Below are positions 1-64,000 of a stretch of DNA of 64,000 nucleotides, in pieces. The position numbers were made by a program, and so were the translations under genes. The stretch is from the IMG/VR virus record IMGVR_UViG_3300049043_000112, positions 1 through 64,000 of that record; one strand, given 5' to 3'. Each line of letters opens with the position of its first letter. Positions within the stretch are counted from its first letter, which is position 1. The notes under the pieces are model-generated. The model saw only the letters and a program-made list of their open reading frames with translations, made no database searches and was not told where the DNA came from.

Positions 1-420
1 GGTATAGGAGCGAGAATGAATCATCTCCATAAACTCCCAGACCTTCATACACGCTTCCAGTTCAGGAAGTGAACAGTATGGAGCAAACGCCATACCAGGT
101 CCTCTTCCCTGAACAGAATCCAGCATAACCTGATACTTTAGGTTGCTGGTAAAGATATGTTTTTGCTCTGGGCGTAGCATATGATAATCGCTACGATCTT
201 TTTGAAGAGAAACCTCTTCGGGTCTCCAGAAATAACCCAATTGTTGTGTTGTTAGTTTATCAAATATTGGATACTTGTAAGAATCATATCTTTGAATCCC
301 TAGTGGTTGTCCAAAAAACATTGGCTGCTTTTTAGTATCCACTTCCTGAGGATTAAAAACGGTCATTGATTCGACCACTGCTTTTTCCTCCAAACCTGTT
401 TTAAATCTTACAAGACTCAC
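1..420 (-). CDS. nrdB: Ribonucleotide reductase class Ia beta subunit (N-terminal part; runs off the window)
   Basis: Translated by hand: MTVFNPQEVDTKKQPMFFGQPLGIQRYDSYKYPIFDKLTTQQLGYFWRPEEVSL. Start is GTG at 420 behind GAGGAAG (or ATG at 366), overlapping the nrdA end. Not in the ORF track. Confidence 0.93.
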   Translation of the reverse strand, partial: MSLVRFKTGLEEKAVVESMTVFNPQEVDTKKQPMFFGQPLGIQRYDSYKYPIFDKLTTQQLGYFWRPEEVSLQKDRSDYHMLRPEQKHIFTSNLKYQVMLDSVQGRGPGMAFAPYCSLPELEACMKVWEFMEMIHSRSYT

Positions 421-2700
421 AATCTTCCTCCTCTGCGTTTTCTAGTTGAGAAATTAAATCTTCAAGAGACTGTTTGGTTTCTTCAACCTCATCAGTCTTA
501 TGGTCATATGTATTTTGATAATAACTGGTTTTCCAGACCGTACTTATATGTAGTTAAAAGGTCTTGTGCCATTACTGAAGTAGGAACTTCATTATCTGGG
601 TAATTTTCTGGATTATAAGACCAGTTTCCAGAAATCGCCTGATCAAAGAATTTTTGCATAACAGCAACAATATGAATGTACCCGCGATTGCTAGGCATAT
701 CCCACAGAAGCGTATAGTTATTTTTAAGTGATTGATACTGGGGAACAATCTGCTTAAGTGGACCCTTCTTGGACTTCTTAATGGACAAGTATCCGCGAGG
801 TGGTTCGATTCCGTTTGTGGCATTTGACACAACGGAACTGCTCTCCGATGGCATCTGTGCGGACAATGTTGAGTTCCGTACACCGTACTGCTTAACCTGT
901 TCTCTAAGACTCTCCCAATCATATTTCAGTTCGTTAGCAACAATTTCATCTACGTCTTTCTTGTATGTATCAATAGGCAAAATTCCCTGTCCATACTTGG
1001 TACGATGAGAATATTCACACGCTCCTTTTTCTTTGGCAAGATTAACTGTTGCCTGGATCAAATAATACTGGAATGCTTCGGTCAGGTCGTGTACCAGTTT
1101 CCAGGCGCCAGGATCATCATAGTGCTCCCCGTGCTTGGCGAGATAATGTGCTAAACCAATAAAACCTACCCCAAGAGAACGACGTGCTCTAGTGGCGATT
1201 TCTGCTGCTTTGACGGGATATCCTTGGAAGTCAATCAGTTCATCCAGAGAACGAACTGAAAGGTCACAGAGACTATCCAGTTCTTCCATTGACTTGAGTT
1301 TGCCAACGTTCACTGCACTCAGAATACAAAGAGCAATTTCGCCATCAGGGTCATCAATATGCTGAATAGGTTTAGTAGGAAGAGTAATCTCCTGGCAAAG
1401 ATTACTCATTTCAACCTTATCCATAAAAGACGAATGAGAATTACAATGATCGATATTCATAATATAAACACGACCCGTTTCTGCTCTTTCTTTTAGAAGA
1501 TTAAGAAATGAGTTCTTGAGCTCCGACAGTTTTTCTTGGAATAGACTGATTTCGTTCATAAGATACATAAAGATCGTCAAATCGATCAGTCCCAAAAGCA
1601 TCATACAAGCCAGGAACGGAATGGGGAGAGAAGAGTGAAACTTCTTCGTTGCGGATGAATCGTTCATAGAAGAGTTTGCTAATTTGGATACTGTAGTCTA
1701 ACTTACGAACCCGATTATCCTCAGTTCCTTTATTATTTTTCAATACTAGGATGTCTTCTATTTCTTGGTGCCAGATTGGGAAGTGGACCGTTGCGCTTCC
1801 ACCTCTGATGCCATTCTGTGTACAGCATCGGACAGTGCTCTCAAACTTCTTGAGGAATGGGATAACCCCAGTATGAGCAACTTCTCCGCCTCTGATTTTG
1901 CTGTTGATGCCACGGATTCTGCCTGCGTTGATACCGATGCCCGCCCTTTGAGCAACATAGCGCATAATCGCCAGGTCGCTACTACCGATGCTATCGAGGG
2001 TGTCATCAACATCAACAAGAACACAACTAGCGTATTGTCGCAGTGGTGTCCTAACTCCTGCCATGATGGGAGTTGGAATGTTGATTTTATGCTTTGAGAT
2101 TGCATCGTAGTACTTCCTAACGTAGTCTAGACGGGTTTCTTTAGGATACTTTGAAAAGATTGTTGCCGCAATCAGAAGGTACATAAACTGTGGAGTTTCA
2201 TAAAGTTCACCAGAACTTCTGTCCTGCACGAGATACTTGTCAACGACCTGGCGTAGACCTGCATAAGTGAACAAATAGTCACGACTATGATCAATAAACG
2301 ACTCAAATTTATCAAACTCTTCATCGGAATACAGAGCAAGAATTTCAGGATCATAGACACCTCTACCAACGGCACGAAGGACGTGCTGCTTCACTGTGGG
2401 ACATTCGTGCATACGACCAAACAACTGCTTGCGGAGGGCAAACAGAAGCAGACGAGCAGCAACGAATTGATAATTAGGGTGGTCTAGATCAATCAAGTCA
2501 GAAGCAGAGCGAATTAAAATTTCTTGAATCTCTCCAGTGGTGATACCATCATAAAATTGGATGCCTGATTGCATCTCCACCTGAGATGCTGATACACCTG
2601 CTAGGTCTTTGCAGGATTCTTCCACCATAACGTGGAGTTTATTTAAATCAAGGGGTTCAGTTTTACCATTTCTCTTAACGACTTTCGTTCCGTTACTCAT
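401..2700 (-). CDS. nrdA: Ribonucleotide reductase class Ia alpha subunit, split by two +1 indels (~1507, ~537)
   Basis: ATP-cone start (VVKRNG), SCVL, SNLCQEI, AQMPSESSS. The corrected C-terminus YGWKTSYYQ...EEEDCESCKI* ends at 401. Track pieces 1501..2712 and 504..1667. Confidence 0.95.
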
Positions 2701-3695
2701 ACCTTCTTCCAATTGTTAAATTTAATTTTTGCTTCTAAACCTGTGTATGTATTTGATTTTAACACATCCATAACATTAAGTCCAGCGAGCACCATATCAT
2801 TAATATCTTTTTGCTCGATGGATGTGGGCCAGATAATTACCTTGTCTCCTCTGTTAATGGTTTTTGATATTCGGTTGACGATTTCTCGATTGCGTGGTTC
2901 GTTATCAAAAACGTAAATATAATTGCGCCAACCAAACGACCCAATATCAACGTCGGACCCACACATAGCAACAGCATTTTTGATAAACGTGGAGTCAAAG
3001 GGTCCTTCAACGATGTAAATGGGTTCCGAAGAATCCACTTTATCGAGTCCATAAATCTTTGGTGCATCATCAGAGAGCATCACGGTAATATATTTAACAG
3101 GGCTAGGTCCGAGTGCTCTTCCCTGAAACCCAATAAAATTAGAGTCAGCATCATACATTGGTATAATAATACGACTCTCATCTCTACCTATAGTGTCAAA
3201 CGTAACTTTTTGGGAGTTTGTCCAATGTTTAAACTTGTCAGCAAAATAAAACTTTTCAGGATCAAGTTGCCTTTTTTCTAGGTATTCTTTGGCAATTGAT
3301 ACTTCTGATGCTTTAGGTAAATCCAACTTTTTCAGGTTTTTGGAATTTTCGCGTTTTGTGAAAAAGTCTGGTTTCTGAAAATTGAACTTGGGTTCCTCAA
3401 CCACAAAGTTTCTACCAGTGTGCCCTTCCTTAAACTTCTCAAGTGTATATTGCTTATGAAGTGTGGGATTTAACTCTTTCAGAAAGTTGTTGAAAGATAA
3501 ACTTGCCCCACAGTTATGACACTTGAAGTTTGTATTGTTCTTGACAGGATAAATGTATCCTCTTGTCTTGTTTTTATTCTTTTGAGAGTCGCCACAAAGA
3601 GGACATCGGAAGTTGTAGAGATCTGCCTTGACTCTCTTGAATTTTTGCAAACGTGACGAAACTAGTCCAATATACTTGGAGTCAATCAAATCCAT
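2697..3695 (-). CDS. gp61: DNA primase
   Basis: Zn finger (CPLCGD...CHNC) and TOPRIM (VEGPFD, FDNEPRN); T4-like position upstream of nrdA. Confidence 0.95.
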   Translation of the reverse strand: MDLIDSKYIGLVSSRLQKFKRVKADLYNFRCPLCGDSQKNKNKTRGYIYPVKNNTNFKCHNCGASLSFNNFLKELNPTLHKQYTLEKFKEGHTGRNFVVEEPKFNFQKPDFFTKRENSKNLKKLDLPKASEVSIAKEYLEKRQLDPEKFYFADKFKHWTNSQKVTFDTIGRDESRIIIPMYDADSNFIGFQGRALGPSPVKYITVMLSDDAPKIYGLDKVDSSEPIYIVEGPFDSTFIKNAVAMCGSDVDIGSFGWRNYIYVFDNEPRNREIVNRISKTINRGDKVIIWPTSIEQKDINDMVLAGLNVMDVLKSNTYTGLEAKIKFNNWKKV

Positions 3696-3704
3696 TATAA
3701 AGAG

Positions 3705-4058
3705 TTACTTTGCTCTTTCTATTGTAGCAGGGGTTAAGGAAGGAGTCAATGCTGGAACAATAGTTGGTGCTAAACCAATTAATACTATCGCAAGTGCAAC
3801 TACACCGCCAATCTGCCAACGGAACTGATATAAGTTATCAATTTTCACTTCCATATCTTCTACTTTCTTACAGAGTTCACCATCATCAGTTTTACACTGC
3901 TCTAAACGCTCATCATGAACAGCAAGCATTTTACAAATATTTTGATTTGTTTCACTTAATGTTTGAATTGCAGTATCAACTTTATCAATAATCTGTTCGT
4001 GCGCCTTAAAACGTTCTTGGAGCACCGCTAGTTGTACTTTAGAATCGTTACTGAACAT
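3705..4058 (-). CDS. Coiled-coil protein with C-terminal transmembrane helix (XhlA/holin-like architecture)
   Basis: MFSNDSKVQLAVLQERF... heptad-rich, followed by WQIGGVVALAIVLIGLA. ATG at 4058 preferred over the track start. Confidence 0.6.
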   Translation of the reverse strand: MFSNDSKVQLAVLQERFKAHEQIIDKVDTAIQTLSETNQNICKMLAVHDERLEQCKTDDGELCKKVEDMEVKIDNLYQFRWQIGGVVALAIVLIGLAPTIVPALTPSLTPATIERAK

Positions 4059-4062
4059 TGTT

Positions 4063-4269
4063 TTATTGTGGTGGTTTCCTTTTTTGCATCCAACGAGAGC
4101 GGGAACCTTTCCCACCATAGATATATTTTTTCTTCGGAGCAGACATTACAGGGTCATATCCCGCAACAGGACCTTTTGGGTCAGCAGCACCAGTAAATCC
4201 ACCGGCACCAGCAACCATACCCTCTTCTTTAAGAGTTCTAATAATAAAAATAACTTTATCAATATCCAT
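4063..4269 (-). CDS. Small hypothetical protein (Gly-rich, basic C-terminus)
   Basis: MDIDKVIFIIRTLKEEGMVAGAGGFTGAADPKGPVAGYD; TAATG coupling to the upstream gene. Confidence 0.7.
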   Translation of the reverse strand: MDIDKVIFIIRTLKEEGMVAGAGGFTGAADPKGPVAGYDPVMSAPKKKYIYGGKGSRSRWMQKRKPPQ

Positions 4270-4639
4270 TAGAGTGCCTGTAACTGAGAAAGACATTCAT
4301 TATCTTCTGGAATATCATGAATTTGAGTTCTAGGATATTCCGGAAACGATTTAAAAATAAAAGAAAACTTTTAATTGATGGCCAGAGTTCACTTTCTAAA
4401 TTATAAAAAAGTAAAGGAACTGTAGCATCATTAAAAACATTAAAAAGTATAATTAAATGATTTAATATTAGGTGGGTTTTGAGTTCACCAGTATTTTTAT
4501 ATCTCTTCAATAATCTTTTAACATACCTAATTCTCTTCAAATCAGTTTCAAAATCCTCCATAGTAATTGCTTGAGGATTTTCATAGAATTTTATAGCAAA
4601 TAACAAATAATTATTTTCATTCAATTCATCAAATCTCAT
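4269..4639 (-). CDS. Conserved T4-like phage hypothetical protein, -1 indel near 4345
   Basis: MRFDELNENNYLLFAIKFYENPQ...HLILNHLIILFNVF. The corrected tail PEYPRTQIHDIPEDNECLSQLQAL* ends at 4269. Confidence 0.75.
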
Positions 4640-4648
4640 ATTACATTA

Positions 4649-5209
4649 TCAGCTATTTGGGAATCTTGCGTTATCAGCAGCGTCAGTAGTTGTAGAAATT
4701 CCACCAGCAACTAATACTTCAGATTTAACTCTGAAGTTTCCGTGCGTATCAACATAAGTTGTAACACCAACCCATCCAGAGTGGGCAACTGCATAAGCAG
4801 CATTCTTACCACCAACAGTTCTACCTGCGGCAACCGTAGTTTCAGTAGAAGTTACACCAAATACTGCAGAGAATCTATTTGATTTTGCATCAGGTGTGAA
4901 ATATTGACCATCTTCAAGAGTGAATTTTGGTTTTTGACTTACAGTATATGCTGCACCAGTAATGGTATTTAATGTGGAATGAGGAATCAAGAATTGTGTT
5001 GAACCAATAGAAAGTAAAGTAGCAGAAGTTATTCCAGTGATTACTGCCTGCCCATATGTTCCACCAACACCAATTGTAATTACATCACCAGTAGAAATAC
5101 CAGCGGTTACAAAAGTGGTTCCAGTTCCGGTAATTGTTTCTGCAGAAAGATTAACGGTTACCGTTCCAGTTAGACTGCTAAAAGATTCTTTATTGCCCCA
5201 AAGAGACAT
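4649..5209 (-). CDS. Probable virion structural protein
   Basis: MSLWGNK start, Thr/Gly-rich beta composition, HSGWVG...RVKSEVLVA tail; late promoter directly upstream. Confidence 0.65.
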   Translation of the reverse strand: MSLWGNKESFSSLTGTVTVNLSAETITGTGTTFVTAGISTGDVITIGVGGTYGQAVITGITSATLLSIGSTQFLIPHSTLNTITGAAYTVSQKPKFTLEDGQYFTPDAKSNRFSAVFGVTSTETTVAAGRTVGGKNAAYAVAHSGWVGVTTYVDTHGNFRVKSEVLVAGGISTTTDAADNARFPNS

Positions 5210-5240
5210 GTGCCTTACCTATAAATTCTTTTTCTATTCA

Positions 5241-5248
5241 TATTTATA
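5241..5248 (-). promoter_or_regulatory. T4-type late promoter TATAAATA
   Basis: Exact TATAAATA about 30 nt upstream of the ATG at 5209. Confidence 0.8.
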
Positions 5249-5276
5249 AAAAAAGGAGACCTTAAGTTTGGTCTCC
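5248..5276 (-). terminator. Rho-independent terminator
   Basis: GGAGACC-AAACTTAA-GGTCTCC followed by a T run. Confidence 0.8.
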
Positions 5277-5295
5277 AATTATTTTTTAAATTAAC

Positions 5296-5476
5296 TTAGG
5301 GAGTAATATCTTTTGCACCCTTTTTCTTTAGTTGCTCTTAAGCTTGAAGAAGAATAAGTGAAAGAATACCGTTAGATTTTACTTTTGGGTTTGCTCCTAG
5401 TGCTTCTGAAACTGCAAACAGAACGGTTGCAATTAAAGTCTTGATTAGCAAGACACCAAGCGACGAGTGCTGACAT
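5296..5476 (-). CDS. Small membrane protein (holin-like), with a +1 indel (~5447) and an in-frame TAA (5338-5340)
   Basis: MSALVAWCLANQ-LIATVLFAVSEALGANPKVKSNGILSLILLQA*EQLKKKGAKDITP; CCTAAATA late-like box at 5506-5513. Not in the ORF track. Confidence 0.65.
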
Positions 5477-5515
5477 AATAACCTCCTATAAAGAGTATCC
5501 TGTCCTATTTAGGAA

Positions 5516-7007
5516 TCAGTCTCTTGGAGAATGCATCATATCTTGTGCTCTTTGAGCAGCAGCACGACGCATTGCTACTTTTTGTTCTGGCGATCTAGGT
5601 CCACCATATTCACCAGCGGTTGGTGGTTTCTTACCAGGAACTTTTTTTTCACCTCTTGGTTTAACACCCATTCTACCCGTACCCATAGATTTAGCAACTA
5701 ATTCAAATGCTCGGTCACGGGGTTTTCTTGGAGTTTCTGATACCTTATCTTCCTTTCTTCTTTCATCAATTTGTTCTACTTCTTCAGCAGCAACCATTAC
5801 AATAGGATTTCTTGCTCCTCTAAATCTTGCAGCGGTTTTAGCAAGATTTACTGCTGTTGGAATTGAACGGGGATCCATTTTTTTATCTTTAATCCCCATT
5901 TTATCTTTATCTTCACATCCACCGTCTGCTGCTTCTTCTACTTTTTCAGGAAGACCCTTATGCTTTGTTTTAGCAAATTTCTTTGCTTCTTTCTTGGTCA
6001 TACCTTTAGCAGCTGCTGCTACTTCTGGAGATGCTGCCTTTTCACCTTTCTTAGCAGCATAAACCATTCCCATAAAACGCTGCTGTGCTTTACTGAGTGC
6101 CTTCTCTGATAATACAGGTCCTTCCATTTCATGGTGAGCAACTTGCATATAAGAAGTTACATTTCTTCCAACACCAGTTCCAGGAACTTCTGGATTAAGT
6201 TTAACAGTGTTTTTACCCTTCATCACATCAATTTGCTTATTATTTGCATCTTGATTAGATTTTTCATCATTTACTTCACCAAGAAATTCTTCAGATACAC
6301 CACCCTTCTTTGCAATTGCAGCACCACGAACATCTCTACGATGCTTCAAATACTTATCAGTCTTATCTACTTTACCATCATTATTTACGTCAGAATCTTC
6401 TTTGCCAACGGATCTAATTTTTCACCACGCTTTGCTCTTGCAGTCTGTTCACCTTTTTTCTTTCACCCTCATAAGGTTCACCATATCCCGTCATTTCAAC
6501 AGATTCAATATTTGGATTGGCACGAAGAGCACTAATCTTATCACGAGTTGCGTATCTTACATATGAACGACCATCTTTACCAGTAACTCTTACCTTATAC
6601 TTTCTATGTTCGGAAGACTCTAACTTTTCCATATAAGTTAGAACAATCGGTTCTTCTTCTTTTTGAACACCTTCAACAAATACCTTATATAATGCAGTTG
6701 CTACACTATTTGAAGCAAACTCTTCGATGTTAAAATCTTCTGCTTGCATTCCACCTTTACCAAATAACTTCTGCTTTACTATAGTCTTTTCTTGCTGACT
6801 CATATTACTATTTTGCATATATTGCGAATATGCCTGACGAAGAGGAAGTTCTTCTCTTCTGGCACGATAACGAATATCGTAAATTGCTTGCTTTGCTCTT
6901 TTTTCGGGAGACTTTCCACCTGCTTCCTTTTTATCTCCAGCAGCATCTGCATCCGCTGCAGGAGCGTGTTTTCTTGCTGGAAGCTCTTCAGCAATATGTT
7001 TTTTCAT
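5516..7007 (-). CDS. Modular, charged late protein (~497 aa; probable head-internal protein), two -1 indels near 6455 and 6410
   Basis: Joining 6414..7007 and 5516..6349 gives ...[46 protein letters not shown]...; CATAAATA at 7040-7047. Confidence 0.7.
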
Positions 7008-7016
7008 GAGTAAACT

Positions 7017-8322
7017 TTACTTCTTACTTTTTCTATACTTATTTATGAAATCAATTCCGTAAGCGACTCCACCAGGTTGAAGATTTTCTTTCCCAGTACC
7101 AACTGCTCCTGGAGTTTGTTTTGCAGCGTATTTGAAATATCCAGTAGTTCCAATTAATGTATTAGGTTTTCCAGGTTGTCTATACATTTTATCCATTTTA
7201 ACTTCAGTATATTCAACCAAATCTTTAATCCAAGATTTAAACATTTGACCAGATTCTGTTACACAGATAAGATAATTGGTACCTCTACGAATAATACGTC
7301 CTATTAATCCAGTATTTAAGTTTTCTACTTTTTCACCAAGTTTAAAAATTGTTTCTGTAAGATAATTTTCACGCAGATTTTGATAATCAAACTTTGGAGC
7401 AATTTGCCATATGTCCCAACCTTCCTTAACATTCATTGAACCACGAAGAATATTGAATAATTCTTTTGCCTCTGAAGGTTTGACTTCGGGAGGAAGACCG
7501 GATCTAAATGTTTTAAAATCTCCTTCTGCGGCAGCAAGTCTCATTCTTGATGCAGACATTCCTTCTACACCTTTTGCATCAGGGTCCCTATCGCCAGATG
7601 AAACGACTTCAATGTTATCAAAGTTATAAAGTTGTCCATTATATTGGTTAGAAAGTTTTTCAAACTCCTTGACTCTATCTGCACCACCAATAATTCTTAC
7701 ACCAGCATATCCATTATTATGTGCCATTTTGAGCACGTCAAATATAGTTTTAGTATTTGCATCATTAACAATATTTCCTGCATGATTTGGATAAAACTTT
7801 TGCATATAAGCAATCTTTGTATCGGGATCTAATGGATTCTTTTTCTTGTCCTGACTTCTTGAAGGAAAGATAAGATACTGCCCATCCTTATCCTGTGATG
7901 CTGCTTGTGCTGCAGTATCCATTAATTGTTGATGCCCAATTGTCAGGGGGATTGAAACGTCCAAAAGCAACAGTAAGAGTTCCTTTTGTTTTAGGTACAG
8001 GAAGATACTGTGCTGGCGGTTGTTCCTGGGATGCTTGTTGTTCAGGTGCTGGTGCTTGTTGTTGCGCTGCTGCTTGCTGCTGAACTAATGCTGGATCAGG
8101 TATATCCAGGAGATGCAATTGTTTTTTCTTTTTCAGTCTGTGCTGGATCTTTTCACCAACTCTCTGTCGCTTATTATAAAACTTTAATTTTCCACCTTCT
8201 GTTTTTGCTACGAATTCTCCCTGCTTATCATACCATCCACCATGACCGTCTCCAACAAGTCCAAGACGCTGTGCTTGCTGAGAGGCAGATGCTTCTGTTA
8301 TGAATTGGAAAAAACTTTTCAT
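7017..8322 (-). CDS. Cytidyltransferase-like (HxGH superfamily) nucleotidyltransferase, +1 indel near 7945
   Basis: Joining 7888..8322 and 7017..7970 restores TVAFGRFNPPTIGH; also GGADRV and MSASRMR. N-terminus is MKSFFQFITE. Confidence 0.85.
7040..7047 (-). promoter_or_regulatory. Late promoter variant CATAAATA
   Basis: 33 nt upstream of the ATG at 7007. Confidence 0.6.
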
Positions 8323-8374
8323 TATCTATTAAATATGTATCCAGTTACTCTTATATTATGTATTTATTATTATT

Positions 8375-9376
8375 TTATATCAATCCGACAAATTTACTTC
8401 TAGGAAATAGTTTAACATTTCCAGTAAGTCTAGATTTATATACGGCTTGTACTCTTAATCCTGCAAAATCTTTTCTACCTGCTAATCCTGCTGTTCTACT
8501 CGAATCTTTTCTTATTAAAATATATGGATCTTCACTAGAAGATTTTATTTGTTGTAAATTATTATACAATTTAACACAATTAACTTTTAAAATTAAATTA
8601 TTTTCATCCCAAGTAAAATGACTATCACCTGAAAATGTCTGTTTAACAATGGCACCATTCCCTAATATATCAGATCCAAATACAAAATTTGTTTTTTCAT
8701 AATCTGTAGTAGGAATGGCTATACCACTAATACCAAATCCAAAATCAACTTTGTTACCTATTCTTTTTATTTGTATTTCACCTTGCTCCTCCAGTGTTTC
8801 TAAAATAGAAACTGCTTGAGAACCATAAATTGTATCTGCAGATTCCCAAAATTCAGCAGTAGATTTTTTTAATGAAACTCTAAAAGTAGGAGCATTTAGT
8901 CTAAGCAAATTTACGTCAGATTTTTTTCTACCAGCAGTATCAGATCCAGAAGCTTCTGCAATTAAAACATTATCAACAACTACTGTTCTTCCAGATCCAG
9001 AAAAAACAACTGTTATTGTATGAAATGCTCCATATCCAGTATCAAGATATTTGTTAATTCCATTAACAAAGGCAATTTCCTTACCGATTCCAGCAGATTT
9101 ACTTCCTTGTCTAGATGCTGGTCGAGTAAAAACAATTTTATCACCAATCTGAACAACACCCAATGATGATACTTGATTTCCACCCTTACCATTTACCAAA
9201 GGTGTTTGATAACTAGGATTATAAAAAGCGCCTTTATCTTTGAATATTTCTGCAACTCTCCTCAAAACTGCTGATCTATCACCATCTGCCAATATTGCAA
9301 TACGATTTGCAGTTTTATTTTTAAAATTTATATATCCTAATTTTCTTAAAACTAATTCTATTTCAGGAATAGTCAT
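8375..9376 (-). CDS. Hypothetical protein, possible PD-(D/E)xK nuclease fold
   Basis: KKSDV-x(9)-RVSLKK resembles the D...(S/E)xK catalytic motif; AT-rich; ACTAAATA at 9401-9408. Confidence 0.5.
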   Translation of the reverse strand: MTIPEIELVLRKLGYINFKNKTANRIAILADGDRSAVLRRVAEIFKDKGAFYNPSYQTPLVNGKGGNQVSSLGVVQIGDKIVFTRPASRQGSKSAGIGKEIAFVNGINKYLDTGYGAFHTITVVFSGSGRTVVVDNVLIAEASGSDTAGRKKSDVNLLRLNAPTFRVSLKKSTAEFWESADTIYGSQAVSILETLEEQGEIQIKRIGNKVDFGFGISGIAIPTTDYEKTNFVFGSDILGNGAIVKQTFSGDSHFTWDENNLILKVNCVKLYNNLQQIKSSSEDPYILIRKDSSRTAGLAGRKDFAGLRVQAVYKSRLTGNVKLFPRSKFVGLI

Positions 9377-9407
9377 TCAAATTAAGTTAACTTTTTAAAA
9401 TATTTAG

Positions 9408-9487
9408 TGCCCAAGAGAGGACTCGAACCTCCACGCCGAAGCACATGATCCTAAGTCATGCGTGTATACCAGTTTCACCACTTGGGC
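9408..9487 (-). tRNA. tRNA-Leu (anticodon TAG), CCA not encoded
   Basis: Acceptor stem GCCCAAG/CTTGGGC, anticodon arm CATGA-CTTAGGA-TCATG, variable arm, GGTTCGAGTCC T-loop. Confidence 0.93.
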
Positions 9488-9489
9488 AA

Positions 9490-9562
9490 TGGAGATAAGG
9501 AGACTCGAACTCCTGACATCAGCCTTGCAAAGACCGCGCTCTACCAACTGAGCTATATCCCC
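9490..9562 (-). tRNA. tRNA-Ala (anticodon TGC), CCA not encoded
   Basis: GGGGATATAGCTCAGTTGGTAGAGCGC...TTTGCAA...GTTCGAGTC...ATCTCCA, 73 nt. Confidence 0.95.
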
Positions 9563-9577
9563 AATAAGACCATTATA

Positions 9578-9985
9578 TCACCGAAGTGGCATAAGGTCAA
9601 ATAATTCTGGATGAAGTTGTCCGTATTTTCTCATTAATTCACCTGCTTTTGCATTCGCCTGATTTTCTGTCGGACTACCAGCATGAGAACTCTTATGGTC
9701 AAGACCTTTCTCCATGTGTTGTTTGTAGTGAACATACTCATGAGCAAGAGTTCTTAATATATCCATAGGATGACGATTAATAATGCTCAAATGAATTACA
9801 TTTTCTTTTGAAATTTCACCAAATGCAGCAATTCGTTTAGCAAAATCTGTATCATCTACAAGAATGACTGGAATATCATAAGTGAGGCGAAGTTCTCTTT
9901 TTAAAAAGACCTGAAATTTTTTAAGAATCAAATCAAATTGAATCTTTGTAGTTGGTCTTCCTTTTCGCTTTCCAATCAAAGACAT
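9578..9985 (-). CDS. Small zinc metalloprotease-like protein (HExxH)
   Basis: RTLAHEYVHYKQ plus a downstream E..A helix (TENQANAKAG). Confidence 0.7.
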   Translation of the reverse strand: MSLIGKRKGRPTTKIQFDLILKKFQVFLKRELRLTYDIPVILVDDTDFAKRIAAFGEISKENVIHLSIINRHPMDILRTLAHEYVHYKQHMEKGLDHKSSHAGSPTENQANAKAGELMRKYGQLHPELFDLMPLR

Positions 9986-9997
9986 TTTTTAAAATAT

Positions 9998-10191
9998 TTA
10001 TTCTGGGTCAATTGCACAAGCAATTTTATCATCAAGATCGTAAATTACATTACGAATTTCGGAGATACGGGGAGGAACACTTGTTTGATTATAAGTATAT
10101 CCTTCTTGTGCATCAAAAAGAACTTGACGAACTGCTGCAGCAGAACGAAGATCCATTTCAATTTTTACTGTTAGTTCCTTTTTTTAGTCAT
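9998..10191 (-). CDS. Small hypothetical protein (homopolymer indels)
   Basis: MTKKELTVKIEMDLRSAAAVRQVL..DAQEGYTY..VPPRISEIRNVIYDLDDKI; ATGA overlap with mazG. Not in the ORF track. Confidence 0.55.
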
Positions 10192-10604
10192 CGGTCATCA
10201 GCAGCACGGTTTTCGGAGAAATAAACATCAAAAGCACCTTCAGGATAACGCTTCAGAAGTTTTTGAACATTACGGGCAACTACGTCATCAAGAGTAGTAT
10301 CGAGTGCCATACAAGCCTGGGCAACATACCACATAATATCGCCCAGTTCAATAATTAGGTGCTCACGGTTATCCTCATTAAAAGGTTTGCCCTGGAATAC
10401 CATCTTCTTAACGATTTCCATAAACTCACCACCTTCAGCGTTGATGCCAACGGCAGCAGTCAGGAGTCGTTCAATATTAGCACCTTTCTCATCCAGAGCA
10501 ACAAGACGGTCGGAGAGAGCAAGAAAGTCTTTGGATGCGTCAGACGTTACAGCATCCACAAACTCAGCGTACTTATCAAAATTAACGTGTTTAGCGGTTT
10601 CCAT
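10188..10604 (-). CDS. mazG: MazG-like NTP pyrophosphohydrolase
   Basis: GINAEGGEFMEIVKK...ELGDIMWY; usual cyanomyovirus position after gp41. Confidence 0.92.
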   Translation of the reverse strand: METAKHVNFDKYAEFVDAVTSDASKDFLALSDRLVALDEKGANIERLLTAAVGINAEGGEFMEIVKKMVFQGKPFNEDNREHLIIELGDIMWYVAQACMALDTTLDDVVARNVQKLLKRYPEGAFDVYFSENRAADDR

Positions 10605-11983
10605 TAAAATTTAAATCCTTCAAATGATTTTTTAGGTTTCTTGTCTTCGTTATCATTATACTCGTCTTCGTTGCCAGAGTCAAGTATGTCCTTCTGGGCA
10701 GTTTGCTCACAATCATACAGTCTCATCTTAGCACGGTCAATACCCACAATAAAACGCTTGTAGATCGTTGGGTCATTGTAACGGTTCTTCAACTGCTTCA
10801 CCATAATCTGTCCCAACTGTTCAAGTTCTTCAGTGCTAATAAGGGCAAACATAAGATCAGCAGTAGCAGGAAGACCAAAGGATTCGCTAGTATCAGTAAG
10901 TTCAACATCAGAACTACCATAACCTGAACGAGTGGTCTGAGTAGCGGAGACAATTGGGACATTAAACTCCACGGCGAGTCCCCTAAGTTCCTCAGCAATT
11001 GCTTTAATATACGAATATGAATTGACAGAAAGGTTTGACTTATACCTGCTGGAAGCACAAATATTGAGGTAATCAATGAAAATAATATCAGGTCTAAATG
11101 ACTTTTTGAGAGCAAGTTCATTGAGAAGTGCCTTAAAGTGCCCACTGTGTGCGGAAGCAGTGGGATACTCTTTAATTATAAGAGTTCCTTGTGTTTTCTT
11201 TGAGAGTCCTGTAACTTTGTTTTCGAATGTCGAGCGTGGGAGATCAACCAGTTGCTGAATCGGGACATTGAGAAGGTTTGCGTCAATTCTTTCTGCAATT
11301 CGCTCTTCCGCCATTTCAAGAGTGATATAGAGAACGGACCTGCCTTGCAGTAAGACGGAACTAGCCACATGACACATGAATAGCGATTTCCCAACGCCCG
11401 TCCCAGCGAGAGCGATATTGAGAGTCTTACTAGGGAGACCACCCTTCGTGATTTTGTTGAAATATTCCAGATCAAATTCGATCTTATCCTCTTTACGATG
11501 ATAAAACTCATAACGCTCCTCATAGTTTTGAAGATAATCGTGACCAATATTATTATCAAATGATACTGCTAGAGCATCAGACAGAATGGTTGGGATTGCA
11601 TCACGATTCTTCTTATCATCGTTACCATCGGCAATATGAATTGATTCCATCAATGCCAGGTAAATAGCACGGTCACGACACCATTTTTCAGTGGTATCAA
11701 GCAACCATTGCTTATCAACAGGAGAATCATTTAAAGAATTATTAATTTCTCTGACTTCTTTAATCTCCGTTTCATTTAAATCAGTTCGGTTTTCTACTTC
11801 AATATTGAGTGCTTCAATGGTAATTGCCGAACCGTATTTAACAATAAATTGAACGATTTCTTCAAAAATGACCTTTTCCGACTTTTGCTCAAAATAACTT
11901 GGTTGTATAAAAGGTATGACCTTGCGGGAATAATCTTCATTGAATACTAAGTTCCTTAAAATAGTTGTCTCAATTCTTTCCAT
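10604..11983 (-). CDS. gp41: Replicative DNA helicase
   Basis: Walker A AGTGVGKS, IFIDYL, SATQTTRSG, KQLKNRY. True start is MERIE at 11983. Confidence 0.96.
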   Translation of the reverse strand: MERIETTILRNLVFNEDYSRKVIPFIQPSYFEQKSEKVIFEEIVQFIVKYGSAITIEALNIEVENRTDLNETEIKEVREINNSLNDSPVDKQWLLDTTEKWCRDRAIYLALMESIHIADGNDDKKNRDAIPTILSDALAVSFDNNIGHDYLQNYEERYEFYHRKEDKIEFDLEYFNKITKGGLPSKTLNIALAGTGVGKSLFMCHVASSVLLQGRSVLYITLEMAEERIAERIDANLLNVPIQQLVDLPRSTFENKVTGLSKKTQGTLIIKEYPTASAHSGHFKALLNELALKKSFRPDIIFIDYLNICASSRYKSNLSVNSYSYIKAIAEELRGLAVEFNVPIVSATQTTRSGYGSSDVELTDTSESFGLPATADLMFALISTEELEQLGQIMVKQLKNRYNDPTIYKRFIVGIDRAKMRLYDCEQTAQKDILDSGNEDEYNDNEDKKPKKSFEGFKF

Positions 11984-12540
11984 TATTTGTAATGTAGATA
12001 TGCGGTCATGATATACTTTGGTCCACTCATAGGTGGTTCTCCACGATGGGGATACATCCAAAGTGGTGGAAACATTATTAGTGTTCCTTTTTTAGGTTGA
12101 ACTTCGAAATCTTTAAAGACTGTTTTACCTCCACTTCCAACATCATTCAAATACCACATAAAAGACAAAAATCTTCTAGCAGTATCATACGTCACAACAT
12201 CAACGTGTGTATCAAATTAATCTTTGCCACCAGGATTATACTTTTTTATACGAAATTGTTCAAGAGCATGTTCTTCTGGAAAGACACGCTTATCAACATA
12301 TTCATAATACTTATCCCGATATTCAAATATCTTTTTAATGATATGACTATGAACTTGTTTGACTTCAGGAGTTAATTCCTTATGCTCAGTTAAATTAAAC
12401 TGAGTAAAATTAGGTTTACCATCATTATCATATCGTTCGTGTTTATCTGATGTTTGTTCAAAGAGTGAAATTAAAAAATCACAGACTTCTGGTTCTAACC
12501 CATCTTCATAGACGTGAATTAAATCATTAAGTTCAACCAT
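11983..12540 (-). CDS. 2OG-Fe(II) oxygenase (prolyl-hydroxylase-like), in-frame TAA at 12217-12219
   Basis: Read-through gives D*FDTHVD (HxD) ... LSFMWYLNDV..GG.T...PPLWMYPHRG...KY; both track pieces are in the same frame. Confidence 0.88.
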
Positions 12541-13534
12541 AAGAAAACTGTTCTTTTGCAGCAGCATCAAGTGCTTGCATCACATCTTCAGTAAAATATT
12601 GGTCAGGATTTTTCAGGATTTCCTTCCCGTAAATTTTCTTACCATTAATCTCATAACGCCCCGCAACATTCTTCCAGAGTCCAGCGAGTTCCCCGAGTTC
12701 CAGAAGACCATAATAACGATCAAGACCCCGATCATCATAGTATAAACGGACTTCAACGTCTTGATTCTCCTTACTTAAACGTGACTTAGCAGTCTTTGCC
12801 TTGATAATATTTCCAATGACTTCTGTTCCATCTTTCTCCTTTTTCTTTGAAAGATAAATGATAGTAGAAGCGGCATACTTAAGACCGCTACCACCACCCA
12901 TCTCCTTTGTAGGAACATAAGCACCGATGACATCATAGGTATGGTTGGTTACAATCATTGGAATACTTGCCTGCCCCAACTTAAGTGTAAGCATACGGAA
13001 AGCACCTTTTACAAGTTGAGATTTAGTCATATCACGAACTTGTTTATCATTCAGTGCGTCAGTAATCTCCTTCTCTGTTGAAAGCATACCTAAGGAGTCT
13101 AACACAAACATACAGGGTTTGCGTTCTTCTACAGGTTTTTTTAAGTAAATATCAACTGCCTTGAGTGCCTTACCACGAAACTCTTCTATGGTGACAACAT
13201 TAACCACGACAAGGCGTGATGTGTCAATGCCGCGTGATTCCAGGAGAGATTTTGTAATGGCAGCCTCAGTATCAAAGTAGAGACAATAACCATCGGCATT
13301 ATTATCAAGAAAATTCTTAACCACAGCGAGAGAGAAGAAAGTCTTTCCAGTAGAAGACTCTCCAGCAATAGCAGTAATTTTATTCCCAGATACACCACCA
13401 AATATGCTACCTGAAACCAGTGCGTTAAAAATGTACGAACCCGTGTCCACATAAGTTTCAGTCTCATCAATATCTGAAGCAAGTTTGGTGTATTCTCCAC
13501 CAACTTCTTTTACAATTTCTTTAAGAAAATCCAT
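12533..13534 (-). CDS. uvsX: RecA-like recombinase
   Basis: AGESSTGKT, YFDTE, VLDSLG, GGGSGLKYAAS. Confidence 0.96.
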   Translation of the reverse strand: MDFLKEIVKEVGGEYTKLASDIDETETYVDTGSYIFNALVSGSIFGGVSGNKITAIAGESSTGKTFFSLAVVKNFLDNNADGYCLYFDTEAAITKSLLESRGIDTSRLVVVNVVTIEEFRGKALKAVDIYLKKPVEERKPCMFVLDSLGMLSTEKEITDALNDKQVRDMTKSQLVKGAFRMLTLKLGQASIPMIVTNHTYDVIGAYVPTKEMGGGSGLKYAASTIIYLSKKKEKDGTEVIGNIIKAKTAKSRLSKENQDVEVRLYYDDRGLDRYYGLLELGELAGLWKNVAGRYEINGKKIYGKEILKNPDQYFTEDVMQALDAAAKEQFSYG

Positions 13535-13662
13535 CACTCATCTCCAATAAAAACATAATCTGGATGTTGAGACTTAAACATCTCCACTGCTTCTTCAGTT
13601 TTAAAAAACTTAAAGAGTGTTGCGTTTGGAAACTCTTTAATATAATAATTCAGTTTAATCAT
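13534..13662 (-). CDS. Small hypothetical protein (42 aa)
   Basis: MIKLNYYIKEFPNATLFKFFKTEEAVEMFKSQHPDYVFIGDE*; overlaps both neighbours. Not in the ORF track. Confidence 0.6.
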   Translation of the reverse strand: MIKLNYYIKEFPNATLFKFFKTEEAVEMFKSQHPDYVFIGDE

Positions 13663-13826
13663 CAAGATACCATCCCGTATTGTTCACGAAGTATTTTTTT
13701 ATAGGGCAAACCCTGATCTTTAAGTTCCCTAACCAGTTTTAATTTTTGATAAAGTGCCGCATTTCCACCCAGAGTCAGGGCACTAATAATAGTATTCAGT
13801 TCTTCATCATTAATAGGCAAATCCAT
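13662..13826 (-). CDS. Small hypothetical protein (~54 aa; probable 1-nt indel near 13720)
   Basis: MDLPINDEELNTIISALTLGGNAALYQKLKLVRELK(DQGLPYKKILREQYGMVS*); ATGA overlap with the gp43 stop. Confidence 0.55.
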   Translation of the reverse strand: MDLPINDEELNTIISALTLGGNAALYQKLKLVRELKDQGLPYKKILREQYGMVS

Positions 13827-16327
13827 CAGGCAAAAAATAGTTCAAGGTTTACGGTTTTTTCCACATTCCATCCAATCGAATCAAGGATGGATTTCAGTGG
13901 TTCTACAAAACTCTTTTCAAATTGTAGTTCATAGTCAATGTATTTGTCAAGACCGAGTTCTTTAGGGAAATCTTGAATAAAGGAGATAATATTCTCCTGA
14001 ATAATATTAGGTTTTTTCAGATAAACAAACTTAATCTTTTCACCATTAGCAATCAATGAATACTTATTGTTAAGTTTTTTCTCCTTTACATAATGATTAA
14101 AAAGAAGTGCTCCACGAATATGAATAGGAGTTCCTTTTATATAAATGCCAGAAGAAGAATAGTACTTACGAACATCAGACGCAGTTCTTGGAAAAGCAAT
14201 CTGTTCAGGTGGCAAACTCTTAAACTCTTCACGACACTTATCAATGAAGTTAATCACATCTTCTTCGGTGCCGCTCATCATCAGTTTAAGTCCATCCTTA
14301 ATCATCTTGCGACAAGGTGCTGGTGTAGAAGATTTCACCGCCTCAATACCCATCATCTTCAGTTTGGGTTCTTCATAGCGAACACCTTCACTGTCCCAGA
14401 CATTCAAAATGTATCGTTTCTTCGCAGTCCAGATTCCACGTTCGGCAATGTTCTCACGCTTCATCTGCATCTTCTGGTCATAAGCATTTACATACTCAGC
14501 CAGTTCTTGGTAGCAACCTTCAATATACTTTTCAAATTCCACCTGACAGACCTTATCAAGGAACGAAACAACGCCTTCAGTAGTTTTCTCTCTTCCCTTG
14601 TATACACTTTCAACCAAAGGACCCATATTAAGGTAAATAGAATCAGTATCTGAAGCAATAACATAGTCTTCGCCGTCCGTTTTTAGAATCTTATTGAGAT
14701 AGGCATTCATCTTGTTCTCAATCCAACGGATAGACACCTGACCCGACAAGGTGATTGCCTCTGCGTTTGCTAGTTTATAATAGCGGAAATACTGATTGCC
14801 GATAGCACCATAAGCAGAGTTAAGTTGAATCTTCCTCGCCATTTGGATGTTGTTACATCGAGCAATCTCTTTTTCCAGATCTTTGGTCTTTTTCTTTTCA
14901 TACTCCTGCTTAGCAGCAAGCATTTTCTTTTTGTAGATGGTGCGATCCTTATAGATCTTCTCCATCAATTCTGGAAGAAATCCACGCACGTCCTTACGGA
15001 ACATTGCCCCGTTAGCACATACTGCTTTGTCCTTATACAATTCAAAAGTAACCTCTTGATTTAGAATCTTATCAACGGTCACATTTGGGTGCCTCTCCTC
15101 CAGAAGAGTTTCTGGTGAGATGTTGTATTGCATAATGAGGTGGGGATATAGTGAGTTAAGGTCAAAAGACACAACCCAGTCATACTTTCCAGGAATAGGT
15201 TCTTTAACATACGCACCAGCATACTTAGAGTCTTTATCGGAACGTTCTTTAGGAGGAATTACAATGTTCCTCTTTTTCAGATAGTTGTAGATGATTGTAT
15301 CCCACATTCGGACTTGCGAAAATACATCTGTGTAATTCGCTTTAGCATCATATGCCATTGTGAGAGCAAGTTCAATCAGTTTCATCTTGTCTTCCATACG
15401 GTCAACAAGTTCCACGTCAATGATGTTGTACTCTACAAACTTCTGCCAACCCTTAGTATAAAAGTCTTTGAAGGTATCAAACTCAGAGTGATCAAGTTTT
15501 TTCTGACCAAGTTCAACACTGGCAATGTAGTCAAGACGATAAGATTCCTGTGCCTTATAAGTAAACTTTTTATAAAGATTCAGATAGTCAAGTTGACTAA
15601 TGCCACCAACATCATAAGAAATATGCTTACGACCAGCAACATAGATTTCATCTTCAGTCACAAGACCCCAAGGTGAAAAACGTTTCATCAACTTTTCACC
15701 AAGAATACGGTCCAGACGACGAACAAGATATGGAATATCATACAGTTCAATATTCCATCCAGTCACAACTTCTGGAGTATTCTCTTCAACCATCCACCAG
15801 TTAATAAAGTCCATCAGAAGGTCACGTTCATTATTAAATGAACGATAGATAACATTCTTCTGCTGATTGTTAAATGGACCCATTCCCCAAGTACGAATCT
15901 GTTTAGAAGAATAATCCTGAATTGTAATCAGGAGAACTTCTTCGGCAGCAGACTCTACATCGGGGAATCCATTCTCTGAAGCGACCTCAATATCAAGAGT
16001 AGTAACTTTGACTTTACTAATATCAAACTTTAATTCCTCTTCTGGATACATCTCAGAGATATACTGATAGATGTATTGGGTATTCCCATAGATTTTGAAG
16101 TTTTCTACACCATCATACCTTTTAACAAACTCACGACAATCACGAACAGAACCAGGTTGAACTGATTCAACATACTCCCCATTCAGGGTTTGATATTTAG
16201 TTTTCTTTTGGGAAGGGACAAAAAGAGTCGGGTTAAACTTCTCCTTGGTCATAAAATGTTTACCATTTTCATAACCTCGGACCAGGAAGTTATCCCCGAC
16301 CATTTGAACGTTTGTATAAAAGCGCAT
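13826..16327 (-). CDS. gp43: Family B DNA polymerase
   Basis: Exo LDIE; polymerase SFDLNSLYP, KIQLNSAYG, ASDTDS. Intact, no intein. Confidence 0.98.
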   Translation of the reverse strand: MRFYTNVQMVGDNFLVRGYENGKHFMTKEKFNPTLFVPSQKKTKYQTLNGEYVESVQPGSVRDCREFVKRYDGVENFKIYGNTQYIYQYISEMYPEEELKFDISKVKVTTLDIEVASENGFPDVESAAEEVLLITIQDYSSKQIRTWGMGPFNNQQKNVIYRSFNNERDLLMDFINWWMVEENTPEVVTGWNIELYDIPYLVRRLDRILGEKLMKRFSPWGLVTEDEIYVAGRKHISYDVGGISQLDYLNLYKKFTYKAQESYRLDYIASVELGQKKLDHSEFDTFKDFYTKGWQKFVEYNIIDVELVDRMEDKMKLIELALTMAYDAKANYTDVFSQVRMWDTIIYNYLKKRNIVIPPKERSDKDSKYAGAYVKEPIPGKYDWVVSFDLNSLYPHLIMQYNISPETLLEERHPNVTVDKILNQEVTFELYKDKAVCANGAMFRKDVRGFLPELMEKIYKDRTIYKKKMLAAKQEYEKKKTKDLEKEIARCNNIQMARKIQLNSAYGAIGNQYFRYYKLANAEAITLSGQVSIRWIENKMNAYLNKILKTDGEDYVIASDTDSIYLNMGPLVESVYKGREKTTEGVVSFLDKVCQVEFEKYIEGCYQELAEYVNAYDQKMQMKRENIAERGIWTAKKRYILNVWDSEGVRYEEPKLKMMGIEAVKSSTPAPCRKMIKDGLKLMMSGTEEDVINFIDKCREEFKSLPPEQIAFPRTASDVRKYYSSSGIYIKGTPIHIRGALLFNHYVKEKKLNNKYSLIANGEKIKFVYLKKPNIIQENIISFIQDFPKELGLDKYIDYELQFEKSFVEPLKSILDSIGWNVEKTVNLELFFA

Positions 16328-16581
16328 TATGCAGTTAATTCAAGATACTTTTCAACAATTTCAGGTTTTGGATCCACAATAGTTAAAATACTATCAGAAT
16401 GAATCATCATTTCTCTCTGGTCAGTTATATCTGGCCACGGAGTTAACTCACCCTCTGCATCAATACGAAAAGGATTAATTAATTTACAATCTGGTTCCCC
16501 AAGTTCAGAACCAACTTCAATAATTTCAGTGACAATTACGTTATCAACTTTCAGTAAAAGACACTTGACTGTCTTGCCCAT
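16327..16581 (-). CDS. Conserved hypothetical (Sm-like beta protein)
   Basis: EPDCKLINPF...PW...MIHSDSILTIVDP pattern; coupled to gp43. Confidence 0.7.
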   Translation of the reverse strand: MGKTVKCLLLKVDNVIVTEIIEVGSELGEPDCKLINPFRIDAEGELTPWPDITDQREMMIHSDSILTIVDPKPEIVEKYLELTA

Positions 16582-16877
16582 TTACTTTCTCCTCATACAT
16601 TTTTTTAATGGTTTCAATCGGTTCAACAATAGTAACAACCCAATCCAAAGGAACAGGAATTTTTTCGTCACTAGTTAAAACAATCCACGGTGCCATTAAG
16701 AACTTCTAAATCACCTTTTGTAGGATCGTTTTCTTCCACCAATAAGAGTGTTTTCCTAGTTTCAATTTTATGTGGTTTTGCAAAAAGATATCCACAGACC
16801 TTATCATCAGAGATAAGTTCTTTAGCATCTGAAATTACAGTTTCACCAGATTTTAATACTGCTAACTTAATTGACAT
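16544..16877 (-). CDS. Conserved hypothetical (often labelled methylamine utilisation protein), indel near 16695
   Basis: MSIKLAVLKSGETVISD... corrected to PWIVLTSDEKIPVPLDWVVTIVEPI...FTES*. Confidence 0.7.
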
Positions 16878-16899
16878 TTTTTCAGATTATCCTACAGTC

Positions 16900-16928
16900 A
16901 TTATAAGGCAAAAAAAGGGGGAAGTCAA
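16900..16928 (-). promoter_or_regulatory. Sigma70-type early promoter embedded in a terminator
   Basis: TTGACT-N17-TATAAT, with the spacer formed by the terminator 3' stem and T-tract. Confidence 0.85.
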
Positions 16929-16952
16929 CCTGGATTTTGCCAGGTGCTTCCC
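16911..16952 (-). terminator. Long hairpin terminator
   Basis: GGGAAG-CACCTGG-CAAAAT-CCAGG-TTGA-CTTCCC then T7. Confidence 0.7.
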
Positions 16953-16975
16953 GCGCCGACGATATTCAGAATTAT

Positions 16976-17134
16976 TTATTCTTCCTTTCCCTTTCCACCA
17001 CCACCAGGATTAAATGGAACTGCCTTACCAGCAGGAACATTCTGAACTTTTCCTTTCATATAAACCTTATGCGCTTTTGCCATAGGGTACTTAATGGTTT
17101 TTATTTCATTAAGAAAGTGGGCGAAAGTTTTCAT
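16976..17134 (-). CDS. 52-aa basic peptide with capsid-targeting-like N-terminus
   Basis: MKTFAHFLNEIKTIKYPMAKAHKVYMKGKVQNVPAGKAVPFNPGGGGKGKEE*; TCTAAATA at 17146-17153. Not in the ORF track. Confidence 0.7.
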   Translation of the reverse strand: MKTFAHFLNEIKTIKYPMAKAHKVYMKGKVQNVPAGKAVPFNPGGGGKGKEE

Positions 17135-17145
17135 TTTTTTATTTT

Positions 17146-17153
17146 TATTTAGA
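17146..17153 (-). promoter_or_regulatory. Late promoter variant TCTAAATA
   Basis: Overlaps the hsp20 stop, 12 nt upstream of the ATG at 17134. Confidence 0.6.
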
Positions 17154-17583
17154 GATAATCCTTACGTGCGTGATGCTCTGGAACTACTTTCCCAAGTATG
17201 ATCCGTAAAAGTCCGTCTTCAAATGTGACTTCGCGGACTTCTGTGTCGTCGGATAAAGTCCACGCTCGTTTAAAACTTCTGCTAGCCACTCCCTTGTGGA
17301 TAAACGTCCTATCCGATTCTGTATCTTCTTTTTGTCCCTCGACAAAAAGTTTTCCATACTCTGTGAAAACATTTACCTCTCCTTTCTTGAATCCTGCGAG
17401 TGCGAGTTCTAGATGGGATTCAACATTATTTATTTGAACCAGATTATATGGAGGATAATTAGTTGTAGTTTCGTGAAGATTGAAAATACGATCAAAATAT
17501 TCATCCATTCCAATACTATTGCGTGTAATTCTTTCCATCAAGGCAGGAAGATCCGCAGCAGTATACCTTGCAAAATTATTCAT
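17149..17583 (-). CDS. hsp20: Small heat shock protein (alpha-crystallin domain)
   Basis: NYPPYNLVQ, LALAGF, HKGVASRSFKRAWTL, FEDGLL. Confidence 0.95.
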   Translation of the reverse strand: MNNFARYTAADLPALMERITRNSIGMDEYFDRIFNLHETTTNYPPYNLVQINNVESHLELALAGFKKGEVNVFTEYGKLFVEGQKEDTESDRTFIHKGVASRSFKRAWTLSDDTEVREVTFEDGLLRIILGKVVPEHHARKDYL

Positions 17584-17638
17584 TATAGTAGCTCCTTTAA
17601 AAGCGAGTTTGTGTTTTGTGGACCCTTACGGCATCCAC
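17584..17638 (-). promoter_or_regulatory. Structured hsp20 5' leader, ROSE-like thermometer candidate
   Basis: GNRA-capped hairpin (17618-17638), then C-UCGCU-UUUAA-AGGA-G pairing the SD with a bulged G; TATAAT at 17644-17649. Confidence 0.55.
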
Positions 17639-17660
17639 ATATAATTATATTACTTCTTAC

Positions 17661-17684
17661 AAAAAAGGCGGGTGTAAAACCCGC
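17661..17684 (-). terminator. Rho-independent terminator after regA
   Basis: GCGGGT-TTTAC-ACCCGC followed by a T-tract. Confidence 0.75.
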
Positions 17685-17690
17685 TCTTTA

Positions 17691-18131
17691 TCATTCGGCA
17701 TCCTCTACCTTTTTCTTTTTGGCACCAATGTTGTACTTGGTTTCCAAAATCCAATCTCCTTTGTCCTTATAAGCAAGAACTTTGATTTGATTTAGGGGAG
17801 CGATATCCTGAATCTTCTTAACATCAACAATTTCAATCAGACCCCAATCAGCAAGAAGTTGGGCGATACGATTGCGACGTTGTACATCGTTTACAGTCAG
17901 GTTTGCGTGTTTGCCATCCAGGGCAAATAGTTCCTTAAAATGAACGAGATAATATCTACCTTGTTTGTGTAGAATATGGCAAGACTGATAAATTTTCTTT
18001 TCCTTTCTTGAAGCAACTCCGATACGGGTCAAAGTTTCACGAACTTTCAAAAAGTCATCTGGTTCATTCAGAATGACTTCCACCATTTGATCGGGCGTCC
18101 ACTTCACTTCAGGTTCTTGAACGACACTCAT
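17691..18131 (-). CDS. regA: Translational repressor
   Basis: DDFLKVRETLTRIGVAS...YQSCHILHKQGRYYLVHFKELFALDG. Confidence 0.96.
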   Translation of the reverse strand: MSVVQEPEVKWTPDQMVEVILNEPDDFLKVRETLTRIGVASRKEKKIYQSCHILHKQGRYYLVHFKELFALDGKHANLTVNDVQRRNRIAQLLADWGLIEIVDVKKIQDIAPLNQIKVLAYKDKGDWILETKYNIGAKKKKVEDAE

Positions 18132-18508
18132 TTTGTTCCTCCAGTTTCAAATTTCGATTTAATAAATGTTAGTTGTTCTTTAGTAAGAATCCTCAAAGAT
18201 TGTTTTGCCTTCTCATTACTAAAACCATAGTAACGTTTAACATAATCAAGGTCTTTGATTTTATCTTGACGGAGCCAGGGAGAAAATCTCTTCTTTTTCC
18301 TCAGACTATTTATAAAGAAGTCATATTGCATCTTTTTTGGAAGGAAATTATACCGATTCATTTCATTCGCAAACATAATACAGTCAAGGTGCCCAGACAG
18401 ACAACGATTGATGATATAGGGAGGATATTCCTTCTCAAGTGAAGGATCTTCTTCAATCAGATTCTGTTTCGTCTGATTGATTGAGTTTAACCAGTCCTTC
18501 AATTCCAT
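18128..18508 (-). CDS. gp62: Clamp loader small subunit
   Basis: MELKDWLNSIN...YPPYIINRCLS...RKKKRFSPW; true start at 18508. Confidence 0.92.
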   Translation of the reverse strand: MELKDWLNSINQTKQNLIEEDPSLEKEYPPYIINRCLSGHLDCIMFANEMNRYNFLPKKMQYDFFINSLRKKKRFSPWLRQDKIKDLDYVKRYYGFSNEKAKQSLRILTKEQLTFIKSKFETGGTK

Positions 18509-19327
18509 AATTAAAAAGCAGTAGTTCTTTACGTTGTTTTTGCTCTCGCATATATTCACCAACCGAACGCATCGTATAAGTTAAGTCAAACTCAGCAGCG
18601 TTCCAGTTCTTAAAACGGTCTTTTACAAGTTGGTCAGAGTTATAACTGACTAACTGATCCATATTGTTAGCATCGCAATCAGCAGCAAACTTATCGTGAT
18701 CAAATCCTTTGTGCATTGATCCCTTTCTGCCATAGAGATTGTCCTTAATATCATAAGGAGGATCGAGATACATAAAAGCAGTCTTATCTCCATCCATCAG
18801 ATAATCATACGAGTAATTAGTTATACGCCAATGCTCAATCAGTTTAGAATACGCAGGCAGTTTTTCGATACCCCGCATACTGAAGTTGGCGTTGGAAGCT
18901 TGTTCTGAAAATGATGAACTCTCCGTAAGACCACTGAAACTGCACTTATTGACAACATAGAAAGCCACAGCACGATCAAGATTCGACAGAAGTGGTTCAT
19001 TGATTCTGCTCCTTTGATTGGAGAAAAAGTTCTCTTGCCTTATCTGGAGTATTATACTTTGACTTAAGATTCTACAAGTTTATCTTTAAGGTCAGGTCCA
19101 AAAATCTGGAGTTGTTGCCAGAAGTTAACAAGAGGTTCATATAAATCATTTACCCAGATATCTAGGCTGGGATATTTTTTCGTGATATGAATTGCAACAC
19201 TTCCACCACCAAGAAAAGGTTCTCGGAATTGCTTATAATTACGGAGGTCTGGAAAATATGCGTCCATCTTGGTACAAGCACGGGACTTGCCGCCTGGATA
19301 CCTCAAAGGGGTTTTAAGAGATTTCAT
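18453..19327 (-). CDS. dam: DNA adenine methyltransferase (Dam/D12 class), two +1 indels (~19070, ~19005)
   Basis: TPLRYPGGKS, motif I FREPFLGGGSV, motif IV YLDPPY, terminal ELLLFNY. Confidence 0.9.
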
Positions 19328-19523
19328 AATCTTTAGGATGATACTTCAAATATTCTCTAAAAGTGAGTTTCATTTCTTTCTGCGTCATACCGCAATGTTT
19401 TGCGGCAGCAGGAAGAGTCATTTTAGCACGAAACAATGCTTCATTTGCTTCTCGGACATTCTCAGGAGTAGTCTTAACTGGAACATCTTTGAGAGACTTA
19501 TAATCAATTTTGAGAAGACCCAT
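19314..19523 (-). CDS. Small conserved hypothetical (HTH-like)
   Basis: LFRAKMTLPAAAKHCGMTQKEMK resembles a helix-turn-helix. Confidence 0.65.
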   Translation of the reverse strand: MGLLKIDYKSLKDVPVKTTPENVREANEALFRAKMTLPAAAKHCGMTQKEMKLTFREYLKYHPKDYEIS

Positions 19524-19674
19524 TTGCACACCTCACAGAAATTGAAATATTTTTAAACGATTGTGCCATTTCACGATACCCAGTTCCAACATAAAGTTGT
19601 CCGCCAACCACAGCAACAGCACAGATACCCCAGAAGATATAATACCACTGAGATTTAAGTTGATGCCTAATCAT
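19504..19674 (-). CDS. Small membrane protein (56 aa)
   Basis: MIRHQLKSQWYYIFWGICAVAVVGGQLYVGTGYREMA; ATGA overlap with gp44. Not in the ORF track. Confidence 0.6.
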   Translation of the reverse strand: MIRHQLKSQWYYIFWGICAVAVVGGQLYVGTGYREMAQSFKNISISVRCANGSSQN

Positions 19675-20615
19675 TTGAACTCACACTCCACCATCAGTTC
19701 AGTCAATGCTGCCAAGGTATTAATCTCTTGATCTGCAACGAATCCACCTTGATACAGATACTTAGCGATAACAAGAACAGCAGCGGGGATGCTGGAAGGA
19801 GTAAGAGATTCGTAGCAAGCATCATAGACACGACGAAGAACAAGATGAGCATCGTTATCAAGGTTGGCGACAACCCACTTGCGAACTTCAGTAAAGTTTT
19901 TATCCTTAAGATTCTTGACCAGTTCATTTACAGAGATATCTGAGAAAGAAGCAAGAATTCCAGAATCAATCTGCCCACTTACGGAATATCGTTGGCACTC
20001 GTTGAGGACTCGTCGCCAGTCGGGGAAGTGCTTGTTGATGAGTTCTGCAAGGACTTTAGGATCGTATTGTACACGTTCTTCATCCAAGATGTTTTGTAAA
20101 CGCTTGAAGAAGGATCCTGCCAACTGGGTTTTCTCTTTCCCTTTGATTGAGAAATCGACAACGGCACATCGGGAGTGAAGGGGTTCAATGATTTTGTTTT
20201 TGTAGTTGCAGGTGAAGATGAAACGGCAGTTACCAGCAAACTCCTCAATAAACGCCCGTAGCAGGAGTTGTACGTCGTTCCCTGTGTTATCTGCTTCGTC
20301 AATGATGACGACTTTGTGTTTAGCATCTGACGAAAGCGAAACGGTCGAAGCGAAGTTCTTCGCATTGTTTCGGACAGTATCAAGGAATCTACCTTCGTCG
20401 GATCCATTAATGACATAAACATCTACTCCAAGTTCATTGCAGAGTGCTTTTGCTACTGTGGTCTTACCAATACCAGGAGGACCAGCAAGAAGCATATTTG
20501 GAATTTCACCAGTATTTAGAAAATCACTAAAGGTTTTTTTAATACCTTCAGGGAGAATACAATCTTCAATTGTCTTTGGGGCATACTTTGCTACCCACAA
20601 AAAATCACTGTTCAT
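19671..20615 (-). CDS. gp44: Clamp loader large subunit
   Basis: WVAKYAP, GPPGIGKT, IIDEAD, SRC, FPDWRR. Confidence 0.96.
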   Translation of the reverse strand: MNSDFLWVAKYAPKTIEDCILPEGIKKTFSDFLNTGEIPNMLLAGPPGIGKTTVAKALCNELGVDVYVINGSDEGRFLDTVRNNAKNFASTVSLSSDAKHKVVIIDEADNTGNDVQLLLRAFIEEFAGNCRFIFTCNYKNKIIEPLHSRCAVVDFSIKGKEKTQLAGSFFKRLQNILDEERVQYDPKVLAELINKHFPDWRRVLNECQRYSVSGQIDSGILASFSDISVNELVKNLKDKNFTEVRKWVVANLDNDAHLVLRRVYDACYESLTPSSIPAAVLVIAKYLYQGGFVADQEINTLAALTELMVECEFK

Positions 20616-20618
20616 AAT

Positions 20619-21131
20619 TTAGATCCATTCAGGTTTACGTTCTGGCATACGAAGATAATTAGATGCAACCCAAGGTTTGGATGCGATATACATCTTGTAA
20701 GCAGTAAAAGTGTCAATGCTTGTGTCAAGTTTATACTCATCAGGCATTGCACGAGCAAAAGAAGTTACTTCAGTAATTTTTCCTTTAGGGAAAAGATAAT
20801 AAGCACCTAGAAGAGTATTATAGCACGAATGGATTTTTCCATATCGCACAGAATACTCATCACACAAATTCATACCGTGTTTGATTAACCAATAAGCATT
20901 ATGGATACTATCCAATGCCCATTTGGTACAGGGATGATTACGAAACGCTCCTTTTTCCGTCTTGTATGGAGTGTTATCAGACTTATATAAATTGCCATAA
21001 TTGTGACCCCATTTACTAGAGGCAACAATAGAAAGCATCTGACAGCACTCCAACGGCATTTTAACAATATGTTTATCGGGAAGACAAATTGCACTTTCAG
21101 CAGGCCAAGGAGATGTTACGAAGATATTCAT
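20619..21131 (-). CDS. Pyrimidine-dimer DNA glycosylase-like (DenV-related) protein
   Basis: MNIFVT...LPDKHIVKMPLECCQML...NHPCTKW, recognised from memory of the family. Confidence 0.55.
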   Translation of the reverse strand: MNIFVTSPWPAESAICLPDKHIVKMPLECCQMLSIVASSKWGHNYGNLYKSDNTPYKTEKGAFRNHPCTKWALDSIHNAYWLIKHGMNLCDEYSVRYGKIHSCYNTLLGAYYLFPKGKITEVTSFARAMPDEYKLDTSIDTFTAYKMYIASKPWVASNYLRMPERKPEWI

Positions 21132-21553
21132 CAGAGACAATACTTTTGAATTACATATTTGACCTTATTTGGTTTATCTTCCATCCAATATGCTTCATGT
21201 TCAATTTGAGCAGAAGCACTAGATGTCTTAACAGAATTCCTAATATCTTGATATTTGAATGCTGGAAGAATCATATCTTTTTTAGATATTCCAAATGGTT
21301 TATAACCATTACACAGATGAGCAACGTGAGTAGCTTCGTGATAAACGGTTTCATTAATGTAGTACTTTGCATCAAAACCACTTTGCTTGATGTTTTTGGT
21401 GCAGATTACAAACTTTCGTCCAAAATCTGCATAACCAAAAATATCTTTATTACTTCTACAATAATTAACATTTTCACGAACAGAATATCTTGCCTGATAA
21501 ACTTGGTTAAGAATGTCTTTTGCTTGAGGAGTAAGATAAAGTAAAAATTCCAT
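21131..21553 (-). CDS. Small zinc metalloprotease-like protein (HExxH)
   Basis: ETVYHEATHVAH...EHEAYW. Confidence 0.65.
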   Translation of the reverse strand: MEFLLYLTPQAKDILNQVYQARYSVRENVNYCRSNKDIFGYADFGRKFVICTKNIKQSGFDAKYYINETVYHEATHVAHLCNGYKPFGISKKDMILPAFKYQDIRNSVKTSSASAQIEHEAYWMEDKPNKVKYVIQKYCL

Positions 21554-22218
21554 CACCCAAAGGTCGAATCAGGTTCCAGAGCAATATAATACTTCAGGTT
21601 GTACTTGCTGTTCGTGAATTGTGACAGAAGTTTAGAAGACACCACAACATCATAGGCACCAGGAATAATCTTGATGTTTTCTACCTTGAAGTTAAAAGTG
21701 AACTCGGCATCGGTTTCACCAACCACGATGGAGTATTCGTTGGAAGTATCGTTCTTCTTATCACGAACCACCAGTTTAACCACACCTGCTTCGCCAACAG
21801 CAGAAAGGTCGGGAAGTTGATACACTGCTGCTGCCTTAATCAGTTTCTCCAGAGTCACACTATCCAGTTGGAAACACACATCTTCAGAAGGAAGTTGAAT
21901 GTCCTTATCGGGAGGAGAAATAATCACGTTAGGATCGGCAAAGAAATACTTAACACGACGCTTACCTTCCTTGATGCTCAGATAAGATCCTTCAGCAAAA
22001 TCAAGGTCGGGATCCTGATGAAGACTCAGACCATTCAAAAACTGGTTGAGGTCATAAATGGCAAAATCACGGGGGAACTCTTCCGTAATGTCTGCCTCTG
22101 CAAGAATGTTCTTAGCAACGGAAATAGTGCGGAGACGGTTGCCTTGCTTCACAAGAATGGAGTTATTGATACCAGCAAAGTTCTTGAGCAGAGCGAGAGT
22201 ATTATCAGAGAGTTTCAT
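21553..22218 (-). CDS. gp45: Sliding clamp
   Basis: MKLSDNTLALLKNFAGINNSI...FAIYDLNQFL...YYIALEPDS. Confidence 0.96.
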   Translation of the reverse strand: MKLSDNTLALLKNFAGINNSILVKQGNRLRTISVAKNILAEADITEEFPRDFAIYDLNQFLNGLSLHQDPDLDFAEGSYLSIKEGKRRVKYFFADPNVIISPPDKDIQLPSEDVCFQLDSVTLEKLIKAAAVYQLPDLSAVGEAGVVKLVVRDKKNDTSNEYSIVVGETDAEFTFNFKVENIKIIPGAYDVVVSSKLLSQFTNSKYNLKYYIALEPDSTFG

Positions 22219-22241
22219 AGATTTGTTTTGGATTTTCATAA

Positions 22242-22670
22242 TCAACGAGTAAATTCAGTAAAACCATTATCTTTACGGGAATAGTGCCCGTCGAAGTGGA
22301 GCAGAAGCATAGCATAGTGAATGACTTTGAGAAGGTCACGCTTATTACGTCCATCTTTATCACCATAGCGACTACCATACTTCAGGATGTTTGCCTGACA
22401 GAAATGTGTGGCAAGGTCTTTTGCTGCCATCAGGTCAATCGTTTGCGTATCTTTGTAGTCTTGATTGTGACCACAGTAGTGGCTGCCATAAGTGCTGGTT
22501 ACATAATCCTGGACATCTTTCAGGATTTTATCTTCGTTATATTTCCAAAGGTGGTTGGTTGTTTCACTCATAGTAGGTTTTTTACCAAAAAGAATTTCGT
22601 TTGGTTTGTCAGAAAGAGTAAATTGATACTCAGAATAAGGATACTCGTCCATAATAAAAGGGAAGGTCAT
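22242..22670 (-). CDS. Conserved hypothetical (DUF3310-like)
   Basis: TYGSHY...FCQANILKYGSRYGDKDG...DLLKVIHY; own promoter directly upstream. Confidence 0.7.
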   Translation of the reverse strand: MTFPFIMDEYPYSEYQFTLSDKPNEILFGKKPTMSETTNHLWKYNEDKILKDVQDYVTSTYGSHYCGHNQDYKDTQTIDLMAAKDLATHFCQANILKYGSRYGDKDGRNKRDLLKVIHYAMLLLHFDGHYSRKDNGFTEFTR

Positions 22671-22686
22671 AGTTTTACCTTCCCCA

Positions 22687-22715
22687 ATTATATCAGAAAA
22701 CTTCCTCAGAGGCAA
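22687..22715 (-). promoter_or_regulatory. Sigma70-type promoter in the cobS 3' end
   Basis: TTGCCT-N17-TATAAT, 17 nt before the ATG at 22670. Confidence 0.7.
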
Positions 22716-23829
22716 ATGCTGCACGGACTTCTTTTTCAGAAGGACCAGCAGGCATCTGGAAGTCAGCATCCACCTTGTCATACAGTTCCAGGAACGATTG
22801 CTTGGTCTCATCATCAAAGCGGTTCACGCACACTTGGATTGCCTTTGCCTTGTCTTGGAAGATGCTGTAGGCACGGATGATGTGAACCAGGCGGCGGGTG
22901 CTGATGATTTCCTCAATACCACCATCGTAGAAGGTTTTGCGGATGATGTCTGCCCAGTCCACAAGACGCTTACAGAAATCGCGGTCTTCCACACCCAGGT
23001 CCAGAGCGATGCCTTCAAGGATCTTCTGTTCGGTAGCAGGAGCAGGATAAGACTGCTCGAAGGTCACAGGAAAACGCTCAAGGAATGCTTCGTTGAGCAC
23101 GTTGGTGCCGATAAAGCGACCGTCATCAGAACCCTTACCTTTGGTGTTGGCGGTGGCGATGATATTGAAACCAGCGGAAGGATTGACCCAACGACCAATC
23201 TTTTTCAGGAACACACCTTTACCTTCCAAAATAGATTGAAGGCACAGAATCTTGTTAGAAGCAAGGTCAATCTCATCCAGCAGCAGAATGGCACCACGCT
23301 CAAGTGCCTCAATCACAGGACCATTATGCCACACAGTTTCACCACTTACCAGGCGGAAACCACCAATCAGGTCATCTTCATCAGTCTCAATGGTAACGTT
23401 CACACGAATCATTTCACGCTTAAGTTGAGCACACGCTTGCTCCACACTGAACGTTTTACCGTTACCCGACAGACCCGTAATGAACGTAGGGTAAAAGAGA
23501 CGGGACTGAATAATTTTTTTAATATCGTTAAAGTTACCAAACTTGACGAAGGTATCATCTTTATCAGGAATAAGATTTTGTTCAACAGCAGGGAGAGCAG
23601 CAGGTGCTTGGTATGCTTGCTCCATCTTACCAACAACAGTAGGAGTCACTTCCAGATTCCAACGACCACGACCAGTCTTGTAACCTTCCAGGCGGCGGGT
23701 TACGGTCTGGTAGTTCAGACCACGAGAAGCACAGAAACCCTTCAGGTCGCCAGTGGTAATTTCGGAACCATACAGTTCTTTAATGGACTCAATCAGTTGG
23801 GCGTCGTTCACAGAAGACTTGCGAGACAT
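22693..23829 (-). CDS. cobS: MoxR/CobS-like AAA+ ATPase
   Basis: GLSGNGKT, ETDEDDLIGG, LLLDEID, TANTKG, NEAFLERF, ISTRRL. Confidence 0.92.
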   Translation of the reverse strand: MSRKSSVNDAQLIESIKELYGSEITTGDLKGFCASRGLNYQTVTRRLEGYKTGRGRWNLEVTPTVVGKMEQAYQAPAALPAVEQNLIPDKDDTFVKFGNFNDIKKIIQSRLFYPTFITGLSGNGKTFSVEQACAQLKREMIRVNVTIETDEDDLIGGFRLVSGETVWHNGPVIEALERGAILLLDEIDLASNKILCLQSILEGKGVFLKKIGRWVNPSAGFNIIATANTKGKGSDDGRFIGTNVLNEAFLERFPVTFEQSYPAPATEQKILEGIALDLGVEDRDFCKRLVDWADIIRKTFYDGGIEEIISTRRLVHIIRAYSIFQDKAKAIQVCVNRFDDETKQSFLELYDKVDADFQMPAGPSEKEVRAAFASEEVF

Positions 23830-23861
23830 AATCTAGTTAGGTGTGTTTGTTAACTGAAGTT

Positions 23862-23916
23862 ATTATAGCAATAAAAAAGGGGCATCCAAGTGCCCCATGT
23901 GACGGTTTAAAAAGTG
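23862..23916 (-). promoter_or_regulatory. Early promoter/terminator composite with an upstream 19-bp motif
   Basis: CACTTTTTAAACCGTCACA, hairpin GGGGCA-CTTGGA-TGCCCC, T6, TATAAT. Confidence 0.7.
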
Positions 23917-23927
23917 TACACTAAAAT

Positions 23928-24143
23928 CTATTTTTTCTTTTTAGAAGTTGATGGAGAAACACTTCTCTCAAAGGGTGTACCTTCCTGAACTAATCCGTCA
24001 CCATCACGATCTGTAGCATTTGGATTATATCCAATTGCTTTTGATTCTGATGATGAAGCAGCAACTGGTGATGGTGCAGTAGGAGCAGCAGGAGATGGTG
24101 CTTCCACTATTGATTCTTCAATTAAATCTGAAAATCTACTCAT
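23928..24143 (-). CDS. 71-aa late peptide with a DxDxDG loop
   Basis: MSRFSDLIEE, Pro/Ala linker, ATDRDGDGLVQEGTPFER, basic tail; GATAAATA at 24168-24175. Confidence 0.7.
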   Translation of the reverse strand: MSRFSDLIEESIVEAPSPAAPTAPSPVAASSSESKAIGYNPNATDRDGDGLVQEGTPFERSVSPSTSKKKK

Positions 24144-24173
24144 TAAATCTGATAGAACTCTTTGAAATATTTA

Positions 24174-26330
24174 TCAAGCGACAAGTTCTACAAACTCACT
24201 CAAAATTTTCTTATTCATTTTTTTAGACTTAAGACTCTTTACAAAGGCAGACTTGATTTGAGTCTTGGTCGCATCTTCAGCAACTTCAAACTCACTATTC
24301 TGAGCGAGAGCATTTGCCGACAGACCAAAGTAAGCATGGTAACCAGAGTTCTTGATGGCAAAAGACTTTTCCTTCCTCCAAGAACCCATCACTTTTTCGT
24401 GCTCGGGACCATACCATCCACAATAACGACGAATAAAGTTACCAGCATCACGAGATTCAAGAACACGAATACCAATAAAGTTGATATCGGTAAAGTTGTG
24501 CCTCAAATTCTGAAGAAGAATATCAGTAAATTTCCACCAGTCACCATCACAAGAATAAGTATGACCAGTCTTGCGATCACGAATAAAAGCATTTGCCCCA
24601 ATAGTAGAAACTCCAAGATAAGGACCATCTTCCCAATGACGCTTGACTTCACGATGATATTTTACCATACAAGCTTCACCATCAGTCAAAATCACACACT
24701 GAACTTTTTGGAGTTTATTTTCTTTCTGAAACTTAGGAAGAATCTGATGAAGAGAAATCAGTGCCTCATTCAGGGGAGTACCTGAAAGAGAAAGACCCAG
24801 AGGAATAGAATAACGGGAATAGTGGTGGCGATGATTTGCGTAAGCAAGGCGGAAAATATTTTTCATCTGGTCTTCCAGAGTTTTACCATTCACTTTGCTG
24901 GTCAACAGGTTCATCATAGAGAACCACTCACCAACGTGAACCAGACCATCTTTCCTTTCATAAGCAAGTTCACGAAGATTTGCTTTACCATCTTCACTAT
25001 ACTTGACCAAAGGATACTCAGTTGTGAAGGCATAAACCTCAAAAGGAATCGCAACTTTCTTGCAGAACCAAATCAGGTTAAACAGTTGCTTTACGGTATC
25101 AGTCATCACATCACACATTGAACCAGACCAGTCCAACACAAACACTAGACCGTGATTCTTACCATCGGCAAGAGTGGTGACTTTCTTGAACAGGTCTTCG
25201 TTGTACTTGTAAGTATGAAGTTTAGAGCAGTCCAGAACGCCTGTGCGGGCAGTAGAGGCACGAGAATATGAATCTGCTGCCTTGCGGCACTCAAACTCTT
25301 TCACCAGATAGTTAACTTCCTTCTGAGCAGAACGCTTGAACTCTACGAACTGACGATCAACTTCACCAAAGATATCAAGATATGAATAGTCAAGTTTTTC
25401 AAGATAATCATCCCAAGATTCTTTACAACGAGCATGAATCTCTTGATTAGGAACAATCACTTTATTCAAATCAAGTTTAGGAAGTTCCAGGTAAACGTTC
25501 TCATAGACATCATTACCTACAAGGTTTTTCAGTGCCTCTTCAAGAGACTCCATCGTTTTCACTTCAGGATCTCCATTCTTCTCACCACCTTCGTTACTAG
25601 GTTGTTGCTGCTGCTGTTGCCGCTGAGAAGTTTCGGAGGAAGAAGCACCATCAGAACCTTCGGACTCAGGTTGGTCGTTCTCACCTTCCTGTTGGTCACT
25701 GAAATCAGAAGCGGGTTGCTGATTAGCACCGCTCTGTTGCGATTCAAGATTATCCAGAGAAATCTTGGTTTCCTCTTCTTGCTTGTGCTTACAATACTTG
25801 TAGAGTGCCTCTGCGGCAATCAGAACATCAGCAAAGGTTTCGGTCTCTGCAATCTGATTGATAATATCCGTCTCCTCACCACGTTCAATAAGAATATCAG
25901 TATAATTACCAATTTTGAACCACAGGTTTGCACGGTCTGCAAGATTATAAGTTTCCAGATTATCGTCTTTGATTTGGAAGAAATCATCATCAGCAAGTTC
26001 CTTGTATCCGTTGAAGAAGGTCTTCGCCAGACCAGGATAACGACGCTTCATCAGTTTCTCAATACGAGCATCCTCAACCACATTCACAAATTGCGGAGGA
26101 ATCTTATATTCTTTCAACCAGTCTTCATCAGGTGTATAGAGAGCATGACCCACCTCGTGACCCACCAGAAGGTCATAGACGGTGTTGCTTGCCTTCTCCC
26201 ACATCGGCAGGGTCAGCACACGAGTATGAACGTTGAAGCAGGCAGTCTCCACTTTCTTGTGCTCAACCACAAGGTCTTCGGTAGCAAGGAGCTTGGCGAG
26301 TTGAGATTTGATTTCGTGAGAAACAGGCAT
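24174..26330 (-). CDS. CobT-like protein: N-terminal HExxH peptidase-like domain plus C-terminal vWA domain
   Basis: HEVGHA, NVVEDARIE, MIDAS LDWSGSM, TPLNE, ILTDGE; start MPVSHEIK at 26330. Confidence 0.88.
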   Translation of the reverse strand: MPVSHEIKSQLAKLLATEDLVVEHKKVETACFNVHTRVLTLPMWEKASNTVYDLLVGHEVGHALYTPDEDWLKEYKIPPQFVNVVEDARIEKLMKRRYPGLAKTFFNGYKELADDDFFQIKDDNLETYNLADRANLWFKIGNYTDILIERGEETDIINQIAETETFADVLIAAEALYKYCKHKQEEETKISLDNLESQQSGANQQPASDFSDQQEGENDQPESEGSDGASSSETSQRQQQQQQPSNEGGEKNGDPEVKTMESLEEALKNLVGNDVYENVYLELPKLDLNKVIVPNQEIHARCKESWDDYLEKLDYSYLDIFGEVDRQFVEFKRSAQKEVNYLVKEFECRKAADSYSRASTARTGVLDCSKLHTYKYNEDLFKKVTTLADGKNHGLVFVLDWSGSMCDVMTDTVKQLFNLIWFCKKVAIPFEVYAFTTEYPLVKYSEDGKANLRELAYERKDGLVHVGEWFSMMNLLTSKVNGKTLEDQMKNIFRLAYANHRHHYSRYSIPLGLSLSGTPLNEALISLHQILPKFQKENKLQKVQCVILTDGEACMVKYHREVKRHWEDGPYLGVSTIGANAFIRDRKTGHTYSCDGDWWKFTDILLQNLRHNFTDINFIGIRVLESRDAGNFIRRYCGWYGPEHEKVMGSWRKEKSFAIKNSGYHAYFGLSANALAQNSEFEVAEDATKTQIKSAFVKSLKSKKMNKKILSEFVELVA

Positions 26331-26351
26331 TAGTTTGTTGCGTATGAAATC

Positions 26352-26404
26352 ATTATACAAAAAAGAGGGTGGTCAAACCCTCTTGTGTGCCAGTTTAGAA
26401 AGTG
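26352..26404 (-). promoter_or_regulatory. Early promoter/terminator composite with an upstream 19-bp motif
   Basis: CACTTTCTAAACTGGCACA, hairpin GAGGGT-TTGACC-ACCCTC, T-tract, TATAAT (TTGACC to -10 spacing is only 13 nt). Confidence 0.6.
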
Positions 26405-26407
26405 GTC

Positions 26408-26825
26408 TCAACCTTCAATAATACTCTGCTTCCACTCTTCACTCATATTTGCCATAATAGCAAGAGCTGCCTTGTTGGTGTCTGCGTAACCTTCGGAAAC
26501 TAAGTATTCTAGCAGATAATCAAAGAGATCAGTTTCTTCACGAAGTCTTGGATTTTTTAAAGCATCATTAATCTCACCCATTTTTCCTCTGGGAGACCCC
26601 TTACCACCATCACCATCATCTTTCATAGCTTGTGTTTCTTAATTTATCTGCTCTCTTCATCATTGCTTCCCTCTTTTTTCCAGCAGGAAGTTTTTTAAAT
26701 CCTTTCCCTACAGGACCGTATGGAAGTCCTGCCTCATCAAGTGCTTCTACTTCTTCTATTTCTTCTGTTTTTACATAAACAGAAGCATAAGCCTCCATCA
26801 AATCCTTAATTTGTTTTGCTTCCAT
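26408..26825 (-). CDS. Late hypothetical protein (probable head-associated), +1 indel near 26635
   Basis: MEAKQIKDLMEAYASVY...DLFDYLLEYLVSEGYADTNKAALAIMANMSEEW; exact TATAAATA at 26846-26853. Confidence 0.7.
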
Positions 26826-26840
26826 TTTTATAAAGACTTT

Positions 26841-26990
26841 TTAAATATTTATAAATGAAGAAGCGTCCCCGTGTTGGAGACGCTTCTTGAGTGCTTGGCG
26901 ACGTGCCTTTGCTTGTCGGAGTGCTTGCGGTTTTAGTTTCCGCTTCTGATCCTTCTTAGAGTGGTGATAGCGGTTGGGGACTTGCATCAT
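26841..26990 (-). CDS. 49-aa basic peptide
   Basis: MMQVPNRYHHSKKDQKRKLKPQALRQAKARRQALKKRLQHGDASSFINI*; contains hairpin GAAGCGTC/GACGCTTC at 26860-26886. Not in the ORF track. Confidence 0.55.
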   Translation of the reverse strand: MMQVPNRYHHSKKDQKRKLKPQALRQAKARRQALKKRLQHGDASSFINI

Positions 26991-28714
26991 TCTTGTGTCG
27001 ATGAAGACACTCTACGGGAAAAACCTTTGACTTTTTCGAATTGTATGACACTTTCAAATCTGTCACGCATATCGGTCTTATGAGAAATCACAAAGATATT
27101 AGCATCTTTAATCACATAACGGATAATCTTCAGGAACTCATCAGTTCCGAATCCATCAAGCGATGAATCAAAGACCTCATCCATAATCAGCAGATTAGTA
27201 TTTACGGAGTTTTTGACTCGGGCAACTTCTCTCCAAGTGAAGAGAAGGGCAAGATCGATTCTCATTTTCTCACCCTCACTAAAAGAACTATAAGAAAAGT
27301 CTTCGTGAATGGGTGATTTTACCGTTTCGTTAAACTCTTCATCCAGATGGAAATTAATATAAAAATCCATCATCTGAAGATAACGATTCACCTGCTGATT
27401 TATGAACGGAAGATACTTCTTGATTATCTTCGTTTTAACGCCATCGTCCTTGAGTAAGGAATAGGCAAAATCGTAATAAACGATTTCTTCTTTTTCTTTG
27501 AAAGGTCTTCGAATGTTTTTTGGAGATTGGTTTGAAATTCTTCTAACTTCTCATGCTCAAGTATTTCTGTTTGCAAGGTTTTGGGTAATAGTTTGAACTT
27601 CATTTTCAAGATCTCGGATTTGTCGCTGGTTAAGTGATATCCGAGTATTGTTTTGAGAAATCTCATGGTTGAGTTTCGTAATCTCCTTAGATAGAACTGT
27701 GAATTGACGCTCTCTCTCCTGTTCTAACTTTATAGTCTCCTTAAGTTCTTGAAAACCTTTCTGGAGTTCCTTTGCCTTATTTTGAGCGTCTGCAATTCTA
27801 TTTAACCGAAACTCTTCTTCTATAGTCTGAGTACAGGTGGGGCAGACCGTATTTTCTGTGAAGAACTTATGTTCTTTGGTAATAGCAGATACTTTCTGAG
27901 ATATTTTACCCTTAAGATTGTTAAGCTTTACTAACTTATCACCAGCACCTATGACTTCTTCTTGATCTTTGGTGTATTTAAAAACTTCCTCTTCTATCTT
28001 GGCATTTTCGGTCATATAAACACCAACTTCGGTATCTAAATTGGCAATCTTTTCTTTGTTGGCATTTATATTGGCGTTACCACGATTCTCAAGTTCCTCA
28101 ATGAATTCTTGTTGCATCTTCATCTTGTCCTTAAGAGTTTCCTTCTTAAGTTCAAGAGATTTTACTTGGTCTTTCTTTTCACGAATCTTATCTTTAATAA
28201 GATTATTCATTGCAGAAAAAATACGAATATCCAAAAGGTCTTCAATTACTTCTCGACGATTAGAAGTAGTCAATTGCATAAAAGGTACAAAAGTACTACT
28301 CCCTAAAATTACAATCTGAGTGAAAGATTTGTAATTTACCTTTAAAATATTATCTTCAAGAATTCTTTGATTGGCACGGTCATCTGCTTCCTTGTGTAAA
28401 GGAACACCATTTACTTCAATATCAAAAACATTTGGTTTGATACCACGACGAACCAAATAATCACGACTATTAATTGAAAACTGAATTTCTACAAGACAAT
28501 CTTTCTCATTAGTCGTATTAACTAACTGAGGTTTGTTAATCTTTCGAAATGGTTTATTGAAGAGAACAAAAGTTAAGGCATCCAGTACTGTGGATTTACC
28601 AGCACCATTGGTTCCTATGATTAAGTTTGTATGATGTTTTTCAAAATCAACTTCGGTCCACTGATTTCCAGTTGAAAGAAAATTTTTCCATTTAATCTTG
28701 TGAAATACTAACAT
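26987..28714 (-). CDS. gp46: Recombination endonuclease SbcC/Rad50-like subunit, two indels (~27560, ~27495)
   Basis: GTNGAGKS, CPTC hook, FSEGEKMRIDLAL, LIMDEVFDSSLD. Confidence 0.95.
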
Positions 28715-28967
28715 TCTTAGGGGGAATTACGATATCGTCAGGAGTGATCACAGCATACTTGTAATTATAAGTCCTACACGTCTTTATGGCAAGCTCATCA
28801 TCAACTTCCACAACTTCCATTTCTTGTTCTTCTTGATCTTCAAGCATCAAAGCATAACGAGTAGCATCATCTTCTTCCTCAAACAAAAATAGAACCTTAT
28901 GACCATATTGGTCTTGAACTGCATATGCTCCGTCGTCTTTTCTGTCCTTAAGGGTAAGAAGAAACAT
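28692..28967 (-). CDS. Conserved hypothetical between gp47 and gp46
   Basis: DGAYAV...LFLFEEEDDATRYALML...YAVITPDDIVIPP. Confidence 0.75.
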   Translation of the reverse strand: MFLLTLKDRKDDGAYAVQDQYGHKVLFLFEEEDDATRYALMLEDQEEQEMEVVEVDDELAIKTCRTYNYKYAVITPDDIVIPPKNVSISQD

Positions 28968-30005
28968 TTACTCTACTTCGCAAGCTTGTTTATAAAGATC
29001 CTGAAAAATACCTTTGATAATGTTTTTATCAAATTCAAATTCTGATTCTTCAATATAGCGATTCAAAATTGAAAGTGTGTTTTCTGTTTCATCAATTTCA
29101 AACTCTTCATTCTCTTGAATTTCAAAGTTTTCAACAATCTTAAGTTCTTGAATACCAGCAGTATATAGTTTATCAATAAACTTTTCAAAATCTTTTGGTT
29201 TCGATTTTTTACGGACAATCACTTTTACAATCTTATTTTCATATTCGGTTGCATCAAATACCTGATAAGGAGTATCCTCATAATAAATGTTATAAAACAA
29301 TTTATAAGGATTGTTGATTGGAATATGAGTGAGGGTTTCTGTATCAAAGATATGAAATCCTCGCATATCATTCACATCAGTCCAATACATTTCATAAGGA
29401 TTTCCCAAATAGAAAATCTTGCCGTTGTCTGAACGAGTGTGATAATGCCCTGAAAATACTTTGGTAAACTTATCAAAAATGTTTGGGTCTGCTCCGTGTT
29501 CTTCCATAATCAGGTTTCGATTGACACGGAAACCTTGAAGTTCAAGGTGACCCATAGCAACCTTTGCTTTGGTCTTTTTAATTTGATTTAGCGTTTCATC
29601 ATAGTTCTCACTACAAATCCATGGCACCATCAAAATATTCAAACCACCAACTTTAATGGTTTGTGGAGAACTATATGTTTTAATGTTTGGATAAGTTTGA
29701 AGAAGCAAACTTGGAGAATTAACAGTATTAGTATTCTTGTAGTAGCAATCATGATTACCAACGATCATATGAACTTCATAATCTCGCAAATGTTCAAACA
29801 CAACTCTCTTAGACCATTCAAGACTTTGATAATCAATTGACTTACGACTATCAAAAGCATCGCCCATATGAATGACTGCCTCTACCCCATGTTCTTTCAG
29901 AGCAGGAAAAAATACATTCTTATAAAAGAGTTCAAAATGATCGTGGAGGTATTTTGAACCCTTTCTTGCCCCATAATGAGTGTCGGTGATGATTGCAATT
30001 TTCAT
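28968..30005 (-). CDS. gp47: Recombination endonuclease SbcD/Mre11-like subunit
   Basis: ITDTHYG, HMGDAFD, VGNHD, GHLE, SGHYH. Confidence 0.96.
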   Translation of the reverse strand: MKIAIITDTHYGARKGSKYLHDHFELFYKNVFFPALKEHGVEAVIHMGDAFDSRKSIDYQSLEWSKRVVFEHLRDYEVHMIVGNHDCYYKNTNTVNSPSLLLQTYPNIKTYSSPQTIKVGGLNILMVPWICSENYDETLNQIKKTKAKVAMGHLELQGFRVNRNLIMEEHGADPNIFDKFTKVFSGHYHTRSDNGKIFYLGNPYEMYWTDVNDMRGFHIFDTETLTHIPINNPYKLFYNIYYEDTPYQVFDATEYENKIVKVIVRKKSKPKDFEKFIDKLYTAGIQELKIVENFEIQENEEFEIDETENTLSILNRYIEESEFEFDKNIIKGIFQDLYKQACEVE

Positions 30006-30463
30006 AATGAACTCAAATAATTAATTGCATTTTCAAATAGAGAAATATCGTCATTTAAAAAACCAAGAGCACTATTACATTTTCCACATAAAAGTCCTCT
30101 CACCTCATTGGTTTTATGACTATGATCCACAAATAAATTTCCTTTTTCTTTTTGAAAGCAAATAGCGCATACACCCTTTTGCTTATCAAGCATAGCATCA
30201 TAATCTTCTAAAGTCAATCCATAGAGAGAAAGTTGTTGCTTTCTATTTCTAAGAATTTTTTCTTCTGGTGTTAAAGAATGGTAATAGGCGTTGTTTTTTT
30301 TATACACACTATCTTTATTTGCTCTTACCCATTTTTTTGTTTCTCCAATCTTAAATCTACGTTTTGAGTTTTCTTTAACACATTTAACACAAGGTTTATT
30401 TCCAGAAAAATACCTTTCACTATTTCCACATTTTTTGCAGGGTTTTCCAATAAAAGTATTCAT
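30002..30463 (-). mobile_element. Free-standing His-Me finger endonuclease (Endonuclease VII family), probable homing endonuclease
   Basis: YGLTLEDYDAMLDKQKGVCAIC...VDHSH...VRGLLCGKCNSALG; N-terminal CKKC..CVKC; own TATAAATA at 30486-30493; AT-rich. Confidence 0.8.
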
Positions 30464-30485
30464 ATATTTTCTATAATACTATTAA

Positions 30486-30493
30486 TATTTATA
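30486..30493 (-). promoter_or_regulatory. Late promoter TATAAATA
   Basis: Exact match, 23 nt upstream of the endonuclease ATG. Confidence 0.75.
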
Positions 30494-30505
30494 AAATAAT
30501 AGTAT

Positions 30506-31023
30506 TTAACGATTATTTCTATATTGAATATTATCTTTAATTGTGTTGTAATCGCTAGTGCTTCCAGCTAGCAACTGTCGTCAACCATCATAACCTTATC
30601 AAACCCAGTGCGTTCAATAATTTTAGTTTTAATATCTAACTGTTTCTTTTCTTTTTGAATTCTTCTTAGGAATGCATAGTGAATAATCTGAGTAAAATAT
30701 GCAAAAGGATTCTTTGACTTTTCAGGATCAAAGTTATGAATATATTGAACACAATTTTCAATTCCGTCAGAAATCATATCCTCACGGAACATATAGTTTA
30801 CAAAATTTGGTTTATATGAAAGATGAGTCGCAATCTTTAGAAAACATTCACCAAGGTAATTTGGAATGGGTGGTTTACCTTCCCAATGCTTACCACGATC
30901 TTCTTTGGTGGGTTTTCTATCATATTTTTGTTGAAAGGAATTTTCTACTTTAGAACGATAAACAATCATCGCTTCTAATAATTCCCTATTATTCACATAA
31001 TGTTCGGGTTTTTTCTTAGACAT
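30506..31023 (-). CDS. gp55: Late transcription sigma factor, -1 indel near 30575
   Basis: HYVNN, YLGECFLKIATHLS, EDMISDGIENC, AYFTQI. The corrected tail LAGSTSDYNTIKDNIQYRNNR* ends at 30506. Confidence 0.95.
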
Positions 31024-31039
31024 ACCATCGGACTCATTT

Positions 31040-31085
31040 ATTATAACTTTTGTTTATTATAACATACTTTTTAAAGGCTTGACAA
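31040..31085 (-). promoter_or_regulatory. Sigma70-type promoter for gp55
   Basis: TTGTCA-N18-TATAAT (31056-31061), plus a second TATAAT at 31040-31045. Confidence 0.65.
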
Positions 31086-31107
31086 CATTCAAAAATGTGT
31101 GTAGAAT
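31079..31107 (+). promoter_or_regulatory. Antisense sigma70-type promoter
   Basis: TTGACA-N17-TAGAAT on the + strand; no + strand gene follows. Confidence 0.65.
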
Positions 31108-31134
31108 CCCTTTGTTCCCGTTGAAGATAAAAAT

Positions 31135-31542
31135 CTAGCTTTCTTTAATTTCTTTAAAGATTCTTTCAAGTTTTTTGCGAGCATCTTCAACAGAAGCAAT
31201 ATAACCCATTTTAGATGAAGGTTTTACCTTACCAGAAGGATTATAAACATCTATTAAATCTTCATCTTCAATATAATCATTATAAATATTAATCAATTTT
31301 TCATCTTTAGTTTCTGTCATTGTAATAATTTTATCAAGTCTTACAATAAAAAAATCATCACTAGATAGTTCCATCCAAGATTTAACTTTAAGATGAGTCC
31401 CTTGATGATTATGAAAAGTTTTTATAGTGATTGGATTTTGCAATACAACTACAGGATCACCATCATTTTCATCGATTATGACTAATGATACTATTTCCTC
31501 TCCTGAAGTTAATTTAACTATTGCGTAAAACTCTTCTCCCAT
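31135..31542 (-). CDS. Conserved hypothetical (Sm-like)
   Basis: FYAIVKLTSGEEIVS...LQNPI...W...GYIASVEDARKKLE. Confidence 0.75.
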   Translation of the reverse strand: MGEEFYAIVKLTSGEEIVSLVIIDENDGDPVVVLQNPITIKTFHNHQGTHLKVKSWMELSSDDFFIVRLDKIITMTETKDEKLINIYNDYIEDEDLIDVYNPSGKVKPSSKMGYIASVEDARKKLERIFKEIKES

Positions 31543-33004
31543 TAGTTTTTTAGCGGAATGTTTACAATATCATAATTAAAGTTTTCTTCGTTATAAACTT
31601 TGATTCTTTCTATTAAGTGATTGAGTGTATAATTTTTTCTTGACTTATAACTGATATCATCGGCAATATCATATAGAGTTGCTTTTACTTTGTTTTCGCC
31701 TTTTCTGAGAACTCTGCCGATAGATTGGAGATTTCTAATTCTCGACTTCGATGGTGAAGCAAACACAACGTTATGTAAGTTACGTATATTAATACCGGTA
31801 GAAAAAGTCCCATAAGATGCTACGATAATTGCGTTATTTTCTTTTTCTGTAATTTCACGAACTTTTTCTCTTTCTTCAGTATCTACACCACCATGTACAA
31901 AGAATACGTGGCGATCATCCTGAATGCTATTATTTATGAGTTCGTATAAAGGTTGCCCGTGACCTTCTACTCTTGAAAATAAAATTAGAGTATTGCCTTT
32001 AAGATCAATAGCAAGGTTTTTAATGAACTTGTTTCTACGTTCGTGATTGATAATATACTGAACCTTATCTTCAAAAGTCTTAAACTTATTCGGTGGATGT
32101 TTCAATAGAAGAATATTAATATCTAACTTCGCAACGTGACCCTTCTGCATCAGTTCGTCAGTGCGAATGATTTTATATGAAGGTCCAAATAATCCCTCAA
32201 GAACCCACTTGTGCGTTTGTGTTCCGTCTAGCGTTCCTGTAAATCCAAAACGATACTTAGCATCTGAAAGTTTTGACATTATAGATACTAATGACTTTGA
32301 TTTAAACTGGTGTGCTTCATCTCCAACGACCACATTAAATCTTGAGAAATATTGTCGGGGAAGTTTGTAGATGGACTGCCAGGTTGTAATGATAACCTGA
32401 GAGTCCGTTTCTCTTTCTTTACCCGCATATATCTTGTGGCAAAATGAACCTACGTCCCACCCATAATCTGCAAAGTCTTTATACATCTGCTCTACAAGGG
32501 ATGTCGTTGGAACGACTATCAGAGTATTTTGCCCTTTCTTAACGTAATATCTCACAATCGCATATATCATCAGAGACTTTCCAGAAGCAGTTGGAGATAT
32601 CAACAACTTTCTATTGTGTTTTAAAGCGTCGTATACTCCCTCTAACTTGGTACTTACGGGGAGCATACTTGCTAATTGATGTAATATAATCTTTAACTCC
32701 TTCTTTTGAAATCATTTCATTGACTTCAAAAGGAAGACCATAGAACTTATTATTTGCAAACTCGTAGGTATATTCGTGATTTTCGCAAAATCTAATCAAT
32801 TTATCTAGAAGACCTACATAAATCTCACCTGCTTGAGGATTGAATAAACGTATTTTTCCATCCCAGTGTCTATTACGGAACTGGGGCATAAATTTTGCTC
32901 TGGCACGTCAAAGGTGAACTGGTCCTGAAGTTCATAATAGACGTGTGGTTCTGCCTTTACCTGAAGATATACCTCATTCTTTTTGATATAACCAAATGTG
33001 ACAT
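31542..33004 (-). CDS. uvsW: SF2 DNA helicase, two indels (~32905, ~32643)
   Basis: MSHLVISKKNEVY...WDGKIRLF; PTASGKS, GDEAH, GFTGT, QSIGRVLR. Confidence 0.95.
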
Positions 33005-33040
33005 ACGTTCATATCAATACAAAAATATTTATTGATAATA

Positions 33041-33062
33041 AAAAAGGGGTCAATTAAACCCC
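33041..33062 (-). terminator. Terminator overlapping the uvsY stop
   Basis: GGGGT-TTAATTG-ACCCC followed by T6. Confidence 0.55.
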
Positions 33063-33481
33063 GATTGGAACTTGTGCCATTCCAGAGCATTCTTTATTTG
33101 GAATGTTCTATTTGATATACACTTAATAACTTCTTCCAAGAACTTTAACATAATGTCATAGTATCTTATCTTGAGTTCTATCTTACTTAACTTCTCATCC
33201 CCATCCATATGCCTCTGTAGTGCCTCTTTGTCCCGAACTTTATACGGAAATGGATCTTCTTCATAAACCTCTTGTGGCGCCTTTCCCGTGTAATAGTTGT
33301 AGCGTTCAAGTTTCACTCGGTTGAAAGTTTCTCTTGCTTTTTCACGCAACAAGGTAATAGTATTATAAACTGTATAATACTTGGCATGTAGTTGAGGAAT
33401 TTTTAAAGACTCATCGTGTAAATTATCAGGATCGATGACAGAATCTTTCTGCCACATTTCCTGAATTTCATCAAGATTCAT
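33050..33481 (-). CDS. uvsY: Recombination mediator
   Basis: W.KDS.ID..NL..ESLKIPQLHAKY...R.FQIKNALEW. Confidence 0.9.
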   Translation of the reverse strand: MNLDEIQEMWQKDSVIDPDNLHDESLKIPQLHAKYYTVYNTITLLREKARETFNRVKLERYNYYTGKAPQEVYEEDPFPYKVRDKEALQRHMDGDEKLSKIELKIRYYDIMLKFLEEVIKCISNRTFQIKNALEWHKFQSGFN

Positions 33482-34005
33482 AGACCTGTTTTGATATTAT
33501 AGACAGTATACTTGAAAGTGACGTTTGCTGTAAAGTACTGAACATCAGTTAATGTGGAATCAAATTCTAAAGAAGTTAATGAAACTGGAAATAAATCTTT
33601 AAATTTTACAATTGCATTTGTATTATAACTGCTATCCAAAATATAAAGGCTACCATCACTAAATGCTTTTTTAGGGTCTTCTCCAGTACCATCAATTAAA
33701 TCATAGTACTGGCGTAAACTTTCTGGCGCCCCAAGACCAGTCATCCAATTATGAATTGCCATATAATTTACCATATCTTCATCAACAATAAATCTTAAAT
33801 TCAAATCGCCATATTGAAGTTTTCCTCCTGGTACATCAATATCTTTTAAGTATGTTGGTTGTTGTAAAGTATCAAGTGTAATTTCTGGAATTCTAGCAGA
33901 GTTGCAAAAGAATACTGCCTTTGGTTCTTTTGATAAAGTGAATTTGAACCCAACGGGAGATAAAAAATTTCTATTTTGAATTTGTTTTGAAAATGCGTTT
34001 GACAT
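33478..34005 (-). CDS. gp3: Tail completion / tube terminator protein
   Basis: NRNFLSPVGFKF, IPEITL, YGDLNLRFIVDE, FKDLFPVSL. Confidence 0.88.
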   Translation of the reverse strand: MSNAFSKQIQNRNFLSPVGFKFTLSKEPKAVFFCNSARIPEITLDTLQQPTYLKDIDVPGGKLQYGDLNLRFIVDEDMVNYMAIHNWMTGLGAPESLRQYYDLIDGTGEDPKKAFSDGSLYILDSSYNTNAIVKFKDLFPVSLTSLEFDSTLTDVQYFTANVTFKYTVYNIKTGL

Positions 34006-34006
34006 T

Positions 34007-34627
34007 TTAATACCTTCCGTACATTAAACCCTTACTTTGTGTAACTGGAAAGAGTGGTTTAGTTTTTGTCATTGCAGGTTTTGGTGCATTACGGACATAA
34101 ACTTTTTGTTTACCAAATTCTTGCGATGTAATATTTGATTTTCCAGAAACATCTCTTGCAGTTTGTAATGCAAGATCATAACTTGTTGATTTATTATAAG
34201 ATCCAGCAGGTCCAAAATTACCAGTATCTTGTGCAGAAGTTGTTGCAATTGGTGCTTTTGTTCCTGGTGCCTTTGTCATTTGAAGTTTGGTTCCAAATGG
34301 TATAGATGGTTTAGTACTTGTCTTAGATGCATAAGGTACAGCAACTAATTTTTGTTTATCATCAAACTTTGCACCACTTGCAGTTAATGATCCAGGAGTA
34401 TCTACCTTACTATAAGAACTTACATTGACTGGTTTCCAACCATAACGTTGTTGTTCTGCACTAGTATGTGCTCTTTGAGTGAATTTTCCAGATGATTTAT
34501 CTAATACACCAGGTTGGTAGTTCTTATATGCAAGAACTTGTTGAGATTGTGGTTTTTGTTCTTTATCAAATCTCTAAAACTCTCTTATCTCATATGCTTC
34601 CAAACAAAACTGCTTATATGGTTTCAT
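34007..34627 (-). CDS. RlpA-like double-psi beta-barrel (lytic transglycosylase-like) protein with capsid-targeting-like N-terminus; in-frame TAG at 34574-34576
   Basis: A single frame 34627 to 34007: MKPYKQFCLE...VSSYS...TASGAKFD...VAVP...IPFGTKLQMT...AQDTG...SYDLA...FGKQKVYV. The track shows only the last 90 aa. Confidence 0.7.
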
Positions 34628-34647
34628 TTAAACAGGGTACTTTTAAA

Positions 34648-34655
34648 TATTTAGA
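34648..34655 (-). promoter_or_regulatory. Late promoter variant TCTAAATA
   Basis: Immediately after the gp23 terminator, 21 nt upstream of the ATG at 34627. Confidence 0.65.
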
Positions 34656-34656
34656 T

Positions 34657-34680
34657 AAAAAAGAGGGTCCGAAGACCCTC
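34657..34680 (-). terminator. gp23 terminator
   Basis: GAGGGTC-TTCG-GACCCTC-TTTTTT. Confidence 0.9.
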
Positions 34681-34701
34681 TCGATTGAGTTGTGAATTAA
34701 C

Positions 34702-36105
34702 TCACATAAGGTTAGCAACTTTAACTCTTCTGTAGTAGACGTTAGCGTTGGTTGTAAGAGCACCAGCACCTGCGGTAAGACCCTCTGCGAATGGGTTAGC
34801 AACCATTCCATAACGGGTCTTAAATCCAATCTTAGGCTGGAAGGTATTCTCACCAACTGCACGTACCATCTGGAGAGGTACGTATGGGCAGTAGAAGAGA
34901 CCAGCATCATAAGGTGAAGAACCCTTGTATCCAACAACGTAGAACTGGTTAGCAGCAACGTTTGCCGAATATGGATCAATATAAACTCTATACTTACCTT
35001 GGAGAACACCAGCGAAGGTGTTGCCAGTGTCATCAACGTTCAAGTTAGCGTTGAGTGCAGGGGTGTAATCGAGAACACCAGCCATTGCAAGTGCCGAAGC
35101 AACGTCAGCAGAGCAAAGGATCGTGTTACCCTTCCCTCTACGAGTTTGTTGGGCGATTGCGTTTGCATCACGCTCGATCTGGAAGATCAGACCCTTGAAC
35201 TTCTCAACCGACCAACGACCGTTGGAGTCAACGTCAAGGTCAAAAGTACCAGCGGTAGCAGTGTTGACCTGAGCACCAGGCTTAGCAATCTTGTAGATTG
35301 TTCTGATGACTTCACGGTTGATTTCAGCAAGAATCTCAGTGCTGAGGATGTTAGCAAGCTCAGCTTCTGCATTCAGACCGTGAATTGCCTTCAGGTCTTG
35401 TGCGAGCTCGAGTGAGTACTCAGCTTTCAGAGCACGTGACTTAGCGGTTACAGTGACTTTCTCGATCGAGAACGCCATCTGGTTGAACTGATCAGATTCA
35501 CCTAATGATTCTGCCTCATCAGTTCTCATTCCCTGACCAACGTTATACTGGTTAGCACCAGTTGCAGCGTTGTTTGCTTGGTTTGAACCATCAAGGATTG
35601 ATGGGTTTGTACCACCTTGAGCAGTAGTACCCATACCAACAGTACCGTCGGTCCAGCCATTGGTATTGTTGAAACCACTATCTTGACCAGAGAATGCGGA
35701 ATCTACTTCGTTATAGAAGGTTTCAGATCCACTCTGAGTCTTATAGCGTGAACGCATTGCGAAGATAAGTCCAGTAGGACCATTCATTGGTTGAACGCCA
35801 CACAGATCGTAAGCGATCAGGTTAGGCATTGAACGGCGAATAAGGGAGATTAGTACAGGGTCGAAACCTTGTAGTGCTCCAGTTGATGCGCCACTTAGAC
35901 CAGTTCCAGTTCCAGTTGAAGTGCTGGTGAAGTTGGTTGGTGCTTCGTAGAGAAACTCACGCTCTTCGCGGATAGTTTTCTCTTGGTTTTCAAGCAGGAT
36001 AGCAGTTACCGCTCTACGATGTGAATCTTTGATTTCATCGAGACCTGAGTAGTCCAGAATTGGTGCCCACTTCTCCTGCAGTTGTTCAGTGTTGTACATC
36101 TGCAT
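34702..36105 (-). CDS. gp23: Major capsid protein
   Basis: EKWAPIL, FDPVLISLIRR, GVQPMNGPTGLIF, KSRALKAEYSLELAQDL, GFKTRYG. Confidence 0.98.
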   Translation of the reverse strand: MQMYNTEQLQEKWAPILDYSGLDEIKDSHRRAVTAILLENQEKTIREEREFLYEAPTNFTSTSTGTGTGLSGASTGALQGFDPVLISLIRRSMPNLIAYDLCGVQPMNGPTGLIFAMRSRYKTQSGSETFYNEVDSAFSGQDSGFNNTNGWTDGTVGMGTTAQGGTNPSILDGSNQANNAATGANQYNVGQGMRTDEAESLGESDQFNQMAFSIEKVTVTAKSRALKAEYSLELAQDLKAIHGLNAEAELANILSTEILAEINREVIRTIYKIAKPGAQVNTATAGTFDLDVDSNGRWSVEKFKGLIFQIERDANAIAQQTRRGKGNTILCSADVASALAMAGVLDYTPALNANLNVDDTGNTFAGVLQGKYRVYIDPYSANVAANQFYVVGYKGSSPYDAGLFYCPYVPLQMVRAVGENTFQPKIGFKTRYGMVANPFAEGLTAGAGALTTNANVYYRRVKVANLM

Positions 36106-36154
36106 TTGGTTTTTACCTCTTTAAAAAGTTTTGTTTGACTTTATAATCTATAAA

Positions 36155-37323
36155 TCACTTTTTGGCGACTCTTGTAAGAGTTTGAAGATATGCTTCCATA
36201 ATTGGGGAGACAGACTTAACTTCTCCTTCTTGTGAGGCATCTTCAGACAGACTTTCGGAGTCATCTTTTTGAGTACCAGTATTTGTTGGGAAATATGATT
36301 CCCTCAGAGTTACCAGTTTCTCACGATAGTTTGCTTCACTATCAAACTCAACATTTTCTGCAAGAGAAGCGAGTTTGTCCTTCTGAGAAAGTGCAAGACC
36401 CTCAGCGACATCTGCAAAGATTACATCAGCAACTGACTCTGCTAATCTTCTATTGAGAGCAACGTTTCTTTCGATTTGCTCGTTGAGTTTTTCTTCCATT
36501 TCATCAAGTTTATCTACCATACTCTCGATAACATCATATCTATCTTCAGGGATTGTTACATAATGATCTTCAAAAAGACTCTTCATTCCGGCAAGGAATG
36601 ATTCTGTCATTTCAGTCTTAAGACCGTGCTCAACTGCGAGTGCATTTTCTTGGATCCACTCGTCAGCAACATACTCAAGGTAAGCATCAACTCTGTCGGT
36701 CAGGCTTTCCTTGATTGCTTCGATTTCTTCTACAAGGGTCTGCTCATAAGCAGATTGTAGAGATTCTTTAATTTCAGCAACCTTAGATTTGATTGCTGCT
36801 TCGAAGATGGTACGGCTTTCTCTTCAAATTCTTCAGAAAGCTCTTCACCTGCAAGAAGGGCATTGACATCTTCTTCGATATCAAACTCTTCTTCCATTTT
36901 CTTTTTACCTTTCTTTTTACCACCTTCTTCTTCCTCTTCCTCTTCTTCCTCCTCTTCTTCTTCCTCTTCTTCCTTGGCTTCGGTTACTTCCTCTTCACCA
37001 TCTTCTAGTTCTTCTTCATCCTCTACTTCTACGAGTTCTTCTTCATCCTCAACTTCTTCTTTAGCAACAGATTGCATTGGTTCAGCAGCTGCTGCCTTTG
37101 CATTAACTACATTCTTTACTTGAGCAAGAGTTTTGCCTGGAGTATTGAGATGTGCTGACTCGTCATCTGGACGATAATTTTCCGGAGTTGGACCACCTAA
37201 ATCTTCCCAAGCGCCAGTTTGTCCTGGAGTAATAGATCCAGTACCGGATTGCATTGGTTCGGCAGGTGCAGCCCCTTTGGTTACTACGTTTTCCATTTCT
37301 TGTAAATTTCTACCAACGGACAT
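36155..37323 (-). CDS. gp22: Prohead core scaffold protein, -1 indel near 36815
   Basis: LSEEFEEKA(RTIFEAAIKSKV...DRVDAYLEYVADEW...EMTESFLAGMK); long acidic tract. Confidence 0.92.
36900..37060 (-). repeat. GAA/GAG low-complexity tract encoding poly-Glu in gp22
   Basis: EEEEEEEEEEEEEE followed by GGKKKGKKK. Confidence 0.8.
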
Positions 37324-37353
37324 TTGTTTAGATATTTAGATATAATCTATATT

Positions 37354-37361
37354 TATTTATA
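37354..37361 (-). promoter_or_regulatory. Late promoter TATAAATA
   Basis: Exact match upstream of gp22. Confidence 0.75.
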
Positions 37362-37363
37362 AA

Positions 37364-38014
37364 TTATAGATTTGAAAGAAATTCTTGGAACAATTGTACT
37401 TTATGTTCCTGTAGAACTTTTTCATCAACTAGCGTATTTATTCTACGCTTAGTTGATTCTGCCAATCTTTCACGAAGAATTCCTCCTTCCCAGACCCATT
37501 CCTTTCCTTCCATAATTCCTGAAACAAATGCATCAGGGGCAGAAGGATCGGCAACGATATCTGCTGCTGTTGCAAGCATAAAATCTTCACCAACAATTTT
37601 GCAACCACTGTGATCCTCTTTTAAAGAACCAACACCACGAGAGGAAACTCCAAGAGTAACCCCTTCATCAATTAGGGATGAAGCAATTTTACCCATTGGG
37701 GTGGATAAAAGTTGTGCTTTACCAATAAAATTACTTCCATCTTGATAAAGTTCGCAAATTTTATGAGATACTCTATCAAGATTTACGGTTGGTCCATCAG
37801 GGTGCCCAAGTTCACCAAGAGCACGACCTTTAGCAATGAAAGATTCGGCATATCTCTTAACCTCTTTAGAAAGAGTGTCTAAAGGATACATTCTTCCATT
37901 ACGATTTTTGATGTTTCCTTGGAGAAAAACACCTTTGATATACATTTTTTTGCCGGAACCCTTACCTTCGGTAATAAATTCTACCTTTTGAATTTCTTCT
38001 GTGATGAGTTTCAT
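37364..38014 (-). CDS. gp21: Prohead protease
   Basis: MKLITE, GELGHP, LDRVSH, GVSSRG, DIVADPSAP. Confidence 0.96.
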   Translation of the reverse strand: MKLITEEIQKVEFITEGKGSGKKMYIKGVFLQGNIKNRNGRMYPLDTLSKEVKRYAESFIAKGRALGELGHPDGPTVNLDRVSHKICELYQDGSNFIGKAQLLSTPMGKIASSLIDEGVTLGVSSRGVGSLKEDHSGCKIVGEDFMLATAADIVADPSAPDAFVSGIMEGKEWVWEGGILRERLAESTKRRINTLVDEKVLQEHKVQLFQEFLSNL

Positions 38015-38016
38015 TT

Positions 38017-38559
38017 TTATTCTGAGACTAGAGTGACTACTTCTGAAATATTGAAAAATGTATTAGAATCGTCAGTTAAGCAAGCAACTTTTACACTCCT
38101 ATAAGCTGATGCTCCAGTTATATTTGGAGATGTTAAGGACGAACTATTATATCCAATTGTAATTGAATTGTCAGTCATCGATACGATTGGATTGTGTGCA
38201 GTATTAATACCTGCTGTTGCTGCGCCAGCGATGGTAATATAATCAGTAGATTCGAATGGATTGGCTACAGAATCTGCAAACCTTATAGTTGTAGTTGTGC
38301 CAGTTGTAACTCCAACAATTACCTGTCTTCTCATAGTTTCTTTCAAAATATCTGTCCCATAAGGAACAATATGAAAACTATTTCTGTTTACGACAGGATC
38401 TGTTCCAATAGCAACATATCCACCATAGCTAGATGAAGTTGCACCGATTGTAATTCTTAAATAACCACTTTTTAGTGCAATCGGAACACTTGTTACCGCA
38501 ACTCCTGCTGAAGGAGATAATCTTGGTATAACTGTGTCTTGAATAATCTTTGTTGCCAT
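38017..38559 (-). CDS. Conserved hypothetical in the head module
   Basis: Intact beta-rich 180-aa ORF between the portal-adjacent small gene and gp21. Confidence 0.7.
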   Translation of the reverse strand: MATKIIQDTVIPRLSPSAGVAVTSVPIALKSGYLRITIGATSSSYGGYVAIGTDPVVNRNSFHIVPYGTDILKETMRRQVIVGVTTGTTTTIRFADSVANPFESTDYITIAGAATAGINTAHNPIVSMTDNSITIGYNSSSLTSPNITGASAYRSVKVACLTDDSNTFFNISEVVTLVSE

Positions 38560-38729
38560 TATTCGTCATCTCCTTCTGTTTGTTCTGCATTACCAAACAT
38601 CACGGATGCAATCTCTGGACGAGCAGCATCTACTTTTTCAGCAGCTTTAGCATATAGTAATTCTTTAATTCTGCTGGAAACATCAGAAGCTGATCCATCA
38701 GTTGCAATCAAATCGATAAGTTCTTCCAT
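38559..38729 (-). CDS. Small prohead core protein (gp67/gp68 position)
   Basis: MEELIDLIATDGSASDVSSRIKELLYAKAAEKVDAARPEIASVMFG; TATAAATA at 38742-38749. Not in the ORF track. Confidence 0.7.
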   Translation of the reverse strand: MEELIDLIATDGSASDVSSRIKELLYAKAAEKVDAARPEIASVMFGNAEQTEGDDE

Positions 38730-38756
38730 AAAAGTAGTTTATATTTATAAGATTAT

Positions 38757-40453
38757 TTATATCTTACCACCTTTGGGTTCCTGTGGAATTTCTGTAGGTG
38801 CGGGTGCTGCTGGTTCTGCTGGAACTTCACCTAATGCTGGTTGTTCTCCTACTGCTCCTTCTGGTGGAACTCCTTCTGGTGGAATTGGATTTCCCATTTC
38901 ATCAACGGGAGCATTAGGATCTGGAAGAATACCTTTTTCAATTTCATCATCAATCTGTTGATCAATTTCAATAATTTCAGAATCTGTTTGGCGAAGAATT
39001 TTTTTACGAACATACTCTGTAGAATAATATTTTCCAATATAAGGTTCAACTTGTGTCATCAATGAAATACGGTTTGTTAAAATTTCTGCTTCCTTTAGTT
39101 CTGCAAAATGATTATCATATAAGAAGTCATATTGAATATGATCCTCCATCCTTTCCCAATCTTCTGGAGAAACAATATTCTTCAAAAGAAGTTGAGTACG
39201 GAGCATATCATTAAACATATTCGAAAAACGCTTTCTAAGTCTCCCTACAAACTTAGAAAACTTAAGTTCATCTCTTAAAATTTCAGATGAACGTCCAAGA
39301 TTAAACCCATCTCCTCCACCAGCAATTCTTGTTTCTGGAACTCCAAGTGCTCTATAAAGTTTCTTTTGAAAATATTCAATATCTGCAAGTTCACCAAGGT
39401 TTTGACCACCAGGTAAGGTTGTAATCTCGGTTCCTCTACCACCTCTCTTCTTGGAAGCCAAAAATCTTCCAGCATCGCCATATATTTGCGATCATCACGA
39501 ATTTCTCCAGTATTTGCATCATAAACAAGTTTATTACGATAACGACTCATCACTTCTTTAAGATATTGCTCTGCTTTTACTTTAGGAAGATTGCCAACAT
39601 CGATATAGAAAATTCTTCTTTCTGGAGCACGTGATAATCTGTAGATAACCAGAGAATCTTCAATCATTCTTAACTGGTTAAGTGCTTTAATCGCTTTATG
39701 AAGATATGAAAGTACAGTTCCTTTATTTCTATCTACAAGTCCAGAAGTGCAATAAGTAATTGAATCTTTTGCAATTTTAAGTGATCCTTTTGCTGCTCCA
39801 CTCAAAGAACCCATGGGATAATTTGGTGCTGGAGAATAAATGAAATATTCTTCAACATCAGAATAACTCATTTCTGAGTTAGTAAGATTTGCATTTGCGG
39901 TTAAAGTACTTACGATTGGTTGTCCATTTTTGCCGTTCGTCTTTACCTCTTGACGAACATGCTTCATTTTCATTGGATCAATGTATCTGATTTCTTTTAT
40001 ACCTTCTTGTGGTTTTTTAGTATCAATAACTTTCAAGTAATATAATCTACCATCAACATACCAATTCCTAAAAATTTCATGACACTTTCTATCAAAGTCC
40101 ATCATCTCTTTGATGGACTTAAATTCATCACGAATTGCTTTTTTGAGTTTATCGCTAGCATTTAAATTTGATAATTCAATTTCAACTGGAGAATCATAAA
40201 GATCACTTACAAGGGCTTCGTTTACAACATCTTCAATCGCAGCATCACACTCCGGATGTAATGCCATTTCACGATAACGACGCATTAAATCAAACTCAGT
40301 TCTATAGACACCTTCAATATCTACATACTGACCGTAGAATCCAGATTGAATATAATAATCAACCCCGTCCTCATCTGTCTGAGGAACGGGGGATACTATA
40401 GATTTGGATTTTTCCTCTGTATCTTCAATCGAAAAACCAAAAAGTTTCGCCAT
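38757..40453 (-). CDS. gp20: Portal vertex protein, -1 indel near 39447
   Basis: MAKLFGFSI, YRLSRAPERRIFYIDVGNLP, LEDFWLPRR(EGGRGTEITTLPGG). Confidence 0.96.
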
Positions 40454-40484
40454 TTTATAAATTTAAACGTTTAATATCTACTAT

Positions 40485-41075
40485 TTAGTTAATGTCCTTA
40501 CCGCCTGCAGCAGGAGAAGTTCCTTTAACTGCTTCCCACCAAAGAACTTGCATTTCTACTGTGAATTCCTGAATCGAATCTGTGCCATAATCTAAAGGAA
40601 TGTTGCTGATATTTGTTGGGAAAATATCATAGAAATGATATGCTCTTAGAGTGGTTCCATCACGATTTAACTGATAAACAAAAGCATCTGCCTGATATGC
40701 AGCAGGATCAGTAGCACCCGTGTTATCAGAAACTCGATTAATTGCATTCATCCACTTTTCAAAAGCAGAACGAATTGCAAAATCAGTGTCATTAATAACA
40801 CCAATTGTCCAAGATTCGAATGTACGATCTCCAGCAAGTTTTAGAGTTCTTCCACGGAAAGAAACTTCAAGTGGAGTAACGCTAGATGCTGGAAGAGCCG
40901 CAGACTTTACTAAGAATCTTGCTTTATCCAGAGTATTAACATCTGCGGGCGCAATGTCAGGGAATGAAAGAACAACTTCGAAAAGATTACTTCTTGTGCC
41001 GCCACCAGTTAACTTACTTTTGAAGTCAGTAATCTTCCTTAAAGGAGGTGGATTTAATTGCTGTCTGGTTGCCAT
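40485..41075 (-). CDS. gp19: Tail tube protein
   Basis: RSNLFEV, FRGRTLKLAGDRTF..W, FPTNIS, IQEFTV. Confidence 0.95.
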   Translation of the reverse strand: MATRQQLNPPPLRKITDFKSKLTGGGTRSNLFEVVLSFPDIAPADVNTLDKARFLVKSAALPASSVTPLEVSFRGRTLKLAGDRTFESWTIGVINDTDFAIRSAFEKWMNAINRVSDNTGATDPAAYQADAFVYQLNRDGTTLRAYHFYDIFPTNISNIPLDYGTDSIQEFTVEMQVLWWEAVKGTSPAAGGKDIN

Positions 41076-41094
41076 AGTTTTTTAAACCTCTAAA

Positions 41095-43248
41095 TTAAAA
41101 GTTTCCGATTACTTCTTCAAAATCAACACCAGTTTTGGTGGCGACAAAGTTCAGTCCAATGAAGTTAATTGATCTTGCTGGTTTAATGAAGATATCAGCT
41201 CTGAATTCATTACTATCTATCACTGCAGCAGTATTATTTGTTTCATCGCAAATTACAACATAATCAAAAATACCTCTCTTAGATTGAACATCACGGAGGA
41301 AAGGTTCAATTGTATTTACGAAGTTTGTTCTGGTAATTTCATCATTGAATTCAAAGAGTGCATCTTTTGCTGCCTGTGAAATTGCATTTTCAAGATAAAC
41401 AAAGAGGCGACGAACGTTGATTCTATCGAATGCAGATGCCTTAGCAAGTCCAGTCTTATCACCGAATAGAATAATACCAGATCCAGGTGAGAAGACTACT
41501 GGATTAATTCTATTGGAATATAAAGTATCTCTTTGAGATTTTGTTGGATTATATGCAAGTTTAACTGCATTTAGAATAGCACCTCTGGTGGTTCCTGCTG
41601 GCGAATACCAAGGGAAGTTGTTGATATCATTGCGGGCACAGAGACCTGCCATATCCCCATTTAGAGGAACATATCTAAACGTGTTTGCAAATCTATCGTA
41701 CATGTACTTATAACCACTATCAAATACTGCATAAGAAGATGAGGTGACTGGTGCATAGAATGAAATAACATTCGTAGTAATATCACTTGAAGAACGAACT
41801 GCTACTGCACCTTGACTAGTGGTATCAGTTAATGCGGCACCTCTATAAGGTGAAACAAATGCTAAAGCATCTTTTCTGAGTTCAGCAACCGAAATAATTT
41901 TATTAGCAAGAGCCTGAGCAGTTTCTTTAGCATATGCTGCAGAACCCATCAGTAAGAAATCTACAGTATAATTATCGGTTGATTCGAATAAATCATATCC
42001 GTCCGATAATTCTCCAAGAGACGCTGTGAGAGCACCTGTTGATGCTACACCTACTATTCCACCATAGTCTGCACCTTTAGATAAAATATTGGTTGATGAA
42101 CCAGTTGCAGCAAAAATAACTCCGTCTGCTGCTTGGTCCCAAGCATTATCTGTTGCGGGTGTATAATTGTTAGCAAATCCTGTCGTTACAATTCCTGTTG
42201 GAGATCCAAGACCAAAGATATAACTTGAATTATTTGCTAAGTATTTTCTCCAGTTTGAAGGATTACCTACAGAGAACTCGGCATCAGATGCTTTGGAGAG
42301 AGATAAGTGCTTTTCAAGAATTGTTCCAGCATTTCCACTAACCGTTCCTAGTCCATCAATAACTACAACGTGAACTTCATCAAATCTTGAACCTCTTGAT
42401 GAAGCATAAGCAGAAGTTCCAGGAGCTGGAGCAATATCACTCCAATTAATATTAGAACTTGTTGTCACCCCAATTGTTTGCTGACTAAACCAGTCTACAC
42501 GAGTAGAAACTGTTGTTGTTGCAACACCAACGGCGCTATTAGTTAAAATAGAAATATTTTGATTGGTATAGAAACTATAAATTCCACTTTGTTGGTAATC
42601 TACATTTGTTTCTGTCCCTCCAGCAGAAACATGACTTAAAACTTTAACATCTAGTGTTCCCTCTCCAACTCTAGTGATAATACCTTTTAGATAACCATCT
42701 AGAATTGAAGTAGAACCAGCTCCAGGATTAATTCTTCCAGAAACTGATTGTGAAACTCCATAACCAACCACAGCACCAGTCGTTGTAAGTCCAAGAGTTT
42801 GATTTGCTTTAGAGTCGATAATTGCAACTCTAAGACCATTAGACCACGAACCAGGATTTCTTGCAGCAACTACAACATTAGCAAGAGTATTTTCATCATA
42901 ACCTAAAAGATTATAATGCTCTAAACTATCAATTTTCACGCTTGCAGCAGATCCTACCATTCCATTGACTAGACCACCATCATTTGCTCTTACTACTCTG
43001 AGTGATCCACCATAAGCAAGAAACGATGATGCGGTTAACCAATTCTCATAATGCTTATCTGTTGCATAAGGTTGTCCAAAGGTGTTTAGTAAATCATTTT
43101 CATTTTGTACCAAAGTTGGTACGTCTACAGGTCCTCTAGCAAAAGGTGATACAATCGCTCCAGTTTTATTGGATGATGGAGCAACTCTTCCGAGTGTTAA
43201 ATCAAATTCCTTTACTACAATTCCAGGAGATGCTAAATTTAGCGGCAT
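41095..43248 (-). CDS. gp18: Tail sheath protein
   Basis: LASPGIVVKE, WYSPAG..RG, FDRINVRRLF, PARSINFI. Confidence 0.96.
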   Translation of the reverse strand: MPLNLASPGIVVKEFDLTLGRVAPSSNKTGAIVSPFARGPVDVPTLVQNENDLLNTFGQPYATDKHYENWLTASSFLAYGGSLRVVRANDGGLVNGMVGSAASVKIDSLEHYNLLGYDENTLANVVVAARNPGSWSNGLRVAIIDSKANQTLGLTTTGAVVGYGVSQSVSGRINPGAGSTSILDGYLKGIITRVGEGTLDVKVLSHVSAGGTETNVDYQQSGIYSFYTNQNISILTNSAVGVATTTVSTRVDWFSQQTIGVTTSSNINWSDIAPAPGTSAYASSRGSRFDEVHVVVIDGLGTVSGNAGTILEKHLSLSKASDAEFSVGNPSNWRKYLANNSSYIFGLGSPTGIVTTGFANNYTPATDNAWDQAADGVIFAATGSSTNILSKGADYGGIVGVASTGALTASLGELSDGYDLFESTDNYTVDFLLMGSAAYAKETAQALANKIISVAELRKDALAFVSPYRGAALTDTTSQGAVAVRSSSDITTNVISFYAPVTSSSYAVFDSGYKYMYDRFANTFRYVPLNGDMAGLCARNDINNFPWYSPAGTTRGAILNAVKLAYNPTKSQRDTLYSNRINPVVFSPGSGIILFGDKTGLAKASAFDRINVRRLFVYLENAISQAAKDALFEFNDEITRTNFVNTIEPFLRDVQSKRGIFDYVVICDETNNTAAVIDSNEFRADIFIKPARSINFIGLNFVATKTGVDFEEVIGNF

Positions 43249-43284
43249 CTTTATTCTCCGTGCTATCCAGAATTATTCTAGAAA

Positions 43285-43292
43285 TATTTATG
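43285..43292 (-). promoter_or_regulatory. Late promoter variant CATAAATA
   Basis: Upstream of gp18. Confidence 0.6.
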
Positions 43293-43331
43293 AAAATGGT
43301 TATTTTAATTGGGGAAACGCTGCGTGAATAT

Positions 43332-43559
43332 CTACCAATCAGGATATTGCCATTCACTTGAATATGCTTTGGTCTTTTTAGACTCTTGAATTCTCTTAAT
43401 GGTACATTCTTTACATTCATATGAGTATGATGAAAGAAGTGTATTATTTTTTCTTGTTTTATAAAAACTATCTATTAAATTTTTTCTTTCTTTGCAAACT
43501 CTACAACGACTATCAGTAAAAAATAAATGTTCTACTTCAAACTGTTCTTCTAAGTCCAT
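43332..43559 (-). CDS. Small zinc-ribbon protein
   Basis: CRVC...CKEC, ending WQYPDW. Confidence 0.7.
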   Translation of the reverse strand: MDLEEQFEVEHLFFTDSRCRVCKERKNLIDSFYKTRKNNTLLSSYSYECKECTIKRIQESKKTKAYSSEWQYPDW

Positions 43560-45258
43560 TTAACGATAATCCCACATATAAGAACGATCACCATATTCAT
43601 CTAAATTCCAAACATCAGTTGTTTGCACTCCATTTTCTTTTGTTGCAAACATCCATCTATCTCCAGTTTCTTTTTCTATAATATCATCCATATCTTCAAA
43701 TCCATCAGAAATAAATCCAAATGGGGACATATCTTGTTCTATCTGATTTTTTTGTTCTTCATAAATTCTTTTACGAACATCATTGTCCGTCATCTCTTTG
43801 AAATAATCCTGAGCAACTAACCAAGAGAAAATTACAAGACACATTGCTAAGTCATCATTACAACCTTCTTCTGCTTCAAATGAATTATGACGTTGTGCAA
43901 ATGTAGTAAGTTCTGATATAATATCATAATCAACTGTTAATAACTTATCATCTTCTAGTAATGTTTTTAAATTAGAGCATCCTAATTTCTTAACAGATGC
44001 AGTCATTCTTACGCCCAATTGAGATTTCTTTCCACTAAATCCAGAACCAACCAATTGACCAGCTCGTCCTCTTATTGCACACATTAAAACATTATCATAC
44101 TCTAAATCAAAGTGCATAATATTTGCTACTTGATTCTCCAATATCATTAACTTCTATTAATAACCAAGCATCATTGTAACCTCTTGCTACTTCGTTAATA
44201 ATACTTGGAAATAGCATGGGTTTAATTTCGTTATTGCGATATTTTGCTACAACTTTATACGGAAAGTTTGTAATATCAAAAACAATAAATGCAGAGTAGT
44301 CATTTCCAAGTCCACGAGCAACATCAACTGTCATCAAGTAGTTGTGTTCTTCAATTGGATTTTCATAAATGTCTAAACCAGCGTTTCTCTTAATTGGGTC
44401 TTCATAAACAAGATTTCTAAGTTTTGCTGGATTAATCAGCGTATTAACAGAACCTAAGAATTCACATTCAAATTCTACCTTGAATTGTTGTTCTGAAGTG
44501 TTTGCAATTGTCTGTTCTTTCCAGACAGCATCTCTACCAGGCACTTCAGACCAATGAACATCAGTCGGTACATATTCATTTTTACCGCGTTCGGAATCAT
44601 GCCACATGCGGTAAAAATGGTTCATACCACGTGGTGTTGAAACTATGATGACTTTTGTGCTTTGTCCAGAAGAAATAGTAGGATAAACAGAGGCAAAGAA
44701 GTCATCAGCAATGTGATTCGGGATGAAAGCGAACTCGTCAAGAAAGATGACATTATAGGATCCGCCTCGGACAGCAGACGAAGAAGTAGAGTTAGATGAA
44801 ATCTTGGAGCCATTTTCTAATTCCAACGATCCTTTGTTCCAGGATATAATACCCTGTTGCATCCACTTTGGTAAATTCTATAAGCAAGTTGTAGTCTCCC
44901 AAGTAGGTCTCTAGCAGTAGATGCTTTGTTTGCTAGAATAGCTATATTTACATTATCATTAAATACCGCATAATGTAACAAATATGAAACGCAAGTTGTA
45001 GATTTACCCGTTTGGCGGGGCATCTTACAAATATTAAATCTGTTCTTATGGAAATTATGAATTAGTTTCTCTTGAAACGGATACATCTCTAAAAGGAACA
45101 AGACCGTGATCCAGAGAAACAATTTTAATGTAGTTTCTCGCAAAATAAACAGGATCTTCTTTACACTTTAAGAACTCGATAATTTGTTCTTCAGTGAATT
45201 GGATTTGCGTATTTGCTTTTTTTAAATTTGGATTACCAAGATATACATTATCACTCAT
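43560..45258 (-). CDS. gp17: Terminase large subunit, three indels (~45090, ~44880, ~44135)
   Basis: MPRQTGKSTT, IFLDEFAF, STPRG, VDVARG, DDLAM, spread over four track pieces. Confidence 0.96.
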
Positions 45259-45263
45259 AAAAA

Positions 45264-46577
45264 TTACCTACTAATTTCTTCCCAGTCTAGTGAAGCAAAA
45301 ACATCAGCACCAGCAGTATCGGATGCAACTACTAGTGTTAATTCATAAGCAGTTCCAGTCAGTCCATTTCTTTCTAATTGAAACTTAAATAATGCTTCTT
45401 TTAGAATATCAACAGATGAGGAAGATTGGTTTGCTGATGAGAAAAATCCAGATGCTAGAATTCTTCCACCACTTACAGTTCCTCCATCAATTTTATATTC
45501 CACAGCACTATCAGCGCCCGCACTTACCCAAGTACCACCACTAGTAGTTGCAGATGCTCTTACCTGCCAGTTATATTGTGGACCATTTCCAGTACCCATC
45601 AAGGAAAGTGCTGTCAAAATAACAATTGCATCTAATCTATTTGGAGAAGATTTTAGACGAATAGAAATAACGGGATAATAAGTCCCTGCAGGAGTTGGTA
45701 AATCTACTGGTGCTGTGATTGGAGTATTTACTGCTTGTTGCAATCCACGCAATTCATAACCACCTTCCGAAATTACAGAAGAACACACCTGTTTCATAGT
45801 ACTACTACCTGTAGTAATACCAGTATTTGCAATCTCATATCTTAAAGGAAGAGATGCTGTTGTAATATAAGTTGATTGGATATAGTTTGCGTGATGGAAT
45901 GAATGTGCGTGAATAAACTTCCCATCAATCACAAATCCCATTCTTACTGTACCAAGACCCAACCACTTAATATCCATCCAAAGAATTTGTGCTTTGGTGA
46001 TATCTAATGTAATACCAGAAACCCCAGTACCATCTAACTTATCAATATTCCAATCATTTTGTGCAACTGAGGTTTGAGTACCAGTAGATAAACTTCTTTC
46101 TACAAAGTAAGGTGTTGTATTATTGATTTCAAAATACATTCCATTATCAGCACCAAAATATCCTACTCTTTGACGAAGGTTTTGTTTTGGTGTAGCGGGA
46201 ACAAAGGTATTTAAAACAAGTAAAGATTTGCCTGGTTGATATGAGAATGTCTTTGTGGTCTCTCTAATTACAGAGCAACCAGCAGTAGTTCCAATACCAA
46301 TATTAATTAATCCTTCAGTAGTTGCAAATCCAACTGTAGAACCAGTTCCTACAACTAAACTTTCCCAGAGATTATTGTCTCTATATCTGTGAGAACTATC
46401 AAATAATGTAAGTGGATTTGATACTCTTGTTCTTCCAAAAGCATCTGGATTTACACTTACAGGAAATCTATTGATATTATCTACAACATTTCCATCCCTT
46501 GTCGCTATCAAAGGAACTTCAAAGAGTGTACGCTCTTGATTCAAATAATCTTGAGTATTCTTATTCCACTGTGCCAT
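45264..46577 (-). CDS. Hypothetical protein, probably structural (beta-rich)
   Basis: DAFGRTRVSNPLTLFDS, YQPGKSL, QRVGYF, WLGLGTVRMGF. Confidence 0.65.
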   Translation of the reverse strand: MAQWNKNTQDYLNQERTLFEVPLIATRDGNVVDNINRFPVSVNPDAFGRTRVSNPLTLFDSSHRYRDNNLWESLVVGTGSTVGFATTEGLINIGIGTTAGCSVIRETTKTFSYQPGKSLLVLNTFVPATPKQNLRQRVGYFGADNGMYFEINNTTPYFVERSLSTGTQTSVAQNDWNIDKLDGTGVSGITLDITKAQILWMDIKWLGLGTVRMGFVIDGKFIHAHSFHHANYIQSTYITTASLPLRYEIANTGITTGSSTMKQVCSSVISEGGYELRGLQQAVNTPITAPVDLPTPAGTYYPVISIRLKSSPNRLDAIVILTALSLMGTGNGPQYNWQVRASATTSGGTWVSAGADSAVEYKIDGGTVSGGRILASGFFSSANQSSSSVDILKEALFKFQLERNGLTGTAYELTLVVASDTAGADVFASLDWEEISR

Positions 46578-46580
46578 GAA

Positions 46581-46892
46581 TTATTCACCCCAGGATAATC
46601 TTTCTGGTCTGTATCTTTCTGTATTTTTAATCTTTAATGGATTGGTTGAATTTGGATAAACGTTATGGACAATGGCACCTGGATACTCTGCTTGAAGTTG
46701 TTCTGCAAGTGCGTTCTTATCCATCATTTTTCCTTCAACTTCCATACGATAAAGTCTTCCTTGCCAAACTATATCAGCAAGAAAAGATTCAGTTGCAGTT
46801 TCTTGTTGGGATGAAGAATTCATATAAAGATTTCCGTTGAAATCTCCAGAAATGTTGATACTTTCTGAAATAAATTGTTGAAAGGATTTCAT
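46581..46892 (-). CDS. Hypothetical protein with capsid-targeting-like N-terminus
   Basis: MKSFQQFISE then a globular domain (ADIVWQG...YPGAIVHNVYP). Confidence 0.7.
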   Translation of the reverse strand: MKSFQQFISESINISGDFNGNLYMNSSSQQETATESFLADIVWQGRLYRMEVEGKMMDKNALAEQLQAEYPGAIVHNVYPNSTNPLKIKNTERYRPERLSWGE

Positions 46893-46893
46893 T

Positions 46894-48619
46894 TTAGTTG
46901 CAGTTCCAACGACGAAGGGCTTTGTTAATTCTTGAATCTGGATCTCTTGCAGTTTTAGCAGAAGTTAGTTTGGATTTCATTCCGGACATACGTCGGCAGA
47001 AGTTTGCACGACGCTTTGCTCTTTTACCAGTTGGTTTCTTTTCGGTTACAGCAGTTTGTAACTTAGAACCTGGATTCTCACGTCGATAAGCGTCTACTGC
47101 TTTTTGACTAAGACCATCAGTTTTATCCTGACGATTTACTTTTTGCCAATCTTCCATAAATTGACTAAAAGTTTTATTTTCTTGAACTCTACCCATAATT
47201 TGATCAATCTGCTGCTGTTGTTTTTCATTTCTTTGTTTAATTTTTTCAGCAGTTACTTTTGCTTTATCATATACCATTTTACCTGCCAGTGCAGTTCCTG
47301 CTGCCAGTCCAGCACGAATACCCAATCCAATCAGAGGATTTTCATTTAATTCATTAGACTCTTTCATTTCTCCACTATCTACATAATCTGCTGCAGTATC
47401 AATATAATCTGCTGCTTTAGTAATTTTTGATTGAACCCAAGCCTCAATATTTCCTTCTCCCTTCATTTTTTTACGAAGTCTTTTTGCTGCAGAAATAATT
47501 GTAGAAAGTTCAGAGCGAGCCATTGAATACTCATGATCATAAGACTTCAGGAAAATTTCCAGGATGAACAGTTGCGATATTATATTTTAATTGGTTTGTT
47601 GTTAATGCAGATGGTCTAGAAAACATATCCCAATACTTAGATCCATACTTACATTCATCACGAGTTTCATCTTTTTTACATTTAGGGCAATATCTAATCA
47701 TTCCTTGCTCCTCTTTTACTGGTATGCAATTTGGAACCAATTTTTTACCTTTCTTTTTCATTCCTTCTTCCTTATACCCATCCCAACAATCTTCTGATTT
47801 TGTTCCCCAATTTGCAGCACCAACTTTACGACATTTGACCAATGCTCCTGAAGCATATGCACTTGGCCAGACATCATATCTTGACTTAACTTTTTGGTAA
47901 CAGGCATCTTTTTTACCACTACCTTTACCTGGTTTATCTTTAACTTCTTGTAAATCCATTTCTTCAGTTCTTACGTTAGTTGGTTTTGCTCCACCAGTTT
48001 TTTCTGGTTGATTAGGATCTAGACGATTTTTTCTTCTTCTTGCCTTTTCCTCTTCTTCTGGAGATAAATTTGCTGCCATTTTAGAACTACCGCATTTTGG
48101 TGTAGAAGTTTGACCTGGTTGGCGAGCACATGGTTTTCCTGCATATTTGCCTCCAAGTTGAACCCAACCTTTTTTTCCATCAGAAGACTTTGATTTGCCA
48201 AACCAGTCATGAAGACCTTCATCACCAGAAGTTGTTTCTTCTTTTACATCTTTGAACTTTTTATGATGCTTTTTAGCATCAGATTCCATTTTTTTCAAAC
48301 GAGTATAATAATCTGGAATTTCATCAAGATGTTGAAGAGCAATATCAGTTGCTAAGTCTTTATCCTTTGTATGCTCATGTTCAATTGGAATACCCATTTC
48401 AAGTTGCTTCTTTACAAAAGAAACTTCAAGACGATGTTTTTTTGCAATCTGTTCAACCGATTTATGAGATTTCAATTCGTGCATTTCATTGAAAGGAGAT
48501 TTTGATTGAGTTGATTCACCTTTTGCTCTTTTTTTACGAGCAGCACAGTGTGCTTTTTGAGAAAATCCCTAAGGACTATCACAGTTTATTGATCTTTTGT
48601 ATTTGTCAGACCAACTCAT
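46894..48619 (-). CDS. Modular basic/Cys-rich late protein (~574 aa), in-frame TAG at 48569-48571 and +1 indel near 47547
   Basis: MSWSDKYKRSINCDSP*GFSQKAHC is in frame with 47537..48484; FPE-SYDHEYSMARSEL joins 46894..47523; TCTAAATA at 48643-48650. Confidence 0.7.
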
Positions 48620-48631
48620 TAAAGTATATGT

Positions 48632-49054
48632 TTACTCTTTATTATTTAGAAAACCTTGCTTCAGTAGTTTAGAAAGTTCTGATGTAGAACCAACAAAAAC
48701 AGCATTGTTAGTTACATTATTTGTAGTTTTAACAGTATCTTCTTCTACATCTTTTAATTTTTTTTGTAAATCTATAAGTTTATCTGTCACGTCACCGACA
48801 CTTTTAATAAGTTGCCCAGCAACTTCATAAGCTCTTGGACTTCCACCTTCTCCAGCAAGTTCCATAATTCCATTGATTGCTTCCTGACCCTTTTCAATCA
48901 AAGAATATAAATTTGCACGTGTATATTCATAATCTTTTTTAATGTCATCAGTTTTTAAGGGAGTAATGTTTAAATCACTCCTGTCTTTTTCTACTTCTAC
49001 GATGCTACTCTCTATATTCAAAGATGCATCCAAACCATCATAATTATTTTTCAT
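48632..49054 (-). CDS. gp16: Terminase small subunit
   Basis: DYEYTRANLYSLIEKGQEA, SPRAYEVAGQL, NAVFVGST. Confidence 0.92.
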   Translation of the reverse strand: MKNNYDGLDASLNIESSIVEVEKDRSDLNITPLKTDDIKKDYEYTRANLYSLIEKGQEAINGIMELAGEGGSPRAYEVAGQLIKSVGDVTDKLIDLQKKLKDVEEDTVKTTNNVTNNAVFVGSTSELSKLLKQGFLNNKE

Positions 49055-49060
49055 ATCTTA

Positions 49061-49857
49061 TTAAATATCAGTTTGTCTTGTAGGACTAAATTCCTTACCG
49101 TCAAAGAACATTTCAATTGACTCATCAAATCCAAAATCATCAGTTGGTTGTGCATCAATTGGATCGGGAGTTACAGTATATCTCATCTCTCTCTTTGCAG
49201 TCTGAGTATCTGTACCAGTATAATAATCAACTTGAACCTTACGAATAAGACCATCCGTACTTTCAGCAATAGGACCAAATAGATATGTTTTAGCAGTAAA
49301 ATTGAAAGTATAAATCAATATTCTTCTAGATGAAAAATCTCCTTCATAATCATCTGTAAAAGAAACATTATCAAGAACAACTGGAATATCTCTTTTTCTC
49401 CAATCGAATCTACTAAATCAACTGTTAACGTAAAAGCAGGTTGAAAATATGGCAGAATTTGTTCAACAACTTGTAAAGCATCATCTTGAATTTTACTCAT
49501 CAAATTAAGTTGAAATCCAAGATTATAAGGAACAGGAAGGTATACTTTTTTAAGATTATTACCATCTTGTACTTTAAAAGTTTGCGTTATATTTGCTTTT
49601 CTTGTAGGATCGTATTGTATTGATGTCATCTCAAAAGACAATCGAGGAAGAGTCATTGCAATTGGTTTATTTAATTCCGACTGTTGTTCAATCCTAGCAA
49701 GAAATTTTTGCATTGGACCATAAGCTAATGGAACTTTTATCTGACTAATACTGCCTCCAGAAGAATCTTTATGGCGAATATTAATATCATTAAATAAAGT
49801 ACCAAAGGAGATAACAGTTCTTCTAATAATTTCGTGGTAATAGTAAGTACCTAGCAT
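49061..49857 (-). CDS. gp15: Tail sheath stabiliser / tail terminator, -1 indel near 49395
   Basis: YYHEIIRR, VPLAYGP.QKF, LPRLSFE, QIVEQILPYFQP-like segment, YTFNFTAKTYLFGP. Confidence 0.92.
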
Positions 49858-51248
49858 TAAAATGTACCAAATGGATTTGACTCTGAAAAATCTATAATAT
49901 TGTCCGCTTCAGTTTCAATTTGTTTATTTTCACTATATTTATCATATTCATCCCACTCTTCAAATGATGAGACTGCATACCTTGCAGATGATGCTGCTCC
50001 AATAATAAGTTCCCCTGGATAAAATCCTTTAATTGTCGCTCCAATACTTACAATAGAAACCTTAAGTACATTAGTATCTTTATCCCAAGACTTAACTCTT
50101 GCGGTCGTATAAGACCTTGTTCCGGTAACAATTTCATTAAATATGTAAGTTCCAATTCCAGAAATAATCGATGGAGATTGAATACTTACAGTAGGTGCCT
50201 GTGTATATCCAATTCCTGCATTAGAAATACGAATATCAGATACTTGCTCACTGGAATTTATGGCGGCAATTCCAATAGCAGTTTGTCCAGTTCCTACAGA
50301 TCCCACAATTGTTACTGTTGGAGTTTCTTTATAACCATTTCCATTATTTGTTACAGTAAAGTTTATAATTCCATTCGCAACTGTTTCTATGGAACAAGTT
50401 GCAATTGCACCAGCACCACCGCCACCAGTAATCTGAATTGTAGGTGCTACAGTGTACCCTGAACCAGCGTTAGTAAGCAGGATTTGACTTACAGACCTAA
50501 CTCCACCAATTGCTGAAGTAATCGCTACAGCAGACGCATTAGTGCCTCCTGCAGGGGCAGTTGATATAGAAACAACGGGGTTTGATGTGTACCCGTATCC
50601 ATCATTATTCAAATAAATTTGTCTGATATATCCTGTTCCTATTGTTGCTGTTGCTGCAGCCGTTGTACCAATACCAATTAAATTCAAAGTTGTAATATAC
50701 CCTTCATTTTGAATTGTCTTATCAATTTCATCAATTGAAGTATCGATAACTTCATCCTTATATTCGAAGAGTTCACATTTTAGTTCATAGACATATAATT
50801 TACCCAATTGATAAAATGGTTGTTCATGCTCTACAAATTTAACTTCAAATAATCTTTGACCAAGTGGAAAATAAATTAAATCTCCTTCACGAGGTCTTGA
50901 TGCTAATTCAATTTCTGGATCATTTTCATCTAAAAAGGGGGCAATAAAATCTTCATATCTTTCTCTTGATATGACTAAACTTACTTCATCTTTCAAACTT
51001 ATTCCAAATTTTGTTAAAAGATCTCCCTGCCCACTGTATCCTTCATAGTTATTAATATACGCTTCAATAGCGTAGTTATCATCAAATTTAGATGATGAAA
51101 TTTCTCTTAAAATAGTTTCCCTTCTAACAAATTTTCTTGGAATATAGATAACTTCAACCCCATAAATTTTAAGCTGCTCATTAATCAACTCTTGAACGAG
51201 TCTTTGTTCGTTTGGTGATCCTTGAAGAAAAAAGGGATTAAGTGCCAT
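49857..51248 (-). CDS. gp14: Neck protein with an internal repeat insertion
   Basis: MALNPFF, GVEVIYIPR, LASRPREGDLIYFP, FSESNPFG; four GxGY-x3-P-x-V-x-I repeats. Confidence 0.9.
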   Translation of the reverse strand: MALNPFFLQGSPNEQRLVQELINEQLKIYGVEVIYIPRKFVRRETILREISSSKFDDNYAIEAYINNYEGYSGQGDLLTKFGISLKDEVSLVISRERYEDFIAPFLDENDPEIELASRPREGDLIYFPLGQRLFEVKFVEHEQPFYQLGKLYVYELKCELFEYKDEVIDTSIDEIDKTIQNEGYITTLNLIGIGTTAAATATIGTGYIRQIYLNNDGYGYTSNPVVSISTAPAGGTNASAVAITSAIGGVRSVSQILLTNAGSGYTVAPTIQITGGGGAGAIATCSIETVANGIINFTVTNNGNGYKETPTVTIVGSVGTGQTAIGIAAINSSEQVSDIRISNAGIGYTQAPTVSIQSPSIISGIGTYIFNEIVTGTRSYTTARVKSWDKDTNVLKVSIVSIGATIKGFYPGELIIGAASSARYAVSSFEEWDEYDKYSENKQIETEADNIIDFSESNPFGTF

Positions 51249-52091
51249 TATCCAATAAAATCGTAAGGAGGAAGTTCATAATCCATCGACATTCTCTGTC
51301 TGATGCTCTCTAATTCTCTTTCAGCATCATCATATATTTCTCTACCATTCAATTCAATTCCACCAGGAAGTTTAACTCCCCTAAATTTAATTAAATTCTG
51401 ACCCCACTGACGTTTCATCAACGCAGTCAGATATTTTTTTAAGAAACTATCATTATAAACTTTGGTGAAATCATTTGGATCTGAAAATTCTGTAACAATC
51501 AATAACTATAAAAGTATCTTTTTCTTTCGCTCCCCAATCAATATCAAGATACAATCTATTTTGTCTTTTATTAAAACGTATCTGCTTGTCTGTTGATAAA
51601 AGAAAATCAATATCTTCAAGATAAGTTTTTACCATTGCATATTGTAAGAGTTCAACAGAGTTGAAATAATACAAGTCATTTAAGAAAAGTTGATATTTAA
51701 TACTGAACATTCCAGCGGAAATTGAACTAGTATCAAATTTAAAAACTTTTTCAATGCCTATAACACTATCAGGAACTTGAATAAAGTTTGTGTTTTCATA
51801 AAAATTGAATGATGTTGTCCCAATTCCAGAAATTGTCGTAGTTCCAGTTGTAGTTACAATTCCAACTCCATTTGTATATTTTGCTCTTGCTCTATCTAAA
51901 TCTGCTTGTGTAATTTTGTACTTTAAGTACATTCTTTCAACACCATCAAAGTGTCTTTCATGAAAATACTGTAAAGCATCATCAACTAAATCATCAATTT
52001 GTTCGTCTGATATATTAATTTCTAATACCGGTGCCCCCAGTCTTCTGAGACAGTAATCGATTAATTCTTGTCTACTTGTAGGTTTTGACAT
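51248..52091 (-). CDS. gp13: Neck protein, +1 indel near 51485
   Basis: LIDYCLRRLGAPVLEIN, KRQWGQNL.KF.GVKLPGG.ELNG. Confidence 0.93.
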
Positions 52092-52637
52092 TAGTACAAT
52101 CCTCCATCGATTGCCCCTGACCAGGTTGGAACTCCAGCGCCATTAGTTGTCATTATATAGTTGCTATCATCAATTCCATTTTGTGGACTTTGAGTGGATA
52201 CCATTAATCCAGAAGAATTAAAATATGGCATACCATTTGTATAATATGGACCATAATATAATCCACCAGGTAATAGTAGTAATACCAGTTATTCTTGCAT
52301 TTCGTGCAGTAAATTCATCAAAGAAAATATCATCATTTACATATAAATCACCACCAATATAAACATCATTTCTAAATGTTGATACTCCTACAAAAGTAGA
52401 AACACCTAAAACATTAATTCCTGTATTTGCAGTTAAGATACCTGCAAATATTGCACCATCTCTAAAAGTAGCAAGTCCAACTATTGTTGAAATTCCACTT
52501 ACATAAAGTTCTCTAACTGAAGCGATTCCACCGATTACATTTTCAGCACTAACTGCTCTGCCTCCAGCAGATCCAGAAAGGCTGGAAATAACTTTAACGG
52601 CATTTTGTTGCCCAACTCGGACTTTAATATCTGCCAT
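52091..52637 (-). CDS. Hypothetical structural protein, +1 indel near 52265
   Basis: MADIKVRVGQQNAVKV...GVSTF repeats; the corrected tail ends AIDGGLY* at 52091. Confidence 0.6.
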
Positions 52638-52978
52638 TATCGAGTAGCTCCTTCTCTTACAAGAACCATACCTTCAATGACCCTGTTTTTTACACCAAAT
52701 TCGTCAGTAATAACAACATCATAAATGTATCTTCCAGGTTTAATTGCAGATGTTTCTGCTGCAGTTAATCTAATTAAGATTTGTCCAGCGGATTCGGATT
52801 CAACAGTGGCAGTAAAACTAATTGCAGATGTACTCCCAGACCACTTTCTCATCTGAGATGCAACGGTATAATTTGTTAAATCAAAGGAAGAATTAGTTGC
52901 AAATCCTTCTAAAGTAAAAAGTTGGCTAAAATTAGCTCCTGTGTTTATAACCAGGTTATTGACATATACCGCTGCCAT
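52637..52978 (-). CDS. Small beta-sandwich structural protein
   Basis: INTGANF...FDLTNYTVASQMRKW...PGRYIYDV; TATAAATA at 53001-53008. Confidence 0.65.
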   Translation of the reverse strand: MAAVYVNNLVINTGANFSQLFTLEGFATNSSFDLTNYTVASQMRKWSGSTSAISFTATVESESAGQILIRLTAAETSAIKPGRYIYDVVITDEFGVKNRVIEGMVLVREGATR

Positions 52979-52992
52979 CTATTTTTAGAGAC

Positions 52993-53181
52993 CTACTTTT
53001 TATTTATATCTGGTGTTGGTCCGAGTGTTGCCAGCACCTCTTGCTGTCTAAGATATAATTTACAATATAATTTTGAAAATTTTCTTAGTTCATTAATGTC
53101 TAGTTCATCAATTATTCTAGAATGTTTTTCATATTCAAATAATTTATTAATTGATTCAAGTTTAATTTCATCTGGATCCAT
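52993..53181 (-). CDS. NblA-like (phycobilisome degradation adaptor-like) protein
   Basis: MDPDEIKLESINKLFEYEKHSRIIDELDINELRKFSKLYCKLYLRQQEVLATL: 62 aa, helix-loop-helix hydrophobic pattern similar to NblA; judged by eye only. Confidence 0.45.
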   Translation of the reverse strand: MDPDEIKLESINKLFEYEKHSRIIDELDINELRKFSKLYCKLYLRQQEVLATLGPTPDINKK

Positions 53182-53368
53182 TAACAATCTCCTTAAGTAA
53201 AGATTTAATTTCTTCAATATCTTTTTTCATATTATCAATTTCATTTTTTTGCAGTGCTCTATTATTCATAGCATTAACATATTGTGTATATGACACATTA
53301 TCGCAGTTAATTATAGCACCGGTCTGTTCGTCACGATACAGATTTGGATGTCCTTGTACTGGTATCAT
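53168..53368 (-). CDS. Conserved small hypothetical protein
   Basis: MIPVQGHPNLYRDEQTGAIIN...EIKSLLKEI. Confidence 0.7.
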   Translation of the reverse strand: MIPVQGHPNLYRDEQTGAIINCDNVSYTQYVNAMNNRALQKNEIDNMKKDIEEIKSLLKEIVNGSR

Positions 53369-56300
53369 TACGCTAGGGCAATACTTCTAAGATCTCTAAA
53401 CCTTGGAGCATATGCTTGTGATCTTCCTGACATGACGAGTTTAATTGTATATCCAGTGAAACTTCCAAGATTGTTAGCACTAAATTCATATTCTAAAAAT
53501 TAATCCTTTAAGCTTGCAGGAACAAACACATCTGGAAGTCCACTGTTTTTGGATGGATCAACAATATCCAAATATCCGTCTTGATTATTGTCAATAGTTA
53601 AATTATTGTATCCAGGGAATAGTTCAAATGCTTGACTTACTTCACTCGAATCGGGTCTAATTAAACTATAAAGAACTCTAAAATCTGCAGTTGAATCTCT
53701 ATAAGCACTTAATATAACTTTCAGAGATGTTGCTGGTTGTTGCAGTTTTACGGTATTTGAAACATAAATTGATGCATGTGGATCACCAATAATGTTATTA
53801 ACTCTATTATCTAAAGTATAATCTGCAATTGGAGAATTTAATCTGTTACTTATAAGTTGTGCAGAAGACTCCTGCCAGAAAATAACAGGAGAAACGTTTT
53901 GATCGGTTGTTGATAAATCAACTTTAACGGTAAACGATTTATTTCTCAATACAGATCCAAGATATGTTTGCTCGTTAATATTTGAGCATACAATTCTAGT
54001 CGAATTTAGATTATTTGCAACTCCTATTTCTACAGGTTCATAACCTAAATCTACAAAAGAACTTTCAGTTCCATTTACACTAGTTCCAGATATGGTTCTT
54101 ATTTGAGCAAGACTAGAAGTTACTGCAGAAGGATTGACAACTGATATTTGTGGAATAATGGTATTAAACTGAATGTTTTCGGAAGATCTTACTTCAGTTC
54201 CGCCGCACAACGCATTGGAATTAAATGATAACTGAGGAGCACTAGTAATTGATCCATCTGTTGATCTATTAGTTACATTAGCATCAAATGCAAATCTATC
54301 AACTTCAATATAGTAATTATCAATATCAATGCCAGTATCGCTAATATCATGTGTTTTGTTAATTCTTCTTAAGGATACTCCACCAAGTTCATACTTATAA
54401 ACTTGTGTATTGGTTGGATAAGTTAGAACTAGCGTGGAATCAATACCTCTAGTAATTCCATTTAATGTACCACTTCCTACAGAAGTATATTTAATAATTT
54501 CATTTTCAATCTTAACAAATCCAGGATTTGTTGCGCTTACAGTAAGACCTTCAAAAGTATTGAAGTTAGATGTAGAAGCAACACTAATTGTCGTGTTTGT
54601 TGATGTAATTGGTTGTGCAAGAGATGTGGGTATGATGTCAGTAATTGCATTTGAAATAGTTATCTTGTTGGTATTCGCATACATTCCATGATTAAAGTGA
54701 TTTACTCTAAAGAAGTTTCCAGCGTTAATACCACCAATTGCAGTTGATGAGAGGACACTTGTACCAGCAATTGAAGTGGCATTTCCAGAAGTATCATAAT
54801 AAACTAAGGTTGAAATACCTGCCGTTGTGAAAGAATTCCCTTGAACATTTGAAAGGTATAATGTATCAAGACCTGTAATAGAGTTAATTGTAATTCTTGC
54901 GTTTCTTCCAGACACTGAAGAAACAGAAGATGTGACAATTCCAACAACATCACCAACAGAATATCCATTTCCTGGACTTACAATTGTCGCAACACCTACA
55001 ACACCACTAGTAGCAGTGATGTTCAGAGTCAATCCTGTTCCATTACCAGTGATTGCGTATGTTGAAACTACACCATTTGAGTAATTTGTTCCACCAGTGG
55101 TTATTCCAATTGTTGCAACAGAACTTCCAGTACCAACAATATAGCCATTAAGTATATGGAGTTCCAACTGAAGAAACTTTTCTACCTGTAGTTAAGATAC
55201 CGATATTTGTTGCTGAAGTTGTAGTTGTAATTCCAACTTTAAGTTGTCTGGGTAATAAAGTGAATGGATTTGAATCTAATTTTGGAACATATCCATTACT
55301 TTCGTTTAGGGTTGGATTATGGAAGAATGCACTTCCTGTAGAAGAAACAAATTTAGATTTATACAGTTTAAACTTTAAATCTTGATATTGATTTGCTGTC
55401 CATATAGATCCATTTTGTGATTTGAATAGACTTCCTAAAGCAAACTGTCTTGAATATCGAATGCTTTGTGAGTCTGGTAAGGTTGAGGTTTCAATAGTCT
55501 TTTGACCCATTTCAGCAATCCAAACTTCATATTGAATCACTTTGGGGTGCAAGAAGAACAATTGCATATTCTAATCCTGGTGCAAGGTAAATAGGATGAT
55601 CAAATGTAACTTTTGTTGCAACCGACGCATTTTTTGAAATTTGGATATCACTTGGTTTTAGTGTTACTGGATTTCCAAGAATTTTTGTTGTTGGCGTTCC
55701 TAGTTCAACGGTTCTAACTTCAACAGTAAGTGGTGCATTGCCAGGATCTTTATTTGCAAAATACAAATCAACTGCAGTTAAAAACGCACCATTAACGTCT
55801 TCATTTGGAGTGTTTCCATTTAAGTTGTCTGTAGATGCACCAACAGTAAATGACTGCGCTAATGGATCAACATAATAAATTGTTGTTGTAGATGTAATTG
55901 TTCTTTGTTTTTGCTGCCAAGTTCCTTCAGACTTATAAATTGTCTCTCCACTTGAAATCAGATTACTTCCAGGAAGAGGAACTTCGTTAGTTGAACTAGA
56001 TGTCAACTTGTAAACTTTAGATCCTGTTGCAATTCTAATCGCAGGAGTTGGATTTGTATTTGGATCTTTGAGGAAAAATGCTCCTGCTAAAAATCCATTA
56101 GAAATCACTAATTAATCTAAGATCTTTTACATAAGCAACTGCACCGCTTGTTTGCCCAACAAGTTTCATACCCAATGCTAAATATCCAGAATACAAACCT
56201 TGTGCTTCAGAACATAAAGATTCCGTATCAATATTTAAAACCTTAGATGATGCACTGTAGGACGCTGGAATATTTTCTGTAGTCGAATATGGGTTTGTCG

Positions 56301-59300
56301 TATATGTAACTGATGGATCACTATATGGACCTTCTTTATGATTTGCTTTTGCAACTCTAAAACTAATTGCCTGACTTAAAACTCCAGAAGTAGTATTTAC
56401 ATATCCAAAAACTTTTTCACCGACTTGGAAAGATGATGAAGCACCGTAGTTTTGAAGAGTTAAGTCCGTAGCAATTTCTACAAGTTTTGGAACAAAATCA
56501 ACCAATCCATTTCCATCTAAGAATTGGTAATATCTAGTTAAAGGTCTTAAGTTTACTGCTTTAAATCCAGTATTTCTGGATCTCATATATAACTCTTTTC
56601 CAGTTGCAACAACTTGATCAACGGTTGAAGTGCTAGTGCTTTGCCCAACAACTTGATAACGTCCAGTAGCATACAACCATACCCAATTTGTTTGGTTAAC
56701 ATTTACGTCTGGAAGACGAATAGTTCTAACCCAACTATCACTTGCTGGACTTAATTTAATAGTTCCACTATAAGAGACAATATTGAATGGATTAACGTTT
56801 TCAACCTTAGTTGCAAATAACTGTTCAATCCAACCAATTGAATTATATTTTAATGTGAGAATTTCTCCAGTTTTTTGAACATTTGAATCAAATAGAGTAA
56901 AGTTTTGGGATAAATCTAATGTCTCATCTGTAACACTTTCGGCAGAAACTGGTTTAAGATTTATTGTATTTTTACTAGTTTGTGTTATTAATTCATCATT
57001 ATCAGTATCTACTTCAATTTTAGATATTTCTAAATTAATTAAATCTGTATTTTTAAAGTCGTCAACAAAGAATCCTGTTTTAAAGCGACTTAATCCTTGT
57101 GCATCACGTATTTGGAGTGTTTGTGTATTAAGTTCTAATAAAGATAAAGAAGTAACTCTTTCTAAATTGTTGACTCGATTTTCAATCTTGCCAATATCAC
57201 GCATCGTATATCTCTTATTATCCACAAGAGTTATACCTGCGTCTTTAGGATTGTATAAGTATGGTGGTAATGTGATTGTAGCAATTTCTATGGAATCGCT
57301 TGGTTTTGCTGGTTCTTTTGGTTGTACTGCTGGAGTTCCTTGAACCACTGCAAATTTGCCATTTTTATCAATGAAAAGTTTATCAATTCTTCCAAGATAA
57401 AACTGATATCCAATTAAAGCACTTTCATTGGGGGACATTAAAATTTTTGGTTCTGATCCAAAAGATCTTGAAGAAAAATCAAAAGGTGATGCTGAAGTGC
57501 TTGTAAATTGAGAAACTCTTGGTCTAAAGTCTAGAGTATCAGAAGATCTAATATTATTTTTACCAATTAATGGAATGTCTGAAGTAAATCTTTCGCCATC
57601 ATAACTATTAACAGTAAATACATCTCCGGTATCACTTGTAGGTACAGAATAATAGTCAAAAACTACTAAAAGTTGTCTTGATGGAGCACTTTCTCCAGAA
57701 TTTCGAACAATTTTTGAATAATCATAATATTGAATCTTTTTGCCCTTTATCTAAGGTATATTTTGTTGTTATATTTTTAAAACTTCCAAGAGTAATAGTA
57801 GAAATTGTAGTTTGAATGTTAGATTCTTCAAAAATTACCTGTTCTCCTTCAGAGAGAGTATTTCCATTAAGATAAACAATCCCTAAATTGTTTGTGGAAG
57901 GTTTTGAAACAATTCTGGCGACTGCGTTACTTGTTTTTCCAATAATATTTTCTCCAATAATTGCATTACTATCGACATTTACTACAGAACTAAATGAAAG
58001 TCTAGTTGGAACTGGAGCATTTGTATCAAGAGATTCATAAATTGCAATTACTTTAACAACATCTGGATAATTTAAACTAATTTCTTCGTCCTGAACTCTT
58101 AATCCATAATATTGATTATAAATTAACCCATCATTAACAGAAGTGTTTACACCAACACCAGATTGTGGATTTTTAGACAAAGTTATATTAATAGTTTTAC
58201 TTCTATTAAACTGCTTGACTTTGCTTTGAATAGAATTTTTTACAAAAGTGGCGTTAATTACTGAAATGGATTTGTTGGAAATATTTGTAAATGTTACTTG
58301 AGAAGAATTGCCACTTAAAGCAACTTTATCTGAAGTTAAATTTTCAATTGTTCCATCAGCATAAAAAATTGAATATCTTTCTTCGTCAAATGCTTCAAAT
58401 CTTGCAGAAGATGTATTAATTCCAAGATTAAAATTACTGGTGCTGACTGTAAGAGATCCACCAGAAGGAGTTAAAGTTCCTGTTGATTGTGCAGTAAACG
58501 TAATTGTTGAAGTGCTTAAATCTGTGGAAGCAATATTTGAATCTGGAAGTTGTGCATACAAAAATCCCTTTTCATCGTTTAGAATTTTTGTTTCACCTAG
58601 AGAGTATGATCCACTATATTGAGAAGTAGGTAATGCACCATCACAAACACCGTTTACACTAGTAACACTAGCAAGTGTAAGTGATAATCCAGTAGAAGAG
58701 ACAGAAGCAACTCTATTATATGTTTCAGTAGATATTCCTGCTCTTTGATATCTAACTATATTATCTGTTTTAATTCCGACAAAACTAAATGGGGAAGAAA
58801 CTGTTGCTGTGCTAACTCCAGCACTTGCAGCAGTAATTGTGATTGTTTCTGGTCTTAAAGTTTTACTTAGTTGTGTATCTGCTATAAAAGCAGTACTAAA
58901 TCCTGATATAGAAGTTGGTTGATGAACCAATCTAACATCCTCTATACTATAAACCTTAATAGAAGATATAAATCTAGAGTAATTTTCTGATCCATTGATT
59001 AAAATCTGTTCACTAACTGAAAATGTTCCAGAAGTTTGACTTAAAAGAACAGCAGACCCACTAATGGAAGCAACATACCCACTTGCACCGCTACTTTTTC
59101 CTTTTATGAAAGAAGATGTTGGTAATTCAGTTGAAGTTAAAGATTGATTTAAAGTTAATTCAGTATAAGTTTGAACATCATATAGATACAAGTCCCAGTT
59201 AGTAGTTTGATTTGAATATGCAGCATCAGTTACGTTAAATGTATAAACCCTTGCAGAACCAACGGTTGAACCTGCAGCAACAGTTGTACTGTCTTTTCTT

Positions 59301-60565
59301 CTACCTTGAAAATATACGATTCCTTTTTGAACTGGAGCACCAGATATATTATTAACTCTAACTAAATTCCCCATTTCAAAAGGAATATTTACAGAAGAAA
59401 CTGTATTAGTTGTTCTTGGTTTTGAAACATCTAAAATTTCAACTCCAGTTTTTTCTACATCATATCCTCTCACATAAGCTTTACCTGGAGACATTTTAAA
59501 GCACATCAAATCATCTGATGGTGTGTTTCCTTGCTCTGTTTTTTCTGTATCAAAGAATAAACCATCATTACCAATTCTATTATTTAATGAATTGTTTAAT
59601 GAAAATTGAAAAGGAGTAACGACATAATCTCCAGATTCATCATAAGTTCTTTGTGCTAAGTAATCTTTTATGTTTGAATATGTAGATTTGGTTTCAATCT
59701 TCTTAATTGCGCCATTTTGTACTCTAAGTAACTCTACAAAATCAATATCATTATTATCAGTTAAAAGTCTTTTTGTTAAAGTTAATGAAATTTTAAACCT
59801 ATCCGCTCCAGGGGCAGCATAGTTTGTAAAACCTTTTGCATTATCATACAAACTAGAATCATCTCTAGCAGTGATAATTTCTTCATTAATTCTTAATCCT
59901 ACTCTATAAGAAGGAGTATTTGTATAATAATCTAAAATAATTGTTTGTTTTGGAACTCTTACGAAAGTTCCTCTAATAAAATATACACCTTCACCAATTG
60001 ATGCTGCAAATCCAATCGAAGTTGAATTGGAAATGATTGTGGTGGCAAAAGGTGTTCCAGATGTAATTGTAGTAGATTGATATGTAATATTCTCTTCAAT
60101 GTATAAAGTTTCATTATCTTTGAAAGAACTTACCTCAAAATTAGAATCTAGAGCTAAGATATTTTACATATAAGGTTACATATTCTACATCAGAATTTGG
60201 AAGTTGAACTAACTGAATATTTGCAGTAACTCCAGAATCGGTTCCTATAACTTTTTTACCTACAAATTTTTCAATGTAGTTTGATATATCAACACCGTAC
60301 TGTAATTGATTTAATTTAACTGCATAAAACTGCCCATCGTATGCAATATTTCCAGGGATCACCATTGATCCGTCTTTGAAAATATGACTTCCGAACGATT
60401 CTACTTGATCTTGTAGAATTGATTGTAATGTGTTAAGTTCACGAGCTTGAATTGCCCTTCCTGGATTAAATAGGACCTTGTAATAGTTCTTATCCCTTGC
60501 ACCCACATTCACTTCCGAAAAATCATCAAAATATGGATTTATATTGAGATTAGTTTTTTGACCAT
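53368..60565 (-). CDS. Giant virion structural protein (DUF4815-type, ~2400 aa), broken by about six indels and an in-frame TAA at 53500-53502
   Basis: NLNINPYFDDF...YYKVLFNPGRAIQARELNTLQ; NYAAPGADRFKI; DNKRYTMRDIG; FKTGFFVDDF; DPLAQSF; DLKFKLY; ends APRFRDLRSIALA*. The pieces join with 1-nt corrections. Confidence 0.85.
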
Positions 60566-60568
60566 CTT

Positions 60569-62168
60569 TTAGAATTCCAGGATAATTTTAACGTCTTCTT
60601 TTTGTCTTAAACTTCTAGAAACCGTAGGTCTGTTATCAATGTAAATTATTTCTCCAGACTTATTATTTATTTGTGGTTTTGCAAGACCATCTGTAAACTG
60701 AACTCCCAAATTGATAATTCGATTGGAAATAGTTACTTTATTATCAGAAAATGTAGTATCAATACTTGCAACAAAACCATCTCCGGTAACTTGCAAATTG
60801 CTATCAGACACAAAATCTATTGCACTACCTGAAGATGTTCCTGAAGTATTGAAAAATGAAGAAACTCCAACAAAATCTTGATATGTGGAACCATTACCCC
60901 CATTAAAATATAAAGAACGATCTTTGTAATACTTTAAAACTTTCGTTTCATCATCATATGATGCCACATATCCAACTGCTTTTTTACCTGTATTTGTATT
61001 AATTTGTTGAATTCTTGTGCCAACACTTATCGCAGCATTTGACGGTGTAACAGATGATAATTTTATGGCGTATAAAGAAGAAAAATCGTTTTCATTATAA
61101 ACTGTTGTATTAATTCCTGTAGAATCATAAACAGTAGGATTTTTTAAAATCCCAATCTGAGCAAATTTAGCGTCAATTGGAAAATTCTTTGTAGAATCAT
61201 CAAATCGAGCATAGACTAAAATTCTATCTGCACCTAACTCTTTGTAAATATCAAATCCGTGACCCTTAGAAGGTGGAATAATAGGAACTAATTCTGCATA
61301 TGTTGAAGGGGTATTAGCACCTGTAGTTCCCAAGTCAACTAGAGCATATGTATAATTTTTTCCTCCAGAAGTTACTACAGCATCAGTAATTTTTCCTTGA
61401 GTTGAATCAATTTGTATAGAAACTCTACCACCAGATCCGTCACCAACTAAATTGCAAGATTGACCATTTTGTAAACTGTATCCAACTCCACCATTTTTTA
61501 CATAAACTTTTTTAATTTGGTTTTCATTTAGAGTTGAATCGCCATTTTCTCGTACTGCAACAATTTGAGAATCTGTACTTGTCTGCCAATTATTTGGAAT
61601 AGTAATATATTCTGTGGTATCAAATTTTACAATATCACTAGGAGATGTTGTATATAAGTATTTCCAAGTATACCCATCACTTAATTTGGATGGTTCTAAA
61701 TCTGTAAAAGTTGGTTCTACTTGGGATGCATTTTCCAGTTGTATTAATTCCAGTTGACCCATTATCAACACAAATATAAACTCTATAATCAGAATTAATT
61801 ACATAATAATTTGCATCATATAATCTCATTGCACCAGTAATTGGAGATGGTGATAAAATACTATAATCTGGTCTATACATTTCATATCGTTGACCAGAAA
61901 CCCAATTAATTTTTCTAACTACTCTTCTAATATTAGCACTAGTGATTTTTTTACCAAATAAAGCAGTTGACTCATAATGATTTGAATAATCAATATTATC
62001 TATCGGATTTGGAGGTGTAGAATTCCAATTAGCATCTCTTCCAAATCCAGATGTTGTTGGATTGGATAATCCAACAAAAACATAATATGAATTTGCAGAC
62101 TTCTGAACTTCGTCTATAAAAGTAGACGCATTCAGTATTCTAAATTAATCTGTTACAAATGCAGACAT
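60569..62168 (-). CDS. gp8: Baseplate wedge subunit, in-frame TAA at 62145-62147 and +1 indel near 61735
   Basis: MSAFVTD*FRILNA; ANYYVINSDYRVYIC; DGYTWKYLYT; IYIDNRP.VSRS.RQKEDVKIILEF. Confidence 0.88.
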
Positions 62169-62187
62169 CTGAATATTGTTTTTTCTA

Positions 62188-62195
62188 TATTTATA
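62188..62195 (-). promoter_or_regulatory. Late promoter TATAAATA
   Basis: Exact match upstream of gp8. Confidence 0.75.
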
Positions 62196-62200
62196 TCACG

Positions 62201-64000
62201 TTAAAGAATCTTTTTAATTGGTCCAATACTTCTCAATCCATATCCTCTTCTTTGAATTGTTGGAAAGGTTGATAATCCAACATCAACATTATATCCAGAA
62301 ACTGCTATTGAAACTGGAGAAGATGAGCGAGTAAATCCATACATTTTACCCCAAGAGAACTTACCAACCGTTAATCCTGTTGTTGCAATACCCACAACCG
62401 AAGAATTTGATCTAATATTGCAAGTTATAATTCCTAGAGAAGTATTAAATGCACTAATCTGATATACATTATCCAAGAATGTAGTTCCAACACCAACAAT
62501 ACTAGAATCATGATTGACAATTGATGTTACTCCACTTCCTACGCAAGTATTGTAAATGTAAATTGGATATCCAACTGCCCAGTCAGTAAACGGTGCCAAT
62601 GCAGGATTTAAGGTAAACTTAATTGCAAGGTTAGTACCAATTCCAGTTGCAGTTGCAATTCCAATAATATTTCCAAAAGATCCAGCAACTCCAGTGATAT
62701 TTTTGATGTTTTCATAAATTGGATTTGAGAGAGGAACAATAACTTCAGGCACATTTGAAGTAGTATATCCAAATCCTGGATTGATTATTGTAACTGAAGA
62801 AGTGAGAGATCCATTGACGACTGCAATTGTTGCAGTTGCTGTTGTACCCAATCCAACTCCAACAGAAGGTGGTGCAGAAATTTTAACTTCGACAGAAGAC
62901 CCAGTATATCCACCACCAACTTGATTAATTGTTAAAGTTTGAATAGTTCCTGCTACAGAAACGGTTGCCGTAACTGCTGCGGAGACAGGATCTAATGAAC
63001 CAGATACTATTAAACCATCAAAATCAGTTGGTGCATCATAACTAAAGAATTTAATATTGTCTACAAAAATTTGATTAGTTGTTGAAGAAAAATCTGATAT
63101 TATCTTTGCGGTTGGATATATTTGAGATTCTACAGAATCTCTTGCTTTTGATACTGTGTTTCCATCAATAACTTTATCAACTTTTTGTTTTATCCAACTT
63201 AAATTAAGTTGTCTATCAGGTTGTGAATTAATTCCTTGGAAGAAATAATTATTAGTTTGAATTTTATCGGCAGATGGGATATCAAAAATATTTCTAATCT
63301 CCTGAGTGGTTGTAATTCCAAGATAATTATTGTTACTAAATGCTTGTACAGAATCTCCAATTTTAAGAGTTTCTGAAACATTTACTTGAGTACTATCATT
63401 ACCACTTCCTCTGTAGAAGAAGATTGCAATGTTGTCCTCTGTTTTAGGTGGTTGAGTAAAAGTAAACGATGTACCACCATTAAATTGATATGCAACGCCT
63501 GGTTGTTGAAGAACACCATTAATAAAAATAATTAATAGTGTATTAAAGTCAATCAGTTGAGAATCAGGATCAGAATTATTTTTTTCAAAACTTAACAACT
63601 GAGAATTATAATATAGAGGGAATCTAGTTCTAGATCCATTTTGATAAGTCTTTACACTATCAATATAATCCATTTGCCCAAATTGCCAGGCGGAGAAGGA
63701 ATCTGTAAATGTACTAAGAATAGTTAATTGGAATTCTGATACTGGTTGAGAAAGACCATAAGCAGTAACAAGACCAACTGCTCTAACCACGTCTCCAGGT
63801 TTAAATCCATATCCATTTCTTACAACTTTAAATCCAGTAACTTCAAATAATGTAGATCCAATACCAGTAGTTGAACTTGCTCCAACATCTACATTTAATA
63901 GTAAACCTACTCCAGCATCAGTAGTTGAACCAATACTTAGTCTTGAGACACCTGTGATTGGTAAATTACTATAATTTGGTGGTGATATGGTTATAGTTGG
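62201..64000 (-). CDS. Large baseplate wedge-type structural protein (C-terminal part; frame open to the window edge)
   Basis: Reading frame is open from 64000; TRFPLYYN...IFINGVLQQPG..F.FTQPP...IFFYRG; ends FPTIQRRGYGLR. Confidence 0.75.
   Translation of the reverse strand, partial: PTITISPPNYSNLPITGVSRLSIGSTTDAGVGLLLNVDVGASSTTGIGSTLFEVTGFKVVRNGYGFKPGDVVRAVGLVTAYGLSQPVSEFQLTILSTFTDSFSAWQFGQMDYIDSVKTYQNGSRTRFPLYYNSQLLSFEKNNSDPDSQLIDFNTLLIIFINGVLQQPGVAYQFNGGTSFTFTQPPKTEDNIAIFFYRGSGNDSTQVNVSETLKIGDSVQAFSNNNYLGITTTQEIRNIFDIPSADKIQTNNYFFQGINSQPDRQLNLSWIKQKVDKVIDGNTVSKARDSVESQIYPTAKIISDFSSTTNQIFVDNIKFFSYDAPTDFDGLIVSGSLDPVSAAVTATVSVAGTIQTLTINQVGGGYTGSSVEVKISAPPSVGVGLGTTATATIAVVNGSLTSSVTIINPGFGYTTSNVPEVIVPLSNPIYENIKNITGVAGSFGNIIGIATATGIGTNLAIKFTLNPALAPFTDWAVGYPIYIYNTCVGSGVTSIVNHDSSIVGVGTTFLDNVYQISAFNTSLGIITCNIRSNSSVVGIATTGLTVGKFSWGKMYGFTRSSSPVSIAVSGYNVDVGLSTFPTIQRRGYGLRSIGPIKKIL

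What the first reader, a model, noticed from the sequence alone, without database searches (positions are those of the whole stretch)
5296..62147. Six in-frame stops in otherwise intact frames, each one T-to-C away from a Gln codon in a TCA context
Seen: GCT-TAA (5338-40, membrane peptide), GAT-TAA-TTT (12217-19, 2OG oxygenase), TTT-TAG (34574-76, RlpA-like), CCT-TAG (48569-71), GAT-TAA-TTT (53500-02, giant structural protein) and GAT-TAA-TTT (62145-47, gp8 codon 8). Every stop follows a T and the frame continues cleanly past it. Restoring C gives CAA/CAG. Three share the identical 9-mer GATTAATTT. Inference: C-to-T at TCA, most likely a base-calling artefact at modified DNA. Alternatives are real damage from a TC-preferring deaminase (DddA prefers TC in dsDNA; APOBEC3 prefers TCW) or context-dependent Gln readthrough. 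At 34576 TGG is equally plausible as the original codon.
Basis: partly seen in the sequence, partly recalled or inferred. Interest (0 to 1): 0.6.

Follow-up and report, generated by a model that had tools for sequence, protein, structure and literature searches.

The report
Base-calling errors in a cyanophage assembly
The six stop codons are real letters in the record, but they are sequencing and assembly errors in a low-accuracy assembly of a T4-like cyanophage. They belong to a much larger set of motif-bound G-to-A/C-to-T miscalls and one-base indels, so they are not biology.

Summary
All six in-frame stops are at the stated coordinates, on the minus strand. Each follows a T, and three sit in GATTAATTT.

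- **Other damage.** The frames are not otherwise intact. Relatives show at least 22 one-base frameshifts in the same 64 kb, in terminase, portal, scaffold, UvsW, gp8, gp13, gp15, the Dam methylase and a 2398-aa structural gene.
- **Second assembly.** The same phage was assembled from another JGI sample (236,046 bp, 99.9% identical). It differs almost only at such lesions. Site 1 reads CAA (Gln), site 2 reads TGA, and sites 3-5 are unchanged. Ten of 16 window frameshifts are absent there, and it has lesions of its own, including a new GATCAA-to-GATTAA stop.
- **Motif.** Of 18 transition differences, 9 are T[G/A]AG and 3 are [G/A]ATC (p about 1e-15).
- **Direction.** In all 9 differences that change a residue and have relatives, the conserved residue matches the G/C allele. 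The two stop differences point the same way.

This fits the purine/pyrimidine "RA/TY" ambiguity described for native methylated DNA on nanopore. The phage encodes two adenine methyltransferases.

Gln is shown at site 1 and supported at sites 5 and 6. It is only predicted at site 4, unresolved at site 2 (Arg, Trp or Gln) and unlikely at site 3 (Trp). There is no suppressor tRNA and no recoding. Reads could not be examined.

The parts
5338..5340 (-). TAA in a 51-codon membrane-peptide gene (5296-5451, TTG start). The original codon is CAA (Gln).
   Evidence: The second assembly reads GCT-CAA-GAG and JGI calls the 51-aa gene intact there. Three of three relatives have CAA. On the + strand the context is T[G>A]AG.
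12217..12219 (-). TAA in the 2OG-Fe(II) oxygenase gene (11983-12567). The original codon is unresolved: CGA (Arg), TGG (Trp) or CAA (Gln).
   Evidence: PF13640 spans the stop. Relatives have R 54, Q 28, W 3, L 1, mostly in a GATC context. The second assembly reads GAT-TGA-TTT at the same codon.
34574..34576 (-). TAG at codon 18 of a gene of unknown function between the major capsid and tail-tube genes (34007-34627). The original codon is most likely TGG (Trp).
   Evidence: Relatives have F 9, W 5, N 4, S 6 and never Q, in EF[W/F] contexts such as GAATTTTGGAAT. The second assembly has the same TAG. No Pfam family matches, so the 'RlpA-like' label is not supported.
48569..48571 (-). TAG at codon 17 of a DUF5661 protein gene (47537-48619). 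The motif model predicts CAG; homologues have Lys, Ser or Asn.
   Evidence: Relatives have K 15, S 7, N 1. The + strand reads CCCT[A]AGG, the T[G>A]AG error motif. The second assembly has the same TAG. PF18905 matches.
53500..53502 (-). TAA near the C-terminus of the giant DUF4815 structural gene (53368-60569; 2398 aa in relative L002). The original codon is CAA (Gln), by GATC to GATT.
   Evidence: Relatives have Q 43 and E 24. The nearest, L002 and L003, read AAAGATCAATTC. The second assembly has the same TAA. It has a new stop of the same kind at 53901, GATCAA to GATTAA.
62145..62147 (-). TAA at codon 8 of baseplate wedge gp8 (60569-62168). The original codon is CAA (Gln), by GATC to GATT.
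   Evidence: Relatives have Q 53, K 8, N 2. The nearest, L002 and L003, read ACAGATCAATTTAGA. PF09215 matches both gp8 pieces. The second assembly could not be reached at this site.
61725..61735 (-). A +1 frameshift in gp8: GGAAAATGC here against GGAAATGC in relatives.
   Evidence: 48 relatives bridge the shift.
55145..60153 (-). Five frameshifts cut the giant structural gene into six frame pieces, at about 60149, 57733 (GATTCAAT), 56104 (GATTTCTAA against GATCTTAA), 55535 (GATTCAAT against GATCAAT) and 55148 (CTTAATGG against CTTATGG).
   Evidence: with 61-74 relatives at each shift. The 56104 shift is absent from the second assembly; 55535 and 55148 are shared.
49384..52270 (-). Frameshifts in gp15 (about 49398, an A-run), gp13 (51483, TTTT[C]AGATCC) and the next gene (about 52270, TTA[C]CTGG).
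   Evidence: gp15 (265 aa) and gp13 (280 aa) are intact in the second assembly.
44128..45096 (-). Three frameshifts in the large terminase: 45090 TTTT[A]GAGA, 44880 TTAT[-]AGAA and 44135 GAG[A]ATC.
   Evidence: The terminase is a single 565-aa gene in the second assembly.
36815..39464 (-). Frameshifts in the head scaffold gene (about 36815) and the portal gene (about 39453). Both are shared by the two assemblies.
32642..32901 (-). Two frameshifts in the UvsW helicase.
   Evidence: UvsW is a single 454-aa gene in the second assembly.
18456..19327 (-). D12-class (Dam-family) N6-adenine DNA methyltransferase gene. It is itself split by an indel, TAGAATCTT here against TAGATCTT in relatives.
   Evidence: PF02086 matches in two pieces, both over the cut-off. 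The intact relative ORF matches phrog_56, DNA methyltransferase. Frameshift.
4347..7968 (-). Further frameshifts at 4347 (T-run), about 6410 and 6464, and about 7945 (C-run in a cytidyltransferase-like gene).
   Evidence: The 4347 and 6464 shifts differ in the second assembly.

Best explanation
The window is the first 64 kb of a 236,016-bp metagenomic contig, JGI 3300049043 Ga0506816_0818. It is a T4-like cyanomyophage (Kyanoviridae-like), and its consensus carries systematic base-calling and assembly errors.

The errors take two forms:
- G-to-A miscalls, read as C-to-T on the other strand. They occur at a G directly 5' of an A, above all in TGAG/CTCA and GATC.
- One-base indels at the same motifs and at homopolymers.

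When the miscalled C is the first base of CAA or CAG, or the miscalled G lies in TGG, the consensus shows an in-frame TAA or TAG. The six stops are the nonsense subset of this error class. The same class also gives E-to-K, D-to-N and S-to-L changes and at least 22 frameshifts in this window.

The likely physical cause is inferred, not shown. It is N6-methyladenine at GATC and at a TGAG/CTCA-containing site in native DNA read on a nanopore platform, where a methylated base blurs purine/purine and pyrimidine/pyrimidine discrimination at the neighbouring position. The phage genes themselves are intact.
For: **1. A second assembly differs at the lesions.**
- JGI 3300045937 Ga0496538_0224 (236,046 bp) is 99.9% identical over about 34.5 kb compared. 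It has 35 differences, nearly all at lesions.
- Site 1 is CAA there and site 2 is TGA.
- Terminase, UvsW, gp13 and gp15 are intact there but shifted here.
- Portal and gp46 carry extra shifts there, and a new GATCAA-to-GATTAA stop appears at 53901.

**2. The errors are directional.**
- In 9 of 9 assembly differences that change a residue and are covered by relatives, the conserved residue matches the G or C allele. This holds whichever assembly carries the A or T allele.
- The two differences that create a stop in one assembly (5340 and 53901) point the same way.

**3. The errors are motif-bound.**
- 9 of 18 transition differences are T[G/A]AG, against a background of 1.35% of G positions (p = 6e-13).
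- 3 of 18 are [G/A]ATC (p = 1e-3). For both motifs together, p = 1e-15.
- Seven or more frame-breaking lesions sit where relatives have GATC. The forms are GATC to GATT, GATTC and GAATC.

**4. The genome could not work if the lesions were real.** At least 22 frameshifts hit essential genes: portal, terminase, scaffold and baseplate.

**5. Adenine methyltransferases are present.** The phage encodes two: PF02086 at 18456-19327 and PF05869 at 97562-97900 of the record.

**6. The literature describes this error class.**
- Lohde et al. 2024 (PMC11610573) describe methylation-induced ONT errors as A/G or C/T ambiguities with minimal motif RA/TY. They vary between runs of one genome.
- PMC12392509 reports consensus errors inside GATC.
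- Wick et al. 2019 (PMC6591954) show motif and homopolymer errors dominating ONT consensus error.
Against: - Read-level C/T mixtures, strand bias and the sequencing platform are therefore unknown.
- **Shared lesions.** Three of the five stops that could be compared (sites 3, 4, 5) and six frameshifts are identical in both assemblies. By itself that would also fit real mutations. I attribute them to reproducible systematic error, because the shared frameshifts would inactivate portal and scaffold.
- **Assembly independence unknown.** The two assemblies may not be fully independent. The project and pipeline are unknown.
- **Methylation not demonstrated.** Methylation at TGAG/CTCA is not shown, and a sequence-specific weakness of the base-caller without any modification would give the same picture.
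- **Errors are partial.** Many GATC (513) and TGAG sites are called correctly, so the error is not deterministic.
Confidence: 0.9

Rival explanations
1. The stops and frameshifts are real mutations. The contig would then be a decaying or defective cyanophage genome, or a consensus of defective variants.
For: Sites 3, 4 and 5 and six frameshifts are identical in two assemblies from two samples. Site 2 is a stop in both, though a different one: TAA here and TGA there.
Against: - The two assemblies are 99.9% identical, yet they differ almost only at frame-breaking positions. Each is intact where the other is broken.
- Lesions hit portal, terminase, scaffold, gp8, gp13 and gp15, which is incompatible with a replicating lytic myovirus.
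- The lesions are concentrated in two 4-mers with one direction of change, which is unlike decay.
Confidence: 0.04
2. The changes are real C-to-T damage or editing of the phage DNA by a TC-preferring cytosine deaminase of the DddA or APOBEC type.
For: The direction of change is always C-to-T/G-to-A. The changed C follows a T at sites 1, 2, 4, 5 and 6.
Against: - One-base insertions and deletions occur at the very same motifs: TTTT[A]GAGA, GAG[A]ATC, GAT[T]CAAT. Deamination cannot produce them.
- The context is two specific 4-mers, TGAG/CTCA and GATC, rather than TC in general.
- A change must be present in most molecules to enter a consensus, yet it differs between two 99.9%-identical assemblies.
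- Site 3 needs a change on the opposite strand.
Confidence: 0.03
3. TAA and TAG are read as Gln, either by context-dependent readthrough or by a recoded genetic code, as in some phages.
For: Gln is the homologous residue at sites 1, 5 and 6. Three sites share one 9-mer.
Against: - TAA ends 34 and TAG ends 5 of 72 long minus-strand frames in the window.
- None of the 23 tRNAs has a CUA or UUA anticodon.
- Homologues do not have Gln at sites 3 and 4, and mostly have Arg at site 2.
- The second assembly has CAA at site 1 and TGA at site 2.
- Readthrough cannot explain the frameshifts alongside.
Confidence: 0.01
4. The errors are systematic base-caller or polisher errors at TGAG and GATC k-mers that occur without any DNA modification.
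For: The same motif-bound, directional pattern would result. No modification was measured here.
Against: - GATC is the canonical Dam site, and the phage carries a D12-class Dam gene plus a second Dam-family gene.
- Published RA/TY ambiguities disappeared on PCR-amplified DNA, according to Lohde et al. 2024.
- Relatives assembled from other data keep these k-mers intact.
Confidence: 0.2

Closest known systems
Methylation-induced purine/pyrimidine ambiguity in Oxford Nanopore consensus sequences (Lohde et al. 2024, Genome Res, PMC11610573; minimal motif RA/TY)
   Same: - Errors are A/G or C/T choices at a base next to an A: T[G/A]AG and [G/A]ATC here, which read as T[C/T]A on the other strand.
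- They are motif-bound.
- They affect only a fraction of motif copies.
- They differ between assemblies of the same genome.
   Different: - The platform and chemistry of this record are unknown, and no reads were seen.
- The motifs here (TGAG/CTCA and GATC) are not those listed for the bacterial isolates.
- Many one-base indels accompany the substitutions, so overall consensus quality is lower than in that study.
Dam/Dcm-motif and homopolymer consensus errors in nanopore assemblies (Wick et al. 2019, PMC6591954; PMC12392509 for GATC)
   Same: Lesions sit at GATC, at CCTGG (52270, 39453) and in A, T and C runs.
   Different: Wick et al. quantified Dcm, not Dam. No C5 methyltransferase was found in this phage, so the two CCTGG cases may be chance.
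Stop-codon recoding in phages (TAG to Gln in some crAss-like and Lak phages)
   Same: In-frame TAG or TAA where homologues have Gln at three sites.
   Different: - Only six such codons occur in 64 kb.
- TAA and TAG are used as ordinary terminators.
- There is no suppressor tRNA.
- The codon is not stable between two assemblies.

Membership tests
Methylation-induced nanopore base-calling artefact (RA/TY ambiguity) | Substitution errors are purine-for-purine or pyrimidine-for-pyrimidine. | tested here: met
   18 of the 20 single-base substitution differences between the two assemblies are transitions. In 9 of 9 residue-changing differences covered by relatives, the conserved residue matches the G or C allele. 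The two differences that create a stop point the same way.
Methylation-induced nanopore base-calling artefact (RA/TY ambiguity) | Errors concentrate in short sequence motifs with an RA/TY core. | tested here: met
   9 of 18 are T[G/A]AG and 3 of 18 are [G/A]ATC. For both motifs together the binomial p is 1e-15 against genome background. Five of the six stops are T[C>T]A on the coding strand.
Methylation-induced nanopore base-calling artefact (RA/TY ambiguity) | The same genome gives different error sets in different runs or assemblies. | tested here: met
   10 of 16 window frameshifts and 1 of 5 stops are absent from the second assembly, and one stop is changed. The second assembly has lesions of its own.
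Methylation-induced nanopore base-calling artefact (RA/TY ambiguity) | Reads show mixed calls with strand bias, and the errors vanish on amplified (unmethylated) DNA. | not testable with these tools
Methylation-induced nanopore base-calling artefact (RA/TY ambiguity) | The DNA carries a modification at the motif. | tested here: inconclusive
   Two adenine methyltransferase genes are present. No TGT/DpdA, QueC, FolE, PurZ or C5-methyltransferase gene was found. Their target motifs and the methylation itself were not measured.
Stop-codon reassignment or programmed readthrough to Gln | A suppressor tRNA or equivalent decoding factor is present. | tested here: not met
   ARAGORN finds 23 tRNAs, none with a CUA or UUA anticodon. 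tRNA-Gln has UUG.
Stop-codon reassignment or programmed readthrough to Gln | The reassigned codon is not used as a terminator and recurs in frame in many genes. | tested here: not met
   TAA ends 34 and TAG ends 5 of 72 long frames. Only six homologue-supported in-frame stops occur in the window.
Stop-codon reassignment or programmed readthrough to Gln | The in-frame stop is a stable feature of the genome, and homologues have Gln. | tested here: not met
   The second assembly has CAA at site 1 and TGA at site 2. Homologues lack Gln at sites 3 and 4.
TC-specific cytosine deaminase footprint (DddA or APOBEC3-like) | Only C-to-T/G-to-A substitutions occur, in a general TC context, without indels. 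| tested here: not met
   Indels occur at the same motifs. The context is restricted to TGAG/CTCA and GATC.
D12-class (Dam-family) N6-adenine DNA methyltransferase (gene 18456-19327) | Match to Pfam PF02086 over the curated cut-off. | tested here: met
   Two pieces score 42.7 and 40.2 bits against a cut-off of 22, covering profile positions 1-62 and 84-249. The intact relative ORF matches phrog_56 at 2e-92. GATC specificity was not tested.

The most novel reading that the evidence does not exclude
The error pattern may be a footprint of the phage's own epigenome. The virion DNA of this uncultured 236-kb cyanomyophage would carry N6-methyladenine, or another purine modification, at a TGAG/CTCA-containing motif as well as at GATC. 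The two phage-encoded Dam-family methyltransferases would write these marks. The mis-called positions would then map a methylation motif that has not been described for T4-like cyanophages.
Probability: 0.3. Interest if true: 0.35.

Novelty: not a real feature. Interest (0 to 1): 0.1.

Why it matters
- **Data quality.** This IMG/VR record, rated 100% complete, has roughly one frame-breaking error per 2 kb in the window, plus hidden missense errors such as E-to-K at TGAG.
- **Consequences for use.** Gene calls, protein clusters and any inference of pseudogenes, recoding or readthrough from this record, and from its sister contig, are unreliable until it is polished.
- **A general lesson.** In-frame stops that follow a T and revert to CAA or CAG, together with GATC-to-GATT, GATTC or GAATC changes, are a recognisable signature of modification-linked base-calling error.
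- **Possible biology.** The only biological content is indirect. The error motifs hint at which sequences are methylated in the phage DNA.

Tried and rejected
- **Site 6 in the second assembly.**
  - The flanking genes either differ between the assemblies or start with GTG/TTG, so an exact-protein look-up by reference fails.
  - A degenerate-pattern scan of metagenome contigs found nothing, probably because near-identical records are withheld.
- I did not build a Gln-substituted gp8 fragment with a TAA=Q code for a look-up.
- **Second contig as a handle.** The genome search does not hold it.
- **Hypermodified-base hypotheses.** A 7-deazaguanine system (TGT/DpdA, QueC, FolE), a Z-genome (PurZ/adenylosuccinate synthetase) and a C5-methyltransferase gave no gene matches in the 236-kb record.
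- **Deterministic loss of GATCAATTT.** Rejected, because five intact copies remain in the record.
- **4-mer conservation against relatives at 80-86% identity.** Too noisy to isolate GATC loss. A directional test shows only a modest excess of G-to-A in GA contexts, for example TGAG 28 against 11.
- **Other candidate in-frame stops.** Positions 17626, 17650, 33497, 16887, 9989, 5219, 6422, 51276 and 35040 came from the stop-to-stop ORF comparison. They lie upstream of start codons or in off-frame ORFs and were dropped.
- **Literature.** A search for the JGI sample and contig identifiers found nothing.


Full report
**What the window is.** The window is bases 1-64,000 of a 236,016-bp virus record, identified as JGI sample 3300049043, contig Ga0506816_0818. 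Every gene in it lies on the minus strand. The content is that of a T4-like cyanomyophage:
- gp23 capsid, portal, sheath, tail tube, large terminase, gp8, gp13, gp14-like neck protein and gp15;
- UvsX, UvsW, UvsY and a gp41-type helicase;
- 2OG-Fe(II) oxygenase and a giant DUF4815 structural protein.

The nearest cultured relatives are Synechococcus phages S-SKS1, B3/B23, DSL-LC03 and S-PRM1. G+C is 37%.

| Site | Coordinates | Coding-strand context |
|---|---|---|
| 1 | 5338 | GCT-TAA-GAG |
| 2 | 12217 | GAT-TAA-TTT |
| 3 | 34574 | TTT-TAG-AGA |
| 4 | 48569 | CCT-TAG-GGA |
| 5 | 53500 | GAT-TAA-TTT |
| 6 | 62145 | GAT-TAA-TTT |

Each follows a T. Third-position T is 41.6% here, so six of six has p about 0.005, or about 0.03 if the three identical 9-mers count once. 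Homologous proteins from IMG/VR contigs and cultured phages align on both sides of each stop. Other candidates from my scan fell upstream of start codons or in off-frame ORFs, so these six are the window's homologue-supported in-frame stops.

The frames are not otherwise intact. I translated all long ORFs of about 290 related loci and laid them on the window. This gave at least 22 places where one relative's protein continues in another frame, each supported by 3 to 74 relatives. Nucleotide alignments pin most of them to single-base indels. The broken genes are:
- large terminase (3 shifts), portal, head scaffold and UvsW helicase (2 shifts);
- gp13, gp15 and gp8;
- the Dam methyltransferase and a cytidyltransferase-like gene;
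- the giant structural gene, which is one 2398-aa ORF in relative L002 but six frame pieces plus the site-5 stop here.

A lytic myovirus with this genome could not replicate.

**Residue at each stop in relatives.**

| Site | Residues in relatives |
|---|---|
| 1 | Q (CAA) in 3 of 3 |
| 2 | R 54, Q 28, W 3, L 1, nearly always after GAT in a GATC context |
| 3 | F 9, W 5, N 4, S 6 and others, never Q; local contexts EF-F-GF or EF-W-NPF |
| 4 | K 15, S 7, N 1, never Q |
| 5 | Q 43, E 24; nearest relatives (about 90% aa identity) read GATCAATTC |
| 6 | Q 53, K 8, N 2; nearest relatives read GATCAATTT |

**The decisive comparison.** An exact-protein look-up found a second assembly of the same phage in another JGI sample: 3300045937, contig Ga0496538_0224, 236,046 bp. 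I obtained about 34.5 kb of it, opposite window 3349-6509, 11563-12579, 24702-46105 and 48337-57278. It is 99.9% identical, with 35 differences, and those differences are the lesions:
- **Site 1** reads GCT-CAA-GAG, and the 51-aa gene is called intact.
- **Site 2** reads GAT-TGA-TTT, a different stop at the same codon.
- **Sites 3, 4 and 5** are unchanged.
- **Frameshifts:** 10 of the 16 window frameshifts in the overlap are absent. Terminase is 565 aa, UvsW 454 aa, gp13 280 aa and gp15 265 aa.
- **Its own lesions:** an extra portal shift at 40254, shifts in the gp46-like gene, and a new in-frame stop at 53901 where GATCAA became GATTAA.

Two near-identical genomes that are each intact where the other is broken cannot both be correct. 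The lesions belong to the assemblies, not to the phage.

**Direction and motif of the errors.**
- **Direction.** For every difference that changes a residue and is covered by relatives, the conserved residue matches the G or C allele, whichever assembly carries the A or T allele. That is 9 of 9. Examples are E conserved 47/47 against K, S 66 against L, L 53 against F and D 8/8 against N. The two stop-creating differences point the same way.
- **Motif.** With all transitions written as G/A, 9 of 18 are T[G/A]AG and 3 are [G/A]ATC. TGAG holds 1.35% and GATC 1.17% of G positions, so the binomial p values are 6e-13 and 1e-3, and 1e-15 for both together.
- **Indels at the same motifs.** Examples are TTTT[A]GAGA, TAT[G]AGAA, GAG[A]ATC, GAT[T]CAAT and TAG[A]ATCTT. 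Others lie in A, T or C runs.
- **Hidden missense errors shared by both assemblies.** Conserved columns show E-to-K at gat[G>A]agg and tat[G>A]agg, D-to-N at ctc[G>A]atc, and S-to-L/F at gat[C>T].

**How the six stops fit.**
- **Sites 1 and 4.** On the coding strand these are CT[C>T]A, which is T[G>A]AG on the + strand.
- **Sites 5 and 6.** These are GAT[C>T]AA, which is [G>A]ATC on the + strand.
- **Site 3.** It sits on TTTT-A-GAGA, the same 10-mer as the terminase lesion at 45090. The simplest explanation is T[G>A]GAG, that is TGG (Trp), which five relatives have.
- **Site 2.** TAA here and TGA in the sister assembly need at least three miscalls in total. The most parsimonious originals are CGA (Arg, the majority residue, GATCGATTT in five relatives) or TGG (Trp, in the closest relative by local identity). 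CAA would require an A-to-G change, against the observed direction.
- **Overall.** Gln is shown at site 1 and well supported at sites 5 and 6. At site 4 it is predicted only by the motif model, while homologues have Lys, Ser or Asn. It is doubtful at site 2 and unlikely at site 3.

**Likely cause.** This part is inferred. The pattern has five features:
- purine-for-purine or pyrimidine-for-pyrimidine confusion at a base next to an A;
- binding to short motifs;
- hitting only a fraction of motif copies;
- variation between runs of one genome;
- homopolymer indels alongside.

It matches what is published for native methylated DNA on nanopore. Lohde et al. 2024 describe A/G and C/T ambiguous positions with minimal motif RA/TY, not all of which become assembly errors (PMC11610573). 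PMC12392509 reports consensus errors within GATC. Wick et al. 2019 show methylation-motif and homopolymer errors dominating consensus error (PMC6591954).

The phage encodes a D12-class Dam-family methyltransferase at 18456-19327, itself split by a GATC-to-GAATC lesion. It also has a second Dam-family gene (PF05869) at 97562-97900 of the record. No genes were found for 7-deazaguanine insertion, a Z-genome or C5 methylation. The platform is unknown, and methylation at TGAG/CTCA is unproven. A pure base-caller k-mer weakness would look the same.

**Rivals.**
- **Recoding or readthrough** is rejected. TAA and TAG terminate 39 of 72 long frames. None of the 23 tRNAs is a suppressor. The codons are not stable between the assemblies.
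- **A TC-specific deaminase** fits the direction but not the indels at the same motifs, nor the restriction to two 4-mers.
- **Real decay** fails on the reciprocal intact/broken pattern and on the essential genes hit.

**Limits.**
- Site 6 could not be compared in the second assembly.
- The independence of the two assemblies is not known.
- Only about 34.5 kb of the sister contig was compared.

**Verdict.** Nothing here suggests new biology, beyond a hint at which motifs are methylated in this phage's DNA.

Noticed in passing
window 4347-61735, minus strand: Relatives show at least 22 single-base frameshifts. They cut terminase, portal, scaffold, UvsW, gp8, gp13, gp15, the Dam methylase and the giant structural gene into pieces. 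The record's gene calls are therefore fragments.
   Followed up: yes
L298, L300, L303, L307 (JGI 3300045937 Ga0496538_0224, 236,046 bp): This is a sister assembly of the same phage from another sample. It is 99.9% identical and offset by about 7.7 kb, and it has its own set of frameshifts and a new stop at window-equivalent 53901.
   Followed up: yes
window 18456-19327 (-) and G000:C1:97562-97900 (-): There are two adenine methyltransferase genes, PF02086 (D12 class) and PF05869 (Dam family). Their target motifs are unknown. There are two error motifs, GATC and TGAG/CTCA, but no assignment of enzyme to motif was possible.
   Followed up: partly
whole record G000: Several 4-bp palindromes are strongly avoided. 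Observed/expected ratios are GGCC 0.17, AGCT 0.27, CATG 0.28, CCGG 0.29 and GATC 0.55, as expected for avoidance of restriction sites.
   Followed up: no
window 34007-34627 (-): The site-3 gene lies between the major capsid gene and a tail-tube-like gene. It has homologues in DSL-LC03, S-PRM1 and about 38 IMG/VR contigs but no Pfam family. The close relatives L090 and L091 stop aligning at 34647, just upstream of it, so it may be a variable insert. The 'RlpA-like' label is unsupported.
   Followed up: partly
window 53368-60569 (-): A giant DUF4815-containing structural protein, 2398 aa in relative L002, lies directly downstream of gp8. It is conserved in more than 500 IMG/VR contigs.
   Followed up: partly
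G000:C1:212757-220731 and window 9407-9563: The record has 23 tRNA genes, most in one cluster at 212-221 kb. tRNA-Leu(UAG) and tRNA-Ala(UGC) are in the window.
   Followed up: no
window 39453 and 52270: Two indels sit at CCTGG (a Dcm-type CCWGG site), yet the phage has no C5-methyltransferase gene. This may be chance or host methylation.
   Followed up: no
window 27553-27560 (-): The gp46-like (SMC_N) gene appears to end early at an extra T (TAC[T]TGAGC) that is absent from the sister assembly. My cluster criterion missed this frameshift.
   Followed up: partly

What the first reader, a model, noticed from the sequence alone, without database searches (positions are those of the whole stretch)
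8322..46892. Family of capsid-targeting-sequence (CTS)-like leaders on unrelated late ORFs: a putative head-packaged, injected effector system
Seen: four unrelated ORFs start with the same decapeptide pattern with Glu exactly at position 10: MKSFFQFITE (8322), MKTFAHFLNE (17134), MKPYKQFCLE (34627), MKSFQQFISE (46892). There is also an internal KTFSQFME (~47160) and a weaker MSRFSDLIEE (24143). The 8322, 17134 and 34627 ORFs each have a TAAATA late box within ~45 nt, and 17134 and 24143 sit as isolated late cassettes inside the replication region. Known: T4 internal proteins use the CTS MKTYQEFIAE, are packaged into the prohead, trimmed by gp21 after Glu10 and ejected; IPI is an anti-restriction protein. 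Inference: this cyanophage uses a promoter+CTS cassette to load diverse cargo (nucleotidyltransferase, cell-wall enzyme, basic peptides). I do not know of a description for cyanophages but cannot check the literature here.
Basis: partly seen in the sequence, partly recalled or inferred. Interest (0 to 1): 0.85.

Follow-up and report, generated by a model that had tools for sequence, protein, structure and literature searches.

The report
T4-type capsid-targeting leaders in a cyanophage
Four unrelated genes of this T4-like cyanophage begin with the ten-residue tag that phage T4 uses to load proteins into its head, and in related cyanophages proteins with this tag are the unexplained enzymes found in purified virions, so the tag probably marks proteins that are packed into the head.

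Summary
Four minus-strand ORFs (starts 8322, 17134, 34627, 46892) begin with M-K-[S/T/P]-[F/Y]-x-x-F-[I/L/C]-x-E. Shuffled sequence predicts 0.005 such starts. Shifted-register controls give almost none.

The conserved positions (4, 7, 8, 10) are the ones shown in T4 to drive capsid targeting (4, 7) and gp21 processing (8, 10). The same pattern run on T4 picks out only ipII and ipIII as start-codon-preceded matches. The window also encodes the gp21 protease, the gp22 scaffold, and a gp23 with an F-L-x-E|A site.

Published proteomes give independent support:
- S-CREM2: all five leader-bearing ORFs (SAM hydrolase, kinase, cytidylyltransferase, two hypotheticals) are in the virion proteome.
- The leader-bearing cytidylyltransferase/NMNAT-like enzyme is also in S-SM1 and S-SCSM1 virions.
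- The S-CRM01 kinase, cited as found in virions, carries a leader.
- None of the papers I read or searched mentions the leader.

An IMG/VR sample shows the leader on many unrelated cargo families, mostly on T4-like contigs.

Not shown: cleavage after Glu10, ejection into the host, or any effector role. The "promoter + CTS cassette" idea is only partly supported. The 24143 candidate is unsupported, and the internal site near 47160 is a degenerate match whose use is untested. Two carriers are broken in this error-prone assembly.

Verdict: a new member of a known kind, of real interest.

The parts
8293..8322 (-). CTS-like leader MKSFFQFITE of the cytidylyltransferase / NMNAT-like gene
   Evidence: The leader is conserved as MK[STN]F.QF[ILF].E in about 50 distinct IMG/VR orthologues. 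Synonymous codon variation within it points to protein-level selection.
8149..8292 (-). Second conserved N-terminal module after the leader (A..QQA.RLGL.GDGHGGWYD..GEFVAKTE.G.LKFYNKRQ); function unknown
   Evidence: Alignment A1. A profile search found 660 representative clusters, almost all matching at residues 1-58, and most of those checked are cytidyltransferases. The module also follows leaders in the S-CREM2 kinase gp14 and nuclease gp12.
7017..8322 (-). Cytidylyltransferase / NMNAT-like gene. In this window it is split into two ORFs (7888-8322 and 7017-7922) by a frameshift in the catalytic domain.
   Evidence: phrog_395, E=6e-88. Relatives have intact 400-480 aa ORFs. The family was detected in virions of S-SM1 (25 peptide counts), S-SCSM1 and S-CREM2.
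8361..8367 (-). ATAAATA late-promoter-like box 45 nt upstream of the cytidylyltransferase start
   Evidence: A box at -45 to -49 is present in 18 of 43 distinct orthologous upstream regions. ATAAATA occurs 22 times on the coding strand and once on the other strand.
17105..17134 (-). CTS-like leader MKTFAHFLNE
16976..17134 (-). 52-aa Gly/Lys-rich protein gene directly downstream of hsp20
   Evidence: IMG/VR contigs L201, L232 and L248 encode homologues with the same leader, and L242 a more distant leader-bearing small protein. All four directly follow an upstream ORF that ends like the window's hsp20, and 4 loci of this sample have hsp20 and regA hits. tblastn found no match among isolate phage genomes.
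34598..34627 (-). CTS-like leader MKPYKQFCLE
34007..34627 (-). Gene of about 206 codons directly downstream of gp23, interrupted by an in-frame TAG at 34574-34576 (codon 18)
   Evidence: The homologues in DSL-LC03 and S-PRM1 are intact, sit at the same place after gp23, and start MKSFNQFCKD and (GTG)KTFNQFREE. The TAG falls where both relatives have Trp by eye; no alignment was run. No Pfam or PHROG hit for the piece after the stop.
34648..34653 (-). TAAATA box 26 nt upstream of the 34627 start, just after the gp23 terminator-like hairpin (about 34655-34680)
46863..46892 (-). CTS-like leader MKSFQQFISE
   Evidence: The leader is invariant (M1 K2 S3 F4 F7 S9 E10) in 80 related loci and in alignment A2.
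46581..46892 (-). 103-aa protein (phrog_1742) in the structural gene block
   Evidence: phrog_1742, E=6e-38. 135 phage records and at least 1556 protein clusters hold homologues. The AlphaFold2 model has a disordered first 32 residues with a short helix at 4-8, then a confident alpha/beta domain at 35-103. No significant fold match. There is no promoter box of its own, because the gene abuts the upstream gene.
47149..47178 (-). Internal leader-like site NKTFSQFMED inside the 209-aa protein, just before its DUF6321 domain
   Evidence: PHROG families of about 100-140 aa (phrog_4689, phrog_11180) align from about this point onward. Whether it is cleaved is untested.
46894..47523 (-). 209-aa protein with a C-terminal DUF6321 domain
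   Evidence: PF19846, E=8e-15. An IMG/VR homologue of its N-terminal part carries a true N-terminal leader (L230, by eye). DUF6321 is also the C-terminal domain of a leader-bearing HicA-domain protein (L250).
47537..48484 (-). 315-aa DUF5661 protein with a degenerate internal leader-like stretch (residues 74-83, 48236-48265)
   Evidence: PF18905. Relatives of its N-terminal (DUF5661) part and of its middle part occur as separate proteins that start with a leader (L184, L182, L228; sequence resemblance by eye).
37364..38014 (-). gp21-type prohead protease, the presumed processing enzyme. Its own N-terminus has E-F-I-T-E at residues 12-16.
   Evidence: Peptidase_S77 (PF03420), E=9e-35. Sequence.
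36155..37323 (-). gp22-type scaffolding core protein (two ORF pieces in this assembly), the presumed docking partner
   Evidence: T4_CASP (PF25623), E=4e-45 for the 36155-36610 piece; the 36730-37323 piece had no Pfam hit.
35944..35955 (-). F-L-Y-E (residues 51-54) of the major capsid protein gp23, followed by Ala: the likely maturation cleavage site, of the same form as leader positions 7-10
   Evidence: T4 gp23 has F-L-T-E|A at its known cleavage point, and S-CREM2 gp23 has L-L-T-E|A.
23928..24143 (-). 71-aa ORF starting MSRFSDLIEE: a weak candidate that I do not count as a member
   Evidence: It has ATAAATA at -31, but the relaxed pattern it fits also hits UvsX and non-coding ORFs.

Best explanation
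The decapeptide M-K-x-[F/Y]-x-x-F-[I/L]-x-E at the start of these proteins is the cyanophage counterpart of the phage T4 capsid targeting sequence (CTS).

Proposed mechanism:
- The proteins are made late in infection.
- The leader docks them onto the gp22-type scaffolding core while the prohead assembles. Aromatic residues 4 and 7 would do the docking.
- The gp21-type prohead protease then cuts after Glu10. It would read the hydrophobic residue at 8 and Glu at 10, the same F-L-x-E|A form as the maturation site in this phage's own gp23.
- The trimmed cargo stays in the DNA-filled head and probably leaves with the DNA at the next infection.

Cargo in this window:
- an NMNAT-like cytidylyltransferase
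- a 103-aa alpha/beta protein
- a 52-aa Gly/Lys-rich peptide
- a protein of about 206 aa encoded just after gp23

Shown here: the motif and its specificity; its identity with the functional positions of the T4 CTS; the presence of gp21, gp22 and gp23; and the presence of leader-bearing homologues in purified virions of related phages.

Inferred from T4: docking to the scaffold, cleavage after Glu10, ejection, and any early-acting function.
For: 1. The motif is present and far above chance.
2. In T4, residues 4 and 7 of the CTS carry targeting and residues 8 and 10 carry processing (review PMC9026906). These are the invariant positions here.
3. The pattern derived from this window, run on 100 kb of T4, has only two Met-preceded hits, ipIII and ipII.
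4. The window encodes gp21 (Peptidase_S77) and gp22 (T4_CASP). Its gp23 has F-L-Y-E|A where T4 gp23 has F-L-T-E|A.
5. Proteome test in S-CREM2: across the whole 175-kb genome the strict pattern has 3 six-frame hits, all at the N-termini of virion-detected non-structural proteins (SAM hydrolase gp6, kinase gp14, cytidylyltransferase gp154). The looser pattern adds gp13 and gp136, which are also virion-detected. That is 5 of 5, against 52 of 221 proteins overall, P about 6e-4 (my own arithmetic from these counts).
6. In S-SM1 the only leader-bearing ORF is the cytidylyltransferase, which was detected in virions with 25 peptide counts.
7. The S-SCSM1 NMNAT starts MKSFLQFLKE and is a virion protein. 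Its authors note that NMNAT-like proteins recur in cyanophage virions and offer no mechanism.
8. The S-CRM01 kinase starts MISFDQFLSE, and a kinase is cited as found in S-CRM01 virions.
9. Leader residues stay fixed despite synonymous codon changes.
10. In a sample of IMG/VR pattern matches, about 80 of 85 are genuine ORF starts on many unrelated families, including Pfam HicA_toxin+DUF6321, GNAT and DUF6267. 59 of the 80 loci share T4-like genes with this window.
11. The AlphaFold2 model of the 103-aa protein shows a short N-terminal helix, a disordered linker and then a folded domain. This is the layout expected of a removable tag.
Against: - There is no proteome, N-terminal sequence or infection data for this phage or for any leader-bearing cyanophage protein, so cleavage after Glu10 and ejection are unproven.
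- The older S-PM2 and Syn9 proteomes did not detect the cytidylyltransferase.
- The S-SCSM1 homologue of the 103-aa protein (MKTFKQFMSE) is not flagged as a virion protein, although both its neighbours are. By my reading of the sequence it yields few MS-friendly tryptic peptides, so this is weak negative evidence.
- Homologues of the 34627 gene have Asp at position 10 (DSL-LC03) or Arg at position 8 (S-PRM1). In T4, Asp10 blocks processing but not targeting.
- Authors of the proteome papers caution that abundant late proteins could co-purify with virions.
- Two of the four carriers are broken in this assembly, and the portal and gp22 genes are broken too. This points to sequencing errors and limits what can be said about this particular genome.
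Confidence: 0.75

Rival explanations
1. The leader is a true prohead-targeting and gp21-processing signal, but the cargo proteins act only inside the head (scaffold accessories, DNA-condensing proteins or assembly factors). They would not be delivered as effectors into the next host.
For: Ejection was not tested anywhere. Several carriers are small basic or Gly/Lys-rich proteins like DNA-associated internal proteins. DUF6321, a basic C-terminal module, recurs on carriers. The 103-aa and DUF5661/DUF6321 genes lie within the structural gene block.
Against: Many carriers are enzymes with no obvious job inside a head: NMNAT-like cytidylyltransferase, SAM hydrolase, kinase, GNAT and a HicA-domain protein. 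In T4, proteins packaged through the CTS are delivered into the infected cell.
Confidence: 0.13
2. The proteins are abundant late proteins that merely co-purify with virions. On this view the shared N-terminus reflects something else, such as efficient translation initiation (Met-Lys and A/T-rich early codons) or an unrelated N-terminal helix.
For: Authors of two proteome papers raise contamination as a possibility. MK is the commonest N-terminal dipeptide (349 MK starts).
Against: A translation-initiation effect does not explain invariant F4, F7, I/L8 and E10 in an exact register (shifted variants give 0-1 hits), nor conservation through synonymous codon changes. It also does not explain why the pattern picks out T4 ipII and ipIII. 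Five of five carriers being in the S-CREM2 proteome, including low-abundance ones, is hard to credit to contamination alone.
Confidence: 0.07
3. The similarity is chance or a compositional by-product of an A/T-rich genome.
For: The motif is short and was defined after the hits were seen.
Against: Shuffles predict 0.005 Met-preceded hits against 4 observed. The pattern replicates in genomes not used to define it. It is conserved across hundreds of orthologues.
Confidence: 0.01

Closest known systems
Phage T4 capsid targeting sequence (CTS) of internal proteins IPIII and IPII, processed by the gp21 prohead protease
   Same: Both are ten-residue N-terminal leaders with Met-Lys, an aromatic residue at 4, Phe at 7, Ile/Leu at 8 and Glu at 10. 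The T4 record reads MKTYQEFIAE. The same core genes (gp21, gp22, gp23) are present. The leader sits on otherwise unrelated proteins. The proteins are found in virions.
   Different: The virus family differs (Kyanoviridae, not Straboviridae). No cargo family was identified as a T4 internal-protein homologue by the family searches. The cargo is much more varied and often enzymatic. Some proteins carry a second conserved module after the leader, or leader-like sites between domains. Cleavage and ejection are not demonstrated.
T4 Alt, IPI, gp67 and gp68 propeptides (looser N-terminal propeptides cut by gp21 after L/I-x-E)
   Same: They also have hydrophobic residues followed by Glu near the N-terminus. 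The window's gp21 itself starts with a comparable stretch (E-F-I-T-E at 12-16).
   Different: These are longer or looser than the strict decapeptide. The relaxed pattern that covers them is not specific in this window.
Ejection proteins of giant phages (phiKZ, 201phi2-1, SPN3US), processed by gp21-like proteases after S/A-x-E
   Same: Many head-packaged proteins are trimmed after Glu by a related protease and then ejected.
   Different: Those phages have no short common N-terminal decapeptide. Their propeptides are long and varied, and the cleavage motif differs.
Virion-associated non-structural proteins reported in cyanophage proteomes (NMNAT-like, kinases, SAM hydrolase)
   Same: These are the same proteins. 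The leader-bearing ORFs of S-SM1, S-SCSM1, S-CREM2 and S-CRM01 are the ones reported.
   Different: Those reports describe presence only and leave open whether it is contamination. The text of the S-CREM2 paper contains no mention of an N-terminal signal.

Membership tests
T4-type CTS / internal-protein packaging system | N-terminal decapeptide with the targeting residues (positions 4 and 7) and the processing residues (8 and 10, with Glu at 10) | tested here: met
   All four window leaders have F/Y at 4, F at 7, I/L/C at 8 and E at 10. The roles of these positions are taken from PMC9026906. The pattern retrieves T4 ipII and ipIII.
T4-type CTS / internal-protein packaging system | A gp21-family prohead protease encoded by the same phage | tested here: met
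   37364-38014 matches Peptidase_S77 (PF03420), E=9e-35.
T4-type CTS / internal-protein packaging system | A gp22-type scaffolding core, and a gp23 with an L/I-x-E maturation site | tested here: met
   T4_CASP (PF25623), E=4e-45. gp23 residues 51-54 are F-L-Y-E followed by Ala, against F-L-T-E|A in T4.
T4-type CTS / internal-protein packaging system | The same leader on otherwise unrelated proteins | tested here: met
   The four window carriers belong to different families. The IMG/VR sample has a dozen or more unrelated families.
T4-type CTS / internal-protein packaging system | Leader-bearing proteins are present in purified virions | tested here: inconclusive
   Met for homologues in related phages, from published proteomes: S-CREM2 5 of 5, S-SM1 1 of 1, the S-SCSM1 NMNAT, and the S-CRM01 kinase by citation. 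Not met for S-SCSM1 gp030. The cytidylyltransferase was not detected in S-PM2 or Syn9. There are no data for this phage itself.
T4-type CTS / internal-protein packaging system | The leader is removed by cleavage after Glu10 in the mature virion | not testable with these tools
   This needs N-terminomics, or a re-search of the raw MS data for peptides that start at residue 11.
T4-type CTS / internal-protein packaging system | The cargo is ejected into the host with the DNA | not testable with these tools
   No experimental data exist. The step is inferred from T4.
T4-type CTS / internal-protein packaging system | Late expression | tested here: inconclusive
   Late-promoter-like boxes lie upstream of 8322 (positionally conserved in 18 of 43 orthologues) and 34627. 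There is none for 46892, and the one at 17134 overlaps a stop codon. In the IMG/VR sample, TAAATA lies within 80 nt upstream of 46% of leader ORFs against 22% of other ORFs. No transcript data.
T4 internal proteins IPI / IPII / IPIII (by homology of the mature part) | Sequence similarity of the mature protein to a T4 internal protein | not tested
   No direct comparison with the T4 IP sequences was run. PHROG and Pfam searches assign the cargos to a cytidyltransferase family, phrog_1742 (function unknown), DUF6321 and DUF5661, or to no family, and none is labelled as an internal protein. The resemblance shown here is limited to the leader.

The most novel reading that the evidence does not exclude
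Kyanoviridae and other aquatic T4-like phages use a T4-type capsid-targeting leader to load a large, fast-changing set of enzymes into the head for co-injection. The set includes NMNAT-like nucleotidyltransferases, SAM hydrolase, protein kinases, a Cas9-like nuclease, HicA-domain and GNAT proteins, DUF6267 proteins and small basic proteins. These would act as first-strike takeover or anti-defence factors. A ten-residue motif would then predict injected proteins from sequence alone across ocean and lake viromes. Some multi-domain virion proteins would be polyproteins cut at internal leader-like sites.
Probability: 0.4. Interest if true: 0.8.

Novelty: new member of a known kind. Interest (0 to 1): 0.66.

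Why it matters
T4-like cyanophages are among the most abundant viruses in oceans and lakes. Several proteomic studies have found enzymes in their virions (NMNAT-like cytidylyltransferase, kinases, SAM hydrolase) and could not say whether they are truly packaged or are contaminants.

A conserved T4-type targeting leader on exactly these proteins gives a mechanism. It also gives a sequence-only rule for finding packaged, probably injected, proteins in genomes and metagenomes, and a short list of candidate early-acting factors to test.

The idea is directly testable. The published mass-spectrometry data can be re-searched for N-termini at residue 11, and leader-reporter fusions can be made. The leader could also serve as a protein-delivery tag in cyanophage engineering, as the CTS already does in T4.

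Tried and rejected
No total count, and so no shifted-pattern control, was possible at collection scale. I ran the register control on held genomes instead.
- tblastn of the 52-aa protein against isolate phage genomes found nothing. Homologues appeared only in the IMG/VR sample.
- Pfam and PHROG gave nothing for the part of the 34627 gene after the stop.
- The Foldseek search of the 103-aa model against PDB gave no significant match. The best hits were T7 Gp2 (E=0.17) and Dmd (E=1.6), a lead at most.
- A relaxed, Alt-like leader pattern was rejected as non-specific, because it also hits UvsX and short non-coding ORFs. I therefore do not count the 24143 ORF.
- A mobile 'promoter + leader' DNA cassette was rejected as a general reading. 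The four leaders share no nucleotide identity beyond codon constraints (read by eye). One gene has no promoter box, and one box overlaps a stop codon.
- No amber-suppressor tRNA was found in the window that could read the TAG. The only tRNAs are tRNA-Leu(tag) and tRNA-Ala(tgc).
- The profile search with leader + RLGL module was meant to reveal many cargo types, but returned mostly cytidyltransferases. That module is largely specific to one family.

Full report
**What the window is.** The window is part of IMG/VR contig IMGVR_UViG_3300049043_000112 (236 kb). It is a T4-like cyanomyovirus with 36% G+C. Its closest isolate is the freshwater Synechococcus phage S-SRM01, at about 84% nucleotide identity over gp23/gp22. 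Almost all genes lie on the minus strand.

**Observation.** There is also an internal NKTFSQFMED at 47178-47149 and MSRFSDLIEE at 24143.
- The pattern K.[FYW]..F[ILVMC].[ED] occurs six times in the six-frame translation, four of them directly after a start Met.
- Dinucleotide-preserving shuffles give 0.92 occurrences and 0.005 Met-preceded ones.
- Because the pattern was defined from these hits, I tested it on sequence that played no part in defining it: the S-SM1 genome, 100 kb each of S-CREM2 and T4, and 50 kb of S-SCSM1. Together with the window that is about 490 kb. The true register gave 9 N-terminal hits among 349 MK-starting ORFs. Nine variants with a shifted Glu, a shifted aromatic residue, altered spacing or swapped residues gave 0-1.

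**What the four genes are.**
- *8322.* This is the N-terminus of the 'cytidylyltransferase' (NMNAT-like) gene that is core to cyanomyoviruses (phrog_395, E=6e-88). About 50 distinct IMG/VR orthologues are intact ORFs of 400-480 aa. They start MK[STN]F.QF[ILF].E, followed by a second conserved module (A..QQA.RLGL.GDGHGGWYD..GEFVAKTE.G.LKFYNKRQ), a low-complexity linker and the catalytic domain. The window copy is frameshifted.
- *17134.* This is a 52-aa Gly/Lys-rich protein encoded directly after hsp20. Homologues with the same leader occur in IMG/VR contigs (L201, L232, L248).
- *34627.* This is a gene of about 206 codons directly after gp23, interrupted by an in-frame TAG at codon 18. The homologues in DSL-LC03 and S-PRM1 are intact, lie in the same position and carry a leader (MKSFNQFCKD; GTG-KTFNQFREE). 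The TAG falls where both have Trp.
- *46892.* This is a 103-aa protein of phrog_1742, with at least 1556 protein clusters of homologues. Its leader is invariant across them.

**Protein-level selection.** Leader codons vary synonymously while the residues stay fixed, for example TCT/TCC/TCA/AGT for Ser, TTT/TTC for Phe, and ATT/ATA versus TTA/CTA at position 8. Selection therefore acts on the peptide, not on the DNA or mRNA.

**Identity with the T4 CTS.**
- A review of T4 head assembly states that only the first ten residues of IPIII are needed for head incorporation. Targeting depends mainly on residues 4 and 7, processing depends on residues 8 and 10, and Asp at position 10 blocks processing but not targeting (PMC9026906). 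These four positions are the invariant ones here.
- As a positive control I ran the window-derived pattern on 100 kb of the T4 record. It had four six-frame hits, and the only two preceded by Met were ipIII and ipII.
- The window encodes the gp21 protease (Peptidase_S77, E=9e-35) and the gp22 scaffold (T4_CASP).
- Its gp23 has F-L-Y-E followed by Ala at residues 51-55, the same form as T4 gp23's F-L-T-E|A and as leader positions 7-11.
- The cyanophage gp21 N-terminus itself contains E-F-I-T-E at residues 12-16.

**Independent experimental support from the literature.**
- *S-SM1.* Sullivan et al. 2010 detected the putative cytidylyltransferase (T4-GC190) in purified virions with 25 peptide counts, comparable to gp6 and gp22. 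In the whole S-SM1 genome the only Met-preceded pattern hit is that protein, MKKFSAFLNE.
- *S-SCSM1.* Its authors found the NMNAT-like protein in virions. They remarked that NMNAT-like proteins recur in cyanophage virion proteomes, and left open whether they are carried or are contaminants. That protein starts MKSFLQFLKE.
- *S-CREM2.* The virion proteome (52 of 221 proteins) is tabulated with coordinates. Across the whole genome the strict pattern has three hits, all at the N-termini of virion-detected non-structural proteins: SAM hydrolase gp6 (MKDFDSFLEE), kinase gp14 (GTG-KRFDAFLTE) and cytidylyltransferase gp154 (MKNFSSFLTE). A looser pattern adds gp13 (MKDLHSFLTE) and gp136 (MQTFSMFFSE), both virion-detected. 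That is five of five, P about 6e-4. The virion-detected Cas9-like nuclease gp12 has a leader-like stretch after a 15-residue extension.
- *S-CRM01.* A kinase is cited as found in S-CRM01 virions. The S-CRM01 homologue of the S-CREM2 virion kinase (g130) starts MISFDQFLSE, and its neighbour starts MKKLDQFLTE.
- *No prior mention.* The S-CREM2 paper's text has no occurrence of 'N-terminal' or 'N-terminus', and only one unrelated hit each for 'signal' and 'motif'. Full-text searches for the capsid targeting sequence, internal proteins, propeptides or prohead protease together with cyanophage found no description of this.

**Breadth.**
About 80 are genuine ORF starts, with a stop a few codons upstream and a long ORF downstream.
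- They sit on many unrelated families. Confirmed by Pfam: a HicA_toxin + DUF6321 protein, a GNAT acetyltransferase, and DUF6267 proteins. Read from the sequences by eye: cytidylyltransferases with or without the second module, the 103-aa and 52-aa families, basic proteins of about 190 aa, and DUF5661-like proteins. One of the basic proteins starts MKTFQEFIAE, which is one residue from the T4 CTS.
- 59 of the 80 loci share proteins with this 64-kb window, mostly T4-like core genes. The leader therefore belongs largely to aquatic T4-like phages.

**Late expression.**
- ATAAATA is strongly strand-biased in the window, 22 against 1.
- It lies 45 nt upstream of the cytidylyltransferase start, a position conserved in 18 of 43 orthologues.
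- In the IMG/VR sample, TAAATA lies within 80 nt upstream of 46% of leader ORFs against 22% of other ORFs, and the boxes peak at -30 to -20.
- The 103-aa gene has no box and abuts the upstream gene. The box at 17134 overlaps the hsp20 stop codon.
- The four leaders are not alike at the DNA level. So 'promoter + CTS cassette' describes some carriers, not a mobile DNA unit.

**Modularity.**
- The proteins at 47537-48484 (DUF5661) and 46894-47523 (DUF6321) consist of parts that occur elsewhere as separate leader-bearing proteins (L184, L182, L228, L230; by eye).
- They retain leader-like stretches at the junctions, at residues 74-83 and 116-125 respectively.
- This is compatible with internal processing, but that is untested.

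**Structure.** AlphaFold2 on the 103-aa family gives a short helix at residues 4-8, a disordered stretch to about residue 32, and a confident alpha/beta domain at 35-103. There is no significant PDB match.

**Limits.**
- Nothing here shows cleavage after Glu10, ejection or function.
- Negative or awkward points: the cytidylyltransferase was not detected in the older S-PM2 and Syn9 proteomes; S-SCSM1 gp030 was not flagged; there are Asp10 and Arg8 variants in the family after gp23.
- The window has many broken core genes: the portal is split at 38757-39218 / 39275-40453, gp22 is split, the phrog_3326 gene is split, and the cytidylyltransferase is frameshifted. The frameshift and the TAG in two carriers are therefore most simply sequencing or assembly errors.
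- The 24143 candidate is not supported.

**Verdict.** It extends a known T4 mechanism to Kyanoviridae and to a wide range of cargos, and it explains a recurrent unexplained observation in cyanophage proteomics. I class it as a new member of a known kind, with interest about 0.66.

Noticed in passing
window 38757-40453; 36155-37323; 5516-7007; 7017-8322: Several core genes are split into two ORFs: portal gp20, scaffold gp22, a phrog_3326 virion-locus gene, and the cytidylyltransferase. A phage with a broken portal would not be viable, so the contig probably carries indel errors. Frameshifts and stops in it should not be read as biology without the reads.
   Followed up: partly
window 34574-34576: An in-frame TAG falls where the intact relatives DSL-LC03 and S-PRM1 have a Trp (judged by eye; no alignment was run). 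No amber-suppressor tRNA is present in the window.
   Followed up: partly
window 8149-8292 (and L096-L174, L088, L296): A conserved module of about 45 residues (RLGL..GDGHGGWYD..GEFVAKT..G.LKF) directly follows the leader in cytidylyltransferases, and also in the S-CREM2 / S-CRM01 virion kinase and Cas9-like nuclease. A profile search found 660 representative clusters, nearly all matching at the N-terminus. Its function is unknown. It could be a second packaging or scaffold-binding element.
   Followed up: partly
window 5516-9376; S-SM1 146446-151332; S-SCSM1 86357-91835: In S-SM1 and S-SCSM1 the cytidylyltransferase sits in a small cluster of genes whose products are all virion-detected, away from the main structural module. 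The window has a similar gene arrangement around its cytidylyltransferase. It looks like an 'internal protein locus'.
   Followed up: partly
L088 7704-13331 (S-CREM2 gp12-gp15); L296 (S-CRM01 g128-g131): A syntenic four-gene block (small protein, kinase, small protein, Cas9-like nuclease) occurs in both phages. All four S-CREM2 products are in the virion proteome, and each has a full, shortened or internal leader-like N-terminus. The nuclease has a conserved 15-residue extension before its leader-like stretch.
   Followed up: partly
L250 12007-12630; L216 3736-4529: Among IMG/VR leader-bearing ORFs there is a HicA_toxin-domain protein fused to DUF6321, and an adjacent pair of a GNAT acetyltransferase and a protein with a Y-H-G-T ... 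S-T-S pattern. By eye that pattern resembles ADP-ribosyltransferase motifs, but it had no Pfam hit.
   Followed up: partly
window 9407-9563: tRNA-Leu (anticodon TAG) and tRNA-Ala (TGC) genes lie next to the cytidylyltransferase locus.
   Followed up: no
L094 3001-4250 (S-SKS1 HQ633071 about 71985-73234): The S-SKS1 record has no CDS annotated where a leader + module ORF (MKSFFQFLFE...) starts. The reading frame breaks before the point where a catalytic domain would be expected. This may be an unannotated or frameshifted cytidylyltransferase gene.
   Followed up: no
L092 1306-1989 (DSL-LC03): The annotated start of the gene after gp23 is a GTG that overlaps the capsid gene. The likely true start is the internal Met of the leader (MKSFNQFCKD).
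   Followed up: no
window 34655-34680: A G+C-rich hairpin followed by a T-run lies directly after the gp23 stop, like an intrinsic terminator. It is followed by a TAAATA box and the 34627 gene.
   Followed up: no
window 46581-46892 (model m8b1f46c8c355): The best, non-significant, structural neighbours of the 103-aa protein's folded domain are small phage inhibitors of host proteins (T7 Gp2, T4/RB69 Dmd).
   Followed up: partly

Follow-up and report, generated by a model that had tools for sequence, protein, structure and literature searches.

ROSE-like RNA thermometers lie in the 5' untranslated region (UTR) of small heat-shock (alpha-crystallin, class A or IbpA-type) genes and comprise two to four hairpins, of which the 3'-proximal one holds the Shine-Dalgarno (SD) sequence paired imperfectly with a conserved U(U/C)GCU motif, a bulged or unpaired G within this anti-SD keeping the helix labile, so that the melting of the SD hairpin and translation depend on temperature (PMC3669281). 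The classical elements of rhizobial hsp genes, such as ROSE1 of Bradyrhizobium japonicum (Rfam RF00435), have three to four hairpins and about 100 nt, whereas the ibpA genes of Pseudomonas carry a short version of roughly 60 nt with only two hairpins, in which hairpin II melts with heat, hairpin I does not, and removal of the bulged G locks the switch off (Krajewski et al. 2013, PMC3669281; Rfam ROSE_3, RF02523). The Escherichia coli ibpA leader (Rfam ROSE_2, RF01832) is longer, with three hairpins of which hairpin III is extended, and IbpA represses its own translation by binding this UTR, an activity that requires R93 and an aromatic residue at position 34 (PMC10474464). The Synechocystis hsp17 thermometer is a short leader of a cyanobacterial small heat-shock gene that masks the SD with a single hairpin lacking the U(U/C)GCU motif (PMC3669281). 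In the literature searched, we found no report linking cyanophage hsp20, or any phage small heat-shock gene, to an RNA thermometer, and a 2024 review treats viral thermometers only as speculation (PMC10884466). Here, we describe a conserved ROSE-like leader of the hsp20 gene of a freshwater cyanophage, whose response to temperature is inferred from this resemblance.

Architecture of the hsp20 leader

The window analysed is a stretch of 64,000 nucleotides from a 236-kb virus genome (IMG/VR record IMGVR_UViG_3300049043_000112), found mainly in lake and freshwater metagenomes, whose nearest isolates are the freshwater Synechococcus myoviruses S-SRM01 and DSL-LC03, both Kyanoviridae. The original prediction had placed two hairpins between a TATAAT and the hsp20 start codon, the second one pairing UCGCU with the SD around a bulged G, and had interpreted them as a ROSE-like thermometer gating the phage chaperone. 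Every base that it named is in place (Table 1), the leader being roughly 57 nt long.

Table 1. Features of the regA-hsp20 region (positions in the 64,000-nucleotide window)
Feature	Position	Strand	Description
Dam-like DNA methyltransferase	18453..19327	-	Appears split into two ORFs in different frames, the N-terminal 87 aa at 19064-19327 and 171 aa with the DPPY motif at 18453-18968; could be a frameshift, an assembly error or a pseudogene
regA	17691..18131	-	Translational repressor, upstream neighbour
Intrinsic terminator of regA	17660..17684	-	Stem 17684-17668, then a U-tract; separates the regA and hsp20 transcripts
-10 hexamer	17644..17649	-	TATAAT, no recognisable -35; inferred transcription start about 17640-17636, at the foot of hairpin I
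Hairpin I	17618..17638	-	8 bp, bulged G17632, GNRA loop GUAA (17629-17626)
Spacer	17608..17617	-	A/C-rich, unpaired
Anti-SD	17602..17607	-	CUCGCU, bulged G17604; pairs C17607:G17592, U17606:A17593, C17605:G17594, C17603:G17595 and U17602:A17596
Loop of hairpin II	17597..17601	-	UUUAA
Shine-Dalgarno	17592..17596	-	AGGAG, 3' arm of hairpin II, 8 nt before the AUG
hsp20	17149..17583	-	144-aa IbpA-like class A small heat-shock protein; AUG 17583-17581

To determine whether this arrangement could arise by chance, we first considered the single sequence. The motif CTCGCT-N3-9-AGGAG-N4-10-ATG occurs once in the window against 0.00 expected in 100 shuffles, and once in the whole genome, in which a strong SD is itself unusual, only 14 of about 360 ORFs having an AGGAG upstream. 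The energetics, by contrast, do not prove hairpin II. The whole leader folds only modestly better than shuffles (z -2.27), mostly owing to hairpin I, and the cost of opening the SD is not above that of shuffled controls (3.95 versus 3.57 +/- 1.57 kcal/mol at 20°C, 32% of shuffles being at least as high), whether the upstream region was shuffled whole or only between hairpin I and the SD, and we therefore do not take it as evidence either way. For this one sequence ViennaRNA also prefers a shifted register, GCUUU:GGAGC, which we rejected on the comparative data described below.

A terminator and promoter scan found no full sigma-70 promoter upstream of the leader. Contigs from five freshwater metatranscriptomes cover hsp20 and the leader but end at 17602-17627 and never reach further upstream, whereas DNA contigs run to 17637 and on into the -10 region of relatives, and RNA depth in the bin 17605-17651 is 5-39% of the next bin, against 82% in DNA. 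This fits a transcription start at the foot of hairpin I, but is weak evidence: the zero depth at 17652-17698 is also seen as a 30-40-fold drop in a DNA run and thus mostly reflects divergence.

Conservation and covariation among phages

Next, we sought to clarify whether the leader is maintained by selection on its structure. To this end, we collected hsp20 loci from IMG/VR with five divergent Hsp20 queries and from 23 named phages, which gave 302 leaders across Kyanoviridae and pelagimyophages. Terminators, promoters, loops and coding sequence diverge, Hsp20 being only 35-50% identical, yet the plan of the leader holds, with a TATAAT/TAAAT-type hexamer just upstream of hairpin I in most relatives. 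We discovered that 283 of the 302 leaders keep N-U-(U/C)-G-C-U...AGGA-N, as CUCGCU/AGGAG (185), GUCGCU/AGGAC (75), UUUGCU/AGGAG (16), GUUGCU/AGGAC (4) or CUUGCU/AGGAG (3). In these 283 leaders the outer pair is C:G (188), G:C (79) or U.G (16) and never mismatched (three apparent C.C mismatches, CTTGCT/AGGAC, were an artefact of the pattern search, the true anti-SD being GTCGCT), and the third pair is C:G or U.G, exactly the U(U/C)GCU alternation that defines ROSE. The conservation of the motif in other phage hsp20 leaders is clearly in favour of the original prediction. A few pelagimyophage-like leaders carry CUGCCU or CUGUCU, in which the bulged G has moved by one position, but no leader has a perfect CUCCU. 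The loop of hairpin II varies in sequence and length (2-8 nt) and is 91% A/U, and the spacer is 59% A, 24% C and 3% G over 285 leaders. The core of hairpin I, Y-(G)-CC/GG-G, is UGCC..GGG or CGCC..GGG in 276 of 298 leaders, and 208 of 298 loops are UNCG or GNRA tetraloops.

As MAFFT could not keep the SD in register across the variable loops, we built a fixed-loop seed alignment of 54 sequences and a covariance model (R1) from it. On the seed, in which the bulged G is invariant, 100% of 594 cells pair, and the covariation score is 0.352 against 0.109 in shuffles (0 of 500 reach it) and at most 0.055 when the partners are slid. On 92 sequences aligned to the model, 99.7% of cells pair, and four of six modelled hairpin I pairs and one of five hairpin II pairs change on both sides. 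RNAalifold, given no structure, returned the same fold, bulged Gs included, whereas slid registers pair only 58-64% of cells and the base after AGGAG varies (C, A or U), which argues against the register preferred by ViennaRNA. Covariation in hairpin II nonetheless rests on one pair, and largely on one clade, so that it reflects few independent events.

R1 has one full hit in the window and in the whole genome (50 bits, E 3e-14), partial hits at positions 135400 and 24953 of the genome not being followed by genes, and one hit per related locus, always in front of hsp20. In a reverse test, viral contigs were scanned for hairpin I plus CTCGCT without reference to any gene: of 80 loci, 70 are followed by hsp20, six lie too near a contig end to tell and four are chance hits, and 75 of the 80 have AGGAG although it was not part of the pattern. 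Among 151 genomes of the family of a Prochlorococcus single-cell genome, R1 gave no hit above 21 bits and none next to an hsp20 gene. MAGs labelled Acidibacter, Psychromonas, Actinomycetota and Thermoplasmata each contain a cyanomyovirus-like hsp20 locus (71-76% identity) with the phage leader, probably through phage contamination of the bins.

The surroundings of the leader vary between clades. In S-CAM1 and in some ACG-2014i-like loci an extra G/C-rich stem followed by a U-tract (terminator- or attenuator-like) lies just upstream of hairpin I, giving a three-hairpin leader; in S-CAM1 it lies between a TATAAT and hairpin I, whereas the 69 nt inspected in the ACG-2014i-like leaders show no -10 hexamer. 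Many marine relatives carry a conserved motif, TTCGTGCGG..CAC..CTACAA..TCGGAA(C/T)ACCC, between regA and the terminator, about 60-110 nt upstream of the hsp20 -10 element, which is absent from the window and for which an Rfam scan of the Bellamy copy at E up to 10 gave no credible family. Between regA and purL of Prochlorococcus phage P-SSM2 lies a full-length manA RNA (Rfam RF01745; positions 842-1039 of that locus, 181.6 bits, far above its cut-off), with no counterpart in the short regA-hsp20 spacer of the window. Finally, the GenBank hsp20 start codons of P-HM2 and S-SRM01 (positions 722 and 1111 of the respective loci) lie upstream of the leader and inside the promoter-hairpin region, whereas the conserved SD and AUG imply starts near 797 and 1162, so these coding sequences look over-extended.

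Resemblance to bacterial ibpA leaders

The only significant Rfam match in the region is ROSE_3, aligned over model positions 1-69 with both hairpins at 27.2 bits (E 0.003), below the gathering cut-off of 43, and three other phages score 24.9-30.6 bits. The numbering of the model fits the mutants delta-G39, delta-A35, C36A, C40A and CCGC23-26 described for the Pseudomonas ibpA thermometers (PMC3669281). The phage and Pseudomonas elements share a stable, G/C-rich hairpin I with GGAUGCC..GGGUCC and a bulged G, a hairpin II in which ACUCGCU pairs with AGGAG around a bulged G, and an unpaired AUG. Phage hairpin II, however, lacks the extra GA:UC pairs and is closed directly by an A/U loop, the promoter is a plain -10 element rather than of the sigma-32 type, and the carrier is a virus of cyanobacteria or SAR11. 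The element fails the Rfam threshold, which probably explains why annotation pipelines miss it, but fits every sequence-level criterion of a ROSE-like element.

The E. coli ibpA leader carries the core CUCGCU..AGGAGCUA with a bulged G, as does the phage, and its preceding hairpin also has a bulged G next to a C-rich arm. Nevertheless, no match to ROSE_2 was reported up to E 10 in the window region or up to E 0.5 in 19 related phage loci, although E. coli ibpA, as positive control, scores 100 bits. The rhizobial elements likewise have U(U/C)GCU opposite the SD, a bulged G needed for lability and a position upstream of class A genes (PMC3669281), but RF00435 had no match in the window region up to E 10. 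The comparison with Synechocystis hsp17 made in the original prediction is only loose, as that element is of another type and the host-type small heat-shock protein belongs to another class (PMC3827213).

The protein points in the same direction. The best NCBIfam models for Hsp20 are IbpA (79 bits) and IbpB (75 bits), both below cut-off, phage Hsp20s are 28-34% identical to E. coli IbpA, and published phylogeny places cyanophage small heat-shock proteins in one clade next to bacterial class A proteins and away from those of the host (PMC3827213). We sampled 29 bacterial ibpA-like loci from the class of a MAG labelled Psychromonas (presumably Gammaproteobacteria): 23 leaders have U(U/C)GCU..GGA, several have a GAUGCC..GGGUC hairpin, and most sit behind sigma-32-like promoters. 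The closest cellular look-alike found, in a 1.2-Mb genome, matches R1 over its full length at 21.8 bits and reads UUGAUGCC-UUUUA-GGGUCAA, then CUUGCU..AGGAG, behind a sigma-32-like CTTGAAA..CCATATTT promoter (at about 265 kb). A ROSE_3 scan of 151 genomes of this class gave no hit over the cut-off, a scan of genome contigs returned only phage-like contigs inside MAGs, and Rfam found no ROSE family at E up to 0.05 in 20 bacterial ibpA leaders although most carry the motif, suggesting that the Rfam models are narrow. The simplest reading is that gene and leader were captured together.

Possible modes of action

We consider it more likely than not that the leader is a zipper-type translational switch, although thermosensing and the roles of hairpin I and of the bulged G are inferred. 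Hairpin I, at the inferred 5' end, most likely protects the mRNA and lets hairpin II fold on its own. Hairpin II is a weak 5-bp helix in which the bulged G prevents a perfect anti-SD:SD duplex: its free energy is -2.4 to -3.1 kcal/mol at 20°C, -0.6 to -1.1 at 37°C and about 0 at 42°C, the mean over 64 distinct variants is -3.25 +/- 0.98 kcal/mol at 20°C, and deletion of the G in silico raises the SD-opening cost by about 3.4 kcal/mol. At ordinary host temperatures the SD would be mostly masked, and a temperature upshift, or anything else that destabilises the helix, would free it and raise translation without new transcription. The modelled probability that the SD is open rises 5.5-fold from 20 to 37°C, albeit gradually. 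As SD-led initiation is uncommon in this phage, and probably in picocyanobacteria, SD masking may matter less than in proteobacteria, and in the ACG-2014i clade AGGAC lies 0-1 nt from the AUG, too close for a canonical SD, so that hairpin II would mask the start region instead. Because the promoter is a plain -10 element, the RNA would be the only stress-responsive layer.

The most serious alternative, which does not exclude a thermometer but remains tentative, is that Hsp20 oligomers bind the leader and repress translation, as E. coli, Cedecea and Vibrio IbpA do with their own ROSE-type 5'UTRs, until clients such as aggregates or assembling capsid proteins titrate Hsp20 away, in which case the leader would sense proteostasis load rather than temperature, or both. 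All seven phage Hsp20s aligned keep the R93 equivalent, and six keep the Tyr of YPPYN (position 34) while HTVC008M has Phe, whereas IbpB has Gln at position 93; K98, on the other hand, is not conserved. Both hairpins present a bulged-G helix, and the sequence-specific core of hairpin I, which also occurs in the ROSE_3 consensus and in some of the sampled bacterial leaders, is more conserved than a mere stabiliser stem needs, suggesting recognition by a protein. More speculatively, Y(G)CC/GGG in hairpin I and C(G)CU/AGG in hairpin II might be tandem binding sites for Hsp20, the leader then being a dual sensor set jointly by temperature and by how much Hsp20 is tied up on unfolded or assembling proteins during infection, a self-contained feedback loop captured whole from a proteobacterium and kept across Kyanoviridae and pelagimyophages; we regard this as a doubtful, albeit not excluded, possibility.

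It is unlikely that the leader is a constitutive expression module, in which hairpin I only stabilises the mRNA and CUCGCU..AGGAG was inherited as part of a strong ribosome-binding region. The tetraloop-capped 5'-terminal stem, the weakness of hairpin II, the SD masking no greater than in shuffled controls and the highest word depth of the region for hsp20 contigs in one metatranscriptome (a poor measure of expression) are in line with this view, but it does not explain the invariance of CUCGCU 3-9 nt upstream of the SD, the compensatory C:G to G:C swap, the universal bulged G without a perfect complement or the G/C-free loops. Still less likely is an operator for RegA, or for another phage RNA-binding protein or nuclease: regA lies immediately upstream in this and many other phages, and RegA appears to act on ribosome-binding regions in T4, but the leader is just as conserved where hsp20 is not next to regA, as in S-RIM2, S-SM1, S-RIM8 and P-RSM3, the motif is shared by proteobacterial ibpA leaders, which have no RegA, and T4 RegA sites seem to be A/U-rich rather than CUCGCU. 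The prediction of a Pho box in the same stretch of S-PM2d (ATTCAAACTCGCTTAAATA) is very unlikely to hold, since the hsp20 upstream fragment did not bind PhoB and the gene did not respond to low phosphate (PMC10976474), the invariant bases fall on the spacer of the proposed box while its repeats vary, the site lies downstream of the -10, and covariation indicates RNA pairing.

The ROSE-like leader accounts for this conserved sequence that was mis-scored as a Pho box. hsp20 belongs to the 25-gene cyanomyovirus core, yet its role and control in infection are unknown (PMC3037559), and a ROSE-like switch in its leader offers the hypothesis that the phage tunes a chaperone after transcription, according to temperature or protein-folding stress, independently of host heat-shock sigma factors. 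It would extend ROSE-type elements from alpha- and gamma-proteobacteria to viruses and into cyanobacterial and SAR11 cells, with a regulatory RNA that probably travelled with its gene in lateral transfer. The about 300 natural variants of this minimal, roughly 47-nt scaffold have a marginal stability (5 bp plus a bulged G) that may be tuned to 10-30°C habitats, which is relevant to how warming waters affect phage-host dynamics.

What the first reader, a model, noticed from the sequence alone, without database searches (positions are those of the whole stretch)
27555..60565. Second error motif CTCA/TGAG: Glu-to-Lys swaps and indels at the same base
Seen: T-AAG where my recollection of homologues expects T-GAG (Glu) at 30597 (gp55), 32066, 32081, 32540, 32655 (uvsW), 45968 and 50759 (gp14 CELFEYKDE). 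Frameshifting indels occur at the same motif: T-AGAG (32643, 45090), G lost (44880), TTGAG (27560), TGAAG (47547), CTCTA (60150), C lost before TCA (60561). Substitution, insertion and deletion at one motif is what an ambiguous base call produces, not a mutagen. No enzyme in this window explains CTCA, so it may report an unknown host or phage modification. The expected residues are inference.
Basis: partly seen in the sequence, partly recalled or inferred. Interest (0 to 1): 0.6.

Follow-up and report, generated by a model that had tools for sequence, protein, structure and literature searches.

The report
Assembly errors clustered at TGAG sites
The Glu-to-Lys swaps and frameshifts at CTCA/TGAG are sequencing errors in a noisy long-read assembly of a freshwater cyanophage, clustered at this four-base word as tightly as at the methylated GATC site, so they probably mark a second, unproven DNA methylation motif.

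Summary
The window is the first 64 kb of a 236-kb T4-like cyanophage contig (JGI 3300049043).
- short-read contigs from four public runs;
- a second, independent 236-kb assembly of the same phage (JGI 3300045937, the 'twin');
- up to 83 relatives.

Site 60150 is a real frameshift, but its motif cannot be assigned.

The two assemblies differ at 63 places in about 58 kb. Seventeen of these lie on CTCA/TGAG (3.2 expected) and 12 on GATC (1.6 expected). In both motifs the miscalled base is the G just 5' of an A (G>A), or there is a 1-base indel at that G. Thirty-five of 38 substitutions are transitions, which is the nanopore signature. About 12% of minus-strand TGAG sites are wrong in at least one assembly, and two sites are wrong in different ways in the two.

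The changes are therefore artefacts, not mutations. Their cause is most likely a base modification at TGAG, best guess N6-methyladenine. Besides a Dam-family gene in the window, the genome holds a second adenine methylase (PF05869) at 97.4-97.9 kb, a candidate writer. The modification itself is not shown, and a modification-independent basecaller bias is not excluded.

The parts
27559..27560 (-). One extra base next to CTCA (window CTCAA). It splits the gp46/SbcC-like gene.
   Evidence: Left out in X1, X2, X5, X6 and in the twin. 12/20 relatives show a gap.
27742..27742 (-). TGAG>TAAG (Glu>Lys), present in both assemblies.
   Evidence: X1, X2, X5, X6 read C. 22/22 relatives have C.
30597..30597 (-). 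TGAG>TAAG (Glu>Lys) in gp55, present in both assemblies.
   Evidence: X2, X5, X6 read C. 17/18 relatives have C.
32066..32066 (-). TGAG>TAAG (Glu>Lys) in uvsW, window only.
   Evidence: X1, X2, X5, X6 and the twin read C. 35/35 relatives have C.
32081..32081 (-). TGAG>TAAG (Glu>Lys) in uvsW, window only.
   Evidence: X1, X2, X5, X6 and the twin read C.
32540..32540 (-). TGAG>TAAG (Glu>Lys) in uvsW, present in both assemblies.
   Evidence: X1, X2, X5, X6 read C. 29/44 relatives have C.
32642..32643 (-). Window has CTCTA (one base inserted; splits uvsW). The twin has CTTA at the same site.
   Evidence: X2, X5, X6 lack one base. Twin comparison. 32/46 relatives show a gap.
32655..32655 (-). TGAG>TAAG (Glu>Lys) in the uvsW N-terminal part, present in both assemblies.
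   Evidence: X2, X5, X6 read C. 33/46 relatives have C.
44073..44073 (-). TGAG>TAAG read as ATG>ATA (Met>Ile) in the large terminase, present in both assemblies.
   Evidence: 55/55 relatives have C on the + strand.
44879..44880 (-). One base of CTCA lost (window CTA). Frameshift in the large terminase.
   Evidence: The twin has CTCA and an intact 565-aa terminase. 54/64 relatives insert C.
45089..45090 (-). Window has CTCTA (one base inserted). Second frameshift in the large terminase.
   Evidence: The twin has CTCA.
45968..45968 (-). TGAG>TAAG (Glu>Lys), window only.
   Evidence: The twin has C. 83/83 relatives have C.
47547..47548 (-). Window has CTTCA and the twin CTCTA. Both are one base too long and split a gene that is a single 609-aa ORF in S-SRM01.
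   Evidence: 8/16 relatives show a gap.
50759..50759 (-). TGAG>TAAG (Glu>Lys) in gp14, present in both assemblies.
   Evidence: 14/15 relatives have C. The twin shares the T.
56462..56462 (+). TGAG on the + strand read as TAAG (Ser>Leu in the minus-strand gene), window only.
   Evidence: The twin has G.
60142..60159 (.). One-base surplus in both assemblies, breaking the giant baseplate gene. The stretch holds TAGAG and AGCT, so the motif cannot be assigned.
   Evidence: The gene is intact in 80/80 relatives.
60560..60561 (+). TGAG on the + strand read as TGA (one G lost) in codon 2 of the giant baseplate gene, in both assemblies.
   Evidence: L179 and L180 have TGAG. S-SRM01 begins MAQKTNLN.
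5340..5340 (+). TGAG on the + strand read as TAAG, window only.
   Evidence: The twin has G.
9554..9555 (-). One base of CTCA lost, window only.
   Evidence: The twin has CTCA.
18453..19300 (-). D12-class Dam-family adenine methylase gene with a DPPY motif. This is the likely writer of the GATC mark (the first error motif). It is itself broken twice, at GAATC, in both assemblies.
   Evidence: PF02086 matches on two frames. Three-frame reading. Same split in the twin.

Best explanation
Shown: the window is a long-read consensus with roughly one error per kilobase. About 30% of the window-versus-twin differences sit on the asymmetric word TGAG (CTCA on the other strand), and another 19% on GATC.

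Inferred: the reads were nanopore-type, and the phage DNA carries a modified base in TGAG. The best guess is N6-methyladenine on the A. The current signal of the neighbouring G is then miscalled as A, doubled or dropped in reads of that strand. Where such reads outvote the others, the consensus is wrong.

The mark could be written by the phage's second adenine methylase (PF05869 type, genome 97376-97942, outside the window) or by a host enzyme. The Dam-family gene in the window would account for GATC.
For: Error status:
- Short-read contigs and the twin carry the intact motif.
- Errors differ between the two assemblies, and at 32642/3 and 47547/8 each assembly is wrong in a different way.
- Core genes (terminase, portal, uvsW, gp55, the baseplate giant) are split here. 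By contrast, 240 related loci totalling 2.23 Mb hold only 6 candidate frame changes.

Motif specificity:
- 17 of 63 differences lie on TGAG/CTCA, against 3.2 expected.
- Of the 24 G/A differences followed by A, 14 are in GAG (12 of them TGAG) and 8 in GATC.

Parallel with a methylated motif:
- GATC shows the same error type, G>A just 5' of the A, and a comparable share of sites affected. A Dam-family gene is present.

Platform signature:
- 35 of 38 substitutions are transitions.
- G>A excess at methylation motifs, in only a subset of sites and with strand bias, is described for nanopore data and not for PacBio (10.64898/2026.01.14.699587). Motif errors in consensus are described in PMC6591954.

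Candidate writer:
- A 188-aa ORF matches PF05869 at 69.6 bits against a cut-off of 28.1.
- It is absent from S-SRM01.
Against: - No direct evidence of any modification. Raw signal, kinetics and an amplified control are not on hand.
- The sequencing platform is inferred, not on record (one search found no paper on the samples).
- Nanopore reads have a G>A bias even on amplified DNA, so a context-specific bias without a mark is possible.
- No paper in the held library reports a TGAG/CTCA methylation motif.
- The specificity of the PF05869 enzyme is unknown, and it scores below the equivalog cut-off of TIGR01712 (63 bits against 97).
- The errors are skewed towards TGAG on the minus strand (21 of 176 sites against 6 of 156; p = 0.008). 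A plain two-strand vote does not predict this.
Confidence: 0.6

Rival explanations
1. The same artefact, but without any modification. The basecaller or polisher confuses TGAG with TAAG for reasons of sequence context alone, at low coverage.
For: - A G>A bias persists in amplified DNA on nanopore platforms.
- Only some TGAG sites are affected, with a slight preference for TGAGG.
- The orientation skew could come from software.
- No methylase is tied to the motif.
Against: - The enrichment matches that of GATC, for which a methylase gene is present.
- TGAG holds about 5% of all GA steps (my estimate from the motif counts) but half of the G>A-before-A errors.
- No flank within 12 bases matters, although a pure k-mer effect should depend on flanks.
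- No report of such a generic error was found.
Confidence: 0.3
2. The artefact is caused by a bulkier or non-methyl modification at TGAG, for example a 7-deazaguanine in place of the G, or a modified cytosine on the CTCA strand.
For: The miscalled base is the G itself (C on the other strand), and indels occur at that base.
Against: - No TGT/DpdA-type gene.
- No C5 methylase.
- No N4/N6 methylase of PF01555.
- Short-read contigs read the site normally.
Confidence: 0.06
3. Real sequence variation: mutations by a TC-specific cytosine deaminase, or true pseudogenes.
For: C>T in a TCA context looks like a deaminase signature.
Against: - Indels occur at the same base.
- Essential genes are broken.
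- Two assemblies of the same phage disagree site by site, and are twice wrong in different ways at the same site.
- Near-identical short-read contigs carry the intact motif.
Confidence: 0.02

Closest known systems
Methylation-motif errors in nanopore consensus sequences (Dcm CCWGG: PMC6591954; GATC, CATCTC and others: bioRxiv 10.64898/2026.01.14.699587)
   Same: - Errors pile up on a short motif.
- G>A (C>T on the other strand) dominates.
- Only a subset of motif copies is affected.
- There is strand bias.
- The errors mimic SNPs and frameshifts.
   Different: - The motif here, TGAG/CTCA, is not one I found reported.
- Methylation at it is not independently shown.
- Indels are as prominent as substitutions.
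Orphan adenine methylases of phages (T4/T2 Dam of the D12 class; T1/VT2/HP1-type 'phage N-6-adenine-methyltransferase', PF05869/TIGR01712)
   Same: The genome encodes one of each class. There are two adenine methylases and two error motifs that both centre on a GA step.
   Different: From my own knowledge, characterised members of both classes recognise GATC. A TGAG specificity would be new, and it is not tested here.
m4C RGCY, CCWGG and GGWCC marks of marine Myoviridae-like viral genomes (PMC8919816)
   Same: Large aquatic myoviruses with several methylases and several motifs. RGCY is strongly avoided here and is weakly enriched among the errors.
   Different: Those motifs are palindromic cytosine marks. 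TGAG is asymmetric and was not reported there.

Membership tests
Modification-linked nanopore consensus error | Errors concentrated on a short sequence motif | tested here: met
   17 of 63 assembly differences against 3.2 expected; top of all 4-mers. 5/60 conserved CTCA sites changed against a 0.7% background.
Modification-linked nanopore consensus error | The changes are absent from short-read or independent data of the same DNA | tested here: met
   X1, X2, X5, X6 contigs and the twin assembly carry the intact motif.
Modification-linked nanopore consensus error | Transition-dominated spectrum, G>A above all | tested here: met
   35 of 38 substitutions are G/A or C/T. 24 of these 35 are a G/A difference followed by A. 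Compare.
Modification-linked nanopore consensus error | The data are native-DNA nanopore reads | not testable with these tools
   No metadata or paper for JGI 3300049043 / 3300045937. The platform is inferred from the error spectrum.
Modification-linked nanopore consensus error | The motif is independently shown to be modified (kinetics, signal, amplified control, LC-MS) | not testable with these tools
   Only contigs of the runs are served. No raw signal is available.
PF05869 phage N-6-adenine methylase (the candidate writer) | Match above Pfam's gathering score | tested here: met
   69.6 bits against 28.1, residues 15-127. Genome 97376-97942.
TIGR01712 phage_N6A_met equivalog | Score above the curated equivalog cut-off | tested here: not met
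   63 bits against 97.05. Related, but not the same function by NCBI's criterion.
Type I (bipartite) methylation motif | A second conserved half-site at fixed spacing | tested here: not met
   No position within 12 bases of 18 error sites differs from the background of all 345 TGAG sites (best p = 0.066 at +1). No PF02384 gene.
Deaminase-type mutational signature | Substitutions only, present in all data from the same DNA | tested here: not met
   Indels at the same base; absent from short-read contigs; discordant between assemblies.

The most novel reading that the evidence does not exclude
The phage (or its host) methylates the A of the asymmetric four-base word TGAG. The writer is the small PF05869-type orphan methylase at 97.4-97.9 kb, whose relatives (70-92% identical) are widespread in lake and ocean viromes. 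That would assign a new, very short non-palindromic specificity to a common family of aquatic phage methylases. It would also show that error motifs in noisy long-read viromes can be mined as a free methylome readout.
Probability: 0.3. Interest if true: 0.5.

Novelty: new member of a known kind. Interest (0 to 1): 0.35.

Why it matters
Practical. This IMG/VR record and its twin carry at least 25 false frameshifts in the 64-kb window, plus many false amino-acid changes. These break the terminase, portal, uvsW, gp55, the Dam gene and the baseplate giant. Gene calls, protein clusters and any evolutionary reading of 'Lys for Glu' from this record are unreliable until it is polished.

Biological. 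If the cause is a modification, the error pattern is an indirect sign of a second, asymmetric methylation motif in a freshwater T4-like cyanophage. It also suggests which two methylase genes to test.

Tried and rejected
- Direction-of-change test against the nearest isolate, S-SRM01 (75% identity): TGAG>TAAG 42 against 24 in reverse. Suggestive only, because divergence is too high.
- Searches for closer relatives in IMG/VR and metagenome contigs gave at most 88% nucleotide identity. They served for conservation, not for base-level truth.
- The decisive references came from read laying and from an exact-protein look-up that found the twin.
- Family searches of the whole 236-kb genome were negative for PF01555, PF02384, PF00145 and PF01702.
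- PF05063 was also negative, but its control rang nowhere, so that result says nothing.
- The PDB sequence search for the second methylase gave only spurious ubiquitin matches.
- Paper searches for the sample ids, and for TGAG/CTCA as a methylation or nanopore error motif, found nothing usable.
- I looked for other noisy long-read relatives to serve as a control for a generic TGAG error. None exists among the 240 loci.
- A bipartite extension of the motif was rejected.
- TGAG is only mildly under-represented (O/E 0.79), so there is no restriction-avoidance signal.
- I did not fetch more of the twin record than the part facing the window, about 68 kb. I stopped because the fetch from genomes states a limit on how much of one metagenome record a session may hold.

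Full report
**What the window is.** The window is bases 1-64000 of a 236,016-bp virus record, JGI metagenome 3300049043, contig Ga0506816_0818. It is a T4-like cyanophage with nearly all genes on the minus strand. The nearest isolate is the freshwater Synechococcus phage S-SRM01, at about 75-80% nucleotide identity. S-SRM01 ORFs laid on the genome show 33 changes of frame inside conserved genes. By contrast, 240 related loci totalling 2.23 Mb show 6 in all. The giant baseplate gene, which is in at least five pieces here, is intact in 80 of 80 relatives. The record is therefore a noisy assembly.

The sequence at all 14 coordinates is as described. The seven substitutions are all GAG>AAG at codon position 1 of the minus-strand ORFs.

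I laid contigs of four public runs on 27500-33499. X1 is lake water and 99+% alike. X2, X5 and X6 come from other studies and hold relatives. Every run that covers 30597, 32066, 32081, 32540 and 32655 reads C where the window has T. The runs also lack the extra base at 27559/60 and 32643. Four of X1's nine single-base differences from the window are these T>C changes at CTTA.

An exact-protein look-up then found a second assembly of the same phage from another sample, JGI 3300045937, contig Ga0496538_0224, 236,046 bp. I call it the twin. It faces window positions 1-27583 and 30485-62637.
- The twin has the intact motif at 32066, 32081, 44879, 45090 and 45968, with an intact terminase and uvsW.
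- It shares the window's version at 30597, 32540, 32655 and 50759, where relatives and short reads have C.
- It carries its own errors at other CTCA/TGAG sites: 11066, 19304, 19534, 20040, 32553, 32975 and 62234.
- At 32642/3 and 47547/8 the two assemblies are wrong in different ways.

At 60561 two 86%-identical relatives have TGAG where both assemblies have TGA. S-SRM01 begins the protein MAQKT, which needs the lost base. At 60150 a one-base surplus is real but cannot be pinned to TGAG, because the stretch also holds AGCT.

**Is it more than chance?** The window and twin differ at 63 places in about 58 kb. With no motif assumed, CTCA/TGAG is the most enriched 4-mer: 17 observed, 3.2 expected, and none of 2000 simulations reaches it. 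GATC follows among the intact motifs: 12 observed, 1.6 expected. CTTA/TAAG and TTAA also rank high, as the by-products of these errors. The two sites where neither assembly keeps the motif bring the TGAG count to 19.

At columns conserved among relatives, 5 of 60 CTCA sites read CTTA in the window, against 0.7% of all conserved columns. Of 38 substitutions, 35 are transitions. Of those 35, 24 are a G/A difference followed by A: 14 in GAG (12 of them TGAG) and 8 in GATC.

At least 25 frameshifts in the window come. By my own tally, not a scripted count, about seven sit on TGAG and about eight on or next to GATC. GATC often appears as GAATC.

**What it is.** These are errors, not biology. Indels and substitutions hit the same base. 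Essential genes are broken. Two assemblies of one phage disagree site by site. Short reads carry the intact word.

The spectrum is the one described for nanopore data and not for PacBio: G>A and its complement, a subset of motif copies, and strand bias. In native DNA the excess is concentrated at methylation motifs (also for Dcm).

In TGAG orientation, the affected base is nearly always G2, just 5' of the A. It is read as A, an A is inserted before it, or it is dropped. The same holds for GATC, where the G before the methylated A is read as A. The simplest reading is therefore a modified A in TGAG, by analogy with Dam sites. This is an inference.

**Candidate enzymes.** The window holds one D12 Dam-family gene at about 18453-19300 on the minus strand, with a DPPY motif. 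It is itself broken twice at GAATC in both assemblies.

The rest of the genome holds one more methylase. It is a 188-aa ORF at 97376-97942 (minus strand) that matches PF05869 at 69.6 bits, and TIGR01712 below its cut-off.
- Neither gene is in S-SRM01.
- The second gene has over 500 relatives at up to 92% identity (70-92% among the 120 listed) in aquatic metagenomes, some beside other methylases on Tara contigs.
- It matched no cyanophage isolate.
- No C5, N4/N6 (PF01555), type I/IIG (PF02384) or TGT/DpdA gene was found.

Two adenine methylases and two GA-centred error motifs fit together, but which enzyme writes what is untested. A host enzyme is equally possible.

**What remains open.**
- The platform and the modification are not shown.
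- A context-specific miscall without any mark is not excluded. I could not reach other contigs of the same runs as a control.
- The errors are skewed. TGAG on the minus strand is hit at 21 of 176 sites, and on the plus strand at 6 of 156 (p = 0.008). Among the unbiased differences the split is 15 against 4 (p = 0.03). An excess of the more error-prone TGAGG on the minus strand explains part of it. Strand-skewed long-read depth, or a consensus step that treats forward and reverse reads differently, could explain the rest. One search reports a similar one-sided pattern for CATCTC.
- No flank within 12 bases matters, so there is no bipartite motif.

**Verdict.** The reading of it as an artefact is supported. 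The reading as a modification is likely but unproven. The kind of thing is known; the motif is, as far as the held literature shows, not reported.

Noticed in passing
window 1584, 3470, 9276, 24146, 43511, 44134, 52098, 53901, 60009, 62147, 62412; GAATC at 19006, 19072, 55535, 57733, 56102: GATC is the other error motif. G>A or C>T occurs at its outer bases in one assembly or the other, and an extra A (GAATC) is shared by both assemblies. 12 of 63 differences lie on it, against 1.6 expected.
   Followed up: yes
window 18453-19300 (-): The Dam-family (D12, DPPY) methylase gene is split into three frames in both assemblies, by two GAATC insertions at its own GATC sites.
   Followed up: yes
G000:C1:97376-97942 (-) = L259:1315-1881: Second adenine methylase (PF05869), next to a CP12 gene. 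It is absent from S-SRM01 and common in aquatic viromes at 70-92% identity. Its specificity is unknown.
   Followed up: partly
whole genome; window 3103, 9533, 13265, 18274, 51173, 30574: RGCY words (GGCC, AGCT, AGCC/GGCT) are among the most avoided 4-mers (O/E 0.16-0.27), and are also avoided in S-SRM01. CATG and CCGG are avoided too. Assembly differences at RGCY number 5 against 1.95 expected (p about 0.05). RGCY m4C is reported for marine Myoviridae-like genomes. This is possibly a third, host-written mark.
   Followed up: partly
JGI 3300045937 Ga0496538_0224 (L168, L172, L174, L175): The same phage was assembled independently from a second sample: same orientation, start shifted by about 7.7 kb, 236,046 bp. 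It differs at about 1.1 sites per kb and has its own set of false frameshifts (portal, MazG, nrdA).
   Followed up: yes
window 27500-51000: All 14 TGAG-type errors in this stretch have TGAG on the minus strand, and none of the 57 plus-strand TGAG sites is hit. Elsewhere the orientations are mixed. The cause is unknown.
   Followed up: partly
window 30574, 36814, 39444, 55148: Frameshifts shared by both assemblies that lie on neither motif (AAGCTG, ACG^GC, CACCT^CTC, CCATTAAG). The same AAGCTG context recurs at 51173.
   Followed up: partly
window 10762-10763, 10883-10886 versus L170 (Logan contig of SRR17230300): A 906-base short-read contig is near-identical to the window. It agrees with the window at three places where the twin has insertions. 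It reads CTCA where both long-read assemblies read TTCG, and CAATC where they read AGATC. Whether these are variants or shared errors is not known.
   Followed up: no
window 40253, 4343: Differences next to CCGG: the twin has CCTGG, which breaks its portal gene, and the window has lost an A after TCCGG. There are too few cases to call a motif (2 against 0.5 expected).
   Followed up: no
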